Shown: one piece after another, positions 1 through 64,000 of the stretch
How the letters are laid out: the number at the start of each line of letters is the position of its first letter
How positions within the stretch are numbered: position 1 is the stretch's first letter
Assembly (NCBI GenBank): GCA_963838925.1
Contig: CAWISW010000003.1
Coordinates: 416,001 to 480,000 of the forward strand
Reading direction: 5' to 3'
From: an uncultured Nitrososphaerota archaeon
GTDB lineage: Archaea > Thermoproteota > Nitrososphaeria > Nitrososphaerales > Gagatemarchaeaceae
Length of the DNA stretch: 64,000 nt
Program-made: the position numbers and the translations under genes
Notes under the pieces: generated by a model
What the model was told of the DNA's origin: nothing
What the model saw: the letters and a program-made list of their open reading frames with translations, nothing else
The model's database searches: none

Positions 1-413
1 ATTCTTCTATCCTTTGATTCGATTACAAATGCAACTGCGGCGCTTCCTTTGTCATTGTAGAGGCACCAAGAACCTTCAGAATCGGAGTAGCCTCCGAAGA
101 ACGGATAGAATAAGGTAGAAGTGATAGGAATCGCCTCCGGCTTCTTCACGAAGAATGCAAAGCTCGGATCAAGATAGACGGAAAGTTTCCAACAATAGCG
201 TCCGGGCAAGTAGGCCTTGTCGGGAGTCATCTTGCATTGGCCATATTTCCTGAATGTCAAGAAGAAAAGTTCGGCCATCGCCGGATGAGTTGTGCTAAGA
301 CGTGCCCATACTGTGTAGCGAGAATTCCAACACCCATTCAAGTCTCCGGCCCTTAGTCCGCTGAGATAGGCCCTCTCGCTACAGTCTCCGGCGAATGGAT
401 TTCGAGAGATCAC
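1..413 (-). CDS. Two-motif LAGLIDADG-like endonuclease, runs off the left window edge
   Basis: Manual translation from GTG at 413 (GGGGT upstream): AYLSGLRAGDL...FFGGYSDSEGSW; not in the ORF track; AT-richer than flanks. Confidence 0.65.
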   Translation of the reverse strand, partial: MISRNPFAGDCSERAYLSGLRAGDLNGCWNSRYTVWARLSTTHPAMAELFFLTFRKYGQCKMTPDKAYLPGRYCWKLSVYLDPSFAFFVKKPEAIPITSTLFYPFFGGYSDSEGSWCLYNDKGSAAVAFVIESKDRR

Positions 414-424
414 ACCCCCTAATC

Positions 425-480
425 ATGATGATGCATTAAAGCGCCCAGTCTGCTTGAAGCCTAGACCAGCCTAGCCGACG
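425..480 (+). ncRNA. Candidate box C/D-like sRNA
   Basis: ATGATGA-N12-CCCAGTC, same layout as 14045-14070; D box unclear. Confidence 0.3.
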
Positions 481-515
481 ACCCCTACGACCACCCTCTC
501 CACCCCAATCGTTAG

Positions 516-1136
516 TTATGCATTCCTCTTGGACACGAACGGATTCCCCTGGACGAAGAACCGCCACTGCCGCTCCCGTGCCCTGCTGATGCCAATCCTT
601 TCCGAGACCTCGGCCTTTACGGGCTCTTCGCTGCCCAGGACGTAGAGCCTCTTCGACGTCACCACGTCCTCGCCGTTGAACTCCTTGCCGATTGCCAGCG
701 CCTTCGTCAGCTTCCCGGGCCCGTTCGTGAGCCTCGAGAGCTCTTCGACGCCGCGGTTCCTCTTCATCTGGGCCGTCCCCTCCACGGGCTCCAGGGCCCT
801 GACCAGGACCGCGCCCGGCTGCCCCTCCCCTTCAGTTGTGAAGTTCAGGCACCAGTGATTTCCATAGGAGAGAAAGACATAGACCCTTCCCGCTTCCCCG
901 AACATGAGCGAGTTCCTCTTCGTGACCCCGCGGAAAGAGTGGCTGGCCGGGTCGTCGCTTCCACGGTAGGCCTCGACCTCCACTATCTTCCCAGAGATGA
1001 CATTCTTCCCGGCTTTCCTCACGAGGAGGCACCCGAGAAGGTCTCGCGCGACGTCGGGGGTGTATCGGGAGAAGAACGAGCGGCCCAGGCGATTCACGGA
1101 CACTCCGGAGCAAGACCGGTTTATCAGGCATGCCAA
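516..1136 (-). CDS. mpg: DNA-3-methyladenine glycosylase (MPG/AAG family); true start probably near 1097-1103
   Basis: IVEVEAY, DPASHS, YGNHWCLN, AVLVRALEP, NGPGKL, RIGI motifs. Confidence 0.92.
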   Translation of the reverse strand: MACLINRSCSGVSVNRLGRSFFSRYTPDVARDLLGCLLVRKAGKNVISGKIVEVEAYRGSDDPASHSFRGVTKRNSLMFGEAGRVYVFLSYGNHWCLNFTTEGEGQPGAVLVRALEPVEGTAQMKRNRGVEELSRLTNGPGKLTKALAIGKEFNGEDVVTSKRLYVLGSEEPVKAEVSERIGISRARERQWRFFVQGNPFVSKRNA

Positions 1137-1169
1137 AAGCTTAGGAACAGATTCTGCGGCTACGCAGAG

Positions 1170-1682
1170 CTACTCGCGGAGCGGGTGGACTCCCCACACA
1201 AAGCGCATCGAGACTGCATAGGTGACGGGATAGGTGACGACCGCCCCGACGACGCTGCCGAAGACGGGCGAAAGCGAGACGGTCGCCAGAAGGGCGAGCT
1301 GAACCGCGACGATCAGGACGTTTCCGAGGAGAGAGGCGAGCTGGTACTTGCCCCACCTTACGACCCATGCGGTCGGGCCCCTCTTGTCCACCTCGGGCTT
1401 TCCCTTGACGGTGACGCGCTCGTTGATGACGAACGCCGCGGTCGCTCCGACGCCAAAGGCCAGCGCGTCCAGTCCGAGGAGGGCGGGCGACGAGAAGGCG
1501 ACGCTGGGCACCGTGGTGGAGTTGTAGAAGTAGACGACGCCGAGAACGAGGATCGCCTCCGCGATCAGAAAGCCGACGCCGGTGGCCACCGCGAACTTGG
1601 CAATCCGAAGGATCCCAAATCGGCTTCTTGGCTGAGCGGGAGAGCTCTGTCGCAATGGAAGGGTGGCTGAAACTCGGCCCAT
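1170..1682 (-). CDS. GtrA-family membrane protein
   Basis: KFAVA...AFVINERVT...SMRFVW pattern, four hydrophobic segments. Confidence 0.75.
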   Translation of the reverse strand: MGRVSATLPLRQSSPAQPRSRFGILRIAKFAVATGVGFLIAEAILVLGVVYFYNSTTVPSVAFSSPALLGLDALAFGVGATAAFVINERVTVKGKPEVDKRGPTAWVVRWGKYQLASLLGNVLIVAVQLALLATVSLSPVFGSVVGAVVTYPVTYAVSMRFVWGVHPLRE

Positions 1683-1690
1683 TAAGCTAT

Positions 1691-1727
1691 TGGTGGGGCG
1701 TTGTGACGTGGCACGGGAAGCGGATCA
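1691..1727 (-). repeat. Decayed duplicate of the tRNA-Trp 3' end (att-like)
   Basis: tggtgggg-cg....gac.tg....cggatca aligns with 2575-2608. Confidence 0.5.
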
Positions 1728-2429
1728 ACGCTCTGTTATCATGTAGCCTTGAAACTGATAGCTCGTGAAGTTCCACGTCTCGCTTTGGATGGACCAGCCC
1801 TGACTCCCCGACGAGCCAGCGTGGTAGACCCACAGTTGCTCCAGATTCACCGTCACGATGAACGGATTGTAGTATCCCTCCTCTCCCGGAAAGGCGAGCC
1901 CGAAGGTGGCGTCGGCGGCGTTCGGTCCTGTCGCCACGACTCTTGCCGTTTCGAGATTTGTGATCGGCCTCACGCTCCAGGCCGCGGCGGACGCCTTGGA
2001 GCTCTGGAAGAGCTGCAGGTAGGCTATGCCGATGTCTGGCTTGCCAATGTAGTTCCCCGCGAGAGAGGAAACTGCCCCGTCGTAAGTCAGGGCAATCGGG
2101 TTTCCAGTCCACGACGACACAGGCGAATCTGCGTAGAGGCCCAGCAAGCCGGACGCGTTCTCCTTCCCCAGGTACGCTACGAACCTCTCGACCTGCGCCC
2201 TCACCGCCGTCTCGTTGGAGGCGGAAAGTGCCGAGTTCGCCTGCGTCGGGCTCGTCGGCGAGGCCGAAGCGGCGGCGGTGGTAGACGTGCCAGAGGTCGA
2301 AGTTGAGCTGGTGGGGACCGAGACTCCGCCCCGTGGAGAATAGCTGACGATTAGGAGCATTGCAAGGATCCCGGCGGCGGCCAGAGCGGTGCCCGAATCA
2401 ATGCCGCCGAATGCCAAGCTCCTGACCAA
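1725..2429 (-). CDS. Membrane-anchored SnoaL/NTF2-like protein, paralog of 30759-31373
   Basis: N-terminal TM, S/T linker, C-terminal WSIQSETWNF versus WLISQEVWDF. Confidence 0.6.
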   Translation of the reverse strand: MVRSLAFGGIDSGTALAAAGILAMLLIVSYSPRGGVSVPTSSTSTSGTSTTAAASASPTSPTQANSALSASNETAVRAQVERFVAYLGKENASGLLGLYADSPVSSWTGNPIALTYDGAVSSLAGNYIGKPDIGIAYLQLFQSSKASAAAWSVRPITNLETARVVATGPNAADATFGLAFPGEEGYYNPFIVTVNLEQLWVYHAGSSGSQGWSIQSETWNFTSYQFQGYMITER

Positions 2430-2574
2430 GCTACTCCCAGAAGATGAGGCCTCCGGAGATATTTACGCCGTATGGAAGATTCTCCCTACTGCAGCCCCCG
2501 CGCACCGTCGGCCTCCAGACTGAGGGGAGCGCGAGGGCGCCGCCTTCGCACATCGGATGCAAGCAGGTAGAAGA

Positions 2575-2714
2575 TGGTGGGGACGGCCGGACTTGAACCG
2601 ACGGATCACAGGTATCGCCGCTCCGATGGGAAATCATCCACGCAAGCGTGTCATCAAACCTTTTGTCGTTTGACCACTGGAGCCTGTTGCCATGCCTGTC
2701 TAGGCTACGTCCCC
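2575..2714 (-). tRNA. trnW: tRNA-Trp(CCA) with 63-nt intron at 37/38 (2614-2676), encoded CCA
   Basis: GGGGACG acceptor, ACAGG-CTCCAG|A-CCTGT anticodon arm, GGTTCAAGTCC T-arm; intron has TGATGA C box and GGAGC complementary to the anticodon loop, like box C/D pre-tRNA-Trp introns. Confidence 0.93.
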
Positions 2715-2779
2715 CCATCGAGACGGCCGAGACACAACGGGGATTAAAGCACAGCGCAAGAGCCGTTCTGGTCGGGGGG

Positions 2780-2932
2780 TCAGACCAGCCTGGAGCCGCA
2801 CTGCGGGCACGCCCCACCGAACTTGGCCTTGCACCCGGGGCAGAAGTGTAGCCCGCAGCCCGTGCACGTGGAGAAGCCGATCCCCAGCTTGTGGCACCCG
2901 GCGCACCCCGCCGGGACGTTGACCATCCCCAT
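2780..2932 (-). CDS. 50-aa protein with four CxxC motifs (double Zn finger)
   Basis: Manual translation MGMVNVPAGCAGCHKLGIGFSTCTGCGLHFCPGCKAKFGGACPQCGSRLV. Confidence 0.7.
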   Translation of the reverse strand: MGMVNVPAGCAGCHKLGIGFSTCTGCGLHFCPGCKAKFGGACPQCGSRLV

Positions 2933-2994
2933 GAGCGAGTGGTAGGCGAGCCCGGCTTGAAAACGCTTCCAGCGCCTCGCCGCGCCGCCGGCCG

Positions 2995-4176
2995 TTAGAA
3001 CGTGACGGACGCAGTCGTGGTCGTGGACGAGACTGAGCCCGTGGGCGGCGAGAGGAACGAGGGCGCAAGGGAGGGCGAGATTACGACTATGGCGTTCGTC
3101 GCCTCCGCGGCCACATACATGTTCCCGTTGGCAGGGTCGAACGCGAGCCCGGCGGGCGCCGAGTTGCCCCCCGTGGAGACGGTGGTGAGCGGCTCGTTGC
3201 TGGTCGCGTTGATCACGTCGGCCCCGCTCTTGTAGTCGTTGCTGACCATCACATCGCCGTTCGCCGTGTCCACCGCGACAAGGAAGGGCACCGTCCGCAC
3301 CGCCGCGCTCACGTTGATCGTCGCGACAACGGTGTTTGTGGCCCCGGATATCACGGAGACCGTCCCGTCGTCGTAGTTCGTGACGTAGAGGTTGCCGTTC
3401 GCAGCGTCGAACGTGATGCCCTCAGGGACTATCCCGACCCTGATCTGCTGTGTCAGGGTGTTGTTCGCGGGGTTGATTACCAGGACGCTCGATCCCCCGC
3501 TGGTGACGTAGACGTTTCCGTTCGAAGAGTCGTACGCCACTCCGGTGGGCTGGAAGATCGCGTTGATCTCGCGCAGGTGGGTGTCGCTCGTCGCGTTGAT
3601 CACGGAGATCGTGTTGCCCCCCACGCCGTTGCCGTGCTCGGCGACGTACATGCAGTTGTTGACGGGGTCGAAAGCGATGCCGTCGGGGTGTATCCCGCCC
3701 AAAGTTATCGTGTTGATGACGATGTTGAAGTGGCCGTCGATGACCGAGACCGTATCAGAATCGTTGTTGGTGACAAACAGGTAGCCGTTCGCCGGGTCCA
3801 GGGCAACCTGCGCGGGGGCCTGGCCCACCGGCACCGACTTGACCAGCGTCCCGTTGGCCAGGTTGATGACGGAGACCGTGTTCGTCGAGTTGTTCGTGAC
3901 GTAGAGGTATCCGTTCAACGAGTCGTAGGTCACTCCTAGCGGGTGGGAGAGGGCAAACCCCACAGGTACCGCCGTCGTGGTAGTGGTGGTCGTCGCGCTC
4001 GTGCTGGAGCGGCTCGTCGTGGTGGACGTGCTCGAGGTCGTGGACTTGGTCGACGTCGTCGAGCTCTGCTTGGAGCTCGAGAGCAACACCGCGAATACGC
4101 CAGCGATGACAATGACGACTACAATCACTACGACGCCAAGTGTGGCCGTGCGCGATAGCCCGCTCCGGCGTTTCAA
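2995..4176 (-). CDS. Membrane-anchored YncE/YVTN beta-propeller protein
   Basis: Repeats of P.GVAYD..NG.LYVTN...TVSVI; N-terminal TM and S/T linker. Confidence 0.88.
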   Translation of the reverse strand: MKRRSGLSRTATLGVVVIVVVIVIAGVFAVLLSSSKQSSTTSTKSTTSSTSTTTSRSSTSATTTTTTTAVPVGFALSHPLGVTYDSLNGYLYVTNNSTNTVSVINLANGTLVKSVPVGQAPAQVALDPANGYLFVTNNDSDTVSVIDGHFNIVINTITLGGIHPDGIAFDPVNNCMYVAEHGNGVGGNTISVINATSDTHLREINAIFQPTGVAYDSSNGNVYVTSGGSSVLVINPANNTLTQQIRVGIVPEGITFDAANGNLYVTNYDDGTVSVISGATNTVVATINVSAAVRTVPFLVAVDTANGDVMVSNDYKSGADVINATSNEPLTTVSTGGNSAPAGLAFDPANGNMYVAAEATNAIVVISPSLAPSFLSPPTGSVSSTTTTASVTF

Positions 4177-4231
4177 CGTGTCCCAATCTCCGGTTTCGGG
4201 TATAAAAGATGTTTTCCGAGACCGCGTCGGC

Positions 4232-4801
4232 TCAGTGCGCTTCCGCGGAGAGCATGTCGATCTTCGTGACGATGCCCTCCACCTTGTCGCCCGTCGCGAC
4301 GAGGACTGCGGGCACGAACTTGAAGAGTGAGAAGAGGGCCTCGATGGGGGTGTCCAAGCTCACGATGGGAAAGGTGGGCTGCATGATGCTCGAGACGGGC
4401 TTCGAGAGGAGGGCGCGAGGATCCTCTGTCCCGCTCAGGAGCGTCACGATCTGGTTCTCCGTGAGCGAGCCCGCCAGCTTGCTCCCGGAGTAGACGGGAA
4501 TCTGCGAGATGTTGTTCTTACGCATCAGGTCGATGCTCTCAGAGATCGAGACAGTCACCTGCACGGAGGCCACCGGTGACGACATCACGTCCGACGCCTT
4601 CTTGCCCTCCATGCGGATGTGGGACCTGAGCGCCTCGGAGATGGACTTCATCGTGCTGAACGACGGGTCGACGAGCCCGGACTCGAGCTTGGCTATCAGC
4701 GACTGGCTGACTCCCGCCGCCTTGGCGAGCTCCGACTGCGTTATCCCGAGCTGGACTCTTATCTTCTTGAGCTGCTTGGGGTCAATTGTGGAGACGGACA
4801 C
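4232..4801 (-). CDS. XRE-HTH plus CBS-pair transcriptional regulator
   Basis: LGITQSELAKAAGVSQSLIAKLESG, two CBS domains. Confidence 0.9.
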   Translation of the reverse strand: MSVSTIDPKQLKKIRVQLGITQSELAKAAGVSQSLIAKLESGLVDPSFSTMKSISEALRSHIRMEGKKASDVMSSPVASVQVTVSISESIDLMRKNNISQIPVYSGSKLAGSLTENQIVTLLSGTEDPRALLSKPVSSIMQPTFPIVSLDTPIEALFSLFKFVPAVLVATGDKVEGIVTKIDMLSAEAH

Positions 4802-4849
4802 GAAGGACCCACGTTTGATATTCGTATATGAATTTTTGGGAGGCGCAGT

Positions 4850-5125
4850 TTAGGACAGGTTTGCCGGCTTGACCGACGCCACGGCGTCCTTAGGCATGCG
4901 CTCCTTCCACTTCGCGAGGAACTCGTCGTCCTCCCTCCTGCTCCTCAGGTCGTCGGGGAGCATCACAGGGATCTCGTCGATGATCGGGTAGAACCTGTGG
5001 CACGCCTCGCATATGAGAGCCCCGTCGACTACGACGTCTGGGTCCTTCGTAGAGAACTCCAGAAGGGTGAGGGGATAGTGCTTGTCGATTGGGCAGGCGA
5101 GTATGTCGAGGAGCTTCCGGCGCAT
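4850..5125 (-). CDS. trm112: Trm112 family methyltransferase activator
   Basis: LLDILACPIDK...C..C.RFYPIIDEIPVMLPD. Confidence 0.9.
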   Translation of the reverse strand: MRRKLLDILACPIDKHYPLTLLEFSTKDPDVVVDGALICEACHRFYPIIDEIPVMLPDDLRSRREDDEFLAKWKERMPKDAVASVKPANLS

Positions 5126-5179
5126 CGGCCCCTCGTGGCTAGGAGTTTGTTATAATGATTTTCCGAGGCCTTTTGGGTC

Positions 5180-5620
5180 TCAGGTATTCGGAAGCCGGTA
5201 TGGAGGGAAACAGGACCAATTAGAGGTCAGGCTGGAATTGCCCGCTTGCTGATTCACGAGGATAGTCACAGTGCTGCAGGTTCCGGAGGGGCTGCCGTTG
5301 GGTGGTTGAAAATCGATGAGCACCAAATAGGAGTAGTCGTTCGGAACCTTAACGCTGTACTGCCCATTTACCACCTTCGATTGATACATGGACTCGTTCC
5401 TACTCTGCTGCAAGAAGGCAACTCCAATAGCAGTCCCATAGATCCCCGCGGTCGCGGAACCTGAGACGATGACGCTTGAAGGAGGGCCGCCTTGCGTGAT
5501 TCCTCGTAGAAGGAATATCGACGGAAGGGCGACCACGAGTACGACGATGACGATTAACACGATTTTCTTGTTTGGCCCGGGCTTCTTACCGATAGGTGCC
5601 AACGCCATGCCGTGCTGCAT
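5180..5620 (-). CDS. Membrane-anchored hypothetical protein
   Basis: Single N-terminal TM, beta-rich external part. Confidence 0.55.
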   Translation of the reverse strand: MQHGMALAPIGKKPGPNKKIVLIVIVVLVVALPSIFLLRGITQGGPPSSVIVSGSATAGIYGTAIGVAFLQQSRNESMYQSKVVNGQYSVKVPNDYSYLVLIDFQPPNGSPSGTCSTVTILVNQQAGNSSLTSNWSCFPPYRLPNT

Positions 5621-5687
5621 TACGTTGCCCGTGTTATGAGAACCCTTCCATCAAAAGGGTTAAATTCCCTCGAGGGGGAGCGAGAGT

Positions 5688-5808
5688 TCAGCCGGCCATA
5701 GCGTGTGGGTCCGACCTGGACTCTTTCCGAACCCAGAAGTCAAACCACATGTCGTCTAGGTGTTAGTGAGGTCCGAAAGGTCTCGTGAAGCCTAGATGTC
5801 GGCACCTT
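5688..5808 (+). rRNA. rrf: 5S rRNA, stand-alone
   Basis: GGCCATAGC...CCGAACCCAGAAGTCAAACC...TAGTGAGG..GAAA..CTCGTGAA; terminal helix GCCGGC/GTCGGC; TTAAAT upstream. Confidence 0.93.
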
Positions 5809-5814
5809 TCCATC

Positions 5815-6468
5815 CTATCCCGGTCTGTTTTCTTCAAAAATTCTCTTCTTGTATTCGTGCAATCCGATGTCCGTGGCCTTCTCGGGGAAGGGACCGGTCC
5901 TCAATACTACCTCCGCTTGGAACGCCTTCTGGCCGACAAGGTATGGGCTTACCAACCGGAGAATTACGAAGGCTCGATAGCCTTGTGCATTGGTCTCCCA
6001 ATAGGGAACCAATGTGCCGTCTTTGGCCTCTCGAAAGTGCCGCCTGAATCCCACGCACATGAGTTCTGCCACTTGACGAACGGGTAGCGGGTCGTACATG
6101 ATCACCTCAAGAACGAGGGTGTGCCGTTTCCTTCGTCCGTTCTTCTTGTAACGATAGCCAAAACTAAACTCGTCTACAATTGCCCTTGCCAAGAGCTTTC
6201 GGTCTCCAACGTCTCGAAGACTAGTTTCTAGTTCTCGATCTATTCGCGCTCGCTTCGCAATCTTGGGAGGCTCTTCAATCATTGCTCGCAGCCGAATCTT
6301 CATCGATTCTTCTTGCAGAATACTCTCGAGACCGAAGCTACGAATCCACTTTCTGGCGGTTGTAAACGATACCTTGTAGTGACCGGCGACAGCGGTAATG
6401 CTCACATAGGTACGAAGCGCATCCTCGAGTTCGCCGCGTTTTGGTTTCTTGAGGAGCCATCGGGGCAC
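5815..6468 (-). CDS. HTH plus degenerate LAGLIDADG-like protein
   Basis: N-terminal HTH (ITAVAGHYKVSFTTARKW), LLARAIVDEFSFGY, C-terminal ILRLVSPYLVGQKAFQA. Confidence 0.55.
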   Translation of the reverse strand: MPRWLLKKPKRGELEDALRTYVSITAVAGHYKVSFTTARKWIRSFGLESILQEESMKIRLRAMIEEPPKIAKRARIDRELETSLRDVGDRKLLARAIVDEFSFGYRYKKNGRRKRHTLVLEVIMYDPLPVRQVAELMCVGFRRHFREAKDGTLVPYWETNAQGYRAFVILRLVSPYLVGQKAFQAEVVLRTGPFPEKATDIGLHEYKKRIFEENRPG

Positions 6469-6605
6469 ACTGCATTACTTGCCATTCCTATTTCAGCCCA
6501 CATGAGGCACCTTTTCCAACCAACCTAGGCCGCGTTTCTTTTTTCAACGAAGTAAGATTCGGTAAAACGTTTAAGTCCACCCTCAAAAGGCACATTCCAT
6601 AGTCA

Positions 6606-7724
6606 ATGCCCCTATTCCCGAGTATGACGCTCCAATTTGGGACCGACGTGAGCAGTCTCCTCAACATAGTTTGGCTGCTGTCGTTCTTCGTCTTCATAGT
6701 GTACGGGCAAAGAATCCAGGTTTACATCGTTGGAAACGACATTTCCAGGGCGCTCAACAGATTGAAGCTCATGAAGGACAAGTCGAGGAAGGAGGCGGTC
6801 GACTACTTCAACGCGACCGGGAAGGTCAGCGGCGACCCGTCGCAGAGGATCGACCAGTTCCTCGAATACGTTACGATAATGCCCGTCGACCTCGACCCGC
6901 AGGGGATTGTCGGCAAGATCGAGCACATCACCGAGACGAGGGACGAGAGGGTGAGGGGCGAGGTGAAGAAGATGCTCCCAAGCGCGGAGCCGATCAAGGT
7001 ATCCGTCGCCGAGAACATCCTTGAGATAGCCAGCTCCCTCAACATGATCCACAAGATCGTCAGGCACTATTACCTGCTCGGAAAGAAGACCAACTCGTAC
7101 ATCCTGCTCGTGCAGCTCCAGATGATAATGCCACAGGTCCTTATGGAGGCCGACGCGCTCATCAACGCGGTCGACACCTTCAAGCTAGGGCAGCCTGTGG
7201 GCGACGGAATCGGGCCCATCATCGCCTCCAAGTACATGCAGAACCTCCCGAAGCAGGTCGTCGCGAAGGACACCGTGATGACTGTCATGGAGTACAAGGG
7301 AAGGACCCTCTACGTCCTGAAGGCCGAGGGCCCGATGGGATACGTGGGAGAGCCCGGGCTTGCGATCCAGAGGGTCATCGAAGAGATGAACGTGCCGCTC
7401 AACGCGATAATCATGGTCGACGCGGCCCTGAAGCTCGAGGGCGAGAAGACGGGCGACGTGGCGGAGGGGATCGGCGCGGCCATCGGCGGGATTGGGACGG
7501 ACAAGTTCCGGATCGAGGAGGTCTCGTCCAAGCACAAGGTCCCCGTCTACGCGATACTGGTCAAGCAGAGCATCCTTGAGGCAATCACCGTCATGCGGAA
7601 GGAGATCACGGACGCGAGCGACAAGGTGCACAACCTCATCGGGAACCTCATCGAGGAGAAGACGAAGGAAGGGGACAAGGTCCTCCTCGCAGGCATAGGA
7701 AACTCCCTCGGAGTCGGGCAGTAG
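6606..7724 (+). CDS. DUF1512 family protein
   Basis: PVDLDPQGIV, PVGDGIGP, VDAALKLEGE, GIGNSLGVGQ. Confidence 0.85.
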   Translation: MPLFPSMTLQFGTDVSSLLNIVWLLSFFVFIVYGQRIQVYIVGNDISRALNRLKLMKDKSRKEAVDYFNATGKVSGDPSQRIDQFLEYVTIMPVDLDPQGIVGKIEHITETRDERVRGEVKKMLPSAEPIKVSVAENILEIASSLNMIHKIVRHYYLLGKKTNSYILLVQLQMIMPQVLMEADALINAVDTFKLGQPVGDGIGPIIASKYMQNLPKQVVAKDTVMTVMEYKGRTLYVLKAEGPMGYVGEPGLAIQRVIEEMNVPLNAIIMVDAALKLEGEKTGDVAEGIGAAIGGIGTDKFRIEEVSSKHKVPVYAILVKQSILEAITVMRKEITDASDKVHNLIGNLIEEKTKEGDKVLLAGIGNSLGVGQ

Positions 7725-7725
7725 C

Positions 7726-7947
7726 ATGAGCGCCCCCCCAGCGGTCCAGTCCCCCTCGCAGACCCAGCAGGGAAAGTCGAAGTTCACGGTCTACACCATC
7801 GAGGAGTGCCCGGCGTGCGGCCAGAAGACGAAGCGGGCTTTCCAGGTGGGCGACTACATCACGAAGGACGGGGCGAACTGCTCAAAGTGCGGCAACGCCA
7901 CCAAGATCACGCTGATCTACGCCGAGGCAGCGGTCAAGTCTAAGTAA
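7726..7947 (+). CDS. Small Zn-ribbon protein
   Basis: CPAC...RAFQVGDYI...CSKC; coupled to DUF1512 gene. Confidence 0.75.
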   Translation: MSAPPAVQSPSQTQQGKSKFTVYTIEECPACGQKTKRAFQVGDYITKDGANCSKCGNATKITLIYAEAAVKSK

Positions 7948-8830
7948 GGATAACCAGCGAGTTCCCTTCCAGCTTCATCGTGTGCTCGAACTGCGCGACG
8001 GGCGCGTTCGACGCCTCCACTAGGGTCGGGTAGCCGCGGACCATCCTCCTCCTCTCGAGTTCGGACAGCAGCTTGTGCAGCCTCTCGCGCCCGAACTCCT
8101 TCGTGAACCACCTCGGCGTGAAGGGCAGGCTCTTCCTCGCGTTCCAGATGTGGTCGACTAGGCCGTCCAGCTCCTCGACCCCGGTCCTCTTCCGCATGAT
8201 GAGCGAGTAGATCGTCACCCTGGGGTCGTCAACGACGTAACCCGCCGCGGTCCCCGGGGTGAGGAAGGGCTCGATGGCGAAGACCTCGTCGCGCTTCAGC
8301 ACAGGCTGGTTCGGCGCGTAGACGTTGGGGATGCTCTTGCCGGCATGGACCGTGTACTGCTCGAGCGTGTGGCCGCTGAGGTTCCTTATCGTCTTGAAGC
8401 CCTCCTGCCGCGCGGTCGCCTCTATCGCCTTCCCGATCTCCCCCGTCCTGGGGTCCCTCCTTACCACGCTGATGGCGGCCTCGAGGGCCCTCTTCGTAGT
8501 CTCCAACATGAGCTGGTACCGGGGGTTCTCGCTCACGGTCACCGCGGTGTCAGCGATGTAGCCGTCGAAGTGAACCCCGTAGTCTATCTTCACCACGTCG
8601 TCGTCGCTGATCCTCGTCTGGTCGTCCTCCTGGGGGGCATAGTGGGCGGTGACGCCGTTGATCCCTATCCCCGTCGGGAACGCGGGCTGGCCTCCCCTCC
8701 TAGCTATCTCCTCCTCCACACTGGTTGCGATCTCGAGGCAGGTCTGGGGGACCTCCACGTTCTCGAGGATCCACTCCCTCATCTCCCTCGCGAGCCTCCC
8801 GGCTCTCACGTATTGCTCCGGAACTCCCAT
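7940..8830 (-). CDS. map: Methionine aminopeptidase type II
   Basis: AFP, AHY, KIDYGVHFDGYIADTA, LSGH, AIEPF, AQFEHT. Confidence 0.95.
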   Translation of the reverse strand: MGVPEQYVRAGRLAREMREWILENVEVPQTCLEIATSVEEEIARRGGQPAFPTGIGINGVTAHYAPQEDDQTRISDDDVVKIDYGVHFDGYIADTAVTVSENPRYQLMLETTKRALEAAISVVRRDPRTGEIGKAIEATARQEGFKTIRNLSGHTLEQYTVHAGKSIPNVYAPNQPVLKRDEVFAIEPFLTPGTAAGYVVDDPRVTIYSLIMRKRTGVEELDGLVDHIWNARKSLPFTPRWFTKEFGRERLHKLLSELERRRMVRGYPTLVEASNAPVAQFEHTMKLEGNSLVILT

Positions 8831-8891
8831 CTAGGAACGGTCCTCCACAGAGCCTCGACCGGAGCGATTATTATCTGCGACCCGTCCCGGA

Positions 8892-9389
8892 TTGGAAAGT
8901 GTGACCGACAGAAAGTACTCGATGGTCGCGACGGGCGGGACCTTCGACCCGCTCCACGCCGGGCACAGGCGCCTCCTCGAGAGGAGCTTCGAGCTCGGGG
9001 ACGCGGTCGTCATCGGGCTGACCTCAGACGAGTTCGCGCGCAAGGAGGGCAAGGTCCCCGACCGCCCCTACAAGGAGAGGGAGGCCGAGCTCGACGCCTA
9101 CATCAGGAAGAGCTTCCCAGGGAGGCGCTACAGCATAGCGAGGCTCGACGACTTCTTCGGTCCGGGGATAGAGAGCAGGGACGTGGAGGCGCTCGTCGCG
9201 AGCCCGGAGACGGGGAAGAGGGTCTCGCTCGCGAACAGCCTCCGCGCGAAGCGGGGCTTCCCTCCCCTCGAGCTCGTGGTCGTCGACTGGGTGGTGGCGG
9301 AGGACGGCGCACCCATCTCTTCGACGCGGATAAGGAAGGGAGAGATCGACCGGGAGGGCAGGCTCGCAAGCGGCAGAAGGAGACCGTGA
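8892..9389 (+). CDS. coaD: Phosphopantetheine adenylyltransferase
   Basis: GGTFDPLHAGH, VASPET, ISSTRIRKGEID. Confidence 0.92.
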   Translation: MESVTDRKYSMVATGGTFDPLHAGHRRLLERSFELGDAVVIGLTSDEFARKEGKVPDRPYKEREAELDAYIRKSFPGRRYSIARLDDFFGPGIESRDVEALVASPETGKRVSLANSLRAKRGFPPLELVVVDWVVAEDGAPISSTRIRKGEIDREGRLASGRRRP

Positions 9390-9634
9390 CGTTGGACCGA
9401 GATACTCTCTCGCTTTACGTGATCAAGACGTCGATGGGGCTCGGAGGAGGGTTCCTTGCCGCGATATTCGCGAGCGAGGCATACGTCCACGGCGGCTTCC
9501 TCGTCCTCTTCGCGATCGGGGTCTTCGTCATGGTCGGCCTCGCAGCTCGACTCTTCGGGCAGGTCAGGATATGGGCCTACTGCTTGACCACGCTCTGCCT
9601 GACGGCGCTTCTCGTCATCGTCGGTATCCCGTGA
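9386..9634 (+). CDS. Small membrane protein
   Basis: GTG overlapping the coaD stop; three hydrophobic segments. Confidence 0.6.
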   Translation: MTLDRDTLSLYVIKTSMGLGGGFLAAIFASEAYVHGGFLVLFAIGVFVMVGLAARLFGQVRIWAYCLTTLCLTALLVIVGIP

Positions 9635-9707
9635 CCTGTCTCCGGGGCCGGTGGCCCTGTCTCCGGAGAGTGGAATTTATAATCCGACCCGGCGAGTCAC
9701 TACAATC

Positions 9708-10838
9708 GTGGAGAAAGACAGGCTCGATCCTTGGGGGGAGACTTTCATCGGGAACTACGAGCGCCTCCACAAGGAGTTCGGGATCGAGCGGATGGAGTCC
9801 ATGGTACCCAGGTTCAAGAAGCCCAGCCTGCACATCAGGCGAGGAATCGACTTCGGTCACCGAGACCTCGGGAGGATCCTCGATGCCGTCGACAACGACA
9901 AGCCCTACGCGGTGATGAGCGGGATCAAGCCCACCGGCAACTTCCACCTGGGGACGAAGATGACCGCCGACGACATGATTTACTTCCAGTCGCTGTCTAA
10001 GAGGTCGACCGTCTTCTACTGCATCGCGGACGTGGAGGCCTACAACGACAACGGGCTCTCGTTCGCTGAGAGCTCGAAGATAGCAGTCCAGAACGTGGCC
10101 GACATCCTCGCCCTCGGGCTCGACCCCGAGAGGGCGATAGTCTACAAGCAGAGCGAGGAGGTCAGGGTCATGAGGCTCTCGACCATATTCTCGAGCGGGG
10201 TGACGAACAACATGCTCAGGGCCATCTACGGCGAGAGGCAGATCACCCTCTACCTTTCTGCGCTCATCCAGGTCGGCGACATACTCATGCCGCAGCTGAA
10301 GGAGTTCGGCGGGCCGAAGCCCGTGCTCGTCCCCGTCGGGGCCGACCAGGACCCGCACCTCAGGCTCACGCGGGACATCGCGAACGCCTACCACCAGGAC
10401 TTCGGCTTCATCCCTCCCTCGTCGATCTACCACAAGCTGCTCAAGAGCCTGGACGGGAGTACGAAGATGTCGAAGAGGAGCGCTGCCTCGTCCTTCACGC
10501 TCGACGAGCAGCCGGCCGCCGCCGCGAAGAAGGTGATGTCCGGATTCACGGGAGGGAGGGCGAGCGTCGAGGAGCAGCGCAAGCTCGGCGGCGAGGCGGA
10601 CAAGTGCCCGGTCTACGACCTCTACCTCTACCACTTCGCGATGGAGGACGAGTACGCGAAGAGGGTGTACGACGAGTGCTACAAGGGGATCAGGATGTGC
10701 GGGGAGTGCAAGCAGGAGCTCGCCGCCATCGTCAAGCGTTATCTAGAGGAGCACAGGCGCAAGCGCGACTCCCTGATGAAGGACGCCGAGGAGCTTTTGA
10801 GTAAGAGCAAGAAGAAGCTTGCCACCCTCGCGAGTTAG
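9708..10838 (+). CDS. trpS: Tryptophanyl-tRNA synthetase
   Basis: SGIKPTGNFHLG, VPVGADQDPH, KMSK, C-terminal CGECK. Confidence 0.95.
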   Translation: MEKDRLDPWGETFIGNYERLHKEFGIERMESMVPRFKKPSLHIRRGIDFGHRDLGRILDAVDNDKPYAVMSGIKPTGNFHLGTKMTADDMIYFQSLSKRSTVFYCIADVEAYNDNGLSFAESSKIAVQNVADILALGLDPERAIVYKQSEEVRVMRLSTIFSSGVTNNMLRAIYGERQITLYLSALIQVGDILMPQLKEFGGPKPVLVPVGADQDPHLRLTRDIANAYHQDFGFIPPSSIYHKLLKSLDGSTKMSKRSAASSFTLDEQPAAAAKKVMSGFTGGRASVEEQRKLGGEADKCPVYDLYLYHFAMEDEYAKRVYDECYKGIRMCGECKQELAAIVKRYLEEHRRKRDSLMKDAEELLSKSKKKLATLAS

Positions 10839-10843
10839 TTGCC

Positions 10844-12343
10844 ATGGAGAAGACCCCTCTTCACCCGATCGAGCGCAAGGTCCTCGCGTCCCTGACCGAC
10901 GCCCCGAAGGTATTCGACGCGCTCGTATCGTCGTCTGGCCTCCTCCCCGACCAGGTGCGGCGGTCCCTCTCGTGGCTCTCCTCGAAGGGCCTGGTCGTCA
11001 CGACGGAGGTCACAAGCGCTGAGCTCAAGCTCACGAGCCCCCCTCCCGAGCTGGTCTTCCTCGAGAGCCTGCGGGAGGGCGGTGGGGAGTCGTCGGTCGC
11101 GCGCCTCAGGAACTCCCTCGGCGAGGACCGGGGCTTCTCGGCCGCGATGGGGCGCGCCATCTCCGCGGGATGGGTGGAGGTGAAGGAGGGGATGATGGGC
11201 CAGATCGTCGTGCTGAAGGACAAGGAGGCGGGCAGGGAGCTGGAGGGCATCGTCGCGCTCCTCAAGAAGGGGACGAACGAGACGAGCGTGCCCGACGCTC
11301 AGAAGGGGACGTTGTCCGACCTCGTCAAGAGGGGCCTTGTCGAGAGGAAGGAGACCAAGACGGTGAGCATCACGATAACACCCGACGGCGCCGAGGCGCT
11401 AAAGTCCGCCGAGGACCAGGGCTTCGACAAGCTGACCCCCGAGATACTCTCCTCCATCAGGGCGACGGGGCTTGACGTGAAGCTCAGGCCCATCGACGTG
11501 AGCGCGAGCGCGCCCGAGTTCCACCCCGGCCGCAGGCACCCGGTCAAGGAGCTCATCGCGGAGGTCAGGGAGGTCTACCTCTCCATGGGGTTCTCCGAGA
11601 TCGTCGGCGAGGCGGCCCAGCCTGCCTTCTGGAACTTCGACGCGCTATTCACGCCCCAGGACCACCCCGCGCGCGAGCTGCAGGACACCTTCTACGTCAA
11701 GGGGATGCGCGACGAGAGGATTACAAGGACCGGGGTCGTCGCGAACGTGGCGGCTGCGCACGAGTCGGGCTGGGAGACCGGGAGCAAGGGGTGGCGATAC
11801 AAGTGGAACGTCGAGGAGGCGCGCCGCCTCGTGCTGAGGACGCACAACACCGCGGTCACGATCCAGGCGACGCGGGACTCGGGTGGCGCGGAGACGAGGG
11901 TCTTCAGCGTGGCCAGGGTATACAGGAACGAGAGCCTCGACTACAAGCACCTCGCCGAGCTGCACCAGATGGAGGGGATCGTGATCGGCGAGGGCCTGAA
12001 CCTCCGCCACCTCATGGGCGTCCTCACAAAGTTCTACGGGAAGCTGGGCATGAGCGGGGTCAAGCTGTGGCCATCCTTCTTCCCCTACACGGAGCCCTCG
12101 ATGCAGGTGATGGTCTACTACGACAAGGTGGGCAAGTGGCTCGAGATGGGCGGCTCCGGGATCTTCAGGCCGGAGGTCACGCTCCCCCTCGGAGTCAAGA
12201 AGCCGGTCATCGCGTGGGGGTGCGGCCTCGAGCGGCTCCTGATGCTCAGGCTCGGGATGGAGGACATCAGGGAGCTTTACAACAACGACCTCGGTTGGCT
12301 GAGGGAGAGAAGAGAGATTGCCGGTCCTCAAGATATACTTTAG
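10844..12343 (+). CDS. pheS: Phenylalanyl-tRNA synthetase alpha subunit
   Basis: FWNFDALFTPQDHPARELQDTFY, LRTHNT, FFPYTEPS, GSGIFRPEV. Confidence 0.97.
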   Translation: MEKTPLHPIERKVLASLTDAPKVFDALVSSSGLLPDQVRRSLSWLSSKGLVVTTEVTSAELKLTSPPPELVFLESLREGGGESSVARLRNSLGEDRGFSAAMGRAISAGWVEVKEGMMGQIVVLKDKEAGRELEGIVALLKKGTNETSVPDAQKGTLSDLVKRGLVERKETKTVSITITPDGAEALKSAEDQGFDKLTPEILSSIRATGLDVKLRPIDVSASAPEFHPGRRHPVKELIAEVREVYLSMGFSEIVGEAAQPAFWNFDALFTPQDHPARELQDTFYVKGMRDERITRTGVVANVAAAHESGWETGSKGWRYKWNVEEARRLVLRTHNTAVTIQATRDSGGAETRVFSVARVYRNESLDYKHLAELHQMEGIVIGEGLNLRHLMGVLTKFYGKLGMSGVKLWPSFFPYTEPSMQVMVYYDKVGKWLEMGGSGIFRPEVTLPLGVKKPVIAWGCGLERLLMLRLGMEDIRELYNNDLGWLRERREIAGPQDIL

Positions 12344-13955
12344 CCGCTTCGAGCGGCTCTCGGGCCTCTCGAAGGAGAAGATCCTCGACAGGCTCCCATA
12401 CCTGGGCCTCGACATCGAGGGGACCGACAAGGAGTCGGTGAGGATAGAGTACAACCCCAACAGGCCGGACTTCTCCACGGACTATGGGATCGCGAGGGCC
12501 CTCAGGGGGCTCGTCGGGAAGGAAACCGGGGTAAGGCCCTACCGGACGGTTCCCGGGAAGGTGACCGTCTTCGCCGACAAGGGCCTCCCCAAGGTCCGAC
12601 CCTTCATCGCGTGCGCCGTCGCGAGGAACCTCAAGCTCGACGACGAGACGGTTAGGCAGCTCATCTCGATGCAGGAGGACCTCCACAACGGCCTCGGCAG
12701 GAAGAGGAGGAAGGTCGCCATCGGCCTCCACAACCTCGAGGCGATAGCGTTCCCGGCGTACTACAGCGGCAAGCCCGCGAGCTTCGCGTTCGCCCCCCTC
12801 GGCTCCTCCGAGGAGATGACCGTCGAGGAGATCCTCAAGGACACGGAGACGGGGCAGACATACGGGCACATACTCGAGGGGGCCCCCGCCTACCCGATGC
12901 TCTACGACTCGGAGGGCACCGTCCTCTCGTTCCCTCCGATAATCAACGGCCAGAAGACCAAGGTCGAGACGACCACCCGCGGCCTCTTCGTGGACGTCAC
13001 CTCGACGGACGCGAGGCTCGGGAACGAGGCGCTCGCGATAATCTGCTGCGCCCTCGCGGACGCCGGCGCCACCATCGAGACGGTGACGGTGAAGTACGCC
13101 AAGGCGAAGAGCGTCACGCCCGACCTCGCGCCATCAAAGATGAGGTTCGACGGGAAGCTCGCCCAGGCGGCGACAGGCCTCGCCCTCTCGAAGAAGGAGA
13201 TGAAGGACTCCCTCCGGAGGAGCCGCCTAGACGTCGACGGAAAGGGGCTCGCGGTCATCCCGTGCTACAGGGTCGACATCCTCCACCAGGTGGACCTCGC
13301 GGAGGAGGTCGTCATCGGCTACGGCCTAGACAAGATGACCCCCCAGTACCCGCCGAGCAGCGACGCGGGAAGGTTCGACCAGAAGATCACGTTCGTGGAA
13401 GGGATGTGCCTGACCTTGGCCGAGGCTGGGTTCGACGAGACGATGAGCTTCGACCTCATGGACGAGCCCACGCTCTACGGCAGGTTCGGGAGGAGTTCGG
13501 ACTCGAAGATTGAGGTCGAGAACCCAAGGAGCGCGGAGCACTACCTCCTTCGCGACTCCCTGCTTCCCTCGCTCATGGGGTTGCTGAGCCGCAACACGAA
13601 GAACGAGTACCCCCAGCGCGTCTTCGAGGCCGGGAAGATCTTCCTTCGTGCAGGCTCAGGCCTCAAGGAGGGCTCGTCAATCGCCGCGCTCTCCGCCCAC
13701 TCTTCTTCCTCCTTCACGGAGGCGAAGATGCACATGGAGGCCCTCGTCAAGAGGCACTTCGGAGAGGCAGCAGAGACGCGCCCCGCGTCGCACTGGGCTT
13801 TCGCAGACGGCAGGTGCGCCGAGGCCCTGGTCAGGGGAGTCTCCCTGGGGTACCTAGGGGAGGTCAAGCCCAGCGCCCTCGCAGCCTTCGGCGTCGACGT
13901 GCCCGTCTGCGGGTTCGAGCTCGACCTCACGCAGAGAAGCAGACCGCGGGCATAG
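12318..13955 (+). CDS. pheT: Phenylalanyl-tRNA synthetase beta subunit
   Basis: NPNRPD, QEDLH.GLGRKR.KVAIG.H, SFPPIIN, YRVDILH.VDL.EE. Confidence 0.96.
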   Translation: MPVLKIYFSRFERLSGLSKEKILDRLPYLGLDIEGTDKESVRIEYNPNRPDFSTDYGIARALRGLVGKETGVRPYRTVPGKVTVFADKGLPKVRPFIACAVARNLKLDDETVRQLISMQEDLHNGLGRKRRKVAIGLHNLEAIAFPAYYSGKPASFAFAPLGSSEEMTVEEILKDTETGQTYGHILEGAPAYPMLYDSEGTVLSFPPIINGQKTKVETTTRGLFVDVTSTDARLGNEALAIICCALADAGATIETVTVKYAKAKSVTPDLAPSKMRFDGKLAQAATGLALSKKEMKDSLRRSRLDVDGKGLAVIPCYRVDILHQVDLAEEVVIGYGLDKMTPQYPPSSDAGRFDQKITFVEGMCLTLAEAGFDETMSFDLMDEPTLYGRFGRSSDSKIEVENPRSAEHYLLRDSLLPSLMGLLSRNTKNEYPQRVFEAGKIFLRAGSGLKEGSSIAALSAHSSSSFTEAKMHMEALVKRHFGEAAETRPASHWAFADGRCAEALVRGVSLGYLGEVKPSALAAFGVDVPVCGFELDLTQRSRPRA

Positions 13956-14044
13956 GCTTTAAGGAGCCGCGGCGAAAGCGGACTCTGGCTTCCGTCCTAC
14001 TGCACGCAATAAACGGCCACCCGCGAAGGCGACTAAAAATTGCT

Positions 14045-14092
14045 ATGATGAACGGATGGTTTACCCAGTCGTGCTACAGACGGAAGCCACTT
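14045..14092 (+). ncRNA. Candidate box C/D-like sRNA
   Basis: ATGATGA-N12-CCCAGTC, same layout as 425-450. Confidence 0.3.
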
Positions 14093-14118
14093 AAATGGGG
14101 AGAGCCGCTCGGCAGCTC

Positions 14119-14194
14119 GGCCCGCATAAAGAGGCTCGGCAACGGCGGCGAGAGCCGCGGGATGAGTCGGGCTGTTCAGAGGCGGGCCACATAA
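14119..14194 (+). ncRNA. Candidate single-hairpin H/ACA guide RNA
   Basis: Lower stem GGCCCGC/GCGGGCC followed directly by ACA; internal pocket; upper stem; GGGATGA K-turn-like box; 15 nt from upper stem to ACA; TTAAAT about 25 nt upstream. Confidence 0.6.
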
Positions 14195-14215
14195 TAGTTA
14201 CAAGCACGGGGCGTC

Positions 14216-14662
14216 TTGCCGGACCTCGTGTCCCCCGCCGACATCCAGAGGGAGGAAAGGAGGTTCAGGGAGTTCGCCACCTTCCTCGGGGACTTTGTGA
14301 AGGAGCTCAACGACCTCTCCTCGGAGGGGGGCGCGGTCCTCGTGGAAGGCAAGAGGGACGTGGAGGCCCTCGTGGGCCTAGGCTACTCCGGCCCGCTATT
14401 CACCGTCTCGATCCTCACCGCCAACGCCGCGTCCAGGGAGAGGCTAAGGAAGGGCGTGAGCAAGATGGTGATTCTCACCGACATGGACGCGGAGGGGCGA
14501 CGGCTCGCGTCGAGGTACGTGAAGTTCCTCGCGAAGGAGGGCGTGCCCGTCTCTCTCGCGCAGAGGCGCAGGCTCTCGAAGGCGTCGAGGGGCGTCTTCC
14601 TGCACGTCGAGAACCTCAGGAGGTTCTCGCTCGGCGGGGAACGCTTGGCAGACTTGGGATAA
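14216..14662 (+). CDS. Small Toprim domain protein
   Basis: VLVEGKRD, ILTDMDAEG. Confidence 0.85.
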   Translation: MPDLVSPADIQREERRFREFATFLGDFVKELNDLSSEGGAVLVEGKRDVEALVGLGYSGPLFTVSILTANAASRERLRKGVSKMVILTDMDAEGRRLASRYVKFLAKEGVPVSLAQRRRLSKASRGVFLHVENLRRFSLGGERLADLG

Positions 14663-14746
14663 GGGTTTAAATAAAGGGCAACGGGCGCTTGCCCTAAGTT
14701 ACGCTCAGATACGTTAACAAGCTAACAACGAGTTGAATGAAAGCAG

Positions 14747-16024
14747 TTGCCTGATTCGGCGATAGTAAAGTACCTCGTCAAACTGAGGTTCGACGTAGAC
14801 GGTGTGGTCGAGAAGGCGGACTTGATTGGCGCAATCTTCGGCCAGACCGAGGGGCTCTTCGGCCCTGAGATGAACCTAAACGAACTCCAGAAGACGTGGA
14901 AAGTCGGACGAATAGAGATCAATCTAGAGTCCAAGATGGACAAGACATACGGCTCCATCCTGATCCCGATGTCGACGGACGTCAGCACCGCGGCTCTCAT
15001 CGCCGCGGCTGTCGAGAGCGTCGAAAAGGTCGGTCCTTGCTCCGCGAGGGTGATCCTCGAGGGGATAGAGGACGTCAGGGCGTCCAAGAGGGCACAGATC
15101 GCGGACCGCGCGAAGGACATCATGAAGGAGTGGAGCTCGCGCACCTCGAGCGAGGGCGAGAACCTGCTCAAGGACGTCCAAGAGTCCACAAAGAGGGCGC
15201 GCGTCGTCAACTTCGGCGTGGAGAACCTCCCCGCAGGGCCTGGAGTTTACACGGCGGACGGAGTATACATCGTGGAAGGCAGGGCGGACGTCGTCCTCTT
15301 CCTGAGGGCTGGCATCGAGAACGTGGTGGCCATCGAAGGAACGAGCATACCGCACTCGGTGATCGACCTGAGCAGGAAGAAGAGGATTATCGCGGTCCTC
15401 GACGGCGACAGGGGCGGCGACCTCATCGAGAAGGAGCTGGCCCAGGTCATGAAGGTAGAGAAGGTGATCAGGGCGCCCGACGGCAAGGAGGTCGAGGACC
15501 TCACCCCGATCGAGGTGCACCAGATGCTCAGGGGCGAGCTCGAGGGGCGAAACCCGCGAGCGGCCAGGCAGGAGAGGTCTGAGCGCTACGAGAGGCGCGA
15601 GAGGCCCGAGAGGGCAGAGCGATATGAGAGACGGGAGAGACCCGAGAGGGCCCCCCGGTACGAGAGATACGAGAGGGCGCCTAGGGCGGAGGAGCAGCCA
15701 GCCGGGCCCGCGGTCCCTCCAGTCCCGGCGCCGATGGTAGAGAAGGTCAAGGAGGTCTTCCCATCGATAAACGGGACGCTCGAGGCGATGCTGCTCGACG
15801 AGAACCTCAACGAGAAGGGGCGCCTTCCGATAAGCGAGCTCGTAGCGAAGCTCGACAACGCGGGCGCGACCTATCTGGTCTTCGACGGCATAGTGACACA
15901 GAGGCTGATAGACGCAGCCGGAAAGGCGAGCGTCAAAGGGATAATCGGGCACAGGGTCGGGGAGATCAAGAACATGCCCGAGGGCTTGAGCGTAGGCACA
16001 TTCAGAGACCTACAGCTCGAGTGA
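14747..16024 (+). CDS. dnaG: Archaeal DnaG (exosome-associated primase-like protein)
   Basis: GAIFGQTEGL, IVEGRADV, DGDRGG, FDGIVTQRL. Confidence 0.95.
   Translation: MPDSAIVKYLVKLRFDVDGVVEKADLIGAIFGQTEGLFGPEMNLNELQKTWKVGRIEINLESKMDKTYGSILIPMSTDVSTAALIAAAVESVEKVGPCSARVILEGIEDVRASKRAQIADRAKDIMKEWSSRTSSEGENLLKDVQESTKRARVVNFGVENLPAGPGVYTADGVYIVEGRADVVLFLRAGIENVVAIEGTSIPHSVIDLSRKKRIIAVLDGDRGGDLIEKELAQVMKVEKVIRAPDGKEVEDLTPIEVHQMLRGELEGRNPRAARQERSERYERRERPERAERYERRERPERAPRYERYERAPRAEEQPAGPAVPPVPAPMVEKVKEVFPSINGTLEAMLLDENLNEKGRLPISELVAKLDNAGATYLVFDGIVTQRLIDAAGKASVKGIIGHRVGEIKNMPEGLSVGTFRDLQLE
15572..15685 (+). repeat. Coding tandem repeat (ERYERRERPERA) in the DnaG linker
   Basis: Imperfect 36-bp units. 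Confidence 0.7.
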
Positions 16025-16028
16025 GCGC

Positions 16029-17108
16029 TTGATAGTAAGCGAGTTCATCCCAAAGCAAGGCATCTGCAGGCTCACAGTGGAGTCTCCGGACGACCTCTGG
16101 ACCCTGCGCAGGCTCCTCGCCATCGGCGACACCGTCGTCACGAAGAGCTCCCGCGTCTCCAAGAGGGAGGGCGACTACACGAGGCCCGACAAGGGAGAGC
16201 GGATCAAGGTCACCATCGCCCTCAAGATCGAGGGGATCACCCTGGACAGCAGCGTCGGCAGGCTCCGGATCAGGGGCAAGATAGTCGAGGCGAGCGACGA
16301 CAGCGTCACCAAGGCCGGCTCCCACTCGCTCCTCCTCTCTCCGGGCCAGGAGCTGACGATCAGGAAGGAGGACTGGGGGCCCTCCGACACGAGGGTCCTC
16401 AACTCCTCGACAGAGTCCGAGCGCAGGTTCCTCCTGGTCGCGATAGACCGGAGGGAGGCGGGCGTAGGCCTGCTCACCGGCTCCCACCTCACCATCGTCT
16501 CCACCCTGGAGTCGGGCGCGTCTGGGAAGGGGGGCTCGAACCAGAAGGAGGTCGACATGCAGCCCTACTTCAGCAAGGTCCTCCAGCTCCTGAAGGCCAC
16601 CTGGCGCGAGGGCGACGTCGTCGTGGTGGCGGGGCCCGGGAACACGAAGCTCACGATGGAGAACCTCCTCAGGAAGGACCCCGACCTGAGGAAGAACGAG
16701 GTCCTCGTGGAGGGCTTCGACCTCTCCGGGGCGGACGGCGTGAGGGCGCTGGTAAAGTCCGAGGGGTTCAGGAAGGTGGCGAGCGACAGCGTCCTGGTCG
16801 AGGTCCAGGAGGCGGTCGAGGAGGCCATCAGGCGGATATCGCGGGGGGAGAAGAGGATCGCCTACACGCTCGCGCGGGTCTCCGAGGCCGGCAAGGCCGG
16901 GGCGGTGGAGAAGTGCATCGTCTCGGACGACGTCTTCGCCAACAACCTCGACGAGAACGAGCTCGTCAGGACGCTCAACGGGATCGAGGAGAAGGGAGGC
17001 AAGGTCTTCCTTTGCGACTCCTCGCTGGAGACCGGAAAGCAGGTCTCCGCGCTTGGGGGGATAGTCGCCCTTCTGCGGTACGACATCTCGACCATGCCTC
17101 AGCGCTAG
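16029..17108 (+). CDS. pelA: Pelota/Dom34 mRNA surveillance factor
   Basis: ESPDDLWTL, RLRIRGKI, VAGPG, LGGIVALLRY. Confidence 0.93.
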   Translation: MIVSEFIPKQGICRLTVESPDDLWTLRRLLAIGDTVVTKSSRVSKREGDYTRPDKGERIKVTIALKIEGITLDSSVGRLRIRGKIVEASDDSVTKAGSHSLLLSPGQELTIRKEDWGPSDTRVLNSSTESERRFLLVAIDRREAGVGLLTGSHLTIVSTLESGASGKGGSNQKEVDMQPYFSKVLQLLKATWREGDVVVVAGPGNTKLTMENLLRKDPDLRKNEVLVEGFDLSGADGVRALVKSEGFRKVASDSVLVEVQEAVEEAIRRISRGEKRIAYTLARVSEAGKAGAVEKCIVSDDVFANNLDENELVRTLNGIEEKGGKVFLCDSSLETGKQVSALGGIVALLRYDISTMPQR

Positions 17109-17434
17109 CCGATAAGACCGCCGACAACGGGAATTATGAATTCGGTGATGATGACAAGCAGGACTCCCCCTATGATGAGATCCTTGCCCAGCCTTCGGCC
17201 GAGGTGCGTATAGTAGAGGAGGACTCCGACCAACAGACACGTGACATAGGCGACTCGGACAATGTCAACCACGGCTGTGTTTATGGCAATGAGGGTTGCG
17301 GTCGTTTCAGACGCGAACTGGCTCGCGTATTGTTGGATTCCCGCCTCGATTCCGGTCGGTTGGGCCGCGTCCAAAATAGCTAGTCCCATGGCGGACGCGA
17401 CTGCTGGCAGAACCAGCAAGAGCGACGGGGTCAT
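17105..17434 (-). CDS. Small membrane protein, possibly pilin-like (TrbC/VirB2-like)
   Basis: Two hydrophobic segments separated by RRLGKDLIIGG. Confidence 0.5.
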   Translation of the reverse strand: MTPSLLLVLPAVASAMGLAILDAAQPTGIEAGIQQYASQFASETTATLIAINTAVVDIVRVAYVTCLLVGVLLYYTHLGRRLGKDLIIGGVLLVIITEFIIPVVGGLIG

Positions 17435-17474
17435 CCCCCTGATAGTCTAATCCGCTATTTAACCGGCAACGCGG

Positions 17475-18782
17475 TCAGGTCGGCTGGAACGCGCCGGCGA
17501 TGTAGGGCCCCGCGATGACCGCGAAGAGCGCGAAGAAGATCGCGAGGGTCACGCCCGTCGTGACCCGCCTCGCGAGCTCCTCGCTAATCCTCCCCCTCCC
17601 CGCGCCCGTCAGCGCGACCTGGAAGGCCTGCCCTCCGTCCATGGGGTAGATGGGGAGGCTGTTGAATATCGCGAGGTTGAAGTTGACGAAGAACATCCAG
17701 AAGAGGGCCGAGGTGACCAGGGGGGTCATGCCCCCGAGGGGCGAGGTGTAGAACGGGGAGAGCACGTCGGAGAACGGCACCCTGTACTCGGACGTCGCGA
17801 ACGTCGGGATGTCCACGAGGTACGCGAGCGGGGAGACCTTGTACGCGGTCAGGTAGCTGCTTGCAGTCGACTGCAGAGAGCCGTAGCTCTCCTGGTCCAC
17901 CCCGAGGAAGGGGTAGGTGGCCGTGGAGCTCACGCCGCTGGTCTCGTTGATCGTCGTCACGGTGTAGTTGCTCAGGACCACGTTGTCGATGGTCCTGGTC
18001 TGCCCAGCGCGCCATATGGTGACGTTCACCTTCTCGCCCACGAAGTAAGTCCCGTTGTGCAAGATGCTCAGGTCGGTCACGGGCGCGTTGTTGAGGGCTA
18101 CCACGAAGTCGCCGGGCTTGATCCCCGCCACGTACGCGGGGGAGTGCAGAGACGGGGAGTCGGGCACCACGCCCACGATGCCCGCGCCCTTGACCGCGGG
18201 CACCATCGTCGAGACCGTCAGTATGAGCAGAAGTATGCAGGCGATGCCGACGATGAAGTTGATCCCCGAGCCGGCGCCGAGCACCCTGAGCGAGTCCCTG
18301 CTCCGCGACTGCTTCATCTGCTTGTCGTCCACCTCCACGAACGCCCCGATGGGGAGGAAGGCCAGGAGGAGGACGCCTGCGGCCTTGACCCTCAGGCCGA
18401 GGTTGCGCGCGACGATCCCGTGGGACGCCTCGTGGATGACGACGGCGACGATCACGGCTAGCCAGACACTGAGGGGGAGGTAGGGGTTGATCCCCGGGAG
18501 CAGGAAGTTGGCCAAGGGGGAGATCGTCCGGACGCTCGAGGCGATCGCCGCGCCCTCGGGGGAGAAGTAGAGTGCGGAGACCTCGATTGCGATGACGTAG
18601 ATTGCGATCGCCGCCTCGACCGGGACGAGGGCGACCATAAGCCAGCCCAGCGGCTTGCTGACTCTCCAATTCCCGAGTTTGTCCATCAAACCGAGGCCCC
18701 TCTTCGTCCTGAGCATGAAGAAGAGGAACCAGCGCGAGACGGGCTTGTACTCCTGCGCCTCGTCTTCGGGATTGTCGGACAT
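17475..18782 (-). CDS. Site-2 (M50) intramembrane metalloprotease with PDZ domain
   Basis: HEASHG, GAFVE, SPAYVAGIKPGD, FNSLPIYPMDGG. Confidence 0.93.
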   Translation of the reverse strand: MSDNPEDEAQEYKPVSRWFLFFMLRTKRGLGLMDKLGNWRVSKPLGWLMVALVPVEAAIAIYVIAIEVSALYFSPEGAAIASSVRTISPLANFLLPGINPYLPLSVWLAVIVAVVIHEASHGIVARNLGLRVKAAGVLLLAFLPIGAFVEVDDKQMKQSRSRDSLRVLGAGSGINFIVGIACILLLILTVSTMVPAVKGAGIVGVVPDSPSLHSPAYVAGIKPGDFVVALNNAPVTDLSILHNGTYFVGEKVNVTIWRAGQTRTIDNVVLSNYTVTTINETSGVSSTATYPFLGVDQESYGSLQSTASSYLTAYKVSPLAYLVDIPTFATSEYRVPFSDVLSPFYTSPLGGMTPLVTSALFWMFFVNFNLAIFNSLPIYPMDGGQAFQVALTGAGRGRISEELARRVTTGVTLAIFFALFAVIAGPYIAGAFQPT

Positions 18783-18861
18783 ACCTGTCAGATCAAGTTT
18801 GCTCGCCCGACGAGAACCCTTTAAGGTTTGCACCGGCGCGACCACCTCAGGGCGCGATTTC

Positions 18862-19812
18862 TTGGTGGACTGCTCTAGGTGCGGGCTGAGGCCTTCCTAC
18901 TACACCAGGAGGTATTCGGGGGAGAGTCTCTGCGCGGACTGCTTCCAGGAGACCACCGTCGAGAAGGTGAGGCGTACCATCTCGAAGTACGGCATGCTGC
19001 GCCACGGCGAGAAGGTCGGGGTGGCGGTCTCCGGCGGGAAGGACAGCCTCTCCCTCCTGAGAATGCTCCATGGCCTGAGCGCCGGCGAGGGCTCCGGGGC
19101 GAAGTACGAGCTGGTCGCCCTGACGGTGGACGAGGGGGTCGCCGGATACCGCGACGAGGCCATCGAGCACGCGCGTGCGCTGTGCGGAGAGCTCGGCGTC
19201 GAGCTCGTGCTGGTCTCCTACAGCGAACTATTCGGGTTCAGCCTCGACCAGGCCCTCGACTGGAAGGACGAGCGCGAGCTCTCCTCGTGCAGCATGTGCG
19301 GCGTGTTCCGGAGGCGCGCCATCGACGAGGCGGCGCTCAGGGCGAAGGTGAACGTCGTGGCGACCGCGCACAACCTCGACGACTACGTCCAGACGTTCAT
19401 GATGAACCTCCTCCACGGCGACGTCGAGCGGATTGGCTGGCTCGACCCGTCCGCCTACGACGACAACTTCCCCGTCCGCAGGGTAAAGCCCCTCACGGAG
19501 GTCTACGAGGAGGAGGTCGCCCTCTACGCGTACCTCTCGAAGATACCCTTCCAGAGCGCGAGCTGCCCGTACATGCACGAGGGCCTCAGGAGCGAGGTCC
19601 GCGACTACCTCAACGAGCTCGAGTCAAGGCATCCGGGAATGAAGAACACGCTCTTGAAATCTTCTCTTTCGCTGACTTCCAGGCTGAAACAACCCAAGTC
19701 TAAGGAAAAAATGCTTTGTTCCAAGTGCGGCGCAATTTCTTCCAGTGAGGTATGCGGCGTATGCAGAATGAAAGAGATTATAGCTGAACACACAGGTATC
19801 GGTGCGAAATAA
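18862..19812 (+). CDS. tRNA 2-thiolation protein (TtuA/NcsA/Ctu1 family)
   Basis: SGGKDS, CSMCGVFRR, TAHNLDD, CPY, terminal Zn fingers; start moved to TTG 18862. Confidence 0.9.
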   Translation: MVDCSRCGLRPSYYTRRYSGESLCADCFQETTVEKVRRTISKYGMLRHGEKVGVAVSGGKDSLSLLRMLHGLSAGEGSGAKYELVALTVDEGVAGYRDEAIEHARALCGELGVELVLVSYSELFGFSLDQALDWKDERELSSCSMCGVFRRRAIDEAALRAKVNVVATAHNLDDYVQTFMMNLLHGDVERIGWLDPSAYDDNFPVRRVKPLTEVYEEEVALYAYLSKIPFQSASCPYMHEGLRSEVRDYLNELESRHPGMKNTLLKSSLSLTSRLKQPKSKEKMLCSKCGAISSSEVCGVCRMKEIIAEHTGIGAK

Positions 19813-19857
19813 CCAGCGGTATGTATGTGATTAAATACAACTTCGTCGAATCTCGGT

Positions 19858-20505
19858 GTGGATTCGCAAGCCGGAGAACTCGCAGGCATAGTCAAATCTG
19901 CGACCGATTCCCAATTACGGGTTCTCCGGGAGGAGGAGAGAGTCACATATCATTCCGGGAACAAACGGTTGGATAGTTTCGCCGTTAGGCAGGAAGACCT
20001 TACCAAATTGCGAGAACGAATAAACCGCATCAAGTCGCTACGAAGCGTTGACAAACAGTTTGTTGCAACTATGCTGGACACTGAAGTTGCAATTGGTTAT
20101 TTTAGGAAGAAGGAGTTCTATGTTAGGACAGGCTTCGTAATCGGCAGATGGAAAGCCTACGTTTCCGTTAAGATGACATACAAAGGTGACATAGCTCGCC
20201 TAGCAACTTTTCTAGGTCTACAGGTACCGAGCAAGACCAAACTGCATTACAATACCTTGAAGGCAACCAAAGAGGGAGTCTGGTGTCTTCAAACAACTGG
20301 AATCATCCCTTATGTGGCAATAAAGACGGTTGCGCCCTTTCTCTATAATGAGAAGACAAAGATTGAAGCCGAGTCAATAATCAAACACGGCCCGTTTGTC
20401 CCCGGCGAATTCCGTCACCCATTCGAGGATGACGGTGGAGTGAGAGTCAAGAGAGGGGTGTGGATTTGGCCCGGCCTAGAGAAGGCGAACCTGCAAACCA
20501 TTTAA
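19858..20505 (+). CDS. Degenerate LAGLIDADG-like protein
   Basis: FVATMLDTEVAIGY, IKTVAPFLYNEKTK; AT-richer than flanks. Confidence 0.5.
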   Translation: MDSQAGELAGIVKSATDSQLRVLREEERVTYHSGNKRLDSFAVRQEDLTKLRERINRIKSLRSVDKQFVATMLDTEVAIGYFRKKEFYVRTGFVIGRWKAYVSVKMTYKGDIARLATFLGLQVPSKTKLHYNTLKATKEGVWCLQTTGIIPYVAIKTVAPFLYNEKTKIEAESIIKHGPFVPGEFRHPFEDDGGVRVKRGVWIWPGLEKANLQTI

Positions 20506-20529
20506 GCGGGTCACAATGCGGTTGAGACT

Positions 20530-20843
20530 GGTGGCGGGTAGGGCTGGGAGGCTAGCCGTCTTCTCCACTCCAACCGGCTATAGGAGTGCCAGTAACCGTC
20601 GGGTAAAGCCATCCCTCCTCTTTCCTGCGCGCCTGGGCGAGATGATCTCACGCCGGAGCGGGCGGTCGCGAGGTGCGGGCTCCTCGAAGGAGGGGTTCTG
20701 ACTCTTGATTGCCGAAACGGGTGAGGTCCGGGAGGGAGCAACCCTAAGGTGACACGGCCACGCTGCTCCGTCTACGTGTGGGATCGCCCGGTGTGCGCGA
20801 TTGGGAGGGGACGGGGTGGTGAACTCCGGCGGGTCTGCCACCA
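20530..20843 (+). ncRNA. ffs: SRP (7S) RNA
   Basis: Helix 8 AGGTCCGGGAGGGAGCAACC, helix 6 CTCCTCGAAGGAG, terminal pairing GGTGGCGGGT/GGTCTGCCACC, about 314 nt, TTTAAG upstream. Confidence 0.92.
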
Positions 20844-20871
20844 TTTTGTGGCGAACACCGCGGTCCGTTAA

Positions 20872-22206
20872 ATGCGAACGCGCCTTCATAGTAGGTGCCA
20901 TGAGATGAGACAGACGTTCGAGCGCTCCCCATACAGGCACCTCCTCGAGGACCCGGTGGTCCTCGGCTGGGTAACGGAGGGACAGAGGGGGAGCCCGGCC
21001 CTCGCGGGAGGGAGGTTCAGGCGCCTGGGGAACGCGTGCGCCGCATTGAAGACGACCCCGGCAGAGCTCGCTAAGATGGACGAGAGGCAGGCCGTGGGCT
21101 TCCTGCGGCAGCTCGTGGGCGTGTGCGAGGCGAGGGGGATCACGGGCGTGACGACCAAGGGCTACGTCACGGCGGTCAAGAGCTGGTGGCGCTTCAACGA
21201 CCTCGAGGTGAGGAAGAGGGTGACGATCAGGCAGGGGGCGGGGATCTACGACAACGAGCGCATCCCGACGAGGGAGGAGCTCCAGAGGATCCTCGACGTC
21301 TCGCCCATGAGGGAGAAGGTCGCCGCCTCGCTCATCGCCTTCTGCGGATTCAGGCCGCAGGTCTTCGGCGACTTTTTGGGGACGGACGGGCTCGTGCTCG
21401 GGGACGTCCCCGAGATGGAGGTGGCGGGGAGGGAGGTGCGGTTCTCGAAGGTGCCGGCCCTCGTCAGGGTGAGGAAGACGATAAGCAAGAAGCGGAACGC
21501 GTACTTCGCGTTCGCGCCGCAGCAGGCCTGCGACTACCTGAAGAACTACCTCGAGCGGCGGATCGGCCGCGGCGAGGGGCTCTCCCCGGAGTCGCCGCTG
21601 CTCACCTCGGTCTGGGACTACGACCCGCGCCAGGCCGCGCGCATCCGTACGGCCAACATCCAGAAGACCATCGGGAAGTCGATGAGGAAGGCCGGGTTCG
21701 GGTGGCGCCCGTACGTGCTCCGCAGGTACTTCGACGTGCGGATGATGGAGGCGGAGGCCGACGGCCTGATCATCCCCGACTGGCGCGCGTTCTGGATGGG
21801 GCACGCCGGGAGCATGGAGGCGACGTACACGGTGAACAAGGCGCTCCCGGAGGCGACCATCGAGAAGATGCGCGAGGCCTATGGGAGGGCGTGCGAGAAG
21901 CACCTCACCACCGGGAAGGCGGAGGGGGTCACCAGGGAGACGATGCTCGCGACGTTCAACAGGCGCTTCCTCAAGCTCTCTGGGTGGGCGGACGGGGAGG
22001 TCGAGGCCCTCGGCGACCTCAGCGCGATCGGGGAGGAGAGGCTGCAGGAGCTGCTCGAGCAGAAGAGCATGCGGAAGCTGGGCCTCAACGGGAACAGGCA
22101 GAAGGTGGTGCAGATCGGCGATGTCAAGAGGTTCATCGAGGAGGGGTGGGAGTACCTGTCGACGCTCCCCTCGGGGGAGGCAATCGTCAGGCTTCCGGGC
22201 GGCTAG
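20872..22206 (+). CDS. Tyrosine recombinase/integrase (start may be 20905)
   Basis: GFRPQ (R), ISKK (K), PYVLRRYF (H/Y-x-x-R), WMGH, ATY (Y). Confidence 0.9.
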   Translation: MRTRLHSRCHEMRQTFERSPYRHLLEDPVVLGWVTEGQRGSPALAGGRFRRLGNACAALKTTPAELAKMDERQAVGFLRQLVGVCEARGITGVTTKGYVTAVKSWWRFNDLEVRKRVTIRQGAGIYDNERIPTREELQRILDVSPMREKVAASLIAFCGFRPQVFGDFLGTDGLVLGDVPEMEVAGREVRFSKVPALVRVRKTISKKRNAYFAFAPQQACDYLKNYLERRIGRGEGLSPESPLLTSVWDYDPRQAARIRTANIQKTIGKSMRKAGFGWRPYVLRRYFDVRMMEAEADGLIIPDWRAFWMGHAGSMEATYTVNKALPEATIEKMREAYGRACEKHLTTGKAEGVTRETMLATFNRRFLKLSGWADGEVEALGDLSAIGEERLQELLEQKSMRKLGLNGNRQKVVQIGDVKRFIEEGWEYLSTLPSGEAIVRLPGG

Positions 22207-22279
22207 CTGGACACTTGGAGTCGCGTTTTGCCTTTGTGCAGTTGTGGAAGCGAGAGTCACGCGCTTTCCTTCGCTCGAG

Positions 22280-22510
22280 TCATGAACTGGAGCGGTTCAG
22301 CTCGCGGTAGAGCAACCTTGAGTAGAGCTTGAGCTTGATCAGCAACTCGTCCTCTGGGACGTGGTCGGGCTCCGAGAGGATAAGGTCCCTGAGGGCGCTC
22401 GAAGAAGGGAGCGTGGTTCTCGCAAGGTTCTTCAGGTCGACGATGCTCACGAGGGCCTGGGCGCGGTCGGGAGACTGCATGCTTCCACTGACGGTAGCCT
22501 GCTGCCGCAT
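22280..22510 (-). CDS. Small hypothetical protein
   Basis: Compact 76-aa ORF with plausible composition. Confidence 0.5.
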   Translation of the reverse strand: MRQQATVSGSMQSPDRAQALVSIVDLKNLARTTLPSSSALRDLILSEPDHVPEDELLIKLKLYSRLLYRELNRSSS

Positions 22511-22754
22511 TTAACAGGGCATGGCCTCTGAACCGACATGGCTGGGAGTCCATTCCTCACGGTGAGGGTGCATCAACAGTTGACTTCTTGGCCATCCGCT
22601 CAGGCGCGAGGAGAAGGGCCTGCGATACCCACACGCCTTCGATTCGCACGACCTGGTCAAAATCCCCTCTCCAGTAATGGCCCCTACTTGCCCGGGCCCG
22701 GCGGGTTGCTCTTGAAAAATTAAGCGCGAGTCGTTGCGAATGGATTTGAGAACG

Positions 22755-23510
22755 TCAGCCGTTGACCACCGTGAAATGCATGACCGACACTTGACCCCAC
22801 TCGTCCTCCACCGCCACACTGTAGGTTCCAGGAGTGAAGGGTGTTGTTGGCGGAGGTCCTCCATTGCCGCCCCCGATTATGGGATTCTGTGAACCCGAGA
22901 AGTTTGCGAGGTTCCAATAACCACTCGTGGTAAAGTTGTATGACATGACATAGGGCCCGAATTCTTGGACGACTCCCGGCCCCGGTCCAGTCCAAGTGAC
23001 GTTTGCCATGTCGCTGTCAGGCTGGAACGTGATGGTTTTCGCAATCAGGGCGCTATAGCAAGTATATCCGAAGGTGGCGTTGACAGCAGTTGGCAACTGC
23101 TGGACAGAGTAGTTTCCGCTGACAATTTCTACTTCGAGAGGGTAGTTCAAATGACAGGCGCCCCAAGGAGTGACTGGAACACCTTCGAACGACCAGTCAG
23201 TGGACGGAAGGACCGTTGCAACAGTTGGTAGGATGTTCGTTACCCAAATAGAAAGACTCAGATTCTGACCCACTACCAGGTTAGCAGAATTGAGGGATGT
23301 TGTCAACCTAAGGATAGTTGATGCGTTTGATTGGATGAATGAGGATGAAGTCGTCTGTGATGTTCCGGTTGCCGTGATGCCCGACTCCGAACTTCTCGAG
23401 CCGGACCCTTTCTTAGGATAGAGGAGGGCCAAAGTTAAGGCTCCGACTAGAATTATGACAATCAGTCCTATGACAAGTGGAACCTTATGACTATGCCGAC
23501 TTAGATTCAT
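22755..23510 (-). CDS. Membrane-anchored extracellular protein, paralog of 57096-57773
   Basis: N-terminal TM; FTPGTYSVAVEDEWGQVSVMHFTV versus FQPGEYTVAAGDSWGQEDILHFRV. Confidence 0.75.
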   Translation of the reverse strand: MNLSRHSHKVPLVIGLIVIILVGALTLALLYPKKGSGSRSSESGITATGTSQTTSSSFIQSNASTILRLTTSLNSANLVVGQNLSLSIWVTNILPTVATVLPSTDWSFEGVPVTPWGACHLNYPLEVEIVSGNYSVQQLPTAVNATFGYTCYSALIAKTITFQPDSDMANVTWTGPGPGVVQEFGPYVMSYNFTTSGYWNLANFSGSQNPIIGGGNGGPPPTTPFTPGTYSVAVEDEWGQVSVMHFTVVNG

Positions 23511-23613
23511 GACTCAATGCCTTCAAGCAAGGCATGCCTCGTTTTGAACTCTTTGCCCAACAGAATCAAGCCGGGTATCCATTTGCAAGCCGCGTAGATG
23601 CGAAAAAGGTGAA

Positions 23614-24576
23614 TCAAGTTCCGCAGCTATTCTGGTAAGTCCACGTAAAGTCACCAGTGATGCTGTTGGGGGTGGATAGAGCCAGGTTATATGGCGATCC
23701 ACAATTATCCATCACGTAGGTATTGTCGTTGCCATTGTGGAAGGGCGTGTAGTAAAATTGGCAGCTCGTCGTGGAATCGCATATCGCAGGATAGATGGCG
23801 GTCACTGAGCTGAAAGTTGGTAGGGCAGCTGTTCCGCCGCTCAATGTCGGGATTTCAGCAATAGTCTGAGACCAGTAGGCCGTGCCTGACTGGCTCAGCA
23901 CACCGCTCGCGCAACCCCAGCCTGCTCCATTATTGGCAGTGTAATCATTCACGAAGGCTTCGTATTGGCTTGAGCTACCACCCCAATATGGCCCCCACTC
24001 TTCGAGCGCTAGCATATAGTCGCCAGTGCTTACAGGATACGAACTTGTTGAGCATGTTCCCAACGTCGAACCGCCCGAGTAAAGCCAGTCCCACCAAGCG
24101 TCATAAGTCGCTGACCCGCATGAGCCTCCAGAGGTGCAGGTGATGGTTCCAGCGGTGCCCGACTGTACCAGGAAACCTCCTCCGCCTGCATTCTGAGACA
24201 TTCCAGTCCAAATGCCTAAATCGCAAGTGTACGGAGATGATGCGTAACACTGACTATTGGAACTGACAGACGGCTGGTAGAAGTACGAGTCCGTGTCGTA
24301 CACCGCCTGTGCACTCCCACCGGAAATATATTGCACCCCATATCCCGACCATTGGCAGCATGGTGCGTAAACCGTCGTGGTAACGTTAATCCCAAGCACC
24401 CGGCTCATAGCGGGATTCTCCCAGACCTGAACCGTTTCAGGGACATTGTAACTCCCAACCTTGGTAACTATTCCTGGAACACTGAAAAGTACTGCGAGTT
24501 CTCCGAGGGCATCGACGCTGCAAGATTGAGAATGGAGACTAAAGTCCCCGGAAACAACTTTGCCAGAGTGTCTCAT
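23614..24576 (-). pseudogene. G1 (glutamic) peptidase-like gene, 5'-truncated
   Basis: WSGY, IWTG, LVQSGT, IAEIP; lacks signal peptide and about 80 N-terminal residues relative to 31462-32745. Confidence 0.65.
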
Positions 24577-24773
24577 TCAGCTCCTCAACGTACACCGCGA
24601 AAGACTACTACTCAGGTCATGGTTGGAGCGGGTTCAACACCGCCCCGTCTGGATACGCCTGGAGTGCCGTCGGCGACTGGATTTATCAAGGCACCTCTGA
24701 CATTACCACTGCTATTGTAAGCGGCAGTACAACCCAGTTCACTGAGACGTACGTCTCTAGTCAACAAATATAG
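24558..24773 (+). pseudogene. 3' fragment of another G1-peptidase-like gene
   Basis: Manual translation ending ...GSTTQFTETYVSSQQI*, resembling the C-termini FTQTYDSS and FTWTYQNS. Confidence 0.5.
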
Positions 24774-24796
24774 GGACGCTCCATCCAATATGCTGA

Positions 24797-25282
24797 ATGA
24801 GCATGAAGACCGCTGTCACAATGGCTTTAGTCCTCCTCTCCGTTGCGTTTGGCACAATTGTCTCTTTCGAGGCAATCTCACTTCGTGAGAGTAACGTGGG
24901 CGCTCAGTCATCTACCATCGAAAATATCGGGACACTTGAAGTCACAACGTCTTCTTCCTTGTGCCCCGGATTGCAGGATAACATGATTGCCCTGAACAAA
25001 ACAATCGCCGCGATTCAACAGAACGCCACCTTTGTTCTTCTTGAGAAAGGAATGGGCTACAACTATTCTTCAGATGAGGTGTCTTACATACACTATGACA
25101 ACGGAACGAATGTTTGCGAGAATGCGATCTTGCAGTTCACCCCTGAAATTCCTAATTGCGGTCCGACCATTGTTGCTATGGTGACTGCGGGTGGTAGCAT
25201 TGTTGCAGTCTACTCTGCTTCTGCTCTGAGTAACCATGGTTACACTCAGTCTTACTCAACCAATTCAACCAGCGGGTGCTGA
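24797..25282 (+). CDS. Secreted or membrane-anchored hypothetical protein
   Basis: Signal/TM segment, several Cys and N-x-S/T sequons. Confidence 0.65.
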   Translation: MSMKTAVTMALVLLSVAFGTIVSFEAISLRESNVGAQSSTIENIGTLEVTTSSSLCPGLQDNMIALNKTIAAIQQNATFVLLEKGMGYNYSSDEVSYIHYDNGTNVCENAILQFTPEIPNCGPTIVAMVTAGGSIVAVYSASALSNHGYTQSYSTNSTSGC

Positions 25283-25345
25283 AGTCAAAGTCTGTCGAGT
25301 TTGAGAGCAATTTGCCCCAGTTCAGTTTCTGTCCGAATCGGAGGC

Positions 25346-25600
25346 GACATCCACTACCTCACCCCAGACCTCCGCATCATTCCCTTCTGCTCGTTCAACG
25401 TGATTGCCGAGTGGTATCGCGACAAGATCCAGCAAAAGTACGGCCTGCCAATCGAGGCGTGGGAAGCCAAGAACGGCAAGAAGCTCGAAGACGGGCTCTA
25501 CAGAGGAACCCTAAGGCGCGGCGGCCACCACGCAGGCTGCGGATGCGCGGTCGGAGAGCGGGGCGAGGAAGTCCACATCCAGCCTATCACGGGAACTTAG
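25346..25600 (+). pseudogene. 3'-terminal fragment of a Tes-like (tetraether synthase) radical SAM gene
   Basis: DIHYLTPDLRIIPFCSFNVIAEWYRDKIQ...KLEDGLYRG resembles the C-terminus of Tes/MJ0619-family proteins. Confidence 0.7.
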
Positions 25601-26090
25601 CTCACATGACCGGCCCGACTATGCGAAGGGCCGAGCAGCAGCGGGCGCAGCGGGGTCTGCGGGAGCCTGTTAAGCTGGGAACGCAGGCTTGAAGAGCAGG
25701 CCTGCCCTCCACGACCTTCAGATTGACTCCTCGGCCCGAGGAACCAAAGGAGTACGCGATGACGGTGGTCAATCTTGATCTGCCTCTTGGAGGACGTTGC
25801 ACCGGAGCAGGAGCCTACTCTCGACATCAGTGAGATTCCTCTCCAGAAGCCCACCGACGGCTCCTCTACTGCCGCACACCCTCTTGCGAGGTTAGCGCAG
25901 CAGCTTCACATGATGCCGTTTCGGCCACCGTTCTTGATGGCCAACCCTCCTGTCTTGTCGACAGGAGAGCACCCGTTGCTCAACCCAGCGGTCGAGTCGG
26001 GATCTTCAGGGGGAAAATTGAATCTCTCCACGTGGGAGGAAAAGGGCCCAGAGCCCGCGTCCCCATGTCTGCGAAGGAAACTTCCGTCCG

Positions 26091-26417
26091 TCACTTCGTC
26101 ACTGTTGCAAGCTCGCCGAGGATTTTCTTGCCCGGGTCGGTAAGGAAGTAGCTCGAGTACGAAGCCTTGCCCTTCCTGTCGTAGGTGAAGCTCACTAGCC
26201 TCATCGCCTTCAACACGCCGAGATGGTATGCAACAAGCGCCTTGTCCTCCTTGAACCTCTTTGCTATGTCGTTGAACGCTATCCCGGGGTTCTCAGCTAT
26301 CAGCAGGAAGGCGTCCAGCCGTATCCGATTTTGCAGAGCGCCATACAGCATCAGCTTGCGCTGTGCCTCCTTGCGGCTGATTCCCTGTAGCTTGCTGCTT
26401 TGCATGCTGCGAGTCAT
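26091..26417 (-). CDS. ArsR-like winged-helix regulator
   Basis: ALQNRIRL...YHLGVLK...YFLTDPG. Confidence 0.8.
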   Translation of the reverse strand: MTRSMQSSKLQGISRKEAQRKLMLYGALQNRIRLDAFLLIAENPGIAFNDIAKRFKEDKALVAYHLGVLKAMRLVSFTYDRKGKASYSSYFLTDPGKKILGELATVTK

Positions 26418-26666
26418 TCTCTCACTCCCTCGCTCTTGGATATAAGGCTTTTTAATAGTTAAATGCAGTTTGAACTTCTAAGAACCCAAAAAATGTCTCA
26501 CGCTAAACGAGGTGCCGAAATTGTCCAAAAGTAAACCAACAACTGTCCGTTCCCTTTCCCAAACCCTCCGAGGAACCATGATTTTCAGGAATCACTGAAC
26601 TGGAAGCCTAGAGGGCAAGTTTCGCTAGCTCGTTAGTAGCCAGCCACATTCTCGCCATCGAAGGCG

Positions 26667-26999
26667 TTAAGGTATACCAGGGACGTGCTCCTGGAGCTCC
26701 TTGAGTTCCTGCTTCCCCCGATCTGTCAGGAAATAGCTCGACGACACCGCCTTCCCTTTCCTTTCGGTGGTGAAGCGAACCAGACCGCCTGCGTGAAGGA
26801 TCGCGAGCTCAACTGCGACGTGCGCCTTTTCGACTTTCAACTCCCGGCAAATCTGTCTGAAGCTTACTCCCTGGTTCTTCGCAATCATGAAGAAAGCCCT
26901 CAACCGCATGCGATTGCCGAGCGCCGTGTAGACCGAGAGCTTCGCGTAAGCTTTCTTGAGTTCTGGACCTTCCAACTTGCTCTTCGTGTCCATCGCCAT
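26667..26999 (-). CDS. ArsR-like winged-helix regulator, paralog of 26091-26417
   Basis: ALGNRMRL...RKGKAVSSSYFLTDRG. Confidence 0.8.
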   Translation of the reverse strand: MAMDTKSKLEGPELKKAYAKLSVYTALGNRMRLRAFFMIAKNQGVSFRQICRELKVEKAHVAVELAILHAGGLVRFTTERKGKAVSSSYFLTDRGKQELKELQEHVPGIP

Positions 27000-27170
27000 C
27001 CATGCCTGAGAAAGGGAGGTAGAAATAGATGACCCGTTCTACATGAGAGTTCATATTTTGTAGCCTGTTAGAGGGCCTCCCTCTCCATTTCCGAAAAGGC
27101 CCCTATACTCTTCACAAAGCCCTCAAGGTTTGCCAGGAACCCTTCGTGGTACAGAATTTCTAACCGGAAT

Positions 27171-27195
27171 GGTTCGAATCCCACCGGGCCCGCCA
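27171..27195 (+). repeat. Isolated tRNA 3' fragment (att remnant)
   Basis: GGTTCGAATCCCACCGGGCCCGCCA with no 5' half nearby. Confidence 0.75.
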
Positions 27196-27273
27196 TTTCC
27201 TCAGTACCGAACCCCCCTAGCTTTTAGTCGTGGTCAAGGGTTCGAGTCGGAAGGGATTCGCGTGAACCTCCCT

Positions 27274-27411
27274 TTACTTTTCGAACAACCTGCCCGTCCA
27301 CTCAAGCATCTGCTCCTTGTGACTCTGGAGGAAGGGCATGTTCAGGTAGTGGTGAAGGGACGTCATCATGGTGTGCCCCTGGCTCAGGAAGATTTCGGCC
27401 GCACGCTCTGG
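27274..27411 (-). pseudogene. C-terminal remnant of a second tyrosine integrase
   Basis: Manual translation PERAAEIFLSQGHTMMTSLHHYLNMPF (GH...Y). Confidence 0.65.
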
Positions 27412-27958
27412 GTTCCAGCTTCCGCACTGTCAAACTTTCGGCTGGTGGAGCAGAGCCCAACTTTGAGCCAGCCCGGAAAATATCACCTGCCGAAGAGCCC
27501 AGCAGGCTGTTCATACAGCACTTGCGATTGGTTCCATAGTCGCTTTATACGTAGCTTGCGATTCCACAGACGGAAAAGGTATGCCACCGTTCATGAGAAG
27601 GAAACGCTCGGGTGAGAAAATAGCATTGCGGTATGCGCGTACCTAATTTTTGCGCGTTGCGAGGAAAGCTTGGTGCCTTCTCCCTTTTGTTGCGTCTACG
27701 ATTCTAACGCCTGGGTTTCGCTCGTCATACCACTCGTTGGTCTGATCACTCTGATTTCACCGTGGCTTGAGCTCGAAGGTCAAAAGACGAACGTGCACAA
27801 CTGGGCTCGCGCACTCAGCTCGTGCCGAAGGATTTCGACAGAATCATAGACTCCCGGGAGCTTTAGCGCGTTACAATAGCATCAATGTGGTGACCTGTTA
27901 TGCCGCATGCGCGCTACCGCATTTGACACTGAGTTCCGAATCAGGCGATCTTCGCATT

Positions 27959-28822
27959 TCAGCCATCCAGCATCCCTGCGCCCTCCAGAACCGTAAGGGC
28001 CTTCTCTTTCACAAAGGCGTTTATCGACTTCCAATCTTCCAGGTAGCTGCGCCTAGACTCCGAGGGCAGTTTTATGGCGTTCCGCGCGTTGCGGGGGTCG
28101 GACGTTTCCTTGAACCTCTGGAAAAGCTCGGGCTTCCTGATCCTCGACCCTGTCGCTGATAGCGCGGCGATGATTTCGGAGTCGTCCACCGATATATCGC
28201 TCGAATTGAAGAGCGCGTAGATGTCGAAGATGTCCTTGTAAAGGTCCTTGACCTTCCTGTGCGGCATGATCCGGATCTTGCTAGCTATGATCAGCGCCGG
28301 CGAAAGCACCGGGACCTCCTCCTTGACGTATTCGACCCCGATGTATGATTTCGGCTTCCTCATCTCGTACTTGCCGAAGGCGAGCGTGTTCGAGATGGTC
28401 ACGTAGAACTCCGGGTCGACGTCGCCGGACTTGAAGGACTGGCTGTACCGCTTGAGGAGCGCGACCGTGCACCTCTTCAGTTCGGCGGGGACGGCCGAAT
28501 CGTACCGCTTGAACCTGCCCTCCGACTCCGCGCCGTACCCTACCTCTTTGAGGTCCCGGAAACCGCTGACCTCCCTCAGGATGTTGTGGACGTCCCCGTC
28601 GTTCGAGTAGAAATCGAGGTCTATGCTGAACCTCTGGAGCTCCTGCGGCAGGTAGGCGCGCACGCCGTGCCCCCCGCCGAGACAGAGGGGGCTCTTCGGC
28701 TTCATCAGCCCGCCGGCGCGAAGCTCCTCGATCGTGACCAGCAGCTGGTACTCCCTCTCGACGAAGGACTCCTGCAGCCCCAGCCTCTTTGCTATCTCTT
28801 GTATCTGCCTGTCGGAGACTAT
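27959..28822 (-). CDS. AbiEii-like nucleotidyltransferase toxin (type IV TA), inferred ATA start
   Basis: FVEREY upstream of the first ATG, LGGGHG, RFSIDLDF, ASKI, KDIFDIY. Confidence 0.82.
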   Translation of the reverse strand: MVSDRQIQEIAKRLGLQESFVEREYQLLVTIEELRAGGLMKPKSPLCLGGGHGVRAYLPQELQRFSIDLDFYSNDGDVHNILREVSGFRDLKEVGYGAESEGRFKRYDSAVPAELKRCTVALLKRYSQSFKSGDVDPEFYVTISNTLAFGKYEMRKPKSYIGVEYVKEEVPVLSPALIIASKIRIMPHRKVKDLYKDIFDIYALFNSSDISVDDSEIIAALSATGSRIRKPELFQRFKETSDPRNARNAIKLPSESRRSYLEDWKSINAFVKEKALTVLEGAGMLDG

Positions 28823-29526
28823 GGGAACCCAGACCCCTTCGCTTCCTCCAGCTCCCGGAGAACCTCTTCAAGGACCCCCCTGCTCTTCGCATACGACCTC
28901 AGGAAGTCCGTGTCGACGCTATGGCGGGAGTTTGTGATCGCCTCGGCGACGTTCTCGACGAACACCCTGGACTGCTTCTCCGCGACGGCGTCCACCAGCA
29001 GCTTCTCCGGCCTCGACACCTGCAGCAGCCCGATCTTCTTTGCGGATGCCGTGTTGCGGTCCTCGACTATCCTGGAATTCGAAGTAAAATCCGAGTCCAT
29101 GGCCTTGGAGAGCGTTCGACTGGCAAATCTCCTGAACGCCTTCTGGTTCCCGGTCCTGATCTCGATCTCGGGATCAGGCTCGGCGTCTTTCACGGGCAAC
29201 TGCTTCTCGAGCGCGAGCTCTCCGCCCAGCGATGCATCGCTGAGGCCCTTTCTGGACAGGAACGCCATCGTCAGCTGCGCCTTCTTTGCCCTGTTGGTCT
29301 GAAGCGCTATGAGGAATGGGTAGACCGCATCCACGTCCTCGTCCCTGATCCTGAGCTTCTTCTCCCTGCCCGCCTTCTGGAAGGCCACGAACGGGAAGGA
29401 GGATGCCTTGTATAACGTGGTCGGGTACGACAGGCCAGTTGCCCTGGCCAGCTGGCTCACGCTGAGCTCCCCGTTGAGCGCCAGCTGTTCCAGAAGCCTC
29501 CCTTCAGTACCGTACACGTTTGCCAT
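28819..29526 (-). CDS. AbiEi-like antitoxin with N-terminal wHTH
   Basis: LSVSQLARATGLSYPT, SRPEKLLVDA; overlaps toxin gene. Confidence 0.75.
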   Translation of the reverse strand: MANVYGTEGRLLEQLALNGELSVSQLARATGLSYPTTLYKASSFPFVAFQKAGREKKLRIRDEDVDAVYPFLIALQTNRAKKAQLTMAFLSRKGLSDASLGGELALEKQLPVKDAEPDPEIEIRTGNQKAFRRFASRTLSKAMDSDFTSNSRIVEDRNTASAKKIGLLQVSRPEKLLVDAVAEKQSRVFVENVAEAITNSRHSVDTDFLRSYAKSRGVLEEVLRELEEAKGSGFP

Positions 29527-29560
29527 TTTCGGCTTACCTGATGTTCCTTCCAGCGGCTCT

Positions 29561-29584
29561 ACCTATTAAGAGTTTTTAATAGGT
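29561..29584. promoter_or_regulatory. Inverted repeat over the TA promoter (probable operator)
   Basis: ACCTATTAA-N6-TTAATAGGT. Confidence 0.6.
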
Positions 29585-30021
29585 TTCCGAACGCAAGCGC
29601 AGTCTCAATTGGCTTGCCAAATCGGCATTCAAGGATTGCCGATCACATCGTCGAGTTCTGCCTCGACAACCATGACGACAAATGCCTACGGAACGATTTC
29701 AGGGAACTCCAACGTGGCCTCGTGAGCGGGTCGCCTTGCACGTATTTTGGAAAGCGGGGCGCAAAAACTTCTAACATTTGCAAGTTGCAACATTTGAAAG
29801 TATGGCGTTCAGGCTAGCTCCGATATCAGGGAAGGGTTTCATCGGAAGGGACCACGGCGACGGACTTTTTGAAGATGGTGCAGAAGGTGCTCGCGACGCA
29901 GGTGCGGGCGCGAGACGAGTCGACCATCCTCGATCTCGATATCCGACCGCAGCGCTCCACAACATGTCCAATCATTTAGAAGGCGATTAAATGGCGGACC
30001 TGCCGAGCCCTGTTGACATAA

Positions 30022-30070
30022 GGGGGCTCAACAGTTGAGCCCCCGAATTCGGCGGACCAACAGTTGGTCC
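30022..30070. repeat. Two palindromes with CAACAGTTG core
   Basis: GGGGGCTCAAC-A-GTTGAGCCCCC and GGACCAAC-A-GTTGGTCC. Confidence 0.75.
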
Positions 30071-30613
30071 CCTCGTCAAAGCAGCCCCGGGTCAAAGACA
30101 GGAAGTCTACGGGAAGATCCTGGTTGCCCTTCGAAGGTGGCCAATTCGACGTGATTCACATAGCCTTGCCCGTGGTTATTTGCCCGCTTTCAGCCAGGAA
30201 TTGGCCACCCGATGTGGCCAGGCCCATGCACCAGATGCCTTCAGGTTTGATGTCTTTCGAGAACGGCTTCCTTTGAAGCCACCGGGCTGACCTCGAGAGA
30301 GGGTGTATGGTGATGGAGGGGCGATACTGACCTAGCGCGCTTGACCTGGAGAATTGCGACACATTTCGCCAAGCGCCAAATAACGACTCCGCGCTATGCT
30401 ATCGGAATTCGACTCCGCTTCCTGCAGCGAAACGCGATGTATACGCCGATTCACCTCTCAAACGCCCTGCAAGCGACGCCGCTCCAATCTATCTCTTGGT
30501 GCTTCTCAGCGTGGAGCGTAAATACCAAGCTTGACAGTAGTAAGTGAATGACCGACATACCTTACCTGGAATCTCGAAGTGTGGGGTTAAGGTCTCTCGG
30601 CGGAGAGGGCAGA

Positions 30614-30670
30614 CTAGGCTACGTCCCCCCATCGAGACCGCCTACACCAGGCGGGGATTAAAAGCTCAGC
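30614..30670 (-). repeat. Copy of tRNA-Trp promoter plus tRNA nt 1-15
   Basis: 30614-30638 identical to 2700-2724; GGGGATTAAA box also shared. Confidence 0.88.
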
Positions 30671-30758
30671 AAATGTCAGCTGGTATTCTTCCGCTTATAG
30701 GCCACGCTCATTGGGCTGTTAACCGTCGGCTCCCTGTTCGCGAAACACCGGCGCTAGT

Positions 30759-31373
30759 TCAGCAACATCCCTGCTCAAACTGGACATTGAATGTCTCGAA
30801 ATCCCAAACTTCTTGGGAAATCAGCCAACCACCCCCATAGTATCTGTATGAGTAACTCGCCGAAATAGTTCCGTTGTAGGCTCCTAGAACATGGGCCATT
30901 CCGCTGAAAGCCAGCTCGGCATTTATGGTCGCCGTGTCGTTGGAACTTTGGGTGATGCTTGTGCTGTACGAATATATCACGAAAGAGAAGTTCGACGACT
31001 TACCGAACAACGTGTCCAGAGGAAGTGAGATTTCCTCCACCCCGTTGTAGGTTCCTCCAAGACCTTGAGAAGTGCCGTTCACAATCATTGTTGCGTTCTG
31101 CGCGTAGTCCAGAAGAGCGCCCGTTGTGTTGAGGTCATGAAGCTTCAAGACGTGAGAGAGCCATGCTCCCACAAGATCAGACGATCCAGAGAGCGTTGAA
31201 CGTGTTCCGGCCTGACCCTGGTAACTTGCGATTGAAGAACTAAGACTTCTGTTCGCACCCTGCAACCCACTCAGCTGTAAGTAAAGGGAGCCAGACACTA
31301 TCAGCACTACGACAAGGACAGCAAGTGTTACAAGAATGATGCTTCTTGATGCCGTCGTCCCCGACTGCTTCAT
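30759..31373 (-). CDS. Membrane-anchored SnoaL/NTF2-like protein
   Basis: N-terminal TM, GGTYNG, WLISQEVWDF; paralog of 1725-2429. Confidence 0.7.
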   Translation of the reverse strand: MKQSGTTASRSIILVTLAVLVVVLIVSGSLYLQLSGLQGANRSLSSSIASYQGQAGTRSTLSGSSDLVGAWLSHVLKLHDLNTTGALLDYAQNATMIVNGTSQGLGGTYNGVEEISLPLDTLFGKSSNFSFVIYSYSTSITQSSNDTATINAELAFSGMAHVLGAYNGTISASYSYRYYGGGWLISQEVWDFETFNVQFEQGCC

Positions 31374-31461
31374 TTCCAGATTTGCTCCGTGTTAATCATT
31401 CCTTTTGGCCCTTTGGGCAAACCACTCTTTACTTGTTGAAAGTTCTCCTTAGGAAAGAGAG

Positions 31462-32745
31462 CTAGTATGTACCCAAACTGCTGTCGTAAGTCTGGGTGAA
31501 GTATCCTTCTGTGCTTCCGCAGCAGTTCTCGCTCATGCTACTCGTAGATGTGTCATCAGTGTAGATGCTGGTCGTTATGTTCTCGTTGCGCATGTAGGCA
31601 CCGAAGCCGTAGTCAGAGTTGTAGTTGGGATAAGCCCCTAATTGATGCGACGTTGAACCCAATTCGACATCATAGAAATCAAAGTTGGTGAATTTCGGCA
31701 ATGTATAATATCCCACACCTATCTGGGGGCGTTCTCCGAAAAAGTCAGCAAAGAGTTCCGTGTGGACCTCGCCTCCCGTCGCGTTGTATTCGACCTCGCA
31801 GAACTTGCCGTAGGTTACGTCCTCAAGAATGGTGTAGTATGGGTTGCCCGAGGTGCCGTTAATTTGCAATTCATTGCCGACTTCGGCGTAAATGGAGTCG
31901 CCTTGGCTCATCGAAATATAACCTGAGCAATAGGTCGGAGGAGGGGAATAGTTGTCGTCGCCAGCCCTGAGGTATTCACTGAACCCAACAACAGAAACAT
32001 AGCAGTTGTTGCTTTCATTGCACGTGTAATTCCCTTGCGTCCCTGTTTGGACGACCTCGCCTGTGCCGCTTATGGAACCTCCTCCGTCGTACGTGCTGTT
32101 TTGGAGTCCCACCCATGAATCAAAGAGACATTCGGTGTTGGAGTCATACCCCGTCGAAACACATTTGGGTTCTCCACTGCCCGAGGGCTGGTAAAGAGTA
32201 GGGGCGTACCAATTAGAACTGGCATAATCCACCGCTTGCGACTCTGCTGAGTTATTCGCAATTGCATATCCTGAATAGGTGTAAGTCGGACCTGTTGCTA
32301 TTGCCGTCGCGTATGCGATCCCGTGCCTTGTAACGTTATAGATAATGCCCAATGTGGGATTTTCTTCTACGGTCAAGATGTAGTTGTGCCCCTGACTATT
32401 AGTCAGTAGGAAGTTCGCTGCCGCATCATGCCAAGAGATTGAGCAATTTGTTACGTTCGCTGACCACTCATTCGCAAACCCTGAAAAACTTGCGTTGAAT
32501 CCATTCACAGCTGTTTTGAACGCCGTAGATTGAAGAGCGAAGTCCTGTAAAGCTTCCGAACTAACCTGGTCTCCAGCATCGACGATCTTGGAGGACAGCA
32601 TCTGACTTGTGCAGTTTCCAGCCGTGTCAGCCGACGCTGAGCTTACCATAGTCAGCATTGCGATTGGAGAAATGATTAGGAGAAAGAGCATCAGAATTGG
32701 AACGGTTCTTGCCCCGGACCCTTGAGTATTGAACGCAGAGGCCAC
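31462..32745 (-). CDS. Secreted G1 (glutamic) peptidase-like protein
   Basis: Signal peptide, pro-region, YSGY, SWVGL, VVQTGT, FFGERP (Q/E dyad). Confidence 0.7.
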   Translation of the reverse strand: MASAFNTQGSGARTVPILMLFLLIISPIAMLTMVSSASADTAGNCTSQMLSSKIVDAGDQVSSEALQDFALQSTAFKTAVNGFNASFSGFANEWSANVTNCSISWHDAAANFLLTNSQGHNYILTVEENPTLGIIYNVTRHGIAYATAIATGPTYTYSGYAIANNSAESQAVDYASSNWYAPTLYQPSGSGEPKCVSTGYDSNTECLFDSWVGLQNSTYDGGGSISGTGEVVQTGTQGNYTCNESNNCYVSVVGFSEYLRAGDDNYSPPPTYCSGYISMSQGDSIYAEVGNELQINGTSGNPYYTILEDVTYGKFCEVEYNATGGEVHTELFADFFGERPQIGVGYYTLPKFTNFDFYDVELGSTSHQLGAYPNYNSDYGFGAYMRNENITTSIYTDDTSTSSMSENCCGSTEGYFTQTYDSSLGTY

Positions 32746-33132
32746 ATGTTACTAATGAAGTTCCCCACGTTTAATTCTTGTGAAATGATGTTCTACATCG
32801 TTTTCTCCTATAGTAGTCTGCAACTTTACAGTCCCTTCGAGCACTTGGCGATTTAATGCGCCTTTTTTGTTACGATACAGTTCCGAGTTCGGCGCTGTGA
32901 CGTTTATTTTACGGTGCCAGAGGTTCCGTGCCGCAAGGGCGGTCATCTTTTGGCCGACTTCAAACCTCATTACTATTCGTATGGTTTCTGTGTATACACA
33001 TCTAGCAGAATCTGCGGTTTCGGACTTCTGGCCCTGGAAAAATGTCACGGCACCAACTCCATCTCTAGGAGTACTCCTGATGGGAGCAAACCAAAACGGC
33101 TTACGCCTGCCTCGCCGGGGCAAACCCTAGAA

Positions 33133-33254
33133 AACCGACGACGACCCGCAGGTTTCGCCGCTCCGATGGGAAATCATCCACGCAAGCGTGTCATCAAACT
33201 TTTTGTCGTTTGACCACTGGAGCCTGTTGCCATGCCTGTCTAGGATACGTCCCC
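33133..33254 (-). pseudogene. Promoterless, 3'-truncated tRNA-Trp copy including the whole intron
   Basis: 33149-33254 matches 2609-2714 with 3 mismatches; weaker match continues to 33133. Confidence 0.9.
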
Positions 33255-33585
33255 TCGGCCGTCGCCATTCTTATGTTCTGATTGAAGTCTGCCGTCAAAG
33301 GACATGGGGGCCATTCCTGTGGAGGAATATCCCTCGCAATTCTCAGTGGATTTTAAATAGGCAAGCCATGTTATCATCGAGTTGCTGGAAAGAACCATGT
33401 CGAGGAAAAGCCTGGTTCACCACCATTTAGTGGCAGGGACCGGCGGGTCTGCCACCATTCTTGGCGAAGACTCTTCCTACTTTTTCCACCCTCCGCGCTC
33501 GACCACGGAAGCGATTCTCAATGTGTAGAAACGTGTCTGTGTGTTATTAGGCAGCGCCCCCTCTCAATGTCCAGGTAGAATACCA

Positions 33586-34182
33586 ATGCAAAACGTCGGC
33601 TACAGACCCGCAGTCACCAACACTGTGTTCGCGGGAGTGACAATCGTCCTGATAATCATCGCCGCGGCAGGCTTCGGCCTTTACGCGACAAAGACCGCAA
33701 CCACGGCGACCTCAACAGTGACCGAGACGATGACCGCCTCGGCAGCGGCATCTACTGGAAGCTCACAGTTGCTCGTCGCGATATGGAACACCAATGCAGG
33801 GGACACGCTCCCTGCCCCGACTGTTACGGTGACCGCTCAGACTGCCGGAGCCACGGTCACGCCTTCAAGTGCGAACCCACCAGGCATATCCCCCGGCAAC
33901 ATAGCGACCTACGGCTACACAATCACGGGGGCGGTTGCGGGCTCACTACCGATCGTCGTATCCATAACGAACAATAGCGGAGTTGCATATGACCCGAACG
34001 TCGCGGTTGTGTCCAGCACTCCTGGGGCAATGGTCACGCCGGCAAGTACCAACCCGACATCCGTATCAGCAAGTAGCACGCAGTCCTTCGACTTCGCGGT
34101 CACAGGAGGAGGAACAGGCCTCATCACGATCAGCCTTTCGTTTCCAGGCCCAGGCCCCATCAGCGTCGCAATATCCATTTAG
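33586..34182 (+). CDS. Membrane-anchored protein with two Ig-like repeats
   Basis: N-terminal TM; repeated T.GA.VTP.S.NP. Confidence 0.65.
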   Translation: MQNVGYRPAVTNTVFAGVTIVLIIIAAAGFGLYATKTATTATSTVTETMTASAAASTGSSQLLVAIWNTNAGDTLPAPTVTVTAQTAGATVTPSSANPPGISPGNIATYGYTITGAVAGSLPIVVSITNNSGVAYDPNVAVVSSTPGAMVTPASTNPTSVSASSTQSFDFAVTGGGTGLITISLSFPGPGPISVAISI

Positions 34183-34388
34183 AGCCTATCCCAAGAATGA
34201 CACCCTGGGACTACCGGGCGCGTCGCCTGGACCAATCCAGGCATCCACGCGTCGATCCAATAATCGGTTTGCAGGGACAGCGTCTCTTTACGAGGCCAGA
34301 GCGTTCGAAGCAGTTTCTCCATGCACACTGCTCGCCGCCTTTTGATTGCCGATCTTCGAGCGGCCCAAGCCGAGGAGCCCAATCAATT

Positions 34389-34409
34389 GGTGGGCTCTGC
34401 CGCCATTTT
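34389..34409 (+). repeat. Degenerate third copy of the SRP RNA 3' end
   Basis: GGTGGGCTCTGCCGCCATTTT versus GGCGGG-TCTGCCACCATTTT. Confidence 0.55.
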
Positions 34410-34440
34410 TAATACCGCCAGACGGCCGGGCCTTGCTGGA

Positions 34441-34572
34441 GCGGGGGTCGCCTAGCCTGGTAGGGCGAAGGATTGCTAATCCTTTGTCCGCAAGGATTCG
34501 TGGGTTCGAATTCGGGGCAGATCTTCGTGGCGGACCTGGTCTGCCCGGACGAGTGTCCCACCCCCCGCGCCA
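34441..34572 (+). tRNA. trnS: tRNA-Ser(GCT) with 45-nt intron at 59/60 (34511-34555)
   Basis: AAGGA-TTGCTAA-TCCTT anticodon arm, long variable arm, BHB motif restoring GGTTCGAATCCC, encoded CCA. Confidence 0.93.
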
Positions 34573-34574
34573 TT

Positions 34575-34904
34575 CTATTCTAGCTTGCTGAAGAAGCAGC
34601 TGTGCTTGCCGGTGTGGCAGGCCGGGCCGGTCTGGTCGACGACATAGAGCAGCGTGTCGTTGTCGCAGTCGACAAGTACCCGCCTCACCTTCTGGATGTG
34701 CCCCGAGGTGTCGCCCTTCTTCCAGAGCTCGTTCCTGCTCCTGCTCCAGTAGGTCGCAAGCTTGGTCTTCATGGTCGTCTCGACCGCCTCGCGGTTGGCG
34801 TAGGCCAGCATCAGGACCTTGCCGGTCTTCGCCTCCTGGGTCACGACCGGTACCAGGCCGCTGCCCTTTGCGAAATCGATCTCGTCTATCTTCGACGCTT
34901 TCAA
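34575..34904 (-). CDS. hisI: Phosphoribosyl-AMP cyclohydrolase
   Basis: [27 protein letters not shown]; TTG overlapping the hisF stop. Confidence 0.95.
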
Positions 34905-35659
34905 GGTCTGACCACGACCCCATTCGCCGCCAGATAATCTTTCACCTGCTTGACCGTGAGCTCGCGGTAGTGGAAGAGGGACGCGGCAAGCGCCGCGTCG
35001 CACCCGCCGTCGACGAAGGCCTCCAGGAAGTGCCTCAGCGTCCCTGCGCCTCCGCTCGCCACCACCGGGATCCTGACCTTCTGCGTGATCGACCTAAGCA
35101 GCCCGATGTCGTATCCCATCTTCGTGCCGTCGCGGTCTATCGAGGTGACCAGCAGCTCTCCGGCCCCGAGCTCCGCTGCCCTCTGAGCCCACGCGACCGC
35201 GTCGACGCCGGCCGACCTCGTCGCCGAGTGGCTGAAGACCTGGTACCCGTCCTTCACCCTCCTCGCGTCTATGGCGACCACGACGCACTGCGATCCGAAG
35301 ACGTCCGCTAGCTTGGTGATGAGCCCTGGCTGCCTCAGGGCCGCGGTGTTGACCGCCACCTTGTCCGCCCCGCTCGCCAAGGCCAGCCTCGCGTCCGCCA
35401 TGCTCCTTATCCCGCCTCCCACGGTGAACGGGATGTCGAGGCTCGCGGCGACGCTCCTCACGAGGGAGCGCATGGTCGCCCTCTTCTCGAGGCTCGCGGT
35501 GATGTCTAGGAAGACCACCTCGTCAGCGCCCTCGTCCCTGTATCTGGAGGAGAGCTCGACCGGGTCTCCCGCGTCCCTCAATCCCTCGAACTTGACTCCC
35601 TTCACCACCCTGCCCGCCTTGACGTCCAGGCAGGGCACTATCCGCTTCGCGAGGGTCAT
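34901..35659 (-). CDS. hisF: Imidazole glycerol phosphate synthase cyclase subunit
   Basis: [29 protein letters not shown]. Confidence 0.97.
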
Positions 35660-36387
35660 CTCAGGGTGCCTCCTATCGCCGCCTTCGCGTCGCCTAGCTC
35701 TATGGTGCCGTCGTAGAGGGCCCGTCCCATGATCGCCCCAGCCGCGCCTCTCCTCTCTATCTCGATGAGGTCGTGCAGGTTCCTTATTCCGCCGGACGCC
35801 AGGACCCTCAGCTTCTTGCTGAAGGCGCAGAGAACCCTCAGCGTCTCCAGGTCGGGCCCCGTCGCCATCCCGTCCCTCCCGACCGCGGTGGTCAGCAGGT
35901 TGACGACCCCCGCCTCCTCGAACCTCCTGGCAGCCTCGAGGACCCCTACGCCCTGGCTCGAGGTCCAGCCGCTCGTCACGACCTTGCCGTCAGAATAGTC
36001 CGAGGCCACGACTATCTTCTCCGGCCCTCTTTGTCTCAGGAGATCCGAGAGCGTCTCTGGCTCCTTGTACGCGAGCGTCCCTAGGATCACTCTGGCGGCG
36101 CCAGACCCCAGCCACGACTCCGCCGCCGCCCGCGACCTCACCCCGCCCCCCACCTCGACGGGGATCTTCGCCCTCTCGATGATCTTCGATATCGTCTTGC
36201 CGTTGGACCCCTTGCCGAAGGCGGCGTCGAGGTCGATGATGTGGAGCCCGTCCGCGCCCTCCTGCTCCCATCTCGCGGCGACTTCGACGGCCCCATCCTC
36301 CCACGTCGTCTTCATCTCCTCCTTCCCCTGCTTGAGGGTCACGACCGACCCGGAGAGCAGGTCTATCGCGGCCCAGAGTTCAAGCAA
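35656..36387 (-). CDS. hisA: ProFAR isomerase
   Basis: AIDL, LHIIDLDAAFG, VGGGVRS, DGMATGPD. Confidence 0.95.
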   Translation of the reverse strand: MLELWAAIDLLSGSVVTLKQGKEEMKTTWEDGAVEVAARWEQEGADGLHIIDLDAAFGKGSNGKTISKIIERAKIPVEVGGGVRSRAAAESWLGSGAARVILGTLAYKEPETLSDLLRQRGPEKIVVASDYSDGKVVTSGWTSSQGVGVLEAARRFEEAGVVNLLTTAVGRDGMATGPDLETLRVLCAFSKKLRVLASGGIRNLHDLIEIERRGAAGAIMGRALYDGTIELGDAKAAIGGTLR

Positions 36388-36393
36388 GACGGC

Positions 36394-36990
36394 TTACCTC
36401 TTCACCGCTCTCAAGAAGTTCTTGAGGATGAGCCCGCCCGCCTCCCCCGACTTCTCCGGGTGGAACTGCGTGCCGTAGACGTTCTTCTCGCTCACCAGAG
36501 CGGGAAACTCGACGCCGTACTCGGTCGTCGCGACGACCCACTTCCCCTTCGTCGCCGGGTAGAAGGAGTTCACGTAGTAGACCCACGACTCCTCGCCGAG
36601 GCCCTCGGTCAGCTCGGACTCCCTCCTCACGGTGAGCGTGTTCCACCCGATCTGGGGGACCTTCACGGCGAACGAGCGGAACTTCTTGACCTCGCCAGGG
36701 AAGAGCGAGAGCCCCCTGCCCGCGCCCTCCTCGCTCTTCGAGAAGAAGAGCTGGAGCCCGAGGCACACCCCGAGCAGCGGCTTGCCCGCGTCGACCGCGT
36801 CTCGGATCTTTCGCATCGGCAGCATCTTGGCTGCCTGGTTGAAGCTGCCCACTCCCGGAAGCACCACCGCGTCCGCCTCGCCGAGCCGCTTCCCGTCCTT
36901 GGTGAGCGCGGTCTTCGCCCCTTGCTTCCTCAGGGCGGCCTGTATGCTGAAGAGGTTCCCGGCGCCGTAGTTGAATATCTCTATGCGCAT
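36394..36990 (-). CDS. hisH: Imidazole glycerol phosphate synthase glutaminase subunit
   Basis: LPGVG, GVCLGLQ, QFHPEKS. Confidence 0.96.
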   Translation of the reverse strand: MRIEIFNYGAGNLFSIQAALRKQGAKTALTKDGKRLGEADAVVLPGVGSFNQAAKMLPMRKIRDAVDAGKPLLGVCLGLQLFFSKSEEGAGRGLSLFPGEVKKFRSFAVKVPQIGWNTLTVRRESELTEGLGEESWVYYVNSFYPATKGKWVVATTEYGVEFPALVSEKNVYGTQFHPEKSGEAGGLILKNFLRAVKR

Positions 36991-37000
36991 GCCGCTCCGC

Positions 37001-37591
37001 TCACATCGACCCCTTGGACGAGGGAGGGGCCTTGATCTTGGCGCGCCGGGGGTCAGGGGCGACTGCCTCCCGGAGGGCCAGGGCGAACGCCTTGACGGCG
37101 GCCTCGAACATGTGGTGGTCGTTGCTCCCTTCGAGGACCTTGATGTGGATGGTCGCCTCCAGGGCTTGCGCTATGGAGCCGAAGAAGTGCTCGAGGTCCT
37201 CCCTCGGGGCGTCCTCGAGCATGACCCTCTGCAGCTTCAGGTCGACTACGGAGTAGGGTCGCTTGACCAGGTCGACCGAGGCCAGGGCGAGGGCGTCGTC
37301 CATGGGCACGACGGCGTCCCCGAACCTCCGTATCCCCACCCTGTCGCCGAGGGCCTTTCCGATGGCCTTGCCCAGCGTTATCGCGACGTCTTCGACGACG
37401 TGGTGCTGGAGGTCTCCCTTCGCCGTCACGGTGACGTCGATCAGGCTGTGGGTGGCGAGCGACTCGACCATGTGGTCGAGGAACCTGACGCCCGTCTTCG
37501 CGCTCGACTTGCCCGTCCCGTCGTCCAGCCTCACGCGGACGGTGATGTCCGTCTCCTTCGTCTTCCTGGTGACCTCAGCTGTTCTCTTCAA
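37001..37591 (-). CDS. hisB: Imidazoleglycerol-phosphate dehydratase
   Basis: RKTKETDI, HHVVED, PMDD, NDHHMFEA. Confidence 0.96.
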   Translation of the reverse strand: MKRTAEVTRKTKETDITVRVRLDDGTGKSSAKTGVRFLDHMVESLATHSLIDVTVTAKGDLQHHVVEDVAITLGKAIGKALGDRVGIRRFGDAVVPMDDALALASVDLVKRPYSVVDLKLQRVMLEDAPREDLEHFFGSIAQALEATIHIKVLEGSNDHHMFEAAVKAFALALREAVAPDPRRAKIKAPPSSKGSM

Positions 37592-38694
37592 TCTTCTCGT
37601 GCCCCATCGCTCTTCGGCGCCAGCAATAACCCTGACGGGAGGCGGTTCACGGTCTCGACCACGACGTCCGAGCCCTCCCGCTGGAAGAACGACGCCTGGT
37701 CTGCCCGCGCCGACGTCTCGTAGACCCCCGCGAAGAGGAACCCCTTGAGCCCCTTCCGCCTCGCGTTCTGGACCATCATGAGGTCCTCCGCGGAGTCGCC
37801 CACGTAGAGGAGCGTCTCCGAGGAGAGCTTCTCCTGCGCCCGCACGAGGGCCTTCGGGCTGGGCTTCCTGTATCCGTCGTACTCCGCCCGGAGCGAGGGG
37901 TCGATGTCGGCGTCCCCGATGAACATCGACGCGTCCATGTCGAAGTACCGCATGATCTCCTTGCCCAGCGAGTGCTCCGTCCCGAGGAACGGCCTCCCGG
38001 TGACCATCGCGAGCCGCCCGTCGCCGAGCCTCTCCCCAAGGGATTCCAGGGTCTTCCTGCTGACGAGCGTCCGCTCCAGCTCGATGAGCCCCTTGGCGCG
38101 CGGGTCGCTCGCTCGGACGCCGTGGACCTTCTCGAAGAGCGAGCCTCCGAAGTACAGCTCGTCGAAGACGGTCGTCAGCCGGCCCTGCGGCGGCGTCGAC
38201 GGGTACCCGAGGTACTCGCGAGACTTGTCGAGGCTGTCCTTCATCGAGGGGAACTCCGACTCTAGGAACGAGTCGACCGCCAGCTGTCCTCTCCCGCGTG
38301 GGGAAGAGCCGAACCCCGCCGTCACTCCAGCCAGCGCCTCGACCGCGCCGGAGCCCTTAGAGTCGCGCCCTGCCCTGCGCTGTGCCAGGGCGACGAGCGA
38401 GAAGAGGGTGAGCGCGTAGGTGGTGTCCCAGTCGCTGTTGAACCCGCCTGTCCTCCTGATCGTCGCGATGAGCCCCGGGGTCGCCCTAGCAAGGCGGAGC
38501 CTTACCCCGGTCATCCCCTCGACCATGGTCTCGACCACCACCCTGATGGTCGCGTCGTATGACCTCCTCGCGTCGATGAGCACGCCGTCGCAGTCAAAGA
38601 CCACGGCGTCCACCTTGCCGAGGAGCGCGCTACTCGACCTGTTGACTTGCAGCAGGCCCCCTCTGGGCGTCGGCACGCGCAGGTACTGGCTCAT
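37588..38694 (-). CDS. HAD-family hydrolase, probable histidinol-phosphatase
   Basis: FDCDGVL, VTGR, KPSP, YVGDSAED; inside the his operon. Confidence 0.8.
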   Translation of the reverse strand: MSQYLRVPTPRGGLLQVNRSSSALLGKVDAVVFDCDGVLIDARRSYDATIRVVVETMVEGMTGVRLRLARATPGLIATIRRTGGFNSDWDTTYALTLFSLVALAQRRAGRDSKGSGAVEALAGVTAGFGSSPRGRGQLAVDSFLESEFPSMKDSLDKSREYLGYPSTPPQGRLTTVFDELYFGGSLFEKVHGVRASDPRAKGLIELERTLVSRKTLESLGERLGDGRLAMVTGRPFLGTEHSLGKEIMRYFDMDASMFIGDADIDPSLRAEYDGYRKPSPKALVRAQEKLSSETLLYVGDSAEDLMMVQNARRKGLKGFLFAGVYETSARADQASFFQREGSDVVVETVNRLPSGLLLAPKSDGARED

Positions 38695-40010
38695 CGCTTC
38701 CTGAACCTCGCCTGCGCCGACAGGAAGTGGTTCGGCAGGCCCTCGGCCGTCGCGAGCTCCTTGAGCGACGGGAGCAGCTCCCTCAGGCCCTGCTTCGTGC
38801 CGCTCACGACCCAGCTCACCTTCACAAAGTCTAGGGCGGTCAGCCCCGCGCGGAGCCTCGCCACCCCCTCGGTGGGGAGCACGTGGTCAGTCCCGATGAC
38901 GTAATCGCTCGCCGCACCGGGCGCGTACGCGCCGGTCAGGATCAGCCCTGCGTTGGAGATCGACTCGGAGATCGACGGGTCCTCGACCATCAGCTCGAGG
39001 TGCTCCGGCGCCAGCGAGTTCACCAGCTCTATCGCGGTTTCCCGGTCCTTGCAGAGGGCTGTGAACCCGCGCCTCAGGCATCCGAGCACGAAGTCCTTCC
39101 TCTCAAGAGTGGGCGAGACCTGCTCGACGACCCTCCTGACGTCCTTCGCCAGCTTCGCGTCCCAGGTGACGAGGCCGCAGAGGCTGTCTTGTCCGTGCTC
39201 GGCCTGGGCCATGAGGTCCCACGCCGCGAGCCGCGCGTCCGCGTCGCCGTCCCCCACCACCACCATCTCAGTCGGCCCCGCGAGGAAGTCGATCGGGACG
39301 TCTGCGGATACGATCTTCTTCGCCGCCGAGACGTACAGGCCGCCGGGGCCCACTATCTTCGAGACCTTGGAGATGCTCTTGGTGCCGTACGCGAGCGCGG
39401 CGATCGACTGCGCGCCCCCTACCCGGTAGACCTCGTCGACGCCGCACAGCTTGGCGGCCGCCAGGATTGCGTCGCTGACCCTCGCTCCCTTCCCGTCCAT
39501 CCCGCCCGAAGGAGGAGAGCAGAGCACGACCCTCTTGACGCCCGCGAGCTTGGCGACCCCGGCGGTCATCAGAACGGTGCTGGCATACGACGCCCTCCCG
39601 CCGGGGATGTAGCAGCCCACCGAGTCGAGCGGCCGCGCGACGCAGCGGATCGCGTACCCGTCGGACACGTATGAGAACTGGAGCCTCCCCAGGAGCTGCC
39701 CCTGAGTCCTCTGGATGCGCTTGAGTGAGAACCGCATCGCGTCCAGGAGCTTGGGGCTCACCCTCCTGGAGGCCGCCTCGATCTCCTCCTTCGAGACCGC
39801 CAGCTCGCCGCCGCTGAGCGCCACGCCTTCCAGCTCCTCGGAGTAGCGAAGGAGCGCCGCGTCCCCCTTCTCCTTCACGGTCCGGACTATCCTCTCGGCT
39901 CCCTTGATTGCGGCTGACAGGCCGTCCGGCCTCGCCCTGATCCTCTCGGCTATCTTCTTGGCGTCTGTTTTCTTGTCGACTCGAATCAGGGGGAGTAGCT
40001 CGCTACTCAT
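38691..40010 (-). CDS. hisD: Histidinol dehydrogenase
   Basis: YIPGG, GGAQSIAALAYG, AGPTE, QAEH, APEHLE. Confidence 0.96.
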   Translation of the reverse strand: MSSELLPLIRVDKKTDAKKIAERIRARPDGLSAAIKGAERIVRTVKEKGDAALLRYSEELEGVALSGGELAVSKEEIEAASRRVSPKLLDAMRFSLKRIQRTQGQLLGRLQFSYVSDGYAIRCVARPLDSVGCYIPGGRASYASTVLMTAGVAKLAGVKRVVLCSPPSGGMDGKGARVSDAILAAAKLCGVDEVYRVGGAQSIAALAYGTKSISKVSKIVGPGGLYVSAAKKIVSADVPIDFLAGPTEMVVVGDGDADARLAAWDLMAQAEHGQDSLCGLVTWDAKLAKDVRRVVEQVSPTLERKDFVLGCLRRGFTALCKDRETAIELVNSLAPEHLELMVEDPSISESISNAGLILTGAYAPGAASDYVIGTDHVLPTEGVARLRAGLTALDFVKVSWVVSGTKQGLRELLPSLKELATAEGLPNHFLSAQARFRKR

Positions 40011-40986
40011 TCCCTTCCCCGAACTCCTCGAGCGAGAGGATGTTCTGCGGCTCATGGATCACCAGGCCCTGAGCCAGCTTCTTCAAGGTGGGGAGCATGG
40101 CGTGCAGGTCCTTCTTGCTGATCACGGTGTTGACGTCGTACCACCCCTTCTCGGACAGAGGGCTGATCGTAGGGCGCTTGAGGGCTGGGAGCTGCTTGAG
40201 GAGCTTGTCGAGGTTCTTCTCCCTGACGTTCACGAAGATGTGCAGCCGCTTCTGGCCCTCGACGACTCCGCTCAGCATTATCTTGAGGTCGTAGATCTTC
40301 TCCCTCTTCCAGGGGTCCTTCACCGCCTCCTTGTTCGCCACCAGGCGCGCGGTCGACCTCATGAGCGTCCCGATCTGCTTGAGGTTGTTCTGCTCCAGCG
40401 TCGTCCCGGTCTCGGTGACGTCCACGATCATGTCGACTATCTCCGGCGGCTTCGCCTCCGTCGCGCCGAACGAGAGGTAGACCGCGGCCTTCGGGTTGTC
40501 TCCCTTCCGCCACCAGGGCGTGATTATCATCGGCTCCTTCTTGCCGAACCGCTTCTTGTACGCGGGCTGCGCCTTTAGGTAGTCGGCGGTGATGTTGAGG
40601 TACTCCGCGGAGACCCGGAACTCCTCGCCCTTGCTCCAGAAGCTCTCCATCAGCTCGTTCACGGTGTCGTATGGCTGCGACTTTGGTGTCGCAGCGACCA
40701 GCTTCACGCCGCCGAACTCGAGGTCCAGAACCTCGTCGACCCTGGCTCCAGTCTCCGTGATCCAGTCGATGCCGGTGATGCCGACGTCCTGGATCCCGTC
40801 CGCGACGTAGAGGGGGATCTCCTGCGGCCTTAGGACCCTGAGCTCGACGTCGGGGTCGCCGAACGCGGGACGGTAGCTCCTGTCCTGGCCAGAGATCTTG
40901 TAGTAGGCCTTCTGGAAGATCTCGATGCTCTTCTGGCCGAGGTGACCGTTGGGGATTGTAAGCTTCAGCTTCTTGCTGCTAGGCAT
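40003..40986 (-). CDS. hisG: ATP phosphoribosyltransferase, long form
   Basis: LRPQEIP, DVGITG, SFGATE, DVTETGTTL, PTISPL. Confidence 0.95.
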   Translation of the reverse strand: MPSSKKLKLTIPNGHLGQKSIEIFQKAYYKISGQDRSYRPAFGDPDVELRVLRPQEIPLYVADGIQDVGITGIDWITETGARVDEVLDLEFGGVKLVAATPKSQPYDTVNELMESFWSKGEEFRVSAEYLNITADYLKAQPAYKKRFGKKEPMIITPWWRKGDNPKAAVYLSFGATEAKPPEIVDMIVDVTETGTTLEQNNLKQIGTLMRSTARLVANKEAVKDPWKREKIYDLKIMLSGVVEGQKRLHIFVNVREKNLDKLLKQLPALKRPTISPLSEKGWYDVNTVISKKDLHAMLPTLKKLAQGLVIHEPQNILSLEEFGEGNE

Positions 40987-41201
40987 TTGGCGACCACCCT
41001 CCACTTCCCAGAACGGGAGTAGAAATTCTTGAGCCTTCGGAAGATGCTTTGAAGAAGCTTACGCGTGAGCTGAGAAGGTTACTGATGAACAGAACCAGCT
41101 CCAGTCGCCGTGAACTGAATCGCCTTCCATTTGCTCCACTTGGATTTTCCGGTCCCAGAATATTATTTAAGGGTTTTTCGATGTCTTCGGGGTTTCTCGT
41201 C

Positions 41202-41636
41202 TCAGGCGGGCTGCAGCAAGGTCGACAGTGGGACCGAGACGTCGCTTTCCAGGTGGGAGATGTGGACAAGCGTGCCGTCCTTCGCCTTGACCATGTGACG
41301 CGTGGTCTTCGGAGGTAACTTTGGCCCCTCAATCGCGGCCCTGATGACGACATCCTTCGGGACGTGCGACTTTCGGTCCTTTGAGAGGACGACCACGTCC
41401 TCGTCCGAATAGTCCACCAGCCAGGCAGGCGCACGCACGGCGCCCAACATCCGCAGCGCGCTCAGCCTGTGGACGCCGTCCAGAACCACCATGGTGTTGG
41501 AGTCCACGATGATCGCCTTCTTCACCACCCCGTTGGACTGCATCTGCCTCATCACCCTCCGCACCCGGTCTGGCTCGGACTCCTCGTGGGTCTTGAGGTC
41601 GGCGATCGGCACGAGCGCGAAGCGGACTGAGACCAA
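41202..41636 (-). CDS. ParB/Srx-like domain protein
   Basis: LKTHEE, VLDGVHR, LPPKTTRH. Confidence 0.8.
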   Translation of the reverse strand: MVSVRFALVPIADLKTHEESEPDRVRRVMRQMQSNGVVKKAIIVDSNTMVVLDGVHRLSALRMLGAVRAPAWLVDYSDEDVVVLSKDRKSHVPKDVVIRAAIEGPKLPPKTTRHMVKAKDGTLVHISHLESDVSVPLSTLLQPA

Positions 41637-41751
41637 ATCGGAACTCTCTTCGAAAGCGTGACGGCCGACGTGATATAAGCCATCGTCAGCCTTCAGGACC
41701 GTTCGGCATTCAATCCAAGACTTATTACCGGCTCGCCCCGACCGAAATTTC

Positions 41752-41860
41752 GGGCCAGTCGTCTAGCTCGGTTAGGACGTCAGAGAAATCCGTTAAGCCC
41801 TTACACGGCGAAAGAATATGGATTCCGCCACGGTCCCCAGTTCAAATCTGGGCTGGCCCA
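41752..41860 (+). tRNA. trnV: tRNA-Val(TAC) with introns at 28/29 (41782-41796) and 44/45 (41813-41831)
   Basis: Removing both BHB-flanked inserts gives TCGCC-CTTACAC-GGCGA, AGGTC and CCCAG-TTCAAAT-CTGGG. Confidence 0.9.
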
Positions 41861-41983
41861 TATCCGTCTCTCTAGATGGAATCTTGACGCACGACAGGAC
41901 GGGAGACGGTGTGCAAGTAAATTTCCGAGCCGGCGAATTGGTCCGACGAATCATTATTAGGGCAACCGTCTTTCACTTCAACA

Positions 41984-43258
41984 GTGACCAACTTCCTCTT
42001 CGTCTCGGACGAGGCGCTCTCGACCGACCTCGCTTGGCAGCTGACGAAGGCAGGGCACAAGGTGAAGCTGTTCACGAAGAGCCAGAGCGAGAAGGACGTC
42101 GGGGATGGCTTCGTCGAAAAGGTCGACGCCTGGGAGCCCCTAAAGGAGTGGGCAGATGTCATCGTCTTTGATGACATCGGCTTCGGCGAGCTTGCGGAGA
42201 AGCTAAGGATTGAGGGGAAGTTTGTCGTCGGAGGCTCCGTCTACACCGACAAGCTTGAGAACGACAGGGAGTTCGGACAGAAGGAGCTGACCGACGCGGG
42301 GGTCAACACACTCGACAGTTGGAACTTCACCTCGTTTGACGACGCTATAGATTTCGTGAAGAAGAACCCGGACCGGTACGTCATCAAGCCGAGCGGGAAC
42401 GCCCAGAACGAGAAGGAGCTCTTGTTCGTCGGGCAGGAGGCGGACGGTAGGGACGTCGAGCAGGTCCTCGTGCACTATAAGCTCAAGTGGTCCAACAAGA
42501 TCAAGTTCTTCCAAATCCAAAAGTACGAGACCGGGGTCGAAGTAGGGATTGGGGCGTTCTTCAACGGGAAGAACTTCGTGTACCCCATCAACATCAACTT
42601 CGAGCACAAGCGCCTCTTTCCAAAGAACATCGGACCATCAACAGGCGAGATGGGAAGCAGTATGTACTGGACCAAGGACAGCCCTCTCTTCGTGAGCACG
42701 CTCCTGAAGACGAAGGAGAGGCTCGCCGAGTCCAAGTATGTGGGATACATTGACCTGAACTGCATCGCCAACAGCAAGGGCATATTTCCGCTTGAGTGGA
42801 CGTCGCGCTTCGGATATCCGACAATCAGCATCCAGATGGAGGGGGTGACGAGCGAGTGGGGCGCGTTCCTCTCCGACATAGCCCAAGGGAAGGACGCCCA
42901 GCTCAAGACGAAGAAGGGCTACCAGGTCGGCGTCGTCGTCGCGATACCCCCCTTCCCCTTCGAGGACGACAAGGCGTTTAGAAAATACTCTGAAGACGCC
43001 ACGATTCTCTTCAAGAAGCCGCACCTGAGCGGCGTCCACATCGGCGAGGTGAAGCTCGTGGACGGAGACTGGCACGTGGCCGGGAAGTCTGGGTACTCGC
43101 TCGTGATCACCGGCTCCGGTCCTTCGATGCAGGACGCGATCAACGACGCATACCAGGCCGTGAGCAACGTCATGATCCCCAACATGTTCTACCGCGACGA
43201 CATCGGGCAGCGCTGGTTCAGGGACGTCGACATGCTGCTGAGCTGGGGCTACCTGTAA
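41984..43258 (+). CDS. PurD-like ATP-grasp ligase (phosphoribosylamine-glycine ligase family)
   Basis: YVIKPSG, FEHKRLF..NIGPSTGEMG, LEWTSRFGYP, YRDDIG. Confidence 0.8.
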   Translation: MTNFLFVSDEALSTDLAWQLTKAGHKVKLFTKSQSEKDVGDGFVEKVDAWEPLKEWADVIVFDDIGFGELAEKLRIEGKFVVGGSVYTDKLENDREFGQKELTDAGVNTLDSWNFTSFDDAIDFVKKNPDRYVIKPSGNAQNEKELLFVGQEADGRDVEQVLVHYKLKWSNKIKFFQIQKYETGVEVGIGAFFNGKNFVYPININFEHKRLFPKNIGPSTGEMGSSMYWTKDSPLFVSTLLKTKERLAESKYVGYIDLNCIANSKGIFPLEWTSRFGYPTISIQMEGVTSEWGAFLSDIAQGKDAQLKTKKGYQVGVVVAIPPFPFEDDKAFRKYSEDATILFKKPHLSGVHIGEVKLVDGDWHVAGKSGYSLVITGSGPSMQDAINDAYQAVSNVMIPNMFYRDDIGQRWFRDVDMLLSWGYL

Positions 43259-43331
43259 CAGATTCGGCGTCTGAATCGGCTCTACCAAGGGTTAATAGGT
43301 CACGAACGCCCCTCAACCTCGAGAACCAGGC

Positions 43332-43541
43332 ATGGGAAGCAACTACCTTTGGAAGACGGACGACCAACTAAACCGCGTCGCGCAGGTGCGCTACGCGCAC
43401 GGCGCCGAGCTTACCGACTTGCCTGGGGTCACGGGGATCGGCATAGGGAAGGACCACATAATCGTCTATGTCTCGAGCGACACTGTCGAGGTGCCCGCCC
43501 AGATCGAGGAAGTCCCCATAATCAAGATACGTAGGATGTAG
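43332..43541 (+). CDS. Small hypothetical protein
   Basis: LPGVTGIGIG...VP.QIE.VPI; TTAATA upstream. Confidence 0.6.
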   Translation: MGSNYLWKTDDQLNRVAQVRYAHGAELTDLPGVTGIGIGKDHIIVYVSSDTVEVPAQIEEVPIIKIRRM

Positions 43542-43635
43542 AAGCTGACTTCGGCTTCAATCACACATACGTTTAATTAGCTTGGGTGAGGCGGACCCCT
43601 CACTGAGGAACTTGCAGTAGGATGGGTGAAATGTA

Positions 43636-44016
43636 ATGAGTTATGGAAATCGTAGTGGAGGAAGGGGAGGCTACGGCAGTAGCAGAGGCGGTGGCTACGG
43701 CAGCGGCGGCGGAGGAGGTGGCGGAAGAAGCAGCAGCGGCGGCTTCGGCAGCTCTTTCAAACCAAAGCCAGTTGAGGTCGGTAAGGAGTACGACGTTACA
43801 ATCTCCGACACCAGCAGGCGAGGAGAGGGCATTGCCAAGATCGACGGCTTCGTCATCTTCGTCGCAGGCGCGAAGCAGGGCCAGAGCGCAAGGATCAAGG
43901 TCACCCGAGTCACTGACCGTTTCGCGACCGGTGAGGTCGTGTCCGGAGCAGGCGCGGGTGCAGCTGAGGCGACCTCCGAATCTGCAGACAGCGGCGACGA
44001 GCAGCCACAAGCGTAA
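43636..44016 (+). CDS. Single-TRAM-domain RNA-binding protein with Gly-rich N-terminus
   Basis: PKPVEVGKEYDVTI...GEGIAKIDGFVIFV. Confidence 0.92.
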   Translation: MSYGNRSGGRGGYGSSRGGGYGSGGGGGGGRSSSGGFGSSFKPKPVEVGKEYDVTISDTSRRGEGIAKIDGFVIFVAGAKQGQSARIKVTRVTDRFATGEVVSGAGAGAAEATSESADSGDEQPQA

Positions 44017-44290
44017 GAGCTAGGCTTCTCAAAACCCATCCTGGTTGCCCTTTGGGGCGCCAGGCACCTACTTTTTGTTAGACAGCCGACGGGAAGTGAT
44101 TTCAAATTTCCTGGGCTGGCTCCTTCTTTGCGAGCTATGGCTTGGAAGTCCTTAAGTGAGGGACATGGAGGGCGGACATTCATACCTCAACGTGAAGTGA
44201 CTCGTTTGTGCTGCACTCCCGCGTAAATCCCAGAAACCCCGACTCTCAGCCCGTTCTCCGAAGCACCATTCCCTCGGCAGGCTCCTTGCC

Positions 44291-45013
44291 ATGACCGCGA
44301 CTCCGGAGAGGGGAGCAATCGCCTTCGACTCCGTTACCAAAGCGTACTCCGCGAAAGACGAGACCGTGAAGGCCCTCGACTCCGTGTCTTTCAGTGTCGA
44401 GAAGGGAGGAATCGTGGCGGTCGTAGGACCATCTGGGAGCGGCAAGACGACCCTGCTCAACATGGCGGCAGCGCTTGACTTCCCGAGCCAGGGCACAGTG
44501 ATGGTGAACGGCGCCGTGACGTCGGCCCTCTCGAAGGACGACCTTCAGAAGTTCAGGAACGAGACCGTGGGCGTCGTCTTCCAGCAGTTCTTCCTGATAG
44601 GGCACCTGACCTTGTTCCAGAACGTCATGGTCCCGCTGATACCTCGGCACATCCCTTCTGCAGAGAAGGAGAAGAAGATCCTCGATGCGATAGCCAAGGT
44701 AGGCCTCGCGGGGAAGGCGGAGAGGCTCCCCTCGGAGCTCTCCGGCGGGGAGCTCCAGCGGGCGGCGATAGCACGAGGGCTGGTCGGGGACGCTCCGGTT
44801 ATCCTCGCCGACGAGCCCACGGGCAACCTGGACCACAAGAAGGGCGCCGAGATCATGGACATACTGGACGAAGAGAGCAGGGTCAGGGGCAAGACGATAC
44901 TGATAGCGACGCACGACCTCCGGATTGTGGACAGGGTGGACGGCATAGTCTATCTGGAGGACGGTGCGATTACAAAGATCGAGGGGAGGCGGGTCCAGAG
45001 GAATGGCGCGTAG
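44291..45013 (+). CDS. ABC ATPase, LolD/MacB-like
   Basis: GPSGSGKT, LSGGELQR, ADEPTGNLD, ATHD. Confidence 0.93.
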   Translation: MTATPERGAIAFDSVTKAYSAKDETVKALDSVSFSVEKGGIVAVVGPSGSGKTTLLNMAAALDFPSQGTVMVNGAVTSALSKDDLQKFRNETVGVVFQQFFLIGHLTLFQNVMVPLIPRHIPSAEKEKKILDAIAKVGLAGKAERLPSELSGGELQRAAIARGLVGDAPVILADEPTGNLDHKKGAEIMDILDEESRVRGKTILIATHDLRIVDRVDGIVYLEDGAITKIEGRRVQRNGA

Positions 45014-45518
45014 GCGCAGGCCGCTGCGCGCGGTCTCCCTGGTATTCGCCGGGTTCGTGACGCTGGTCCTGCTTTCTCAGCTCTCAGCATACTTCTTCGC
45101 CCAGGCCATCCCGAAGCACCTCCTCGCCAAGAACGCCGCAGAGCTCCTCCAGATTCAGAGGACCTCCACGGAGCTGGCCTTCGCGGCCGCCGCCATGGGG
45201 CTGATATTCAGCGGCGCGGTCCTCCTCATAACCAGGAGCAGGGTGGCGGCCGACGTTGACATCTACCGGGCCACAGGGCTCCCGCTCTCCTCGGCGTTCC
45301 TCCGCCTCCTCAGGTCTCACTCCGTCGTCCCCCTCGAGTGGGTGACGGGGGCAGCAGCGGTCACAGCCCTGATAGACCTCGACTACGGCCTCAACGCGCT
45401 CATCCCGATGGGGCTGGCCGTCGCCTTCGCGACCCTGCTGGTGGTCTGGCTGGCGTTCCTCACCTCGGTCTCCTTCTCCCAGAAGGGCGTCGAGGGAAGG
45501 TCAGCGAGGGCGGGGTGA
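45003..45518 (+). CDS. Short FtsX-like permease subunit
   Basis: Four hydrophobic segments, DVDIYRATG. Confidence 0.55.
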   Translation: MARRRRPLRAVSLVFAGFVTLVLLSQLSAYFFAQAIPKHLLAKNAAELLQIQRTSTELAFAAAAMGLIFSGAVLLITRSRVAADVDIYRATGLPLSSAFLRLLRSHSVVPLEWVTGAAAVTALIDLDYGLNALIPMGLAVAFATLLVVWLAFLTSVSFSQKGVEGRSARAG

Positions 45519-45524
45519 GCTCGA

Positions 45525-46064
45525 ATGGCATCGAAGGTCCAAGGCCTCCTGCGGATGGAGCTGGCGGCGCACGCTCCCACGATCATAGTGAGCTCCGTTG
45601 CGATGGCGTTCGCAGGATACCTGGCGACGTTCTTCGAGGACGCGTCTTGGATCGCCGCCGAGGCCTCCGGGACGACCTCCCCGACCTTCGCCCCGTCTGC
45701 GATCCTCGTCGGGATGGCGACGCTGCCTGCCATCTTCGTCGTCCTCGGGGTCTACGCCCTGATCGACGCGAACGAGGAGGCGCTGAGATACGAGGTCGGG
45801 GTCTACTGCAGCCAGGGGATGGACGGCGATTCCGTTGTCGACGTGTGGTCCGCTCTTTACGGCTGGATTCCGGTGGGCGCCTACCTGGTCGGCCTTATGT
45901 CCTATCTCGCCTTCACTCCGGGGGTAATCGGCAACCTCCAGAACGGCCTGCCCGACATCATCAGCGGTCTCTTCTTCATCACGGGCATGGCCACCCTCAT
46001 CCTGATACCCACCAAGCTGAACGGGGTCCTTGAGAGCTCTCCGTACGCGGTCGTGAAGTCGTAG
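45525..46064 (+). CDS. Short FtsX-like permease subunit
   Basis: RYEVGVYCSQG, C-terminal SPYAVVK. Confidence 0.55.
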   Translation: MASKVQGLLRMELAAHAPTIIVSSVAMAFAGYLATFFEDASWIAAEASGTTSPTFAPSAILVGMATLPAIFVVLGVYALIDANEEALRYEVGVYCSQGMDGDSVVDVWSALYGWIPVGAYLVGLMSYLAFTPGVIGNLQNGLPDIISGLFFITGMATLILIPTKLNGVLESSPYAVVKS

Positions 46065-46176
46065 ACGCGGCCGTCCGACCTCCAACCCCCACGCTCGCGC
46101 ATCATCAATCCCTTAAATAGGACACGAAATCTCTTTATTTCTAGGACATAAGTAAATCCTAGATATGTGATTTGTT

Positions 46177-47121
46177 ATATCAAGTGCATATGCGAGAGAC
46201 CCTGGAAGACAGCGACGCTACGAGGGTGCAACCGACAAGTGCCCCCGATGCGGAAAGACTACGATGGTGACGGACAACCCCAGAGGGGAAGTGTATTGCA
46301 CCAGCTGCGGCTTTGTGATTAAGGAGAACGTGATAGAGACCGGGCCCGAATGGCGCTCGTTCTCTAACGAGGAGAAGGACGAGAGGAGCAGGACAGGCCT
46401 CCCAACCTCCGTTGCGATCCACGACATGGGGCTCGCGACGATAATCGGCGGGGAGAACAAGGACGCGGCCGGGCGGTCGCTCACCGGCGCGATGAAGTCG
46501 AGCGTCGAGCGCATGAGGACGTGGGACAGGAGGAGCCAGGTACACGAGTCCCAGGACAGGAACCTCAAGCAGGCCTTCAGCGAGCTAAGGAGGCTCTCCG
46601 AGAAGCTCTCCGTCTCCGAGGCCGTCACCGAGCGCGCCGCGTACATCTACAGGAAGGCCCTCGAGAGGAACCTCGTCAGAGGAAGGTCGATCACAGCGAT
46701 ATTAGCCGCATCCCTCTACGCCGCCTGCAGGGACAGGGAAGTCCCCAGGACGCTGAAGGACGTCGCGGCCGTCGGCTTCATCAAGAAGAAGGACCTCGCA
46801 AGGTCTTACCGGTTGCTGCTCAAGGAGATGGACATCCAGATGCCGGTCGTGGACCCGATGAAGTGCATGTCCAAGATCGCCTCTAGGGCGAACGTCAGCG
46901 GGAAGACCCAGAAGCGGGCTCGCGAGATACTACTCAGGGCTGAGCAGGCAAGGATTTCCGCGGGGAAGGACCCCATGGGCATCTCTGCCTCGGCGCTCTA
47001 CGTGGCGTGCATCCTGGAGGGTGAGAACATGACCCAGCGGGACATCGCCGACGCGGCGGGTGTCACCGAGGTCACCATCAGGAACCGGTACAAGGGCCTC
47101 AGGCTCGCTCTCGGAATCTAA
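46177..47121 (+). CDS. tfb: Transcription initiation factor IIB, inferred ATA start
   Basis: In-frame CPRCG...CTSCG Zn ribbon, GPEWRSF, two cyclin repeats, VTEVTIRNRYK. Confidence 0.93.
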   Translation: MSSAYARDPGRQRRYEGATDKCPRCGKTTMVTDNPRGEVYCTSCGFVIKENVIETGPEWRSFSNEEKDERSRTGLPTSVAIHDMGLATIIGGENKDAAGRSLTGAMKSSVERMRTWDRRSQVHESQDRNLKQAFSELRRLSEKLSVSEAVTERAAYIYRKALERNLVRGRSITAILAASLYAACRDREVPRTLKDVAAVGFIKKKDLARSYRLLLKEMDIQMPVVDPMKCMSKIASRANVSGKTQKRAREILLRAEQARISAGKDPMGISASALYVACILEGENMTQRDIADAAGVTEVTIRNRYKGLRLALGI

Positions 47122-47122
47122 A

Positions 47123-47689
47123 CTAGAACCGCTCGACCTGTCCGAGGACACCGTCATCCCCCGTCCGGCCTTCGATCACGACCGAGAGGATCCTCTCTGT
47201 CAGGCCCCAGATCACGAGGCCTCGGTGGACCAGCGAGGGGAATGCGACCTTCGCGCCGCCCTTGTCGTGAAGATACGTCGAGCGGGCCTCCTCCCGTACC
47301 AACTCCCTCAGGGATGCCCATTCGAACGAGGCCACCTCTCTGTTGGGTCTCACAAGGGAAGTCGCCGTGAGCTTGAAGACGGAGGGGACGACCGCGACCT
47401 CCCTTGTCCGGGCCTTGAACTCGCCCATGTATCCCATGAAGACCGCGGCTCCTTTCGAGAGGTCGACGCCGACCTCCTCAAGGGCCTCCCTCCTCGCGGT
47501 CTCCTCGAAGCTCCCGTCCTGGGAGCTCACCATCCCTCCGGGAAAGGCCACCTGGCCTGACCACGGGTCGCCCTCTCTCTCGGCCCTCCTGATGAGGAGG
47601 AGCTCCTCGTCGCCATCGGAGGAGACGCGGAGTATTACGGCGACTCCAGCGCTCCTTCCCGGGACGAGGCGGGCGGGGTGCTCTCGCAT
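47123..47689 (-). CDS. Nudix hydrolase, CoA pyrophosphatase-like
   Basis: WSGQVAFPGG, ARREALEEVG, IWGLT. Confidence 0.9.
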   Translation of the reverse strand: MREHPARLVPGRSAGVAVILRVSSDGDEELLLIRRAEREGDPWSGQVAFPGGMVSSQDGSFEETARREALEEVGVDLSKGAAVFMGYMGEFKARTREVAVVPSVFKLTATSLVRPNREVASFEWASLRELVREEARSTYLHDKGGAKVAFPSLVHRGLVIWGLTERILSVVIEGRTGDDGVLGQVERF

Positions 47690-47787
47690 TAGGCTTGGAA
47701 GAAGTGAGTCGAGGAAGCTCCCTGTTGTCAAGTCAGCAAAATCTCCAGAGAATCTTAAAATACGCTTTTCGCTTCAACGCAAGAGCA

Positions 47788-48192
47788 TTGTCCGATTCTG
47801 AACTTGATAAGATTCTTGCAGACAAAGCGAAGAGACTGGTTACCGAGACCTCTCAGCACGCCGCGCACGGCCACGTAGTCGAGCTGACCGAGGCGAACTT
47901 CGACAAGATCGTGAACGGCCCGAAAGTCACCCTCGTCGACTTCTGGGCGGTGTGGTGCGGCCCGTGCAGGACGATGGAGCCGGTGGTGCAGCGCCTCGCC
48001 GCCAAGCTGGGCGGGCACGTGAACTTCGGGAAGCTCAACGTCGACGCGCACCCATCGATTGCCACAAAGTTCGAGGTCCAGTCAATCCCGACGTTCATGA
48101 TCTTCAGGAACGGGAGGCCGGTCGACGCGGTCATCGGGACCATGCAGGAGGCACCTCTAGAGCAGCGCATCAGAAAGGCCGCAGGCGGCTAG
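47788..48192 (+). CDS. trxA: Thioredoxin
   Basis: DFWAVWCGPC, SIPT. Confidence 0.93.
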   Translation: MSDSELDKILADKAKRLVTETSQHAAHGHVVELTEANFDKIVNGPKVTLVDFWAVWCGPCRTMEPVVQRLAAKLGGHVNFGKLNVDAHPSIATKFEVQSIPTFMIFRNGRPVDAVIGTMQEAPLEQRIRKAAGG

Positions 48193-48201
48193 GCGCCCAG
48201 A

Positions 48202-48966
48202 CTAGCCTACGCGCGTCCCGTCCAGCAGGAAGATGTCGGCGTCGGTCAGCCTGAACGAGCGCGACGAGAGGATGGGCCCAAAGTCGAAGCCGCCCTTGGC
48301 GTTGATAGCCTGACCTCCGACTAGGTTGTTGAACGGGGGCATAACTATCAGCTTTCCTTCTCCCTTCTTCACCGGGGGGTACCCCGCTTTGACGAGCATG
48401 TCGGCCACGTCATAGGCGGCGAAGAGCCAGACCGCCTCCTTGCTCCTAACCCCGAACCTGTCCCTCATCTCGTACCGAAAGTGCGAGTGGCCCATGACGA
48501 TGTTCCGAGACGTTATGACTTCCTGCGAGGGCCAGGAGTGCCCGTGTGTGATGCCGACCCTCTGCCTGGTTCCTATGACCGTCCCCTCCGCGGGGTGGAG
48601 CTTGACCCTACTCGGCAAGAGGAACTTTATCCCGCCGTCATGGTTCCCCGGGACGATCTCGACAGCAGAAAAGATGTCGAGGAGGGTGTCGAAGAACCAA
48701 GGTATCACCCCCCAGTCGATGTCCTCCACCTTCCCAATCGAGTGCTTGACGTCCCCGACTACGATTATCCTGTTGAGCCTGTTCTTCTCCGCCATCGAGT
48801 TGATCCTGTCGAGCATCTTCTGCGAATAGGGCGGGATCCTGAACCCCTTGGACGCCATCTCCTTCTCGAGACCAAGGTGGAGGTCGGAGACCAGCAGCGT
48901 GGCCGTCTCGCCCTCCTTGTGAATCAGGGCCGACTCGCCGGGGACCACTTTGAGCAAGGCGACCAA
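48202..48966 (-). CDS. Calcineurin-like metallophosphoesterase
   Basis: SDLHLG, GDVKH, GNHD, THGH, GHSH. Confidence 0.9.
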   Translation of the reverse strand: MVALLKVVPGESALIHKEGETATLLVSDLHLGLEKEMASKGFRIPPYSQKMLDRINSMAEKNRLNRIIVVGDVKHSIGKVEDIDWGVIPWFFDTLLDIFSAVEIVPGNHDGGIKFLLPSRVKLHPAEGTVIGTRQRVGITHGHSWPSQEVITSRNIVMGHSHFRYEMRDRFGVRSKEAVWLFAAYDVADMLVKAGYPPVKKGEGKLIVMPPFNNLVGGQAINAKGGFDFGPILSSRSFRLTDADIFLLDGTRVG

Positions 48967-49121
48967 CGCGGCCCGCCCCGTTGACTTTAATCCTTGCCCG
49001 GCCACCGAGAGTATAGAGGCCACTTAGGCCGACGTTGGGGGCAGTTGCCGACGAGGGCCAACTGAGCGACCGTCTTGTACTTCGGTAGCCGAGAAATAGC
49101 CAGCCGGTAAGAACTGGGCCC

Positions 49122-51527
49122 ATGAAAACACGGACGAAACTCTCAATCCTAATTCCACTAGTAATGTTGGGTGTGCTGCTGACGGCGAACGTCACGGCAT
49201 ACTCCTCAGACAACCAACAGTCAGACACGGCTACGCCGATAAAACACGTAGTCGTGATCTTCCAAGAGAACGTCTCAACCGACCACTATTTCGGGACATA
49301 TCCAAACGCGGCTAACCTGCCTAACGAGCCGTCGTTCATCCCGGTTCCGGATACTCCCACCGTCGTCGGCCTGACGGGCAATCTTCTCACCAGCAATCCT
49401 AACGAGCTGGTGACCGGCAACCCTGGCGACAATCCTGCTAGGCTTGACCGCACTCAGCCAGTGACCTGTGACAACGACCACGACTACACAGCGGAACAGG
49501 CGGCGTTCAACGGCGGACTGATGAACATGTTCCCAGAGCAAACGGGCTGCACGGGCGGCCCCGTCACTGTCCCAGGCAACGGCCTTGTCATGGACTACTA
49601 CGACGGCAACACCGTGACGGCCCTCTGGAACTACGCCCAGAACTTCGCGCTCAATGACAACGCCTTCGGGACAACCTTTGGCCCATCTACCCCAGGCGCG
49701 CTTAACGCGGTCTCAGGCCTCGGCGGCCCGGCGGTCGCCTCGACCGTCCAAGACGTCGCTGGCACGACAACGAACGTGCCTGGTCTGCTCGTCAACGGCC
49801 AAATCATAGGGGACGCCGACCCAACATACGACGATTGTTCCAGCGTATCCTCAACGAGTCCGACCCTCGCCATGACACCCGCGAGCGGCGCGGGGGCGCC
49901 CCTGAACATCGGGAACCTCCTCAACACCGCAGGCGACACCTGGGGCTGGTTCCAGGGCGGATTCACCCCGACGGTCCCGTACAACCCGACGACAGGCTCG
50001 CTGGCAGTATGCGGCTCCTCGAACGCGAATGTAGGAGGGACCACAGAAACGGCGTACAGCCCTCACCACGAGCCCTTCCAGTACTTCGCTTCGACCGCAA
50101 ATCCACACCACCTACCTCCAACCTCTCCATCGATGATCGGTCAGACCGACCAGGCGAACCACCAGTACGACCTCTCTTCCTTCTGGATAGCAGCCGACTC
50201 GGGCAACCTGCCGGCGGTCAGCTACCTGAAGGCGCCGAGATACCAGGACGGCCACCCGTCAAACTCTGACCCGCTCGACGAACAAGCGTGGCTGGTCAAC
50301 ACAGTCAACCAGCTCATGAGCCTCCCCACATGGAGCAGCACCGCGGTAATCATCAACTGGGACGACTCGGACGGCTGGTACGACAGCGTGATGCCCCCAA
50401 TCGTCAACCCATCGAGCACGTCCAGCGACGTCTTGAACGGAGCTGGAAGCTGCGGGGCGGGAACTTCGCCCCTCGGTGTTGAGGCTAGATGCGGCTACGG
50501 CCCGCGCATCCCCATACTGGTGATCTCTCCGTACGCCAAGTCAAACTACGTCGACAACACACTCGTCGACCAGAGCTCGATAGTCAGCTTCATCCAGTAC
50601 AACTGGCACCTCGGAAGCCTCGGCTCCGCGTCGTTCACCAACCTGGCCGGCTCGCTCCTGAACATGTTCGACTTCACGCACCCCCAGCCTCACGAGGGTG
50701 TGGTTCTCATGAACCCATCGACTGGCGAAGTGGTCCAGAACAACAACTTCCAGGGCCAGTTCCAGGGGCAGAGCCTGGATCAAGGCCAAGGGCAGAAGTT
50801 GGCTCCTGGCACGCCTAACCTCGGCACAACCTCAACTTGCACCGACGTCGACACGAACCCCGACGTCTGCGCAACCGAGAACGACTTCAGCAACAACGCG
50901 ATCGCCAGTGCGAACGACGTCTGGTTCAGCGCGTCAGCGGACATCACCCCCAAGGAGTCCTCTTTGCCGCTCACTGTCCACTTCACGGGACAGTGGATCA
51001 ACCTGCAGCTGCAGGGCGGTAACGGCCTCCCACTCCAAATCCCGGCGCCCAACGCCGAAGTGGTCTTCAGCTCGAGCGCGACCTCCGCCACGACGACTTA
51101 CACGGGAGGACAGTGGGTGACCACCGTACCCGTGGGCTTCACAGGAAACGTCTTCATCGGCGGAGTGGCCTACCAGGCGCCGAACGGCGTCTCCCTCGCG
51201 GGAGCCAAGGTGGACTGGACGGGCGTGTTCAGCGGGACGACCAACTCATTCACACTCCAGTGGCAATGGGGCGCCGCAGTCTATTCTAGCCTAGGCAGCG
51301 GCCTCGGCACCACCGCCTTCTACAACGCCCTCGGAGTCAAGCCAATCGACGCCAACGCAGGCAGCGCATACCTCAACAACGACAACGCAGGCACCCCAGA
51401 GAACTTCAAGGCGAGCTTCGTATCGAGCGCAACCGGAGGGCACGGCCCGTTCGGTCCCAATCAGTACACAGGCGTGTACAACCAGCCCGGGAACGCATAC
51501 TACCAGGCATACCTTCTCAACCAGTAG
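49122..51527 (+). CDS. Secreted phospholipase C/acid phosphatase family protein with C-terminal beta domain
   Basis: IKHVVVIFQEN, FGPSTPG, HHEPFQY, WDDSDGWYD, GYGPRIP. Confidence 0.9.
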   Translation: MKTRTKLSILIPLVMLGVLLTANVTAYSSDNQQSDTATPIKHVVVIFQENVSTDHYFGTYPNAANLPNEPSFIPVPDTPTVVGLTGNLLTSNPNELVTGNPGDNPARLDRTQPVTCDNDHDYTAEQAAFNGGLMNMFPEQTGCTGGPVTVPGNGLVMDYYDGNTVTALWNYAQNFALNDNAFGTTFGPSTPGALNAVSGLGGPAVASTVQDVAGTTTNVPGLLVNGQIIGDADPTYDDCSSVSSTSPTLAMTPASGAGAPLNIGNLLNTAGDTWGWFQGGFTPTVPYNPTTGSLAVCGSSNANVGGTTETAYSPHHEPFQYFASTANPHHLPPTSPSMIGQTDQANHQYDLSSFWIAADSGNLPAVSYLKAPRYQDGHPSNSDPLDEQAWLVNTVNQLMSLPTWSSTAVIINWDDSDGWYDSVMPPIVNPSSTSSDVLNGAGSCGAGTSPLGVEARCGYGPRIPILVISPYAKSNYVDNTLVDQSSIVSFIQYNWHLGSLGSASFTNLAGSLLNMFDFTHPQPHEGVVLMNPSTGEVVQNNNFQGQFQGQSLDQGQGQKLAPGTPNLGTTSTCTDVDTNPDVCATENDFSNNAIASANDVWFSASADITPKESSLPLTVHFTGQWINLQLQGGNGLPLQIPAPNAEVVFSSSATSATTTYTGGQWVTTVPVGFTGNVFIGGVAYQAPNGVSLAGAKVDWTGVFSGTTNSFTLQWQWGAAVYSSLGSGLGTTAFYNALGVKPIDANAGSAYLNNDNAGTPENFKASFVSSATGGHGPFGPNQYTGVYNQPGNAYYQAYLLNQ

Positions 51528-51575
51528 GACAGGACAGGGGAGCGCGGCGAGAGCCGCACCCCTCCCAAGCTTTTC

Positions 51576-52295
51576 TCACTGCGAAGCGATAAGAGGGAGT
51601 ATCTCGTTCCTTACGTACCTCTTGAAGTCGGGGAGCTCGGTCCGGCTGAAGACCGTCACCACACAGTTCCTCGTCACCCCGACGACGTAGCCATACTTCT
51701 GCGACTTCACCACCGCGTACCAGATCTTGCCGTGCGTGAGATAGTCGTTGTAGAGGTTCGTAGTTCCCAGCCCTTCCCCGTAGAGGGAGAGCTTGGAGAT
51801 GTTCGGGAGGTCGATGTCGTCGAAGAAGAGGATCTTCGTCATCTCGAAGTTCTCCTCGTGGAACCTCTTCAGGGTTTCCGGAGCGATCCTTCCCTCGACG
51901 ATCTGGCCGAGGCTCATGAAGAGGGCCTTGCTCATCTCGTTGGCGATGTTGTTCGCCCTGCTCTTCTTGTCGAAGACGCTGAGAAAGAGGTTCTTCCCGA
52001 AGAGGTCGAACGAGAACGGCGCTTCGTAAGTCCTGACCATGGGCACGGACTTGCCGTGCTGGTTTACCTGGAACACGGTGTCGAAGGAGAACGTCCCCTC
52101 GAGGCCCTCCTTGGAGATGTCCAGGTCGGTGATCTCGGAGAGGAGGTTGAAGCTGTCGCCTTCGATCCTGACCTCCTGCTCGAGCTTGAAGTCCTTCAGC
52201 TTCGATGCGACGAGCGGGAGGTTCCGCTCCTCCTTCACGACAAAGACCTTCGCTGCGAGGACCAAGACGGAGGGAGGCCCTTCGAGCATGTTCAA
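51576..52295 (-). CDS. Conserved-looking hypothetical protein divergent from the SMC-like gene
   Basis: Long ORF with host-like codon usage; start may be TTG near 52265. Confidence 0.7.
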   Translation of the reverse strand: MNMLEGPPSVLVLAAKVFVVKEERNLPLVASKLKDFKLEQEVRIEGDSFNLLSEITDLDISKEGLEGTFSFDTVFQVNQHGKSVPMVRTYEAPFSFDLFGKNLFLSVFDKKSRANNIANEMSKALFMSLGQIVEGRIAPETLKRFHEENFEMTKILFFDDIDLPNISKLSLYGEGLGTTNLYNDYLTHGKIWYAVVKSQKYGYVVGVTRNCVVTVFSRTELPDFKRYVRNEILPLIASQ

Positions 52296-52402
52296 AAGGT
52301 AATCGCAGGAAGTCCTCGACGCGCCCGAATTACCGCGGTTTTTCGGCCGTTTTCATACCACAGGCCTAAAATACCATCGGGCTTTGGGAAGTTTAGCGTA
52401 CC

Positions 52403-54433
52403 TTGTCCGGACCTTTTGAAGAGCTGTCGACTGAGCAAGAGAAGGCGTTTTCCCCGCCCATCAAGGAGATAATCCTCGAGAACTTCATGAGCTACGAGTA
52501 CGCCCGGATCCCGCTCAACCAGGGCCTCAACCTCATCGTCGGTCCCAACGGGGCGGGCAAGTCGTCCATCCTGCTCGCCATATCCGTGGCCTTCGGGCAG
52601 GCCTACACCGAGCGCTCGAGGAAGCTGAGCGACCTCATCAGGAGGGGCAAGGACATCGCAAGGGTCTCCCTAATCTTCGACAACCGGGTCAGGGAAGGGA
52701 AGAGGCCCATCCCATACTCAAAGGCCGACACCTTCATGCTCTCCCGCTACCTTCGGAAGGACGGCTCCTACTGGTACGAGGCCGACTACAAGGAGATAGA
52801 CAAGAGCGAGGTCGTGAGGCTCCTTCGCGAGTTCGGGATAAACCCCGACAACCTACTGATCATCATGCACCAGGGGATGATCGAGGAGCTGGGCGCGATC
52901 TCGCAGGAGCAGCGGCTCGTCATGGTGGAGGAGGCGGTGGGCTTCCGCGAGTACAGGGAGAGGATCCTCGCCGCGGAGGCGGACCTCAACAGCATGGTGA
53001 GCGAGGAGGGCTCGCTCGTCCAGCTCATCGACAACGCCAACCAGACGATAGAGTACTGGAAGCAGATCTACGACAGGTACCTTGAGAAGAAGAGGCTCGA
53101 GGAGCACAGGACCCTCCTCGAGAGGGAGCTGCTCTGGGCGCAGGAGGGGAAGCTCTCCCGTTCGCTTTCCTCGATGGCAGAGAGGCTGGAGGCAAAGCGC
53201 GAGTCGCTCGCCGACCTGAGGGAGCAGCAGAAGAAGGCCGGGGGCGAGGCGGAGGGGCACCGCAAGGCCCTGGGCGAGAGGCAGGTCGAGGTCAGGAAGC
53301 TCTACGGGGCTCTCATCAGGGCAGAGAGGGACCGCTCCGGACGCGAGTCCGCCCGCGAGGCGATGAAGGGGCTCCACGACGAGCTCGAGACGCTAACGAA
53401 GGACCTCGAGGAACTGGTGGGCAGCCCCAACGCGCTGGACTCGCGCAGGTCGAAGCGCATCAAGGAGTTCATCGAGTTCGCATCGAAGAAGTCTGGCAGC
53501 GACTCCGAGGAGGCCGGACGCAAGAAGACCGAGCTCGACAGGGAGGTCTCGTCTCTGCAGGCGGAAGTGAGCGGCGTCGAGGACGCGATAAGGAAGGTCA
53601 CCGACGATTACATCGCCCAGCGCGTGAGGTTCGAGGTCCTCGAGTACAGGACCAAGGTCACCGAGTCCGAGATCAGGGAGCTGGAGAGGTCGGAGAGGGA
53701 GGTCAGGGGAGAGCTCGACGCCATGAAGCCCGACCTGGAGAGGGCGGGCGAGAGGATAGTGACGCAGCGCGCGCCCTACGAGGTCTCCGAGGAGCTGAAG
53801 CTCGTCTCGGCCCAGCTGCAGAAGCTTCAGGACCTCCCCGACGACGCCGAGAAGATCTACAGGGACTACACGGGGAACCTCGAGGGCCTGAAGGGCAAGC
53901 TCGAGGAGCTCCAAGGCAACAAGAAGCTGATGCTGCTAGAGCTCGAGGAGAGGAAGAAGGCGTGGAAGAACGCCGTCCAGAGCCTCATCGACGAGGTCGC
54001 GCCCATCTACAAGCAGGTTCTCTCGACGGTCGGGGCGACGGGCGCCATCAGGCTGGACGAGGGAGGCTCCGTCGCCGAGGCCGGGCTTCAGCTCCTCGTC
54101 GGCTTCAAGGGCGCTGAGCCGGCGATCCTCGACCCTTACACGCAGAGCGGAGGCGAGAGGTCGGTCGCGCTGGTCGCGTTCATGTTGTCGCTCCAGAGCA
54201 GGATCATCTCTCCGCTGAGGGCCATGGACGAGTTCGACATCCACATGGACCCGCGCAACAGGGAGGCGATCTTCAAGATGATCCTCGCTCAGGGGAAGAG
54301 GAACCCCAACTCGCAGCACATCGTCATCACGCCGTCGATAATCTCCGTGGCGGACAGGACCGCCCACGTGATCACTGTCCAGTCTGTCCACGGCTCGTCC
54401 CAGGTGAAGGAGTATTCCGGCAGCAGAAGATAG
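52403..54433 (+). CDS. Short Smc5/6-related SMC-like ATPase
   Basis: LENFMSY, GPNGAGKSS, coiled coil, QSGGERSVA, MDEFDIHMDPRN, ITP. Confidence 0.85.
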   Translation: MSGPFEELSTEQEKAFSPPIKEIILENFMSYEYARIPLNQGLNLIVGPNGAGKSSILLAISVAFGQAYTERSRKLSDLIRRGKDIARVSLIFDNRVREGKRPIPYSKADTFMLSRYLRKDGSYWYEADYKEIDKSEVVRLLREFGINPDNLLIIMHQGMIEELGAISQEQRLVMVEEAVGFREYRERILAAEADLNSMVSEEGSLVQLIDNANQTIEYWKQIYDRYLEKKRLEEHRTLLERELLWAQEGKLSRSLSSMAERLEAKRESLADLREQQKKAGGEAEGHRKALGERQVEVRKLYGALIRAERDRSGRESAREAMKGLHDELETLTKDLEELVGSPNALDSRRSKRIKEFIEFASKKSGSDSEEAGRKKTELDREVSSLQAEVSGVEDAIRKVTDDYIAQRVRFEVLEYRTKVTESEIRELERSEREVRGELDAMKPDLERAGERIVTQRAPYEVSEELKLVSAQLQKLQDLPDDAEKIYRDYTGNLEGLKGKLEELQGNKKLMLLELEERKKAWKNAVQSLIDEVAPIYKQVLSTVGATGAIRLDEGGSVAEAGLQLLVGFKGAEPAILDPYTQSGGERSVALVAFMLSLQSRIISPLRAMDEFDIHMDPRNREAIFKMILAQGKRNPNSQHIVITPSIISVADRTAHVITVQSVHGSSQVKEYSGSRR

Positions 54434-54439
54434 GGCTCG

Positions 54440-54566
54440 CGACAAGAAGCTCGAGGACGGGCTCTCCCGTGGAACCCTGAGGCGCGGCGGGAACCACGCC
54501 GGCTGCGGATGCGCCGTCGGCGAGCAGGGCGAGAGAGTCCACATCCAGCCGATTTCCGGAGCCTAG
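54440..54566 (+). pseudogene. Distal half of the Tes-like 3' fragment, reading frame intact
   Basis: DKKLEDGLSRGTLRRGGNHAGCGCAVGEQGERVHIQPISGA*, matches 25474-25600. Confidence 0.85.
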
Positions 54567-54750
54567 ACAGGAAAGAACGAACCTCGCCGAGGGACTTTCC
54601 GTTGGCCAGGCTAGGGTCAAGGCAATCTTTGGGCGTCTAGGCGGAAGAATCGGAATCTTATTTCAGCGAAGTAGCAAGAATGAGCGAATTTGCCGAATTA
54701 GTTAGATAAGGCGTAAATAATCGCGACGATGTTAATGCGAATAGGGCGAT

Positions 54751-55089
54751 ATGACTATTGGCAACTTGGTGCCAATGACGTCTGCTTACTCAGGATGGGG
54801 CGCGGTTGGTCGAGACCAAAAGAGCGGAGGAAAGCGAAGGTCGCATATCGAGGTCGAAGCCGCGATTCTCAGAGCGCTCGTTTCCGAGTATCTCACGATA
54901 AACCAGCTCGCGATCCGTGTGAACCTGAACAGAGTCCTTGCTAAGAACTATGTCAAGGAACTGTCTCAGAAAGGGCGGGTCGAAAGCAAGAAGACAAAAG
55001 GGCTCGCTAGGTACTCGGCCTCTCAGAACGGAGTCGCATGGTTGAAGCGCTTCGAGACCTTGGCAAGTAATCCGAGATACGGATTATAG
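54751..55089 (+). CDS. Winged-helix regulator
   Basis: KRRSHIEV..ILR...TINQLAIRVNLN. Confidence 0.75.
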   Translation: MTIGNLVPMTSAYSGWGAVGRDQKSGGKRRSHIEVEAAILRALVSEYLTINQLAIRVNLNRVLAKNYVKELSQKGRVESKKTKGLARYSASQNGVAWLKRFETLASNPRYGL

Positions 55090-55230
55090 ATACCGGATGA
55101 TAGTTTCTGCCTGCCTTAACTAGTTGACAATTGCCTTTAAGCGCCAATGATGCCAATTGCGCACTCGACGCGGTCGATAATCTTCCTAAGATCCTCAAAA
55201 ACAAAGAAAAGCTCGGTCTCGGCGCATGCG

Positions 55231-56481
55231 ATGAGAACTGCGTTAACGATATCGGTATTGCTTTTGCTGGTCGCGGCTCGAACTCAACCAATTGGCGCAA
55301 CAACTTCGACGAGCTCCCACACACCAACTTCGAGATATGATGCAACTCGGGCGGCAAGCTCTATGGTTGCCGCGGAATCCTCAAACGTCTACGTCGGTAG
55401 CTACTCTGCGATTTCAGGTCTGAGTGTGCAATCTGGCGGGGCTCCGCTCTTCTGCGGCCCTATTTTTGTGTCAAGTTCAACTATTCTCAACCTGACCACG
55501 ACAAAGGAACCCGACACAGTGACATCTAACTCTAAGGAATGCTACTACCTCCCCACTTTCTACTATCCAAGTCACAGCGCAGATTCATTTTCGTCAGAGA
55601 GGCAGGCGACTTTCTATGTCGACAATTCGACCATGAAGGTGGCGCTTGTCATGGACACTGCGCGCGAACCTGTTTCATATTGGAAGTGCAGTTACTGCTG
55701 GTCTGGATATGAGGTAAAGTAGACAGCATATGCAGTCGCCTCCTATGTGGACGTCCCCTATGTATCCGACTCTTCTTCAAATGGATTTGTGGGCACTGTT
55801 AACAGCACACAATGCTGCATAGTTTCCACATGGGTCGGTGAGGGTGATGCGCAGGGCGCATCGGACAACAATTGGTCGCAAGACGGCTATGTCATCAACG
55901 ATGCCGGTGCATGGAGTCACTACGGCTATACCTACGGATTCTGGTATGCCTTCTTCCATGTAGGTGGAATCTCAACCGACAATGTCTTCGATCAATATTC
56001 AATGGATTCGTGTGTCAACGCAGGCGACAACGTCGAGAGCTACCTGGAGAAGGATGTTAGTGGCCTAAACTACCTCTATTGGGCAGAGATTGACGACCTG
56101 TCGAGTTCGAGTTGCAGCTTGACGACCGGCAACTACAACATGGACCTCAACTATGATTGGTCCTATGTGGAGTCCGAGGCCCCCAGCTACCACACGGACT
56201 CGGGAACGCCACCTCAACCGCAAACGGCGCAATGGCCATATTTCAATAACTACGCCCAAGCCTCTGCTTCGATGGGCATCTCCGCGGACGCATACGACTC
56301 AAGCTACACCGCGTATGGCTTCGACTCATCGACCGTAACAAACTATGGTAGCAACCCCACGCAAGGCGATTCCGCGTACACGCCTTGCGACAGTGATGAC
56401 AACTCTTATCCTAGCTCTTGGGCCTCGTCAACCACATTCTATGCCATGTATGGAGACAGTGAGTACGAAACGACGTGCTAG
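55231..56481 (+). pseudogene. Secreted G1-peptidase-like gene with one in-frame TAG (55720-55722)
   Basis: Two same-frame ORFs join as WSGYEVK*TAYAV; STWVG, WSQDG, VESEAP. Confidence 0.7.
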
Positions 56482-56530
56482 GAGTGACCACTGAACAAAG
56501 CATCCATATGGATCTCGATTAAAAATCGCC

Positions 56531-56947
56531 TTAAGCAGGAGTTTCTTGAAAGGCCGAAATCGTTTGGTAAAGAAATATTACGAACCCTATGAAGATTACG
56601 ATTAAGGGAAATATGTAGTAAGAGATTGCCGGGACCGGCGGTCGAAGGATCGTAAGCAGGAAGACGAGCGCGGCTCCGAAAAACGCGGAAAAAGTGCCGG
56701 ACAATGGAATGACCATTCGCCGGAATCGTATCATGTTCTCGAAAACCAAACGGTCCGCCACGTAACCATCACGTGTCTCCTGAATCAGGCCAAACCGTAA
56801 GAGCTTTTGAACGTGATATTCCGCAACAGATGGTGAGCTGAGTCCGAGGTTTCGATGAATGTCGGAAAGACGAATCGGACCACGTCTGTAAACATGGCGA
56901 TAGACCTTGAGAGTAGTTCCCGAAATAGCATCGTTTGCCGTGGGCAA
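56531..56947 (-). CDS. wHTH protein with two C-terminal TM helices
   Basis: GTTLKVY...LGLSSPSVAEYHVQKL, hydrophobic C-terminus. Confidence 0.8.
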   Translation of the reverse strand: MPTANDAISGTTLKVYRHVYRRGPIRLSDIHRNLGLSSPSVAEYHVQKLLRFGLIQETRDGYVADRLVFENMIRFRRMVIPLSGTFSAFFGAALVFLLTILRPPVPAISYYIFPLIVIFIGFVIFLYQTISAFQETPA

Positions 56948-57095
56948 TCATCGGGTTAATTGTCGACGCGGGTATTTTGCCTTTCGAAGAGGCGCTCGAA
57001 GTCCTCTGAAGAGAAGGAATACATAACACGTTTGAATTATTCGCGGAGAGGATTTCTAAACCATAGCAATATACTCGTCCGCGAACGTTTCTAAA

Positions 57096-57773
57096 GTGAT
57101 GTCAGAATATCGACGACAACTCCTCACTGGGGTAGTCCTAGCAATACTACTCTCGGCACTTTTTGCGTTCGAATTGGAGTCGTACTTCTCACCTGCTAAG
57201 AGTAACGAACCCTCCCTAGCCAAATCCAGTTCCATAGATACAGATTTGGGACTCAATTTCACTTTGACCGCTAAACCTTCAAGTCTTCAAGAGGGAGATA
57301 ACGTGACGATTGGGGTGTATCTCTTCAACATACTTCCTTCGACTAACAACCTTACTTCTCCGACTTCAAATCTTTATTCGCTGGGGCCGTGTCCCACGAC
57401 TCTTCCGTTTTGGTTCGAAGTTATTCAGGGAAACTATGAGGCCGATAACATGTCTCAAGGGCAGCCGCTCGCATTGTGGCAGGCATACCCTTACTGCGCA
57501 AATAGCATTCCTGTCCAGAACTACTCGTTTGAAGTGCGCAGCGATAATGTAACTGTCGCACTTGCTACCACAACTCTTGGTGAGAAGCAAGTCATTTTTT
57601 CCGAATCTGCTTCCTACATCGACAGCTATTTTGGATCATGGGGAGTGCTGACCCATCCCGACTCGCGTTTCGCGTTGTTCCAACCTGGAGAGTACACGGT
57701 AGCGGCGGGAGACTCTTGGGGGCAAGAAGACATACTACATTTCCGAGTTGTGGCTACACGAACAAGCCCGTAG
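57096..57773 (+). CDS. Membrane-anchored extracellular protein, paralog of 22755-23510
   Basis: NILP, GNY, FQPGEYTVAAGDSWGQ. Confidence 0.75.
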   Translation: MMSEYRRQLLTGVVLAILLSALFAFELESYFSPAKSNEPSLAKSSSIDTDLGLNFTLTAKPSSLQEGDNVTIGVYLFNILPSTNNLTSPTSNLYSLGPCPTTLPFWFEVIQGNYEADNMSQGQPLALWQAYPYCANSIPVQNYSFEVRSDNVTVALATTTLGEKQVIFSESASYIDSYFGSWGVLTHPDSRFALFQPGEYTVAAGDSWGQEDILHFRVVATRTSP

Positions 57774-57897
57774 CCTCACCTCAGCATCGCACTCTTCTGC
57801 TTGTTCAAGGTAATACACGAGTGGCACCGCGACAAGATTCACCAAAAGTGCGGCTCCCGATTGAGGTGTAGATAGCTAAGAACGACAAGAAGCTCGA
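57774..57897 (+). pseudogene. Proximal half of the Tes-like 3' fragment, decayed
   Basis: Aligns with about 25357-25488, with indels and substitutions. Confidence 0.8.
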
Positions 57898-57961
57898 AAG
57901 GCAATTGCCTCGAACTAAGCTGAGGGTGGGTGCAGATATCCTAGCGCAATCTTGATTTGTA

Positions 57962-59059
57962 GTGCAATCCAAGCTGAAATGCGAGTCTCACCTCTCAACT
58001 AGTCGGAATGAAGGTGTGACCAATCTCGACCAATTTGTCGTCTATGAAACCAAGGGAGGTCCTTCTCATTACCTCCGCCTACGTGAACGCCTTTACAACT
58101 TTGGAAGAGAAGACATCATTGAGGCTCGAGTAGCAAGAACTTCAGCGCCAGAGAAAGAACTCCGTCTTTACACAAGTGCAAGCTACGCAGATCCCCACCT
58201 CAACGTCTCTCATCTGAATCCAGCTCCGCGCGAGTCATTCCGAATATTGTCTCTCAGGAAATTTGGCGTACCGCATTTTGTAGCGAACTTCAACCAGCAC
58301 AAGCCGAAAGCCTTTCGAAATATCACGCTCTCCTATTCCGATGGCATAGTCAACATGAAAGTCGAGAATTTGGTCGCAGTGATCAAGAATCCCAAGCTCA
58401 GCGCTCGCGGGCAAGGACCTATTCTTGAAGGAAGCATAATAGAAGGCACAAGACGCGGGAACATCCGAATCGCCCAAGAATCCGAATCTTTCAGTCTGCA
58501 CTTCGGGGACTATTCGACCAACCATCCCCGGATAGTTCACATGAAGGCTATCGAGTCTTACATCGAGGTCGGATACGTGCAGAGTTCGCACGAGTCTGAC
58601 TATCGCACGAGACGCGTTCCTGCTGTTTCCATCGGGCCCGCGAAAGGCAAATCCGAGGACGAAGTGAAGAACAGATTCACCGAGATAGACAGCAGCAACA
58701 TGACAAAGAAGGAGATAAGGGCTTGGATTGACACTGAAGGTAACATCTACTCGAGGGGTATGGACGGTAAATCTGGCCCTCAACTGGCTGTCACTCAGAA
58801 GCACAGGGAACCGTTGGATGTCTTTGCAAGGAGCGTTGTAGGGTTGGGAGTGAGGTGCAAAGTCTCGCGGGATGGGCATGCGTGTTACGTAGCCAAAATT
58901 ACCGACACCGAAGGAGTTGCCAAGATAATCAAAGAGGTTGGGCCGTTTCGAACTCCTCAGAAATGTGAACAGGTACGTCAGTTCGAGAAGATGTTGAAAA
59001 GAGAGAGAAAGGAAAGGAGACGAGTGATAGAAAGATCGAAGGCACTGTTGGACCTGTAG
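57962..59059 (+). CDS. Protein with C-terminal LAGLIDADG domain
   Basis: IRAWIDTEGNIY, LAVTQK, IIKEVGPFRTPQK. Confidence 0.7.
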   Translation: MQSKLKCESHLSTSRNEGVTNLDQFVVYETKGGPSHYLRLRERLYNFGREDIIEARVARTSAPEKELRLYTSASYADPHLNVSHLNPAPRESFRILSLRKFGVPHFVANFNQHKPKAFRNITLSYSDGIVNMKVENLVAVIKNPKLSARGQGPILEGSIIEGTRRGNIRIAQESESFSLHFGDYSTNHPRIVHMKAIESYIEVGYVQSSHESDYRTRRVPAVSIGPAKGKSEDEVKNRFTEIDSSNMTKKEIRAWIDTEGNIYSRGMDGKSGPQLAVTQKHREPLDVFARSVVGLGVRCKVSRDGHACYVAKITDTEGVAKIIKEVGPFRTPQKCEQVRQFEKMLKRERKERRRVIERSKALLDL

Positions 59060-59138
59060 AGTTCTCCGTGGGCATTATCTTCGTGCCAAGCTTATAATAC
59101 AAGTCGGTAAGCGCGGCTCATCATTAGGGCGATATGAG

Positions 59139-59933
59139 ATGGCAACTCGGGAGGGAACTCCGAATAGAGAGAGTAGAAAGGACTCAAGCGACAAGAAACT
59201 TGAAGATATATTGCGCTTGATTGAATTATGCCGCAATATCCAGTCGAGCAGCGTTAACCCCTTCGAGGTGGACATCAAGGAGAAGCTCTTGGTCCTAAAG
59301 AGGCACCTGCCCGAGTGGAATGTAATTGACGTGATGCTGAAGGATTCAGAGGCGATGCAACAACTTGTTGCGATAGTAAAGTTACAAGATCTGTACATTA
59401 AACACAGGGCCTCCGCGCTCTACATCGACCCTCTGCTCCTCGAGCTCAAGATAACGCTCATCACCAAGGAGGAGCTCGCGGAGAGCTTCGCAAAGTGCTG
59501 GCACCCCATCGCGCAGCTCGACCAGCTCACCCCGCGCGGCCTCGAGAAGGCCTTCGTCTACTGGCGGGAGCTCGTACCATTCAGCGAGAGGTTCAAGGAA
59601 CAGTTCGGGAACTACGGGGAGCCGACCGGGATGATAGGGCTCGAGGAGCTCGAGTCGTTGAGCATCTTCACGAAGGAGGAGTTCCAGACCAGGATCAACG
59701 CGATCACCAAGGAACTGGTGGAGAGGTGCGACGGCAAGGAGATAGACTACCGCGGTTTCATAAAGGGGAAGGACCCCGAGGAGACGGCCTTGCGGGGATA
59801 TCTCATAGCGTTCGTGGTCACCGAGGGGAGGGCCACGCTGAGGACCGACCCGCTCACCGAGCAGATCTTCATCTCGGTGATCGAAGGGAAGCCGGACGAC
59901 GAGACGAAATCGGTGGCGATCGTAGTCAGATGA
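59139..59933 (+). CDS. ScpA/kleisin-like protein
   Basis: VNPFEVDI near the N-terminus, wHTH-like C-terminus ending EQIFI; context. Confidence 0.6.
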   Translation: MATREGTPNRESRKDSSDKKLEDILRLIELCRNIQSSSVNPFEVDIKEKLLVLKRHLPEWNVIDVMLKDSEAMQQLVAIVKLQDLYIKHRASALYIDPLLLELKITLITKEELAESFAKCWHPIAQLDQLTPRGLEKAFVYWRELVPFSERFKEQFGNYGEPTGMIGLEELESLSIFTKEEFQTRINAITKELVERCDGKEIDYRGFIKGKDPEETALRGYLIAFVVTEGRATLRTDPLTEQIFISVIEGKPDDETKSVAIVVR

Positions 59934-60541
59934 GCGACGTAGCGAGCCCGCCCGACGCTGCCAGCCCTCCGCACGAGGCCGCCGCAGAGAGGGCATCGCT
60001 CGACCGCAAGACCAGGAAGGCCTTCCAGGTCTTGATACTCCAGCGCGGAAGAAACCCCGGCGTCAAGGGATGGGAGATGCGAAGGTACCTCGGTAAAGAC
60101 TACAAGAAGATACTAGATGTCCTTTCGAACGACCTGAAGCCCCTCGGCCTCGAGGTCCACCTGGTGCCCGGCCCGGAGGGCACCGACGACTCCACGCGCT
60201 TCCTGCTCAGGTTCAGGGACCCTCCGACTCTGACCGAGGCGGAGACCGCGGGGTTCAGGATCGACGACCTCGCTGTCCTCGCGGCCACCATAGCCCTGGT
60301 CAACTCCAAGCAGGGGAGAATCTCTAGGAAGGAGCTCGAGAGCTTCCTCAAGACAAAGTTCCCGCGCTGGAGGATAGACTACTCGATCGACAGATACATC
60401 AAGCGGGGGTACATCGACCAGGACGACAAGGACCTCGTCCGCATCGGGTGGAGGACGAGGGCAGAGATAGACGAGAGGTCGTTGATGACGCTGATACTCG
60501 CTCAGGGGACACAGTCGAAGGCCGGAAGCGGCAAACAGTAG
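59930..60541 (+). CDS. ScpB/kite-like tandem winged-helix protein
   Basis: ATGA overlap with upstream gene; LSNDLKPLGLEV, IGWRTRAEID. Confidence 0.6.
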   Translation: MSDVASPPDAASPPHEAAAERASLDRKTRKAFQVLILQRGRNPGVKGWEMRRYLGKDYKKILDVLSNDLKPLGLEVHLVPGPEGTDDSTRFLLRFRDPPTLTEAETAGFRIDDLAVLAATIALVNSKQGRISRKELESFLKTKFPRWRIDYSIDRYIKRGYIDQDDKDLVRIGWRTRAEIDERSLMTLILAQGTQSKAGSGKQ

Positions 60542-60583
60542 GATTACAGGCACTGCGTCAAGGAAGGATATTGCGTAATCGTC

Positions 60584-61087
60584 TTACCTTCTAGATTCGA
60601 GTTCGTGGACCTTCCCTTCGACGACCGTGAGACGCTGCGTCACGTCCATGCGCTTGTCCAAGCCGTCAACCTTCTTGTCCACGCCGTCTATCTTCTGGCC
60701 CAGGGCTTGCTCGAAGCCGTCGATTCTTTGGACAAGTTTCTGCTCAACATTATCAATCCTCTGACCGAGTTTTTGCTCCAAGCCATCAATCCTTTGACCC
60801 AGCTTTTGCTCCAAGCCGTCCACTCTCTGACCAAGCCCTTTCTCCACGCCACCAAGCCCTTTCTCCACGCCGTCGATCCGCTGACCAAGCCCTTTCTCCA
60901 CACCATCAATCCTCTGACCGAGGTTAAGGTTCACGCCTTCGATTTTTTGGTCCAATCTCCTTATCTCTGTGTGGACGACCTTGAACTCCCCATCGATTTT
61001 CGCGTTCGTCGCCTTGATCTCTCCCTTCAGCTCGCTTATCTGGGGCAGCAGCACCCTCTCAAGCCAACCGGGAATCTTCTCGGCCAT
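60584..61087 (-). CDS. Coiled-coil protein with 11-residue repeats
   Basis: LGQRIDG(V/L)E(K/Q)(G/K) repeats, 33-bp units. Confidence 0.8.
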   Translation of the reverse strand: MAEKIPGWLERVLLPQISELKGEIKATNAKIDGEFKVVHTEIRRLDQKIEGVNLNLGQRIDGVEKGLGQRIDGVEKGLGGVEKGLGQRVDGLEQKLGQRIDGLEQKLGQRIDNVEQKLVQRIDGFEQALGQKIDGVDKKVDGLDKRMDVTQRLTVVEGKVHELESRR

Positions 61088-61150
61088 TTCTTACTCGGGA
61101 ATACCCGCTGGTGATATTTAACCGCATATTTCGGTTCAAGCGACTTCGTG

Positions 61151-64000
61151 TCAGCTTACGAAGTACCTACGCCTCAGAGCCTCCCGCTCGCCCTCTATCA
61201 CGCAGTCGATGAGGTCTTGGCCGGTCTCCTTCCTCTTCTTCAGCAGGTTAGGGGCCTCCGAGAGCCTGATGCCCCTCCCCGCGATAACGAAGAGCGCGTC
61301 GTCCCCGAACTCGTTCTTGACCTGCGTCGACTTCTTCAACGCCTCTAGCACCTTCTGGGCCTTGCCGTGCATCTGGAGCCTACTCCTCGCCTTGAGCGTC
61401 GCGCCGAAGACCGCCTCGTAGGACTCGGTGGTGTAGCCTATCGTGTCCTTCCTCCCGCACCGGGGGCACCTCTCGGGTGAGCCGTCGCCCACCCTCCTGA
61501 GCTCGACGTACTCCCAGCAGTTGGTGCAGGCCGCGACCAGGAAGCTCTCGCGAATCCTCGCCTCGGTGGACTGGCGGATTATCGCCCTGAGCCTCTCGGG
61601 CGAGACAATCTCGCCCCTCCTGCTCACTTCCTCCAGGCCGATCCTCGCGATGGGCGAGGGCCCTGCCTCTGGCTCCAAGATCACTATGCCGATTTCCTTG
61701 CGGGCGATCTGCGAGATGATTGACTCCGCGGCCTCGGTGTCAAAGTCGTCGTGGAAGATGACGCTGAGCGCCTCGTCGTAGACGGGCGTCCCCCTCAGCG
61801 CCTCCATGAGCCCCGAGATCGAGACGCTCGCGTAGTCCGCCTCCCTCGCGATGGCTCCGCACTTCTTCGCGACGTGGATGAGGCGTCGCTTGAATATCCC
61901 CGACCGCTCCACGGCCGCCCGCGCGAGCTCCTTGATGTCCTTCCCGTAGAGGTCGCGGATGACGCTCTCCACCAGCTTGGGCGACGACTCGACCTCCAAG
62001 ATGATCCTGTAGGGGTCTTGGTGGACGGCCACCGACTGTCCCATCCGCTCGGAGATGATGTGGGCGACCACGCGGGCGAGGAGCCTGTTCACCTTGTGCC
62101 CGAACGTCGCTTGTATCACCACGAACTTATCCCATTTCTCTATGGTGATGAGCCTGTCCGAAGGAACGGCGAGGCCCAGGGACGTCTGCTCCTTCACCTC
62201 GCTCAATGACTCGAGGATCGCCCCTTCGTCCACGGGGTAGCGCTCGCGGAGGGACGCGACTACCGACTTCTCCCCTCTCCCCTCGCTGCCGAGGGCCTCT
62301 GCATACTCCCTCCTTATCGACCCGACCTCGAGGGCGACCGGGAGCGGGACGGGGATCTCGTCGCCGACCCAGCTCGGGACCGCTCCGGTCGGGTCCTCCT
62401 CTGGAGCGACGTAGACCTTGTTCTCGTATATCTCTAATATCTTCCAGCACCTCCCCGCCTCGACGAACTTCACGCCGATCTGCCCGTACTCGGACACGAA
62501 GGCCTCGTCCAGGACACCGATCGCCCGGTCGCCCTCGGCGATCACGACGTACTGCTTCTCGTCGGGGATCATCGAGAGGTTCTCGAAGTAGTATTCGAAG
62601 AGCGGCTTGAAGTCCTTGGCGCGCTTGACGATCCCGTCGTTCTCGGTGAAGAAGAGCAGGCGCGGGTACCTGTCGCGCATGTAGACCAGGTACTTGCCCA
62701 TCGTCTCGATGCTGAGGGTCGAGTACGCGTAGGTCTTCCTCAGGAGGGAGTACAGGTCGTCGAGCTTCCACGAGCTGCTCTCGATGAGGAGTCCTGCTAT
62801 CTGGTGTATCGCGGGGTCGGCGGCGTTCCGGAAGGGGAGGAGCGGCTCGAGCTCGCCGTGGAGGGATTTCCTGCAGAGGACCATGGCCTCGAGCGTGTCG
62901 TCCGAGTCCTGCGTGATTATCATCCCCTTCGATATCTGTCCTATGGAGTGGCCAGCCCTCCCGATGCGCTGGATGAGCCTCGTGACCTGACGAGGGGAGT
63001 TGTACTGTATGACGCAGTCGAGGAAGCCGATGTCGATGCCGAGCTCGAGACTGCTCGTGCAGATTACGCCGGACAGCTTCCCCTCCCTGAGGTTCCTCTC
63101 GGTCGCCTCGCGAGTGGCCCTCGACAGAGAGCTGTGGTGGATGCCTATGGGCAGCCTCTCGTTCCAGACCCTGAACCTGTTCGCGAGCGCCTCCGCCTCT
63201 GACCTGGTGTTCGTGAATATCAGCGTCGACCTGTTCTGGTCGACAGTGTCCCGAATGGTCCTGAGCCTAGCCGCCACCTCGGGGAACGTGAAGATGCTGT
63301 CGGCGAGCGCGATGTCCTCCCCCGTCGCCTTCGGCCTCACCACCTGGAGCTGGAGCATCTTCTCCACGGGCACCCTGACTATCTCGCACTCCCTTCCCTC
63401 TCCTACGAGGAACCTGGATATCGTCTCGGGGGAGCCGATCGTCGCCGAGAGCCCGATCATTTGGATCTCCTTCCCGACCACACGCTTCAGCCGCTCGAGC
63501 GCTATCGAGAGCTGGCTTCCTCGCTTGTCCTCGGCCAGCTCGTGGATCTCGTCGACGACGACCCACTTCAGCTTCATCAGACCGTCCTTTATCCTCCTTC
63601 CAGTGAGGAGTGCCTGTAGCGTCTCAGGCGTCGTGATCATTATGTCGGGCGGCACCATGCTCTGGCCTGCCCTCTCCTGAGCGCCGGTGTCGCCGTGCCT
63701 CACCCCCAGCCTGACGTCGAACCTCTTGCACCACCATTGCATCCTCTCGAGCATGTCCCTGTTGAGCGCCCTGAGCGGCGTGATGTAGAGGAGCTTGATC
63801 CCGCCCGTCCGGGCGAGGCCGTTCCTGATCATCTTGTCGAGTATGGGCAGGAACGCAGCCTCCGTCTTCCCGGTCCCCGTCGGAGCCATCAGCAGCGCGT
63901 TGCGGCCGTCCGCGACGAGGGGGACCATCTTCGACTGCGGGTCTGTGGGGTTGCTGAACCCCCTCTCCTCGAGCGCCTTCAGGAGGGGCGGGGAGAAGAG
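61151..64000 (-). CDS. lhr: Lhr-like SF2 helicase, start lies beyond the right edge
   Basis: APTGTGKT, DEIH, LSAT, HHSSL, SLELGID, QRIGRAGH; frame open to 64000. Confidence 0.93.
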   Translation of the reverse strand, partial: LFSPPLLKALEERGFSNPTDPQSKMVPLVADGRNALLMAPTGTGKTEAAFLPILDKMIRNGLARTGGIKLLYITPLRALNRDMLERMQWWCKRFDVRLGVRHGDTGAQERAGQSMVPPDIMITTPETLQALLTGRRIKDGLMKLKWVVVDEIHELAEDKRGSQLSIALERLKRVVGKEIQMIGLSATIGSPETISRFLVGEGRECEIVRVPVEKMLQLQVVRPKATGEDIALADSIFTFPEVAARLRTIRDTVDQNRSTLIFTNTRSEAEALANRFRVWNERLPIGIHHSSLSRATREATERNLREGKLSGVICTSSLELGIDIGFLDCVIQYNSPRQVTRLIQRIGRAGHSIGQISKGMIITQDSDDTLEAMVLCRKSLHGELEPLLPFRNAADPAIHQIAGLLIESSSWKLDDLYSLLRKTYAYSTLSIETMGKYLVYMRDRYPRLLFFTENDGIVKRAKDFKPLFEYYFENLSMIPDEKQYVVIAEGDRAIGVLDEAFVSEYGQIGVKFVEAGRCWKILEIYENKVYVAPEEDPTGAVPSWVGDEIPVPLPVALEVGSIRREYAEALGSEGRGEKSVVASLRERYPVDEGAILESLSEVKEQTSLGLAVPSDRLITIEKWDKFVVIQATFGHKVNRLLARVVAHIISERMGQSVAVHQDPYRIILEVESSPKLVESVIRDLYGKDIKELARAAVERSGIFKRRLIHVAKKCGAIAREADYASVSISGLMEALRGTPVYDEALSVIFHDDFDTEAAESIISQIARKEIGIVILEPEAGPSPIARIGLEEVSRRGEIVSPERLRAIIRQSTEARIRESFLVAACTNCWEYVELRRVGDGSPERCPRCGRKDTIGYTTESYEAVFGATLKARSRLQMHGKAQKVLEALKKSTQVKNEFGDDALFVIAGRGIRLSEAPNLLKKRKETGQDLIDCVIEGEREALRRRYFVS

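Follow-up and report, generated by a model that had tools for sequence, protein, structure and literature searches.

Two islands in the genome of an uncultured soil archaeon of the Nitrososphaerota (GCA_963838925.1, assembly 87% complete) are genuine insertions and not chance repeats. They lie in a stretch of 64,000 nucleotides of contig CAWISW010000003.1, hereafter the window, and our comparisons with related genomes show that both are recombination products at short cores (15-26 bp) within conserved host genes. They are best read as integrase-less units within stacked or nested arrays of integrating elements docking at such cores, and best regarded as a variant of a known process, not as a novel type of mobile circle. 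The recombination was probably site-specific, with a tyrosine integrase acting in trans or lost afterwards. The initial annotation had given the two islands one architecture, of which the direct-repeat borders, the lack of a detectable integrase inside and the envelope or secreted cargo were retained, whereas the extents and gene families had to be revised. It had named the host loci correctly, namely tRNA-Trp(CCA) (Rfam, ARAGORN) and Tes (690-bit equivalog match of a relative's full-length gene), and closing either island at its repeat indeed rebuilds a contiguous host-like stretch. The features are listed in Table 1.

Table 1. Features of the window at the tRNA-Trp, SRP RNA and SMC sites.
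Feature	Position	Strand	Basis
Variable stretch behind tRNA-Trp 3' end; one gene (1725-2429, 234 aa, N-terminal anchor)	1691-2574	-	Relatives' comparison; hydrophobic N-terminus
Native tRNA-Trp(CCA), 63-nt intron	2575-2714	-	Rfam tRNA 44.7 bits; ARAGORN with introns
Core O_trp, first 15 nt of tRNA-Trp	2700-2714	-	15-mer count
tRNA-Trp promoter region	2715-2748	-	Part of native tRNA-Trp locus
SRP RNA gene	20532-20845	+	Rfam Archaea_SRP 100.5 bits
Left attachment core, last 20 nt of SRP RNA	20826-20845	+	Exact 20-bp repeat recurs at 33440-33459
E_SRP, 12.6-kb integrative element at SRP RNA 3' end	20846-33459	+	Exact 20-bp repeats; empty site in G034
Tyrosine integrase of E_SRP, 444 aa	20872-22206	+	Weak PF00589 (E 0.0089); PHROG integrase (8.9e-6)
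E_SRP cargo, anchored protein	22755-23510	-	Hydrophobic N-terminal segment
E_SRP cargo, distant relative of island 1 protein	23614-24576	-	Sequence comparison
E_SRP cargo, anchored protein	24797-25282	+	Hydrophobic N-terminal segment
Unsplit Tes 3'-end copy X in E_SRP, codon DIHY through stop	25344-25600	+	
Two winged-helix genes	26091-26417, 26667-26999	-	Pfam
AbiEii/AbiEi-like pair	27959-28705, 28819-29526	-	Pfam
E_C, 2.94-kb indel inside E_SRP, contains island 1	30395-33330	.	Absent from relative G017
attP P arm, TATA-like box and hairpins, core at its end	30480-30613	+	
Left core copy (30614-30628) and copy of tRNA-Trp promoter region	30614-30662	+	
Membrane-anchored protein, 204 aa, multi-copy family	30759-31373	-	7 genomic paralogues; N-terminal hydrophobic segment
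Anchored protein, 427 aa, possibly peptidase A4/G1 family	31462-32745	-	Atlas score 0.95
tRNA-Trp copy: 5' exon, intron, start of 3' exon	33128-33254	+	Right core copy 33240-33254, 1 mismatch
attP P' arm remnant, ends short of would-be integrase gene start	33255-33325	+	Weak resemblance, by eye
One-gene cassette without integrase, 0.93 kb; gene 33541-34182, anchored protein	33460-34405	+	
Degenerate third SRP core	~34388-34405	+	
tRNA-Ser(GCT), right border of hot spot	34444-34526	+	
SMC_N-family ATPase gene, left flank of island 2	52403-54433	+	Pfam 1.3e-34
E_A	54440-57882	+	
E_A core copy 1	54440-54458	+	
E_A Tes 3' end, core to stop	to 54566	+	
E_A winged-helix gene	54751-55089	+	
E_A main gene, ORF interrupted by in-frame TAG	55147-56481	+	
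E_A winged-helix/TM gene	56531-56947	-	
E_A anchored protein	57096-57773	+	
E_A decayed upstream part of Tes 3' end, 78% identity, with stops	57780-57882	+	
E_B	57883-59188	+	
E_B core copy 2	57883-57897	+	
E_B gene, 365 aa, weak LAGLIDADG-like C-terminus	57962-59059	+	
Core copy 3, 4/19 mismatches, start region of next gene	59189-59207	+	

Island 2 behind the SMC-like gene

Positions 54440 and 57883 both carry an exact copy of the repeat CGACAAGAAGCTCGA. Allowing up to two mismatches gives four matches against 0.32 expected, a count that none of 100 shuffles reached. Stretch 54440-54566 is 84% identical to 25474-25600, and 57780-57898 is 78% identical to 25370-25489. In eight of the nine relatives' loci fetched, 54458 joins 59188 directly via one 19-bp core, and the ninth carries a different insertion. 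The insertion and its repeats are real, as first described, but its extent is 54440-59188, and position 59189 begins a further, third copy of the core. The three core copies indicate two tandem units, E_A and E_B. The core in the Tes 3' end has a natural look-alike of 19 bp behind the SMC-like gene, and this served as the site. One unit here occupies a secondary site that relatives have empty, in line with the proposed entry into secondary sites. A copy of E_B, 82% alike, sits at the identical site in relative G031, and its identity is similar to that of the flanks. No family was found for the next ORF, 59139-59933, whose start region holds core copy 3.

Island 1, nested in an element at the SRP RNA gene

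Island 1 resembles the native tRNA-Trp locus at both ends, with 94-97% identity between 2599-2714 and 33139-33254 and 86% between 2700-2748 and 30614-30662. The 15-mer CTAGGCTACGTCCCC is found at 2700, at 30614 and, with one mismatch, at 33240 (three matches against 0.13 expected; three reached in 0 of 100 shuffles). ARAGORN, run with introns, called no tRNA at the copy in 33128-33254. A contig of relative G017 (C40) is 96% identical across 27826-30394 and then resumes at 33331. The repeats at 30614 and 33240 stand, but the indel relative to G017 is 30395-33330 (E_C) and not 30614-33254; its edges carry an imperfect 13-15-bp repeat.

The left repeat forms the terminus of an attP arm (P arm) that is conserved and in relatives adjoins integrases targeting the tRNA-Trp 5' end. 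We counted 19 copies of the P arm in 8 of 22 relatives; an integrase follows it in 3 of 12 fetched loci, and in G016 it is the closing end of a 16-kb element located at tRNA-Trp. Behind the right core, 33255-33325 weakly resembles, by eye, the post-core sequence of relatives' elements integrated at tRNA-Trp. The order of parts (P arm, core, promoter copy, cargo, tRNA copy, core, P' remnant) is the expected outcome of recombination between attP and an attB-bearing circle. Rather than having entered a random secondary site, island 1 occupies an attP-like pad, which in turn lies nested within an integrase-bearing element. A second copy of the tRNA-Trp body was present in only one of 23 genomes, which makes island 1 a single event. 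The two-sided host identity at the crossover, previously viewed as a special design, fits a carried "repair" copy of the target end with a second crossover core.

The SRP RNA site is empty in relative G034, where SRP RNA directly adjoins tRNA-Ser, and this interval ranges from 0 to 10 kb across eight relatives. Three SRP cores are present both in this genome and in G031. The 0.93-kb cassette adjoins E_SRP, whose integrase would use the same att site. The unsplit Tes-like copy reported behind a partner gene (25344-25600) is genuine.

The statement that recombinases are absent held for the interior of both islands, where neither Pfam nor PHROG detected an integrase and tblastn gave no match to the window integrase, but not overall: the integrase at 20872-22206, in the element enclosing island 1, had been missed. 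Its family occurs in 21 of 23 genus genomes and reaches as many as 13 copies. One paralogue, detected by tblastn (E 8e-33) at C3:13613-14782, scored 67.8 bits on PF00589. An SSV-type "suicidal" element was rejected for the islands, since tblastn and Pfam revealed no integrase pieces at the ends of either, and so was an ordinary integrase-bearing element, since only the enclosing E_SRP has an integrase. A search of the 87%-complete assembly found no integrase specific to the Tes core or the tRNA-Trp core. Islands 1 and 2 and the 0.93-kb cassette are att-flanked and recombinase-less, a trait that they share with cis-mobilizable elements. Neither circle junctions nor empty-site joints occurred in the contigs of two metagenome runs, and contigs cannot show rare forms.

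The native tRNA-Trp locus in relatives

Homology among relatives breaks at the tRNA-Trp 3' end and returns near 1612, with a gap of 0.14-4.6 kb in six relatives. The region described as a one-gene cassette at the real tRNA-Trp varies between relatives, and its flanking repeat measures only 8-9 nt. Relative G034 has a 1.09-kb one-gene cassette within tRNA-Trp, bordered on either side by perfect 26-bp repeats, and in four relatives an integrase directly follows the tRNA-Trp core.

Arrays at tes and ilvC

Tandem cassettes had been predicted at the native tes locus and are present there. Downstream of tes, relatives carry up to eight Tes 3'-end fragments in one orientation, spaced 0.3-2.7 kb apart. 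The 12 fetched tes loci contain 39 such fragments, each ending within about 16 nt of the stop, with left ends anywhere from position 4 to 229. The short fragments of this genome begin at 172, 190, 205, 208 and 218, and three of its four full Tes 3' copies begin at one and the same codon. Many intervals in the arrays are 330-470 bp long with no ORF of at least 90 aa. Elsewhere, ilvC is intact in six relatives, and in this genome a 6.5-kb island is flanked by two copies of the final 300 bp of the gene, which are 75-81% alike.

These arrays could recall an integron-like platform, in which a host-encoded recombinase captures cassettes at a fixed entry site, the tes 3' end. The rows of up to eight equally oriented fragments, the extra fragments at 9 of the 11 fetched loci with a full-length Tes 3' copy, and cargo made mostly of single envelope-protein genes agree with it. 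However, no integrase (PF00589 or window-type) lies in or beside any of the 12 tes loci, cargo genes run in both directions and not behind a common promoter, the recurring sites are pieces of Tes coding sequence, and a matching pattern occurs at four other unrelated sites. Judged by integrase, orientation and site sequence, the arrays are not an integron, nor is the integron-like shuffling suggested initially supported, and we consider such a platform highly improbable.

Docking by homology, through homologous recombination or a pTN3-like homology-driven integrase acting on host segments, had also been put forward. Host-like sequence on the circles amounts to 116-300 bp, homology of varying length would suit the scatter in where the Tes fragments begin, and the pTN3 integrase recombines identical segments down to 104 bp (PMC8371274). 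Yet the secondary site behind the SMC-like gene has only 19 bp in common with E_A and 16 bp with E_B, the ilvC copies have diverged, and the flanks of island 1 are attP arms and not tRNA sequence. We regard this route as very unlikely and retain site-specific recombination at short cores.

Cargo proteins

Cargo genes lie on both strands, and a hydrophobic segment at the N-terminus was seen in 17 of the 20 ORFs examined. The label "G1-peptidase-like" may apply to the 427-aa protein of island 1, which shares 196 features with Peptidase A4 clusters (Atlas score 0.95, a language-model lead only), but no Pfam match, to PF01828 (Peptidase G1/A4) or otherwise, was obtained at E up to 10 for any of five proteins. 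This protein has a 53% paralogue at C3:286563. The product of the TAG-interrupted gene in island 2 has one homologue and no named family, and showed no detectable similarity to the other genes so labelled. The two "partner" genes belong to separate families.

Proposed mechanism

Under the mechanism that we propose, integrating elements in this genus insert at the ends of genes (3' for Tes, ilvC and SRP RNA; 5' for tRNA-Trp) and bring along a replacement for the part of the target that runs from their crossover point to the gene end. New arrivals would reuse the rebuilt site, so that units, many of them without integrase, would pile up in tandem and in nests, while a tyrosine integrase may act in trans or have been lost afterwards. 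Island 2 would consist of two units stacked at the 19-bp Tes-core look-alike. Island 1 may derive from a 2.6-kb circle carrying the tRNA-Trp 5' part and promoter, which would have recombined at the first 15 nt of tRNA-Trp with an integrase-less attP pad inside the 12.6-kb E_SRP. Two-sided host identity would arise if the second core, within the carried replacement copy, is the one used. Repeated core use supports this proposal: the core is present three times behind the SMC-like gene, the SRP core likewise three times in both this genome and G031, and E_B has only 16 bp in common with its site. The empty sites in relatives, the integrases of E_SRP and beside the tRNA-Trp core and P arm, the order of parts in island 1, the tes arrays and the G034 cassette support it as well. 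Against it, the short Tes fragments begin at scattered and not discrete positions, a spread left unexplained by a small number of fixed crossover points, and no cassette was seen at more than one site. The negative searches for an integrase specific to either core in the assembly and for any integrase at the tes loci, the lack of joints in the metagenome contigs and the single occurrence of the island 1 event also count against it. Nor does the proposal account for where the integrase-less attP pad came from.

Alternatively, the units could be fossils, that is, immobile deletion remnants of elements that once bore integrases, and the arrays their graveyards. The tes intervals lacking ORFs, the decayed Tes part and the TAG in the main gene of E_A, and an E_B that has diverged between two genomes about as much as its flanks all point this way, and integrase loss after integration is reported in archaea in the part of PMC8371274 considered. 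Conversely, the repeats are exact (15 bp in E_A, 20 bp in E_SRP, 26 bp in G034), integrase-less units here and in G033 keep full attP arms up to the would-be integrase start, and cassettes differ nearly wholly between relatives, implying turnover. We judge the fossil explanation possible but rather unlikely.

Trans-acting integration also admits a bolder version, which we offer as speculative. This soil archaeal genus may run a cassette economy without resident integrases, in which circles of 0.3-3 kb, each with one or two envelope-protein genes and a core from a conserved gene end, would be moved in trans by the large, diversified tyrosine-integrase family. Arrays of up to eight would form at Tes, SRP RNA, ilvC and tRNA-Trp, and integrase-less attP pads would provide extra landing sites. 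If true, this would be a functional archaeal analogue of the integron, made from ordinary attachment sites.

Significance and comparison with known systems

Archaeal integrated elements are catalogued mainly by their integrases, and integrase-less units therefore go uncounted. Here, such units account for most of the variable DNA at five hot spots, and surface proteins are nearly all that they carry. Movement in trans, if it occurs, would make them a main route of cell-surface change in these archaea, and the integrase family would then offer short natural recombination sites. The two-core explanation would also provide a straightforward way to interpret "permuted" attachment sites in other genomes.

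In Streptococcus, cis-mobilizable elements reportedly accrete at the 3' end of a protein gene, fda, where att-flanked units lacking an integrase are stacked next to an element that bears one. As a putative mobilizable unit, the 0.93-kb cassette adjoining E_SRP fits this layout exactly. The present case differs in its archaeal host, in the absence of conjugation genes and in that no cognate integrase was found in the assembly for islands 1 and 2.

Dehalococcoides shows repeated integration at one gene end, the tmRNA gene, leaving a row of fragments; in the portion of that study considered (PMC3146451), an integrase adjoins each island, whereas the units described here are far smaller and lack one. 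Integrons have been reported in Archaea (10.1101/2022.02.06.479319, in part), and they too form rows of small, mostly one-gene cassettes separated by a recurring site. In contrast, the arrays studied here have no array integrase, common orientation or promoter logic, and their sites are host gene pieces. The pTN3 integrase of Thermococcus, also an archaeal tyrosine integrase, recombines via long identical segments, as given in parts of PMC8371274 and PMC5495485, and would exploit two-sided host identity. Any such activity in the present family is putative, and it is not needed here, as identity at the junctions is limited to 15-26 bp.

A close archaeal parallel in targets and layout is with integrated elements of Thaumarchaeota. 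In the parts of Krupovic et al. (2019; PMC6563490) drawn on here, these have att sites of 8-26 bp in tRNA genes and the 3'-distal parts of protein genes, site reuse yields tandem arrays, and small elements carry winged-helix genes. The elements are defined by their integrase, which even the smallest, at 2.6 kb, possesses. Our units are alike in their short att sites, gene-end targets, tandem arrays and winged-helix genes, and differ in that most lack an integrase, arrays reach eight and units are nested.

Genomic setting and split copies of host genes

The window corresponds to C3:416001-480000 in an assembly (1.84 Mb, three contigs) that is 87% complete. RNA genes in the window include an archaeal SRP RNA (20532-20840), a 5S rRNA and a tRNA with an intron. 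The G+C content is 49-55% at 22-34 kb and 54-60 kb, compared with approximately 62% in the remaining window. The tRNA-Trp locus is duplicated in the first cassette (island 1) as two pieces, 33139-33254 matching 2599-2714 (94-97% identity) and 30614-30662 matching 2700-2748 (86%), which overlap in the 15-mer CTAGGCTACGTCCCC. A Tes-like segment at 25344-25600 is duplicated in the second cassette (island 2) in two parts, 54440-54566 and 57780-57898, with the overlap CGACAAGAAGCTCGA. Both 15-mers occur far above the expectation from shuffled sequence. The host gene of the Tes-like pieces is Tes (a relative's full-length gene matched the Tes equivalog with 690 bits). The split copies and terminal repeats described in the initial annotation are therefore present, while the extent assigned there to island 2 (54440-57897) falls short, as the insertion reaches 59188 and holds two units.

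Features in the window and elsewhere on contig C3
Feature	Position	Strand	Remarks
tRNA-Trp(CCA)	2575-2714	minus	ARAGORN with introns; 63-nt intron
E_SRP	20846-33459		12.6-kb element at the SRP RNA 3' end
Tyrosine integrase	20872-22206		444 aa; E_SRP left end
One-gene cassette	directly after E_SRP		0.93 kb
E_A	54440-57882		cassette of the initial annotation
E_B	57883-59188		one gene, 365 aa
ilvC island region	C3:483060-489879 (L069:3060-9879)		3-10 kb right of the window

Island 2 consists of two inserted units

In eight of nine fetched loci from relatives, the sequence corresponding to 52.9-54.46 kb of the window is joined straight to that of 59.19-60.5 kb. These empty sites present, in order, the stop codon of an SMC-like gene, 7 nt, the 19-mer CGACAAGAAGCTCGAGGAC and the next gene. 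Because this 19-mer differs by a single base from the Tes sequence CGGCAAGAAGCTCGAGGAC, the island 2 site is a naturally occurring look-alike of the Tes core, the short crossover sequence inside the conserved gene. Three core copies were found in the window (54440, 57883 and 59189, the last with 4/19 mismatches), and the insertion therefore consists of two units, E_A and E_B. Island 2 is thus genuine and larger than first reported. The initial annotation had proposed docking by homology or by a trans-acting integrase. E_B has only 16 bp in common with the site and contains no other Tes sequence. An E_B copy (82%) occupies the same site in another genome (G031), with a differing unit on its left. 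Since entry was repeated through a core of 16-19 bp, site-specific recombination is favoured over homology.

The window stretch was present in two soil metagenome runs from one study, which may be the source sample and are therefore not independent. Contigs from these runs (depth ~3-5) cross 54440, 57883 and 59189 without mismatch. An assembly artefact, which would have produced the permuted ends, was rejected as the main explanation, because contigs span the three island 2 junctions and relatives have empty sites. No empty-site or circle joint was detected in the contigs of the two runs; rare forms do not show up in contigs.

The E_A ORF at 55147-56481 contains a single in-frame TAG at 55723. 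A homologue search with the TAG-interrupted protein gave no family and, besides the window's own fragment, one relative (436 aa, 46% identity, full query cover) that runs uninterrupted across the TAG point. The E_B gene (57962-59059) encodes a protein whose C-terminal part is weakly LAGLIDADG-like, with otherwise no match in PDB sequences, PHROGs or NCBIfam; its single-sequence fold prediction was unusable (mean pLDDT 33.7). This protein may have a role in moving its own unit. A 167-aa coiled-coil ORF built of 33-nt repeats was observed at 60584-61087; a metagenome contig lacks 60524-61153, a stretch that also varies among relatives.

Island 1 is nested in an element at the SRP RNA gene

An exact repeat of the last 20 nt of the SRP RNA gene lies at 33440-33459, and a degenerate one precedes tRNA-Ser. 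The two RNA genes adjoin directly in one relative (G034) and are 0.56-10 kb apart in seven others. Because the SRP RNA end recurs and nothing separates the two RNA genes in G034, 20846-33459 is an element, E_SRP, and the one-gene cassette comes after it. Contrary to the reported absence of recombinases, E_SRP carries a tyrosine integrase. This protein had weak Pfam and PHROG scores and no match among PDB sequences or NCBIfam; its paralogue at C3:13613-14782 (E 8e-33 to the window integrase) matched PF00589 with 67.8 bits. Of 23 genomes of the genus, 21 have members of this family, the highest count being 13 copies. Another genome (G017) holds a copy of 27826-30394 (96% identical) and then resumes at 33331, so the indel corresponds to 30395-33330; island 1 is a nested insertion inside E_SRP. 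An AbiEii/AbiEi-like toxin-antitoxin pair (27959-29526) within E_SRP has 94-96% identity to its copies in G017 and G031. Around the genome's second tyrosine integrase (C3:13607-16401 region), inspection by eye suggests that the adjoining ORFs are a glutamine synthetase gene, with anchored-protein genes on the opposite side; this locus is probably another gene-end site.

Attachment-site arms and the tRNA-Trp site

A conserved stretch (30480-30628) that contains a TATA-like box as well as two hairpins ends in the left 15-mer of island 1; 19 copies of this stretch were found in 8 of 22 relatives (e.g., L047:1851-1935 and L053:2084-2166). The conserved length is ~85-125 bp and contains the motif ATACCTTACC, which recurs across the core, on the other side, in elements integrated at tRNA-Trp. 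Three of 12 fetched loci have an integrase that begins ~300 bp past this stretch and shares 41-43% identity with that of the window. In G016, a 16-kb element has the tRNA-Trp core and then an integrase at its near end, and this stretch at its far end; the near end is likewise organized in G033, G002 and G015. Based on these arrangements, 30480-30628 is an attP P arm serving integrases that target the first 15 nt of tRNA-Trp. It may act as a leader or promoter of the integrase that is whole only when the element is circular. The 70 bp past the right 15-mer (33255-33325) show a weak likeness, judged by eye, to the P' arm of tRNA-Trp elements and end where the integrase would be expected to start. 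The order in island 1 (P arm, core, promoter copy, cargo, tRNA copy, core, P' arm) is that expected from attP recombining with a circle bearing an attB-like tRNA-Trp segment. No tRNA-Trp-type integrase was found in this assembly; G033 has a comparable attP without integrase.

Among 23 genomes, a second copy of the tRNA-Trp body turned up in just one. In G034, a one-gene cassette of 1.09 kb lies in tRNA-Trp, bounded by perfect 26-bp repeats. The 5' end of this tRNA gene (L043:5560-5640) has a 41-bp insert in which the promoter region is repeated in inverted orientation, and which may disrupt the gene. A small cysteine-rich gene (2779-2968; among relatives, L045:1109-1160 and 5667-5820) by the tRNA-Trp promoter has its 3' end duplicated in G006, and this end lies 0.6-3.6 kb from the promoter in several relatives; the site resembles an additional hot spot of insertion.

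Arrays at tes and a duplicated ilvC end

The Tes C-terminal fragment was matched in 25 of 31 genomes, the relatives' gene encoding 560-570 aa. Tandem cassettes at native tes, a check suggested by the initial annotation, are present in relatives: 12 fetched tes loci contain 39 Tes fragments, all oriented as the gene and ending within ~16 nt of the stop, with left ends at positions 4 to 229. Up to eight fragments occur in 7.5 kb (G012; spacing 0.33-2.7 kb). Neither an integrase, in or beside these loci, nor any match to the window's cassette proteins (E 1e-5) was found in the 12 loci. In our genome, the Tes array is at the start of contig C2, which has a downstream gene in common with G012, and the native tes gene is absent from the assembly. 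The segment C2:201-452 was rejected as the native tes end because homology begins only at codon DIHY. Three of the four full Tes 3' copies in this genome begin at this codon, which marks a discrete point of crossover 5' of the mid-gene core. The left ends of short fragments are scattered, and a few fixed cores do not account for them.

Just right of the window, the final 300 bp of ilvC (Pfam), intact in relatives, are duplicated around a 6.5-kb island; compared with relatives, the gene-fused copy is 75-81% identical and the displaced copy 90%. Within this island are a winged-helix gene, which has 78% identity to that of E_A, a complete copy of the Tes 3' end and a 576-aa Ice_binding-like protein. 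For a 551-aa protein beside the junction, an Atlas search gave no lead (best score 0.81). This island and the G034 tRNA-Trp cassette fit the pattern as two more sites.

Cargo proteins

An N-terminal hydrophobic segment was predicted in 17 of 20 ORFs checked. The G1-peptidase-like gene and partner attributed to both islands survive in part: the peptidase label is a lead for the island 1 protein only, Pfam gave no hit, the island 2 protein has no sequence relationship to it, and the partners fall into two separate families.

Origin of the two-sided host identity

The initial observation was largely right, as was the reading that units lacking an integrase dock at conserved loci as well as at a look-alike site. 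No cognate integrase for the Tes or tRNA-Trp core was found in this assembly (87% complete) or the 12 tes loci, and docking probably proceeds through integrases in trans. Host identity on both sides of the crossover, presented as special, would be explained by an inner core within the carried 'repair' copy. An element would carry its target's end from its own crossover to the gene end, the usual 'repair' side: from DIHY to the stop in E_A and, in the island 1 circle, from the 3' exon to the promoter, with the intron and 5' exon in between. Each carried copy would hold another core (the mid-gene Tes core or the first 15 nt of the tRNA), the use of which would split the copy and give it a permuted look. 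We infer this use of the inner core from sequence, its tRNA crossover part being based on a single case.

In streptococci, att-flanked integrase-less units are stacked next to integrative elements. A narrow search found no published description of such arrays in archaea, and the supplementary tables of PMC6563490 may list similar units. That study describes short att sites, gene 3'-end targets and tandem re-use in Thaumarchaeota, and a review (PMC8371274) covers the loss of integrases, integration in tandem and at secondary sites, and how the pTN3 integrase acts through homology.

Follow-up and report, generated by a model that had tools for sequence, protein, structure and literature searches.

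The tRNA-Trp fragments that flank two genes in this archaeal genome are best explained as old attachment junctions lying inside a 12.6 kb integrative element, which itself sits in the SRP (7S) RNA gene. We put the probability of this reading, in which the tRNA-Trp junctions are fossils in their present genome, at about 70%. The locus belongs to what we call the window, the whole 64,000-nt stretch analysed (positions 416,001–480,000, forward strand, of contig CAWISW010000003.1, assembly GCA_963838925.1); all coordinates below are positions in it. The source genome (G000) is that of a soil Nitrososphaerota archaeon of the Gagatemarchaeaceae, a metagenome-assembled genome (MAG) that is 87% complete and comprises three contigs of 0.41–0.82 Mb. 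The comparison genomes, all draft MAGs, comprised 61 related genomes for protein searches and 23 genomes of the genus for the search upstream of the tRNA-Trp gene (trnW). Reads were represented by short-read contigs from four soil-metagenome runs of one study, in which at most 0.48 of the sampled words were present; such contigs are unable to reveal rare forms such as circles and empty sites.

The SRP RNA gene (20532–20840, + strand) is full length (RF01857, 100.5 bits, model positions 1–317 of 317) and is the single match in the genome. Its last 15 nt together with the following 5 nt form the first copy of an exact 20-nt direct repeat (20826–20845, +), whose second copy (33440–33459, +) marks the right end of the element; the repeat has two matches, and 0 of 100 shuffles had any. 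Insertion into the 3′ end of this gene would thus have regenerated its last 15 nt. Between the repeats, GC content falls to 0.549, compared with 0.61 for the genome, and most cargo genes have a GC3 of ~0.5 versus 0.85–0.92 in the flanking genes. Only 26 nt past the first repeat copy begins an intact ORF for a 444-aa tyrosine integrase, which we call int-S (20872–22206, +; GC3 0.95). We conclude that 20846–33459 is a cryptic integrative element, site-specifically inserted at the SRP RNA 3′ end.

The assignment of int-S draws on several comparisons. With the integrase of genome G016, which is Pfam-positive, it shares 30% identity across 425 aa (E 6e-41); it also matches a PHROG integrase at 8.9e-6 and reaches 0.0089 against Pfam Phage_integrase, which is under the cut-off. 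The R, (H/Y)xLR, GH and Y columns are conserved in the alignment. Among the 61 genomes, integrases at least 61% identical to int-S occur in G010, G003, G017 and G004, and all four of these closest homologues lie directly 3′ of SRP RNA. The far end of the G010 element also resembles window positions 33411–33462 (79% of 53 nt). These results point to an integrase lineage in soil Nitrososphaerota that uses the SRP RNA 3′ end as its attachment site, a usage of which bacterial cases exist.

The surrounding gene order, trnW–5S–…–SRP RNA–[variable island]–tRNA-Ser–his operon, is kept in G018 and G006. Both carry SRP RNA, with no integrase at it. A clean empty site was not recovered from them because their SRP-to-tRNA-Ser interval carries other DNA. 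Neither a circle nor an empty-site junction of the 12.6 kb element was found among the short-read contigs, in which rare forms go undetected.

Most of the cargo region (22207–30510) consists of unknown secreted or membrane ORFs with a GC3 of ~0.5. It includes an AbiEii/AbiEi-like pair (27959–28705 and 28819–29526), and searches of the remaining cargo ORFs against Pfam, NCBIfam and PHROGs gave only HTH/MarR-like matches besides AbiEii and the integrase. A 3′ fragment of tRNA-Arg(CCT) at 27171–27195 is an att-like relic. A second such relic in the element is an undivided copy of a sequence that elsewhere is split around a second island. At the other end lies the distal arm of the SRP-type element (33255–33439), the last ~30 nt of which are common to the G010 element; part of this arm (33304–33422) has a similar counterpart in G009, close to a G1-like gene.

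Native tRNA-Trp(CCA) is encoded at 2578–2714 (− strand) with a 63-nt intron (Rfam tRNA 44.7 bits; ARAGORN with introns). Together with its promoter block, to about −44 (2578–2758, −), it served as the reference for both copies, and the block 2571–2758 is conserved with G018 and G006. Three copies of the repeat CTAGG(C/A)TACGTCCCC lie in the window (2700, 30614 and 33240), all on one strand; the shuffle expectation is 0.23, and 0 of 100 shuffles reached three. The original prediction had noticed this shared repeat and the trnW pieces around two genes, and these observations were borne out in their particulars. The first piece, copy B (30614–30670, −), comprises the promoter to about −42 (30629–30670, −) and an exact tRNA-Trp nt 1–15 (core B, 30614–30628, −), and is 84% identical to the native sequence over 57 nt. 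The second, copy C (33149–33254, −), corresponds to tRNA-Trp nt 1–106 at 97% identity, with three mismatches (E 1e-45). It contains core C (33240–33254, with a G10T change), the 5′ exon, the intron and the first nucleotide of the 3′ exon, and its homology to the tRNA ends 5–7 nt into that exon. Cores B and C are in direct orientation, and no recombinase ORF lies in 30629–33239.

Copy C had been described as promoterless, which may be too strong, as a TTCAAT lies upstream of it at nearly the same spacing as TTTAAT in the native gene. The adjoining 33255–33300 has only a weak resemblance to known element-borne trnW promoters, a point against the composite reading given below. By sequence identity, copies B and C are both nearest to the trnW of G006 and G018 and not to the gene of G000 itself. 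The copy B promoter matches the G006/G018 promoters at 93% of 55–57 nt, compared with 86% of 49 nt for the promoter of G000, where another comparison gave only a 25-nt exact match; copy C differs from the G006/G018 genes at 2 of 106 positions. The native gene lies 27.9 kb from copy B, with conserved chromosome between. We also considered whether this 27.9 kb is a second integrated element, and rejected the idea: the stretch contains 5S rRNA, SRP RNA and core genes, and is syntenic in G018, G006, G020 and G010.

On its far side, copy B is joined to a module (30511–30613, −) made up of a hairpin followed by GGTAAGGTATG.CGGTCATT. It is recognisable as the left arm of the trnW-targeting element family, being 89% identical over 84 nt to G021, 75% over 122 nt to G016 and 82–86% identical to six metagenome contigs. 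G016 and G021 carry inserts of 16.3 and 18.4 kb at the 5′ end of trnW, bounded by an exact 15-nt core, with the same arm sequence after the upstream core, so that the family size is 16–18 kb. The repeated 15-nt core GGGGACGTAGCCTAG and the conserved arm after its upstream copy are likewise present at 30511–30628, that is, in core B and its arm. A 24-mer spanning core and arm recurs in the six metagenome contigs. Three of them (L110, L112 and L113) hold attL junctions with native trnW/5S surroundings, of the same junction type as copy B; two have an attP configuration next to a deleted integrase, and one is of another type. As a separate observation, the heptamer GTCTGCC is common to the SRP core and the trnW core/arm junction; we judged it too short to carry meaning.

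The integrases of the G016 and G021 elements (Pfam 8e-11 and 2.4e-6) lie divergent from trnW. The trnW-type integrase ORF (455 aa) is whole when integrated, and in the rebuilt attP a small in-frame ORF lies upstream, with a stop codon between it and the integrase. An SSV-type split ("suicidal") integrase spanning attP can therefore be dismissed. Two further inserts at the same position differ in size: G015 has 60 kb between trnW copies, and G022 has 1.09 kb without an integrase, flanked by the promoter plus nt 1–22 on one side and nt 1–20 on the other. In G016, G021, G015, G022 and the three attL contigs alike, trnW is intact behind an element-supplied promoter. The original prediction that insertion leaves the gene intact under a new promoter thus stands for these elements; of the two genes studied here, neither turned up upstream of trnW when the 23 genomes of the genus were searched. 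Elements linked to trnW do exist in relatives, as that prediction anticipated. The family offers a lead, namely a non-split integrase lineage that would target the tRNA-Trp 5′ end and supply the tRNA promoter, and the two defined cores (20 nt for SRP, 15 nt for trnW) could serve as recombination substrates. In G000 the arrangement is different: the element is not directly upstream of a functional trnW, the integrase at its end is of the SRP type, and a G016-type integrase was not found in this 87% complete genome.

These features suggest how the locus may be put together. The supposed cassette would be one arc of the SRP element, running from one tRNA-Trp att core to the other, the two cores being direct repeats. 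Copy B would be an attL-type junction, made of the trnW promoter, the core and the left arm of the family that integrates at the trnW 5′ end, and copy C the matching attR-type junction without a tRNA 3′ end, made of the core and then the trnW body. Closed into a circle, the element would read promoter – core B – arm – cargo – integrase – SRP attP – core C – tRNA body – G1 – NTF2 – promoter, which is how any ordinary element sitting in a trnW site would be ordered. The locus would look permuted because the circle was opened at the SRP attachment site, between integrase and core C, and not at the trnW core. The claim of a free-standing cassette is not supported by this mapping, as the unit sits inside an integrase-bearing element in the SRP RNA gene, and the sequence beyond copy B is the conserved arm of the trnW-targeting family.

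The most likely history, as far as it can be read from sequence, is tandem accretion at trnW, co-excision, and re-integration at SRP RNA. A small integrase-less unit, with the two genes and some 150 nt of trnW from the promoter as far as nt 106, would have been either a decayed element or a CIME-like hitchhiker. A larger element would have come to lie in tandem with it at the trnW of a G006/G018-like donor; recombination at the outer repeats would have released the two together as a single circle, and the composite would then have integrated at SRP RNA via an SRP-specific integrase module. The trnW junctions would probably be fossils in G000. This history has a cost: the large arc carries an integrase of the SRP type, which for most of its length shares only ~30% identity with the trnW type, so that either a swap of modules or the help of another integrase has to be assumed. 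Against the composite history, the left arm of the small unit would be the tRNA body itself, unlike the arms of all other trnW elements seen. In addition, the distal-arm-like segment of G009 lies ~1 kb from the G1-like gene with no trnW piece between, which fits less easily with an origin of the two genes and the distal arm from different partners. If the history holds, tRNA fragments distant from their gene need not signal local events, and an apparent "permuted tRNA locus" becomes a readable record of archaeal elements accreting and moving together.

The two genes between the junctions encode a secreted 427-aa protein (31462–32745, −), labelled a G1 (eqolisin)-like glutamic peptidase homologue, and a 204-aa NTF2/SnoaL-like protein with an N-terminal membrane anchor (30759–31373, −). 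Neither had a Pfam match. A profile of 10 G1-like homologues matched the heavy chain of aspergillopepsin II (1y43_B) at E 7e-4. Q233, conserved in 9 of 10 homologues, and E338, conserved in all 10, align with the Gln of QTG and the last Glu of AEWIVE in 1y43_B, which we take to be the catalytic residues Q24 and E110. The structural model is poor (pLDDT 52.8), and its top Foldseek match was scytalidoglutamic peptidase (2ifw_A, E 5e-4), followed by 2ifr and 1s2b. The label of a G1-like peptidase homologue therefore holds up, with peptidase activity predicted from profile and model. The protein resembles family G1 in its Gln and Glu positions and in this fold signal; unlike the solved G1 chains, it is about twice as long, with N- and C-terminal extensions. 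The NTF2-like model was better (pLDDT 75.9 overall, ~90 over residues 60–200) and matched LinA/SnoaL/ketosteroid-isomerase-like folds at E 1e-7 (TM 0.75–0.78 on target). This second label was likewise upheld: as modelled, the 204-aa protein has the NTF2/SnoaL fold (alpha+beta cone) of the NTF2-like superfamily.

The G1-like gene is present in 4 of the 61 related genomes and the NTF2-like gene in 18, the latter with 11 matches in G000. The closest G1 homologue anywhere searched is a paralogue within G000 at 54% identity, and 49 pattern matches to the G1-like protein in metagenome contigs yielded none that were confirmed; there is therefore no sign of recent spread, and the idea of a cassette mobile in other contexts found nothing to rest on, allowing that rare forms could escape short-read contigs. 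Three relatives were examined for the G1/NTF2 pair, and in each of them it is carried by an element at another tRNA, where it lies within a low-GC island, 6–9 kb away from an integrase of the same family. We also considered whether the pair was donor chromosomal DNA from upstream of trnW, taken up by aberrant excision. This origin is unsupported because the DNA upstream of the trnW promoter is different, being a beta-propeller/5S context in the three attL contigs and in relatives, as in G000, and because the pair acts as element cargo elsewhere. The G1 gene has a TATA-like box, AATTAAA (32770–32776), 25–31 nt ahead of its GTG start, a spacing that suits leaderless archaeal mRNAs. Both genes would thus be ordinary secreted-protein cargo expressed from their own promoter.

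It is unlikely that the 2.6 kb segment is itself an active, integrase-less cassette which excises between the 15-nt repeats, as an expression switch, and re-inserts at native trnW. The geometry on which that prediction was built is sound, in that joining the repeats would set the promoter and nt 1–15 before nt 16–106. However, the tRNA fragment left by excision would have no 3′ exon and no obvious use, core C carries a mismatch, and the G1 gene's own TATA-like box makes a promoter switch unneeded; no evidence for switching was found. The integrase-less insert of G022 and the promoter-providing elements at the trnW 5′ end do lend the cassette some plausibility, and the 150-nt trnW homology would permit Campbell-type insertion without an integrase, even though the trnW-type integrase was not found in G000. 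The 54% identity of the nearest G1 homologue, in the same genome, and the empty metagenome scan speak against an active cassette as well. As to the proposed check for a junction between 30614 and 33240, no excision joints were found in the short-read contigs of the four runs, in which rare forms go undetected. The sole contig joining 33239 to 30614 is the ordinary native trnW of a relative: it has 4 mismatches on one side and 5 on the other, and its tRNA 3′ end is different. Loose contig ends at 33141, 33254 and 33257 are those of native trnW genes of G000 and relatives.

Improbable, too, is an origin in which each trnW piece reached the SRP-type element on its own, or in which that element had captured an attB "decoy" and this then trapped a trnW-type element, with G1/NTF2 and the distal arm always neighbours. 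The pieces are exact reciprocal halves of one attP × attB exchange. Reasoning from the map, direct repeats allow no linear insertion or intramolecular exchange that yields the order body–cargo–promoter, and as the integrase and SRP attP lie on the arm side of both cores, a circle stage would be required anyway. The G009 arrangement would suit this origin, as would the other att relics in the element and the usual position of G1/NTF2 pairs as the final cargo beside an att site. A chimeric join at tRNA-derived repeats is very improbable. G000 is a MAG, and related strains with their own trnW occur in the same runs; the repeats, however, are just 15–106 nt long in a genome of three large contigs, independent short-read contigs of run X1 give depth in 30 of 30 bins of 20001–35000, and the promoter–core–arm junction of the copy B type recurs independently in three metagenome contigs. 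A 151-nt contig also crosses core C (33228–33378) with 0 mismatches, its 27 nt on the tRNA side falling under our 31-nt rule.

A more specific proposal is doubtful: that the 2.6 kb unit is an integrase-less archaeal mini-element whose sole mobility device is its ~150-nt copy of the trnW promoter, 5′ exon and intron. Such a unit might insert at trnW through a helper integrase or homologous recombination, accrete, and ride larger elements to new sites, here the SRP RNA gene. In that case its carrier would be a dual-att element, with a choice of two stable-RNA genes to integrate in.

Among known systems, the closest setting is the survey of 68 integrated thaumarchaeal elements, which in its available portion gives as targets 39 tRNA genes, 15 intergenic sites and 14 protein-gene 3′ ends (Krupovic et al. 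2019, PMC6563490). Like the cryptic elements described there, ours is ~13 kb long, with a tyrosine integrase, short att repeats, a stable-RNA gene as target and no viral or conjugative hallmark genes. Nested, arrayed and chimeric elements are also reported, for example NitEve-E7 in NitEve-E6. Unlike the surveyed elements, the one studied here targets SRP RNA; the terms "SRP", "signal recognition" and "tRNA-Trp" are absent from the available survey text and four supplementary files, and no description of SRP RNA as an archaeal integration target was found in the literature searched, which included the accessible parts of this survey and of a review (PMC8371274). The closest parallel for this target is the bacterial phage phiEf11 in ffs (4.5S SRP RNA) of Enterococcus faecalis, where the att core also lies within the SRP RNA gene and the integrase near attP (PMC12540744, available portion). 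There the core is 27 nt long and the SRP RNA small, whereas here a cryptic element has a 20-nt core at the extreme 3′ end of an archaeal 7S-type RNA.

All but one of the tRNA integrations in the accessible part of the survey are 3′-distal (PMC6563490). Recombination of the G016 and G021 elements takes place towards the 5′ end of the tRNA gene, as it does with the pTN3-like (SSV-family) integrases of Thermococcales (Badel et al. 2021, PMC8371274, available portion), and the upstream sequence of the rebuilt trnW, beside the integrase gene, comes from the element. They differ in that pTN3-like integrase genes are split on integration, whereas the G016/G021 ORF stays whole, and in host phylum. A 5′ tRNA fragment parted from the intact gene by a recombinase-bearing insert is also known from tRNA scattering in Caldiarchaeum (Sugahara et al. 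2012, PMC3293823, available portion), where fragments end up far from the gene, as here. In Caldiarchaeum, however, fragment and gene are the two ends of one insertion, whereas here both junctions would travel inside another element.

The composite history itself has its nearest counterpart in bacterial ICEs and CIMEs, where it is established that elements accrete in tandem, decay to att-flanked units lacking an integrase, and excise together (PMC5704250, available portion). As in streptococcal CIME–ICE/IME composites, which can move whole, an integrase-less att unit would lie in tandem with an integrase-bearing element; in the window, an integrase-less segment between direct att cores does abut an integrase-bearing element that shares the core. 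The streptococcal systems are bacterial, conjugative and experimentally shown, whereas here the process is read from one fossil. They differ also in outcome, for the composite described here would have re-integrated at an att site other than the first, that of the SRP RNA gene, which would give the locus its permuted look.

We located three copies of the 15-nt repeat in the window, all on one strand (at 2700, 30614 and 33240); 0.23 occurrences were expected by shuffling, and three or more copies appeared in 0 of 100 shuffles. At 2700 the repeat forms the 5' end of the native tRNA-Trp(CCA) gene (trnW; 2578-2714, minus strand, 63-nt intron). Using the tRNA-Trp region as a query against the entire 1.84 Mb source genome (G000), we recovered two further pieces. 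Copy C (33149-33254, minus strand) comprises tRNA nt 1-106 at 97% identity (E 1e-45) and ends a few nucleotides inside the 3' exon, while copy B (30614-30670, minus strand) comprises the promoter and nt 1-15 (84% over 57 nt) and diverges exactly past tRNA nt 15. These positions, and the three mismatches in copy C, agree with the original prediction. The core of copy C has one mismatch to the 15-nt repeat. Copy C has 2 mismatches in 106 to trnW of the related draft genomes G006 and G018, fewer than to G000's own gene, and the copy B promoter is 93% identical to theirs, nearer than to G000's own. Because both copies are nearest to trnW of these genomes, their sequences point to a G006/G018-like donor.

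Both copies lie within a larger insertion. CCGGCGGGTCTGCCACCATT is present at 20826-20845 and again at 33440-33459, and no shuffle yielded a single match. Its first copy spans the final 15 nt of the SRP RNA gene, which is full-length and the sole copy in G000, and an intact 444-aa tyrosine recombinase (int-S, 20872-22206) begins 26 nt past it. This protein matched a PHROG integrase (8.9e-6), scored under the Pfam cut-off, shared 30% identity over 425 aa with the integrases that Pfam recognises in G016 and G021, and retained the R, xxLR, GH and Y columns in alignment. Homologues at E ≤ 1e-20 were found in 39 of 61 related genomes. The closest, in G010 (67%, four stop codons), G003 (61%), G017 (94% over 126 aa) and G004 (78% over 137 aa), all lie directly 3' of SRP RNA; remoter ones adjoin tRNA genes. 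The end of the G010 island is 79% identical to window 33411-33462, and G018 and G006 have a single SRP core copy, with no such integrase found. Searches of the element's ORFs revealed no hallmark gene of viruses or conjugation, so the 12,614-bp island in the SRP RNA gene is classed as a cryptic integrated element.

The surrounding chromosome runs trnW, 5S rRNA, ~15 kb of core genes, SRP RNA, the variable island, tRNA-Ser and the his operon, an order kept in G018, G006, G020 and G010 at 70-89% nucleotide identity. The stretch between native trnW and copy B was rejected as an element because it is syntenic in these four genomes. GC drops from ~0.62 to 0.48-0.56 in the variable island that contains the cassette, the peptidase-containing unit between copies B and C. 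Immediately upstream of the conserved trnW promoter block (~-44; window 2758-2780), synteny is interrupted by 0.59 kb of additional DNA in G018 (C7, 817759-818349) and by 3.6 kb in G006 (C8, 37822-41451); these may be remnants of earlier trnW insertions. At tRNA-Ser (34473-34511), contigs of co-occurring relatives have a 32-nt insertion at 34473/34474 and differ in their 3' flanks beyond 34511, pointing to a tRNA-Ser variant with an intron, and to variable DNA beyond the gene, in related strains.

The SRP element is compositionally mosaic, with a GC3 of 0.95 in the integrase, 0.82-0.85 in an AbiEii-like nucleotidyltransferase toxin (Pfam 1.5e-10) and its HTH partner (27959-29526), and ~0.5 in the remainder; the AbiE pair thus has a chromosome-like GC3 within an otherwise low-GC element. 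At 27171-27195, 25 nt match the 3' terminus of tRNA-Arg(CCT), a gene on another contig, at 96% and may be another att relic; two further such fragments occur at G000:C3:793894 and 795376. A second permuted-looking pair involves 25400-25640, whose left part matches 57810-57898 and whose right part matches 54440-54566 (regions 57810-57940 and 54366-54606; shared core ~ACAAGAAGCTCGA). The two matching sites lie at opposite ends of a low-GC island at 54.4-57.9 kb, directly after an SMC/Rad50-like gene; flanked by halves that are undivided in the SRP element, this island has the look of a further small integrated element in which a gene or att is split. Public contig depth at 25-26 kb was 20-28, versus ~4-8 elsewhere. 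Further along, an ORF contains eight copies of a 33-nt (11-codon) repeat at 60665-60937.

ORFs of 427 and 204 aa lie between copies B and C, on the same strand, and neither protein had a Pfam match. A 10-sequence profile of the 427-aa protein matched aspergillopepsin II (family G1; E 7e-4), with the WVGxxx, QTG, WxE, GD and A(E/D)xxxE motifs aligned, and the best three Foldseek matches of its weak model (pLDDT 52.8) were scytalidoglutamic peptidase entries. The 204-aa protein was modelled (pLDDT 75.9) with a helix at its N-terminus and a domain of the NTF2/SnoaL type (Foldseek E 1e-7), and Atlas leads fell in the same clan at scores below 0.9. These results support the labels G1-like and NTF2-like originally given to the two genes. 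Homologues of the peptidase turned up in 4 of the 61 related genomes searched, and members of the NTF2-like family in 18 of them; G000 itself has 11 matches to this family. The two genes adjoin in the same order at several loci and, in all three relatives examined, are cargo 6-9 kb from integrases of the same family.

We searched 23 genomes of the genus with the core pattern, and four had a second same-strand core upstream of trnW: G016 (16.3 kb), G021 (18.4 kb), G022 (1.09 kb) and G015 (60 kb, with its own core variant). The G016 and G021 inserts encode a 455-aa integrase, divergent from trnW and ~75 nt away; as this end adjoins trnW, the element provides the tRNA upstream region. Past the upstream core follows an arm (tctgccctc..hairpin..ggtaaggtatggcggtcatt) that also follows copy B; the copy B arm is 89% identical to that of G021 over 84 nt and 75% identical to that of G016 over 122 nt. 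A core-plus-arm 24-mer was found in six metagenome contigs: three are attL junctions in the chromosomal context of G000's native trnW (matching window 2700-5800), two read integrase, promoter, core and arm and represent an attP that has not recombined, their integrase carrying an internal deletion, and one has other sequence upstream.

At 30570-30613 the conserved arm opens immediately past the core with a 6-bp hairpin, which shows one compensatory double change in G016 and a wobble in L110 (L numbers denote extracted loci or metagenome contigs). A T-run follows in most copies and is lost in G000; hairpin and T-run may end transcripts of the displaced tRNA promoter. In the attP of G016 (L068) and G021 (L069/L070) as rebuilt in the modelled circle, a ~51-codon ORF (MTAIPYL...) starts in the arm and crosses the core and tRNA promoter region; it is in the integrase frame with a single stop codon between in both elements, and is frameshifted in G000. 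In L077 (G001:C92) and L082 (G011:C218), at ~3085-3170, the arm module lies behind another 5'-tRNA-like core (..GTGGCTAG), and fragments resembling tRNA 3' ends fall within the ~280 nt that separate it from a further same-family integrase; this suggests that an arm and 5' core beside a second att is a recurring layout. The tRNA-Trp gene of G022 (L057, G022:C22, ~7560-7640, minus strand) has 38 extra nt in its D-loop, bordered by the 8-nt repeat TAGACAGG and resembling the reverse complement of the trnW promoter. This is either a newly gained intron, comparable with the intron-gain model of PMC3293823, or a rearrangement scar next to the 1.09 kb insert.

Since the trnW-element arm follows copy B, as in G016, G021 and the metagenome attL contigs, copy B is, judged by its sequence, a junction of the attL type; copy C, which consists of the core and the tRNA body, is its attR-type reciprocal. 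Joining the SRP cores gives a circle that reads promoter, core B, arm, cargo, integrase, SRP attP, distal arm, core C, tRNA nt 16-106, G1, NTF2 and promoter again. This is the usual layout of an element, here of 10 kb, that occupies a trnW site belonging to a 2.6 kb partner. Opening of the circle at the SRP att site, between integrase and core C, would place the tRNA body first and the promoter last in the chromosome. We also considered linear models, namely two insertions that occurred independently, insertion into a tRNA copy that had been captured, and direct-repeat exchange; none reproduces this order, and from the topology we infer a circle stage in the element's history.

Among known processes, accretion and cis-mobilisation appears to fit best: a decayed or integrase-less unit that keeps its att sites lies beside an integrase-bearing element and both leave together (described in PMC5704250). 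Here, such a unit would have stood in tandem with the integrase-bearing element before their joint exit. This history is supported by the G1/NTF2 pairs near same-family integrases, the integrase-less 1.09 kb insert at G022 trnW, the other att relics in the SRP element and its mosaic composition. As the integrase is of the SRP type, a module swap or a helper integrase must be assumed; a swap would fall in the conserved C-terminal region (~77-80% nucleotide identity across integrase types). Accretion likewise leaves unexplained that the tRNA body itself serves as the "arm" of the small unit, and that in G009 a distal-arm piece and a G1-like gene are close neighbours, uninterrupted by any tRNA piece.

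We read the locus as a cryptic element of composite make-up in the SRP RNA gene, with attL/attR scars of an earlier tRNA-Trp life. The original prediction is borne out in part: it had the geometry right but erred in taking the cassette as the unit and an expression switch as the function. We found no evidence of such a switch: AATTAAA lies 25-31 nt upstream of the GTG start of the G1-like gene, the usual TATA-box place for leaderless archaeal mRNA, and core C is mismatched. No trnW-type integrase was found in G000 (87% complete). When contigs of four public runs, which may miss rare forms, were aligned to the window, no present mobility or switching was seen. The sole joint, which goes back 2626 nt, was a 376-nt contig whose two sides carry 4 and 5 mismatches and which runs on into another tRNA 3' end; this contig was rejected as an excision junction, being the intact trnW of a co-occurring relative.

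A thaumarchaeal survey (PMC6563490) lists tRNA genes, intergenic sites and protein-gene 3' ends as targets, with one 5'-distal case; SRP is absent from its text and from four of its supplementary files. SRP RNA (ffs) is reported as an att site in bacteria (PMC12540744), and no archaeal SRP RNA att site was found in the literature searched, whose coverage excluded subscription journals. As described in PMC8371274, pTN3-like integrases, which are split, target the 5' half of tRNA genes, and the tRNA is expressed from element sequence. In contrast, the integrase ORFs here are not split.
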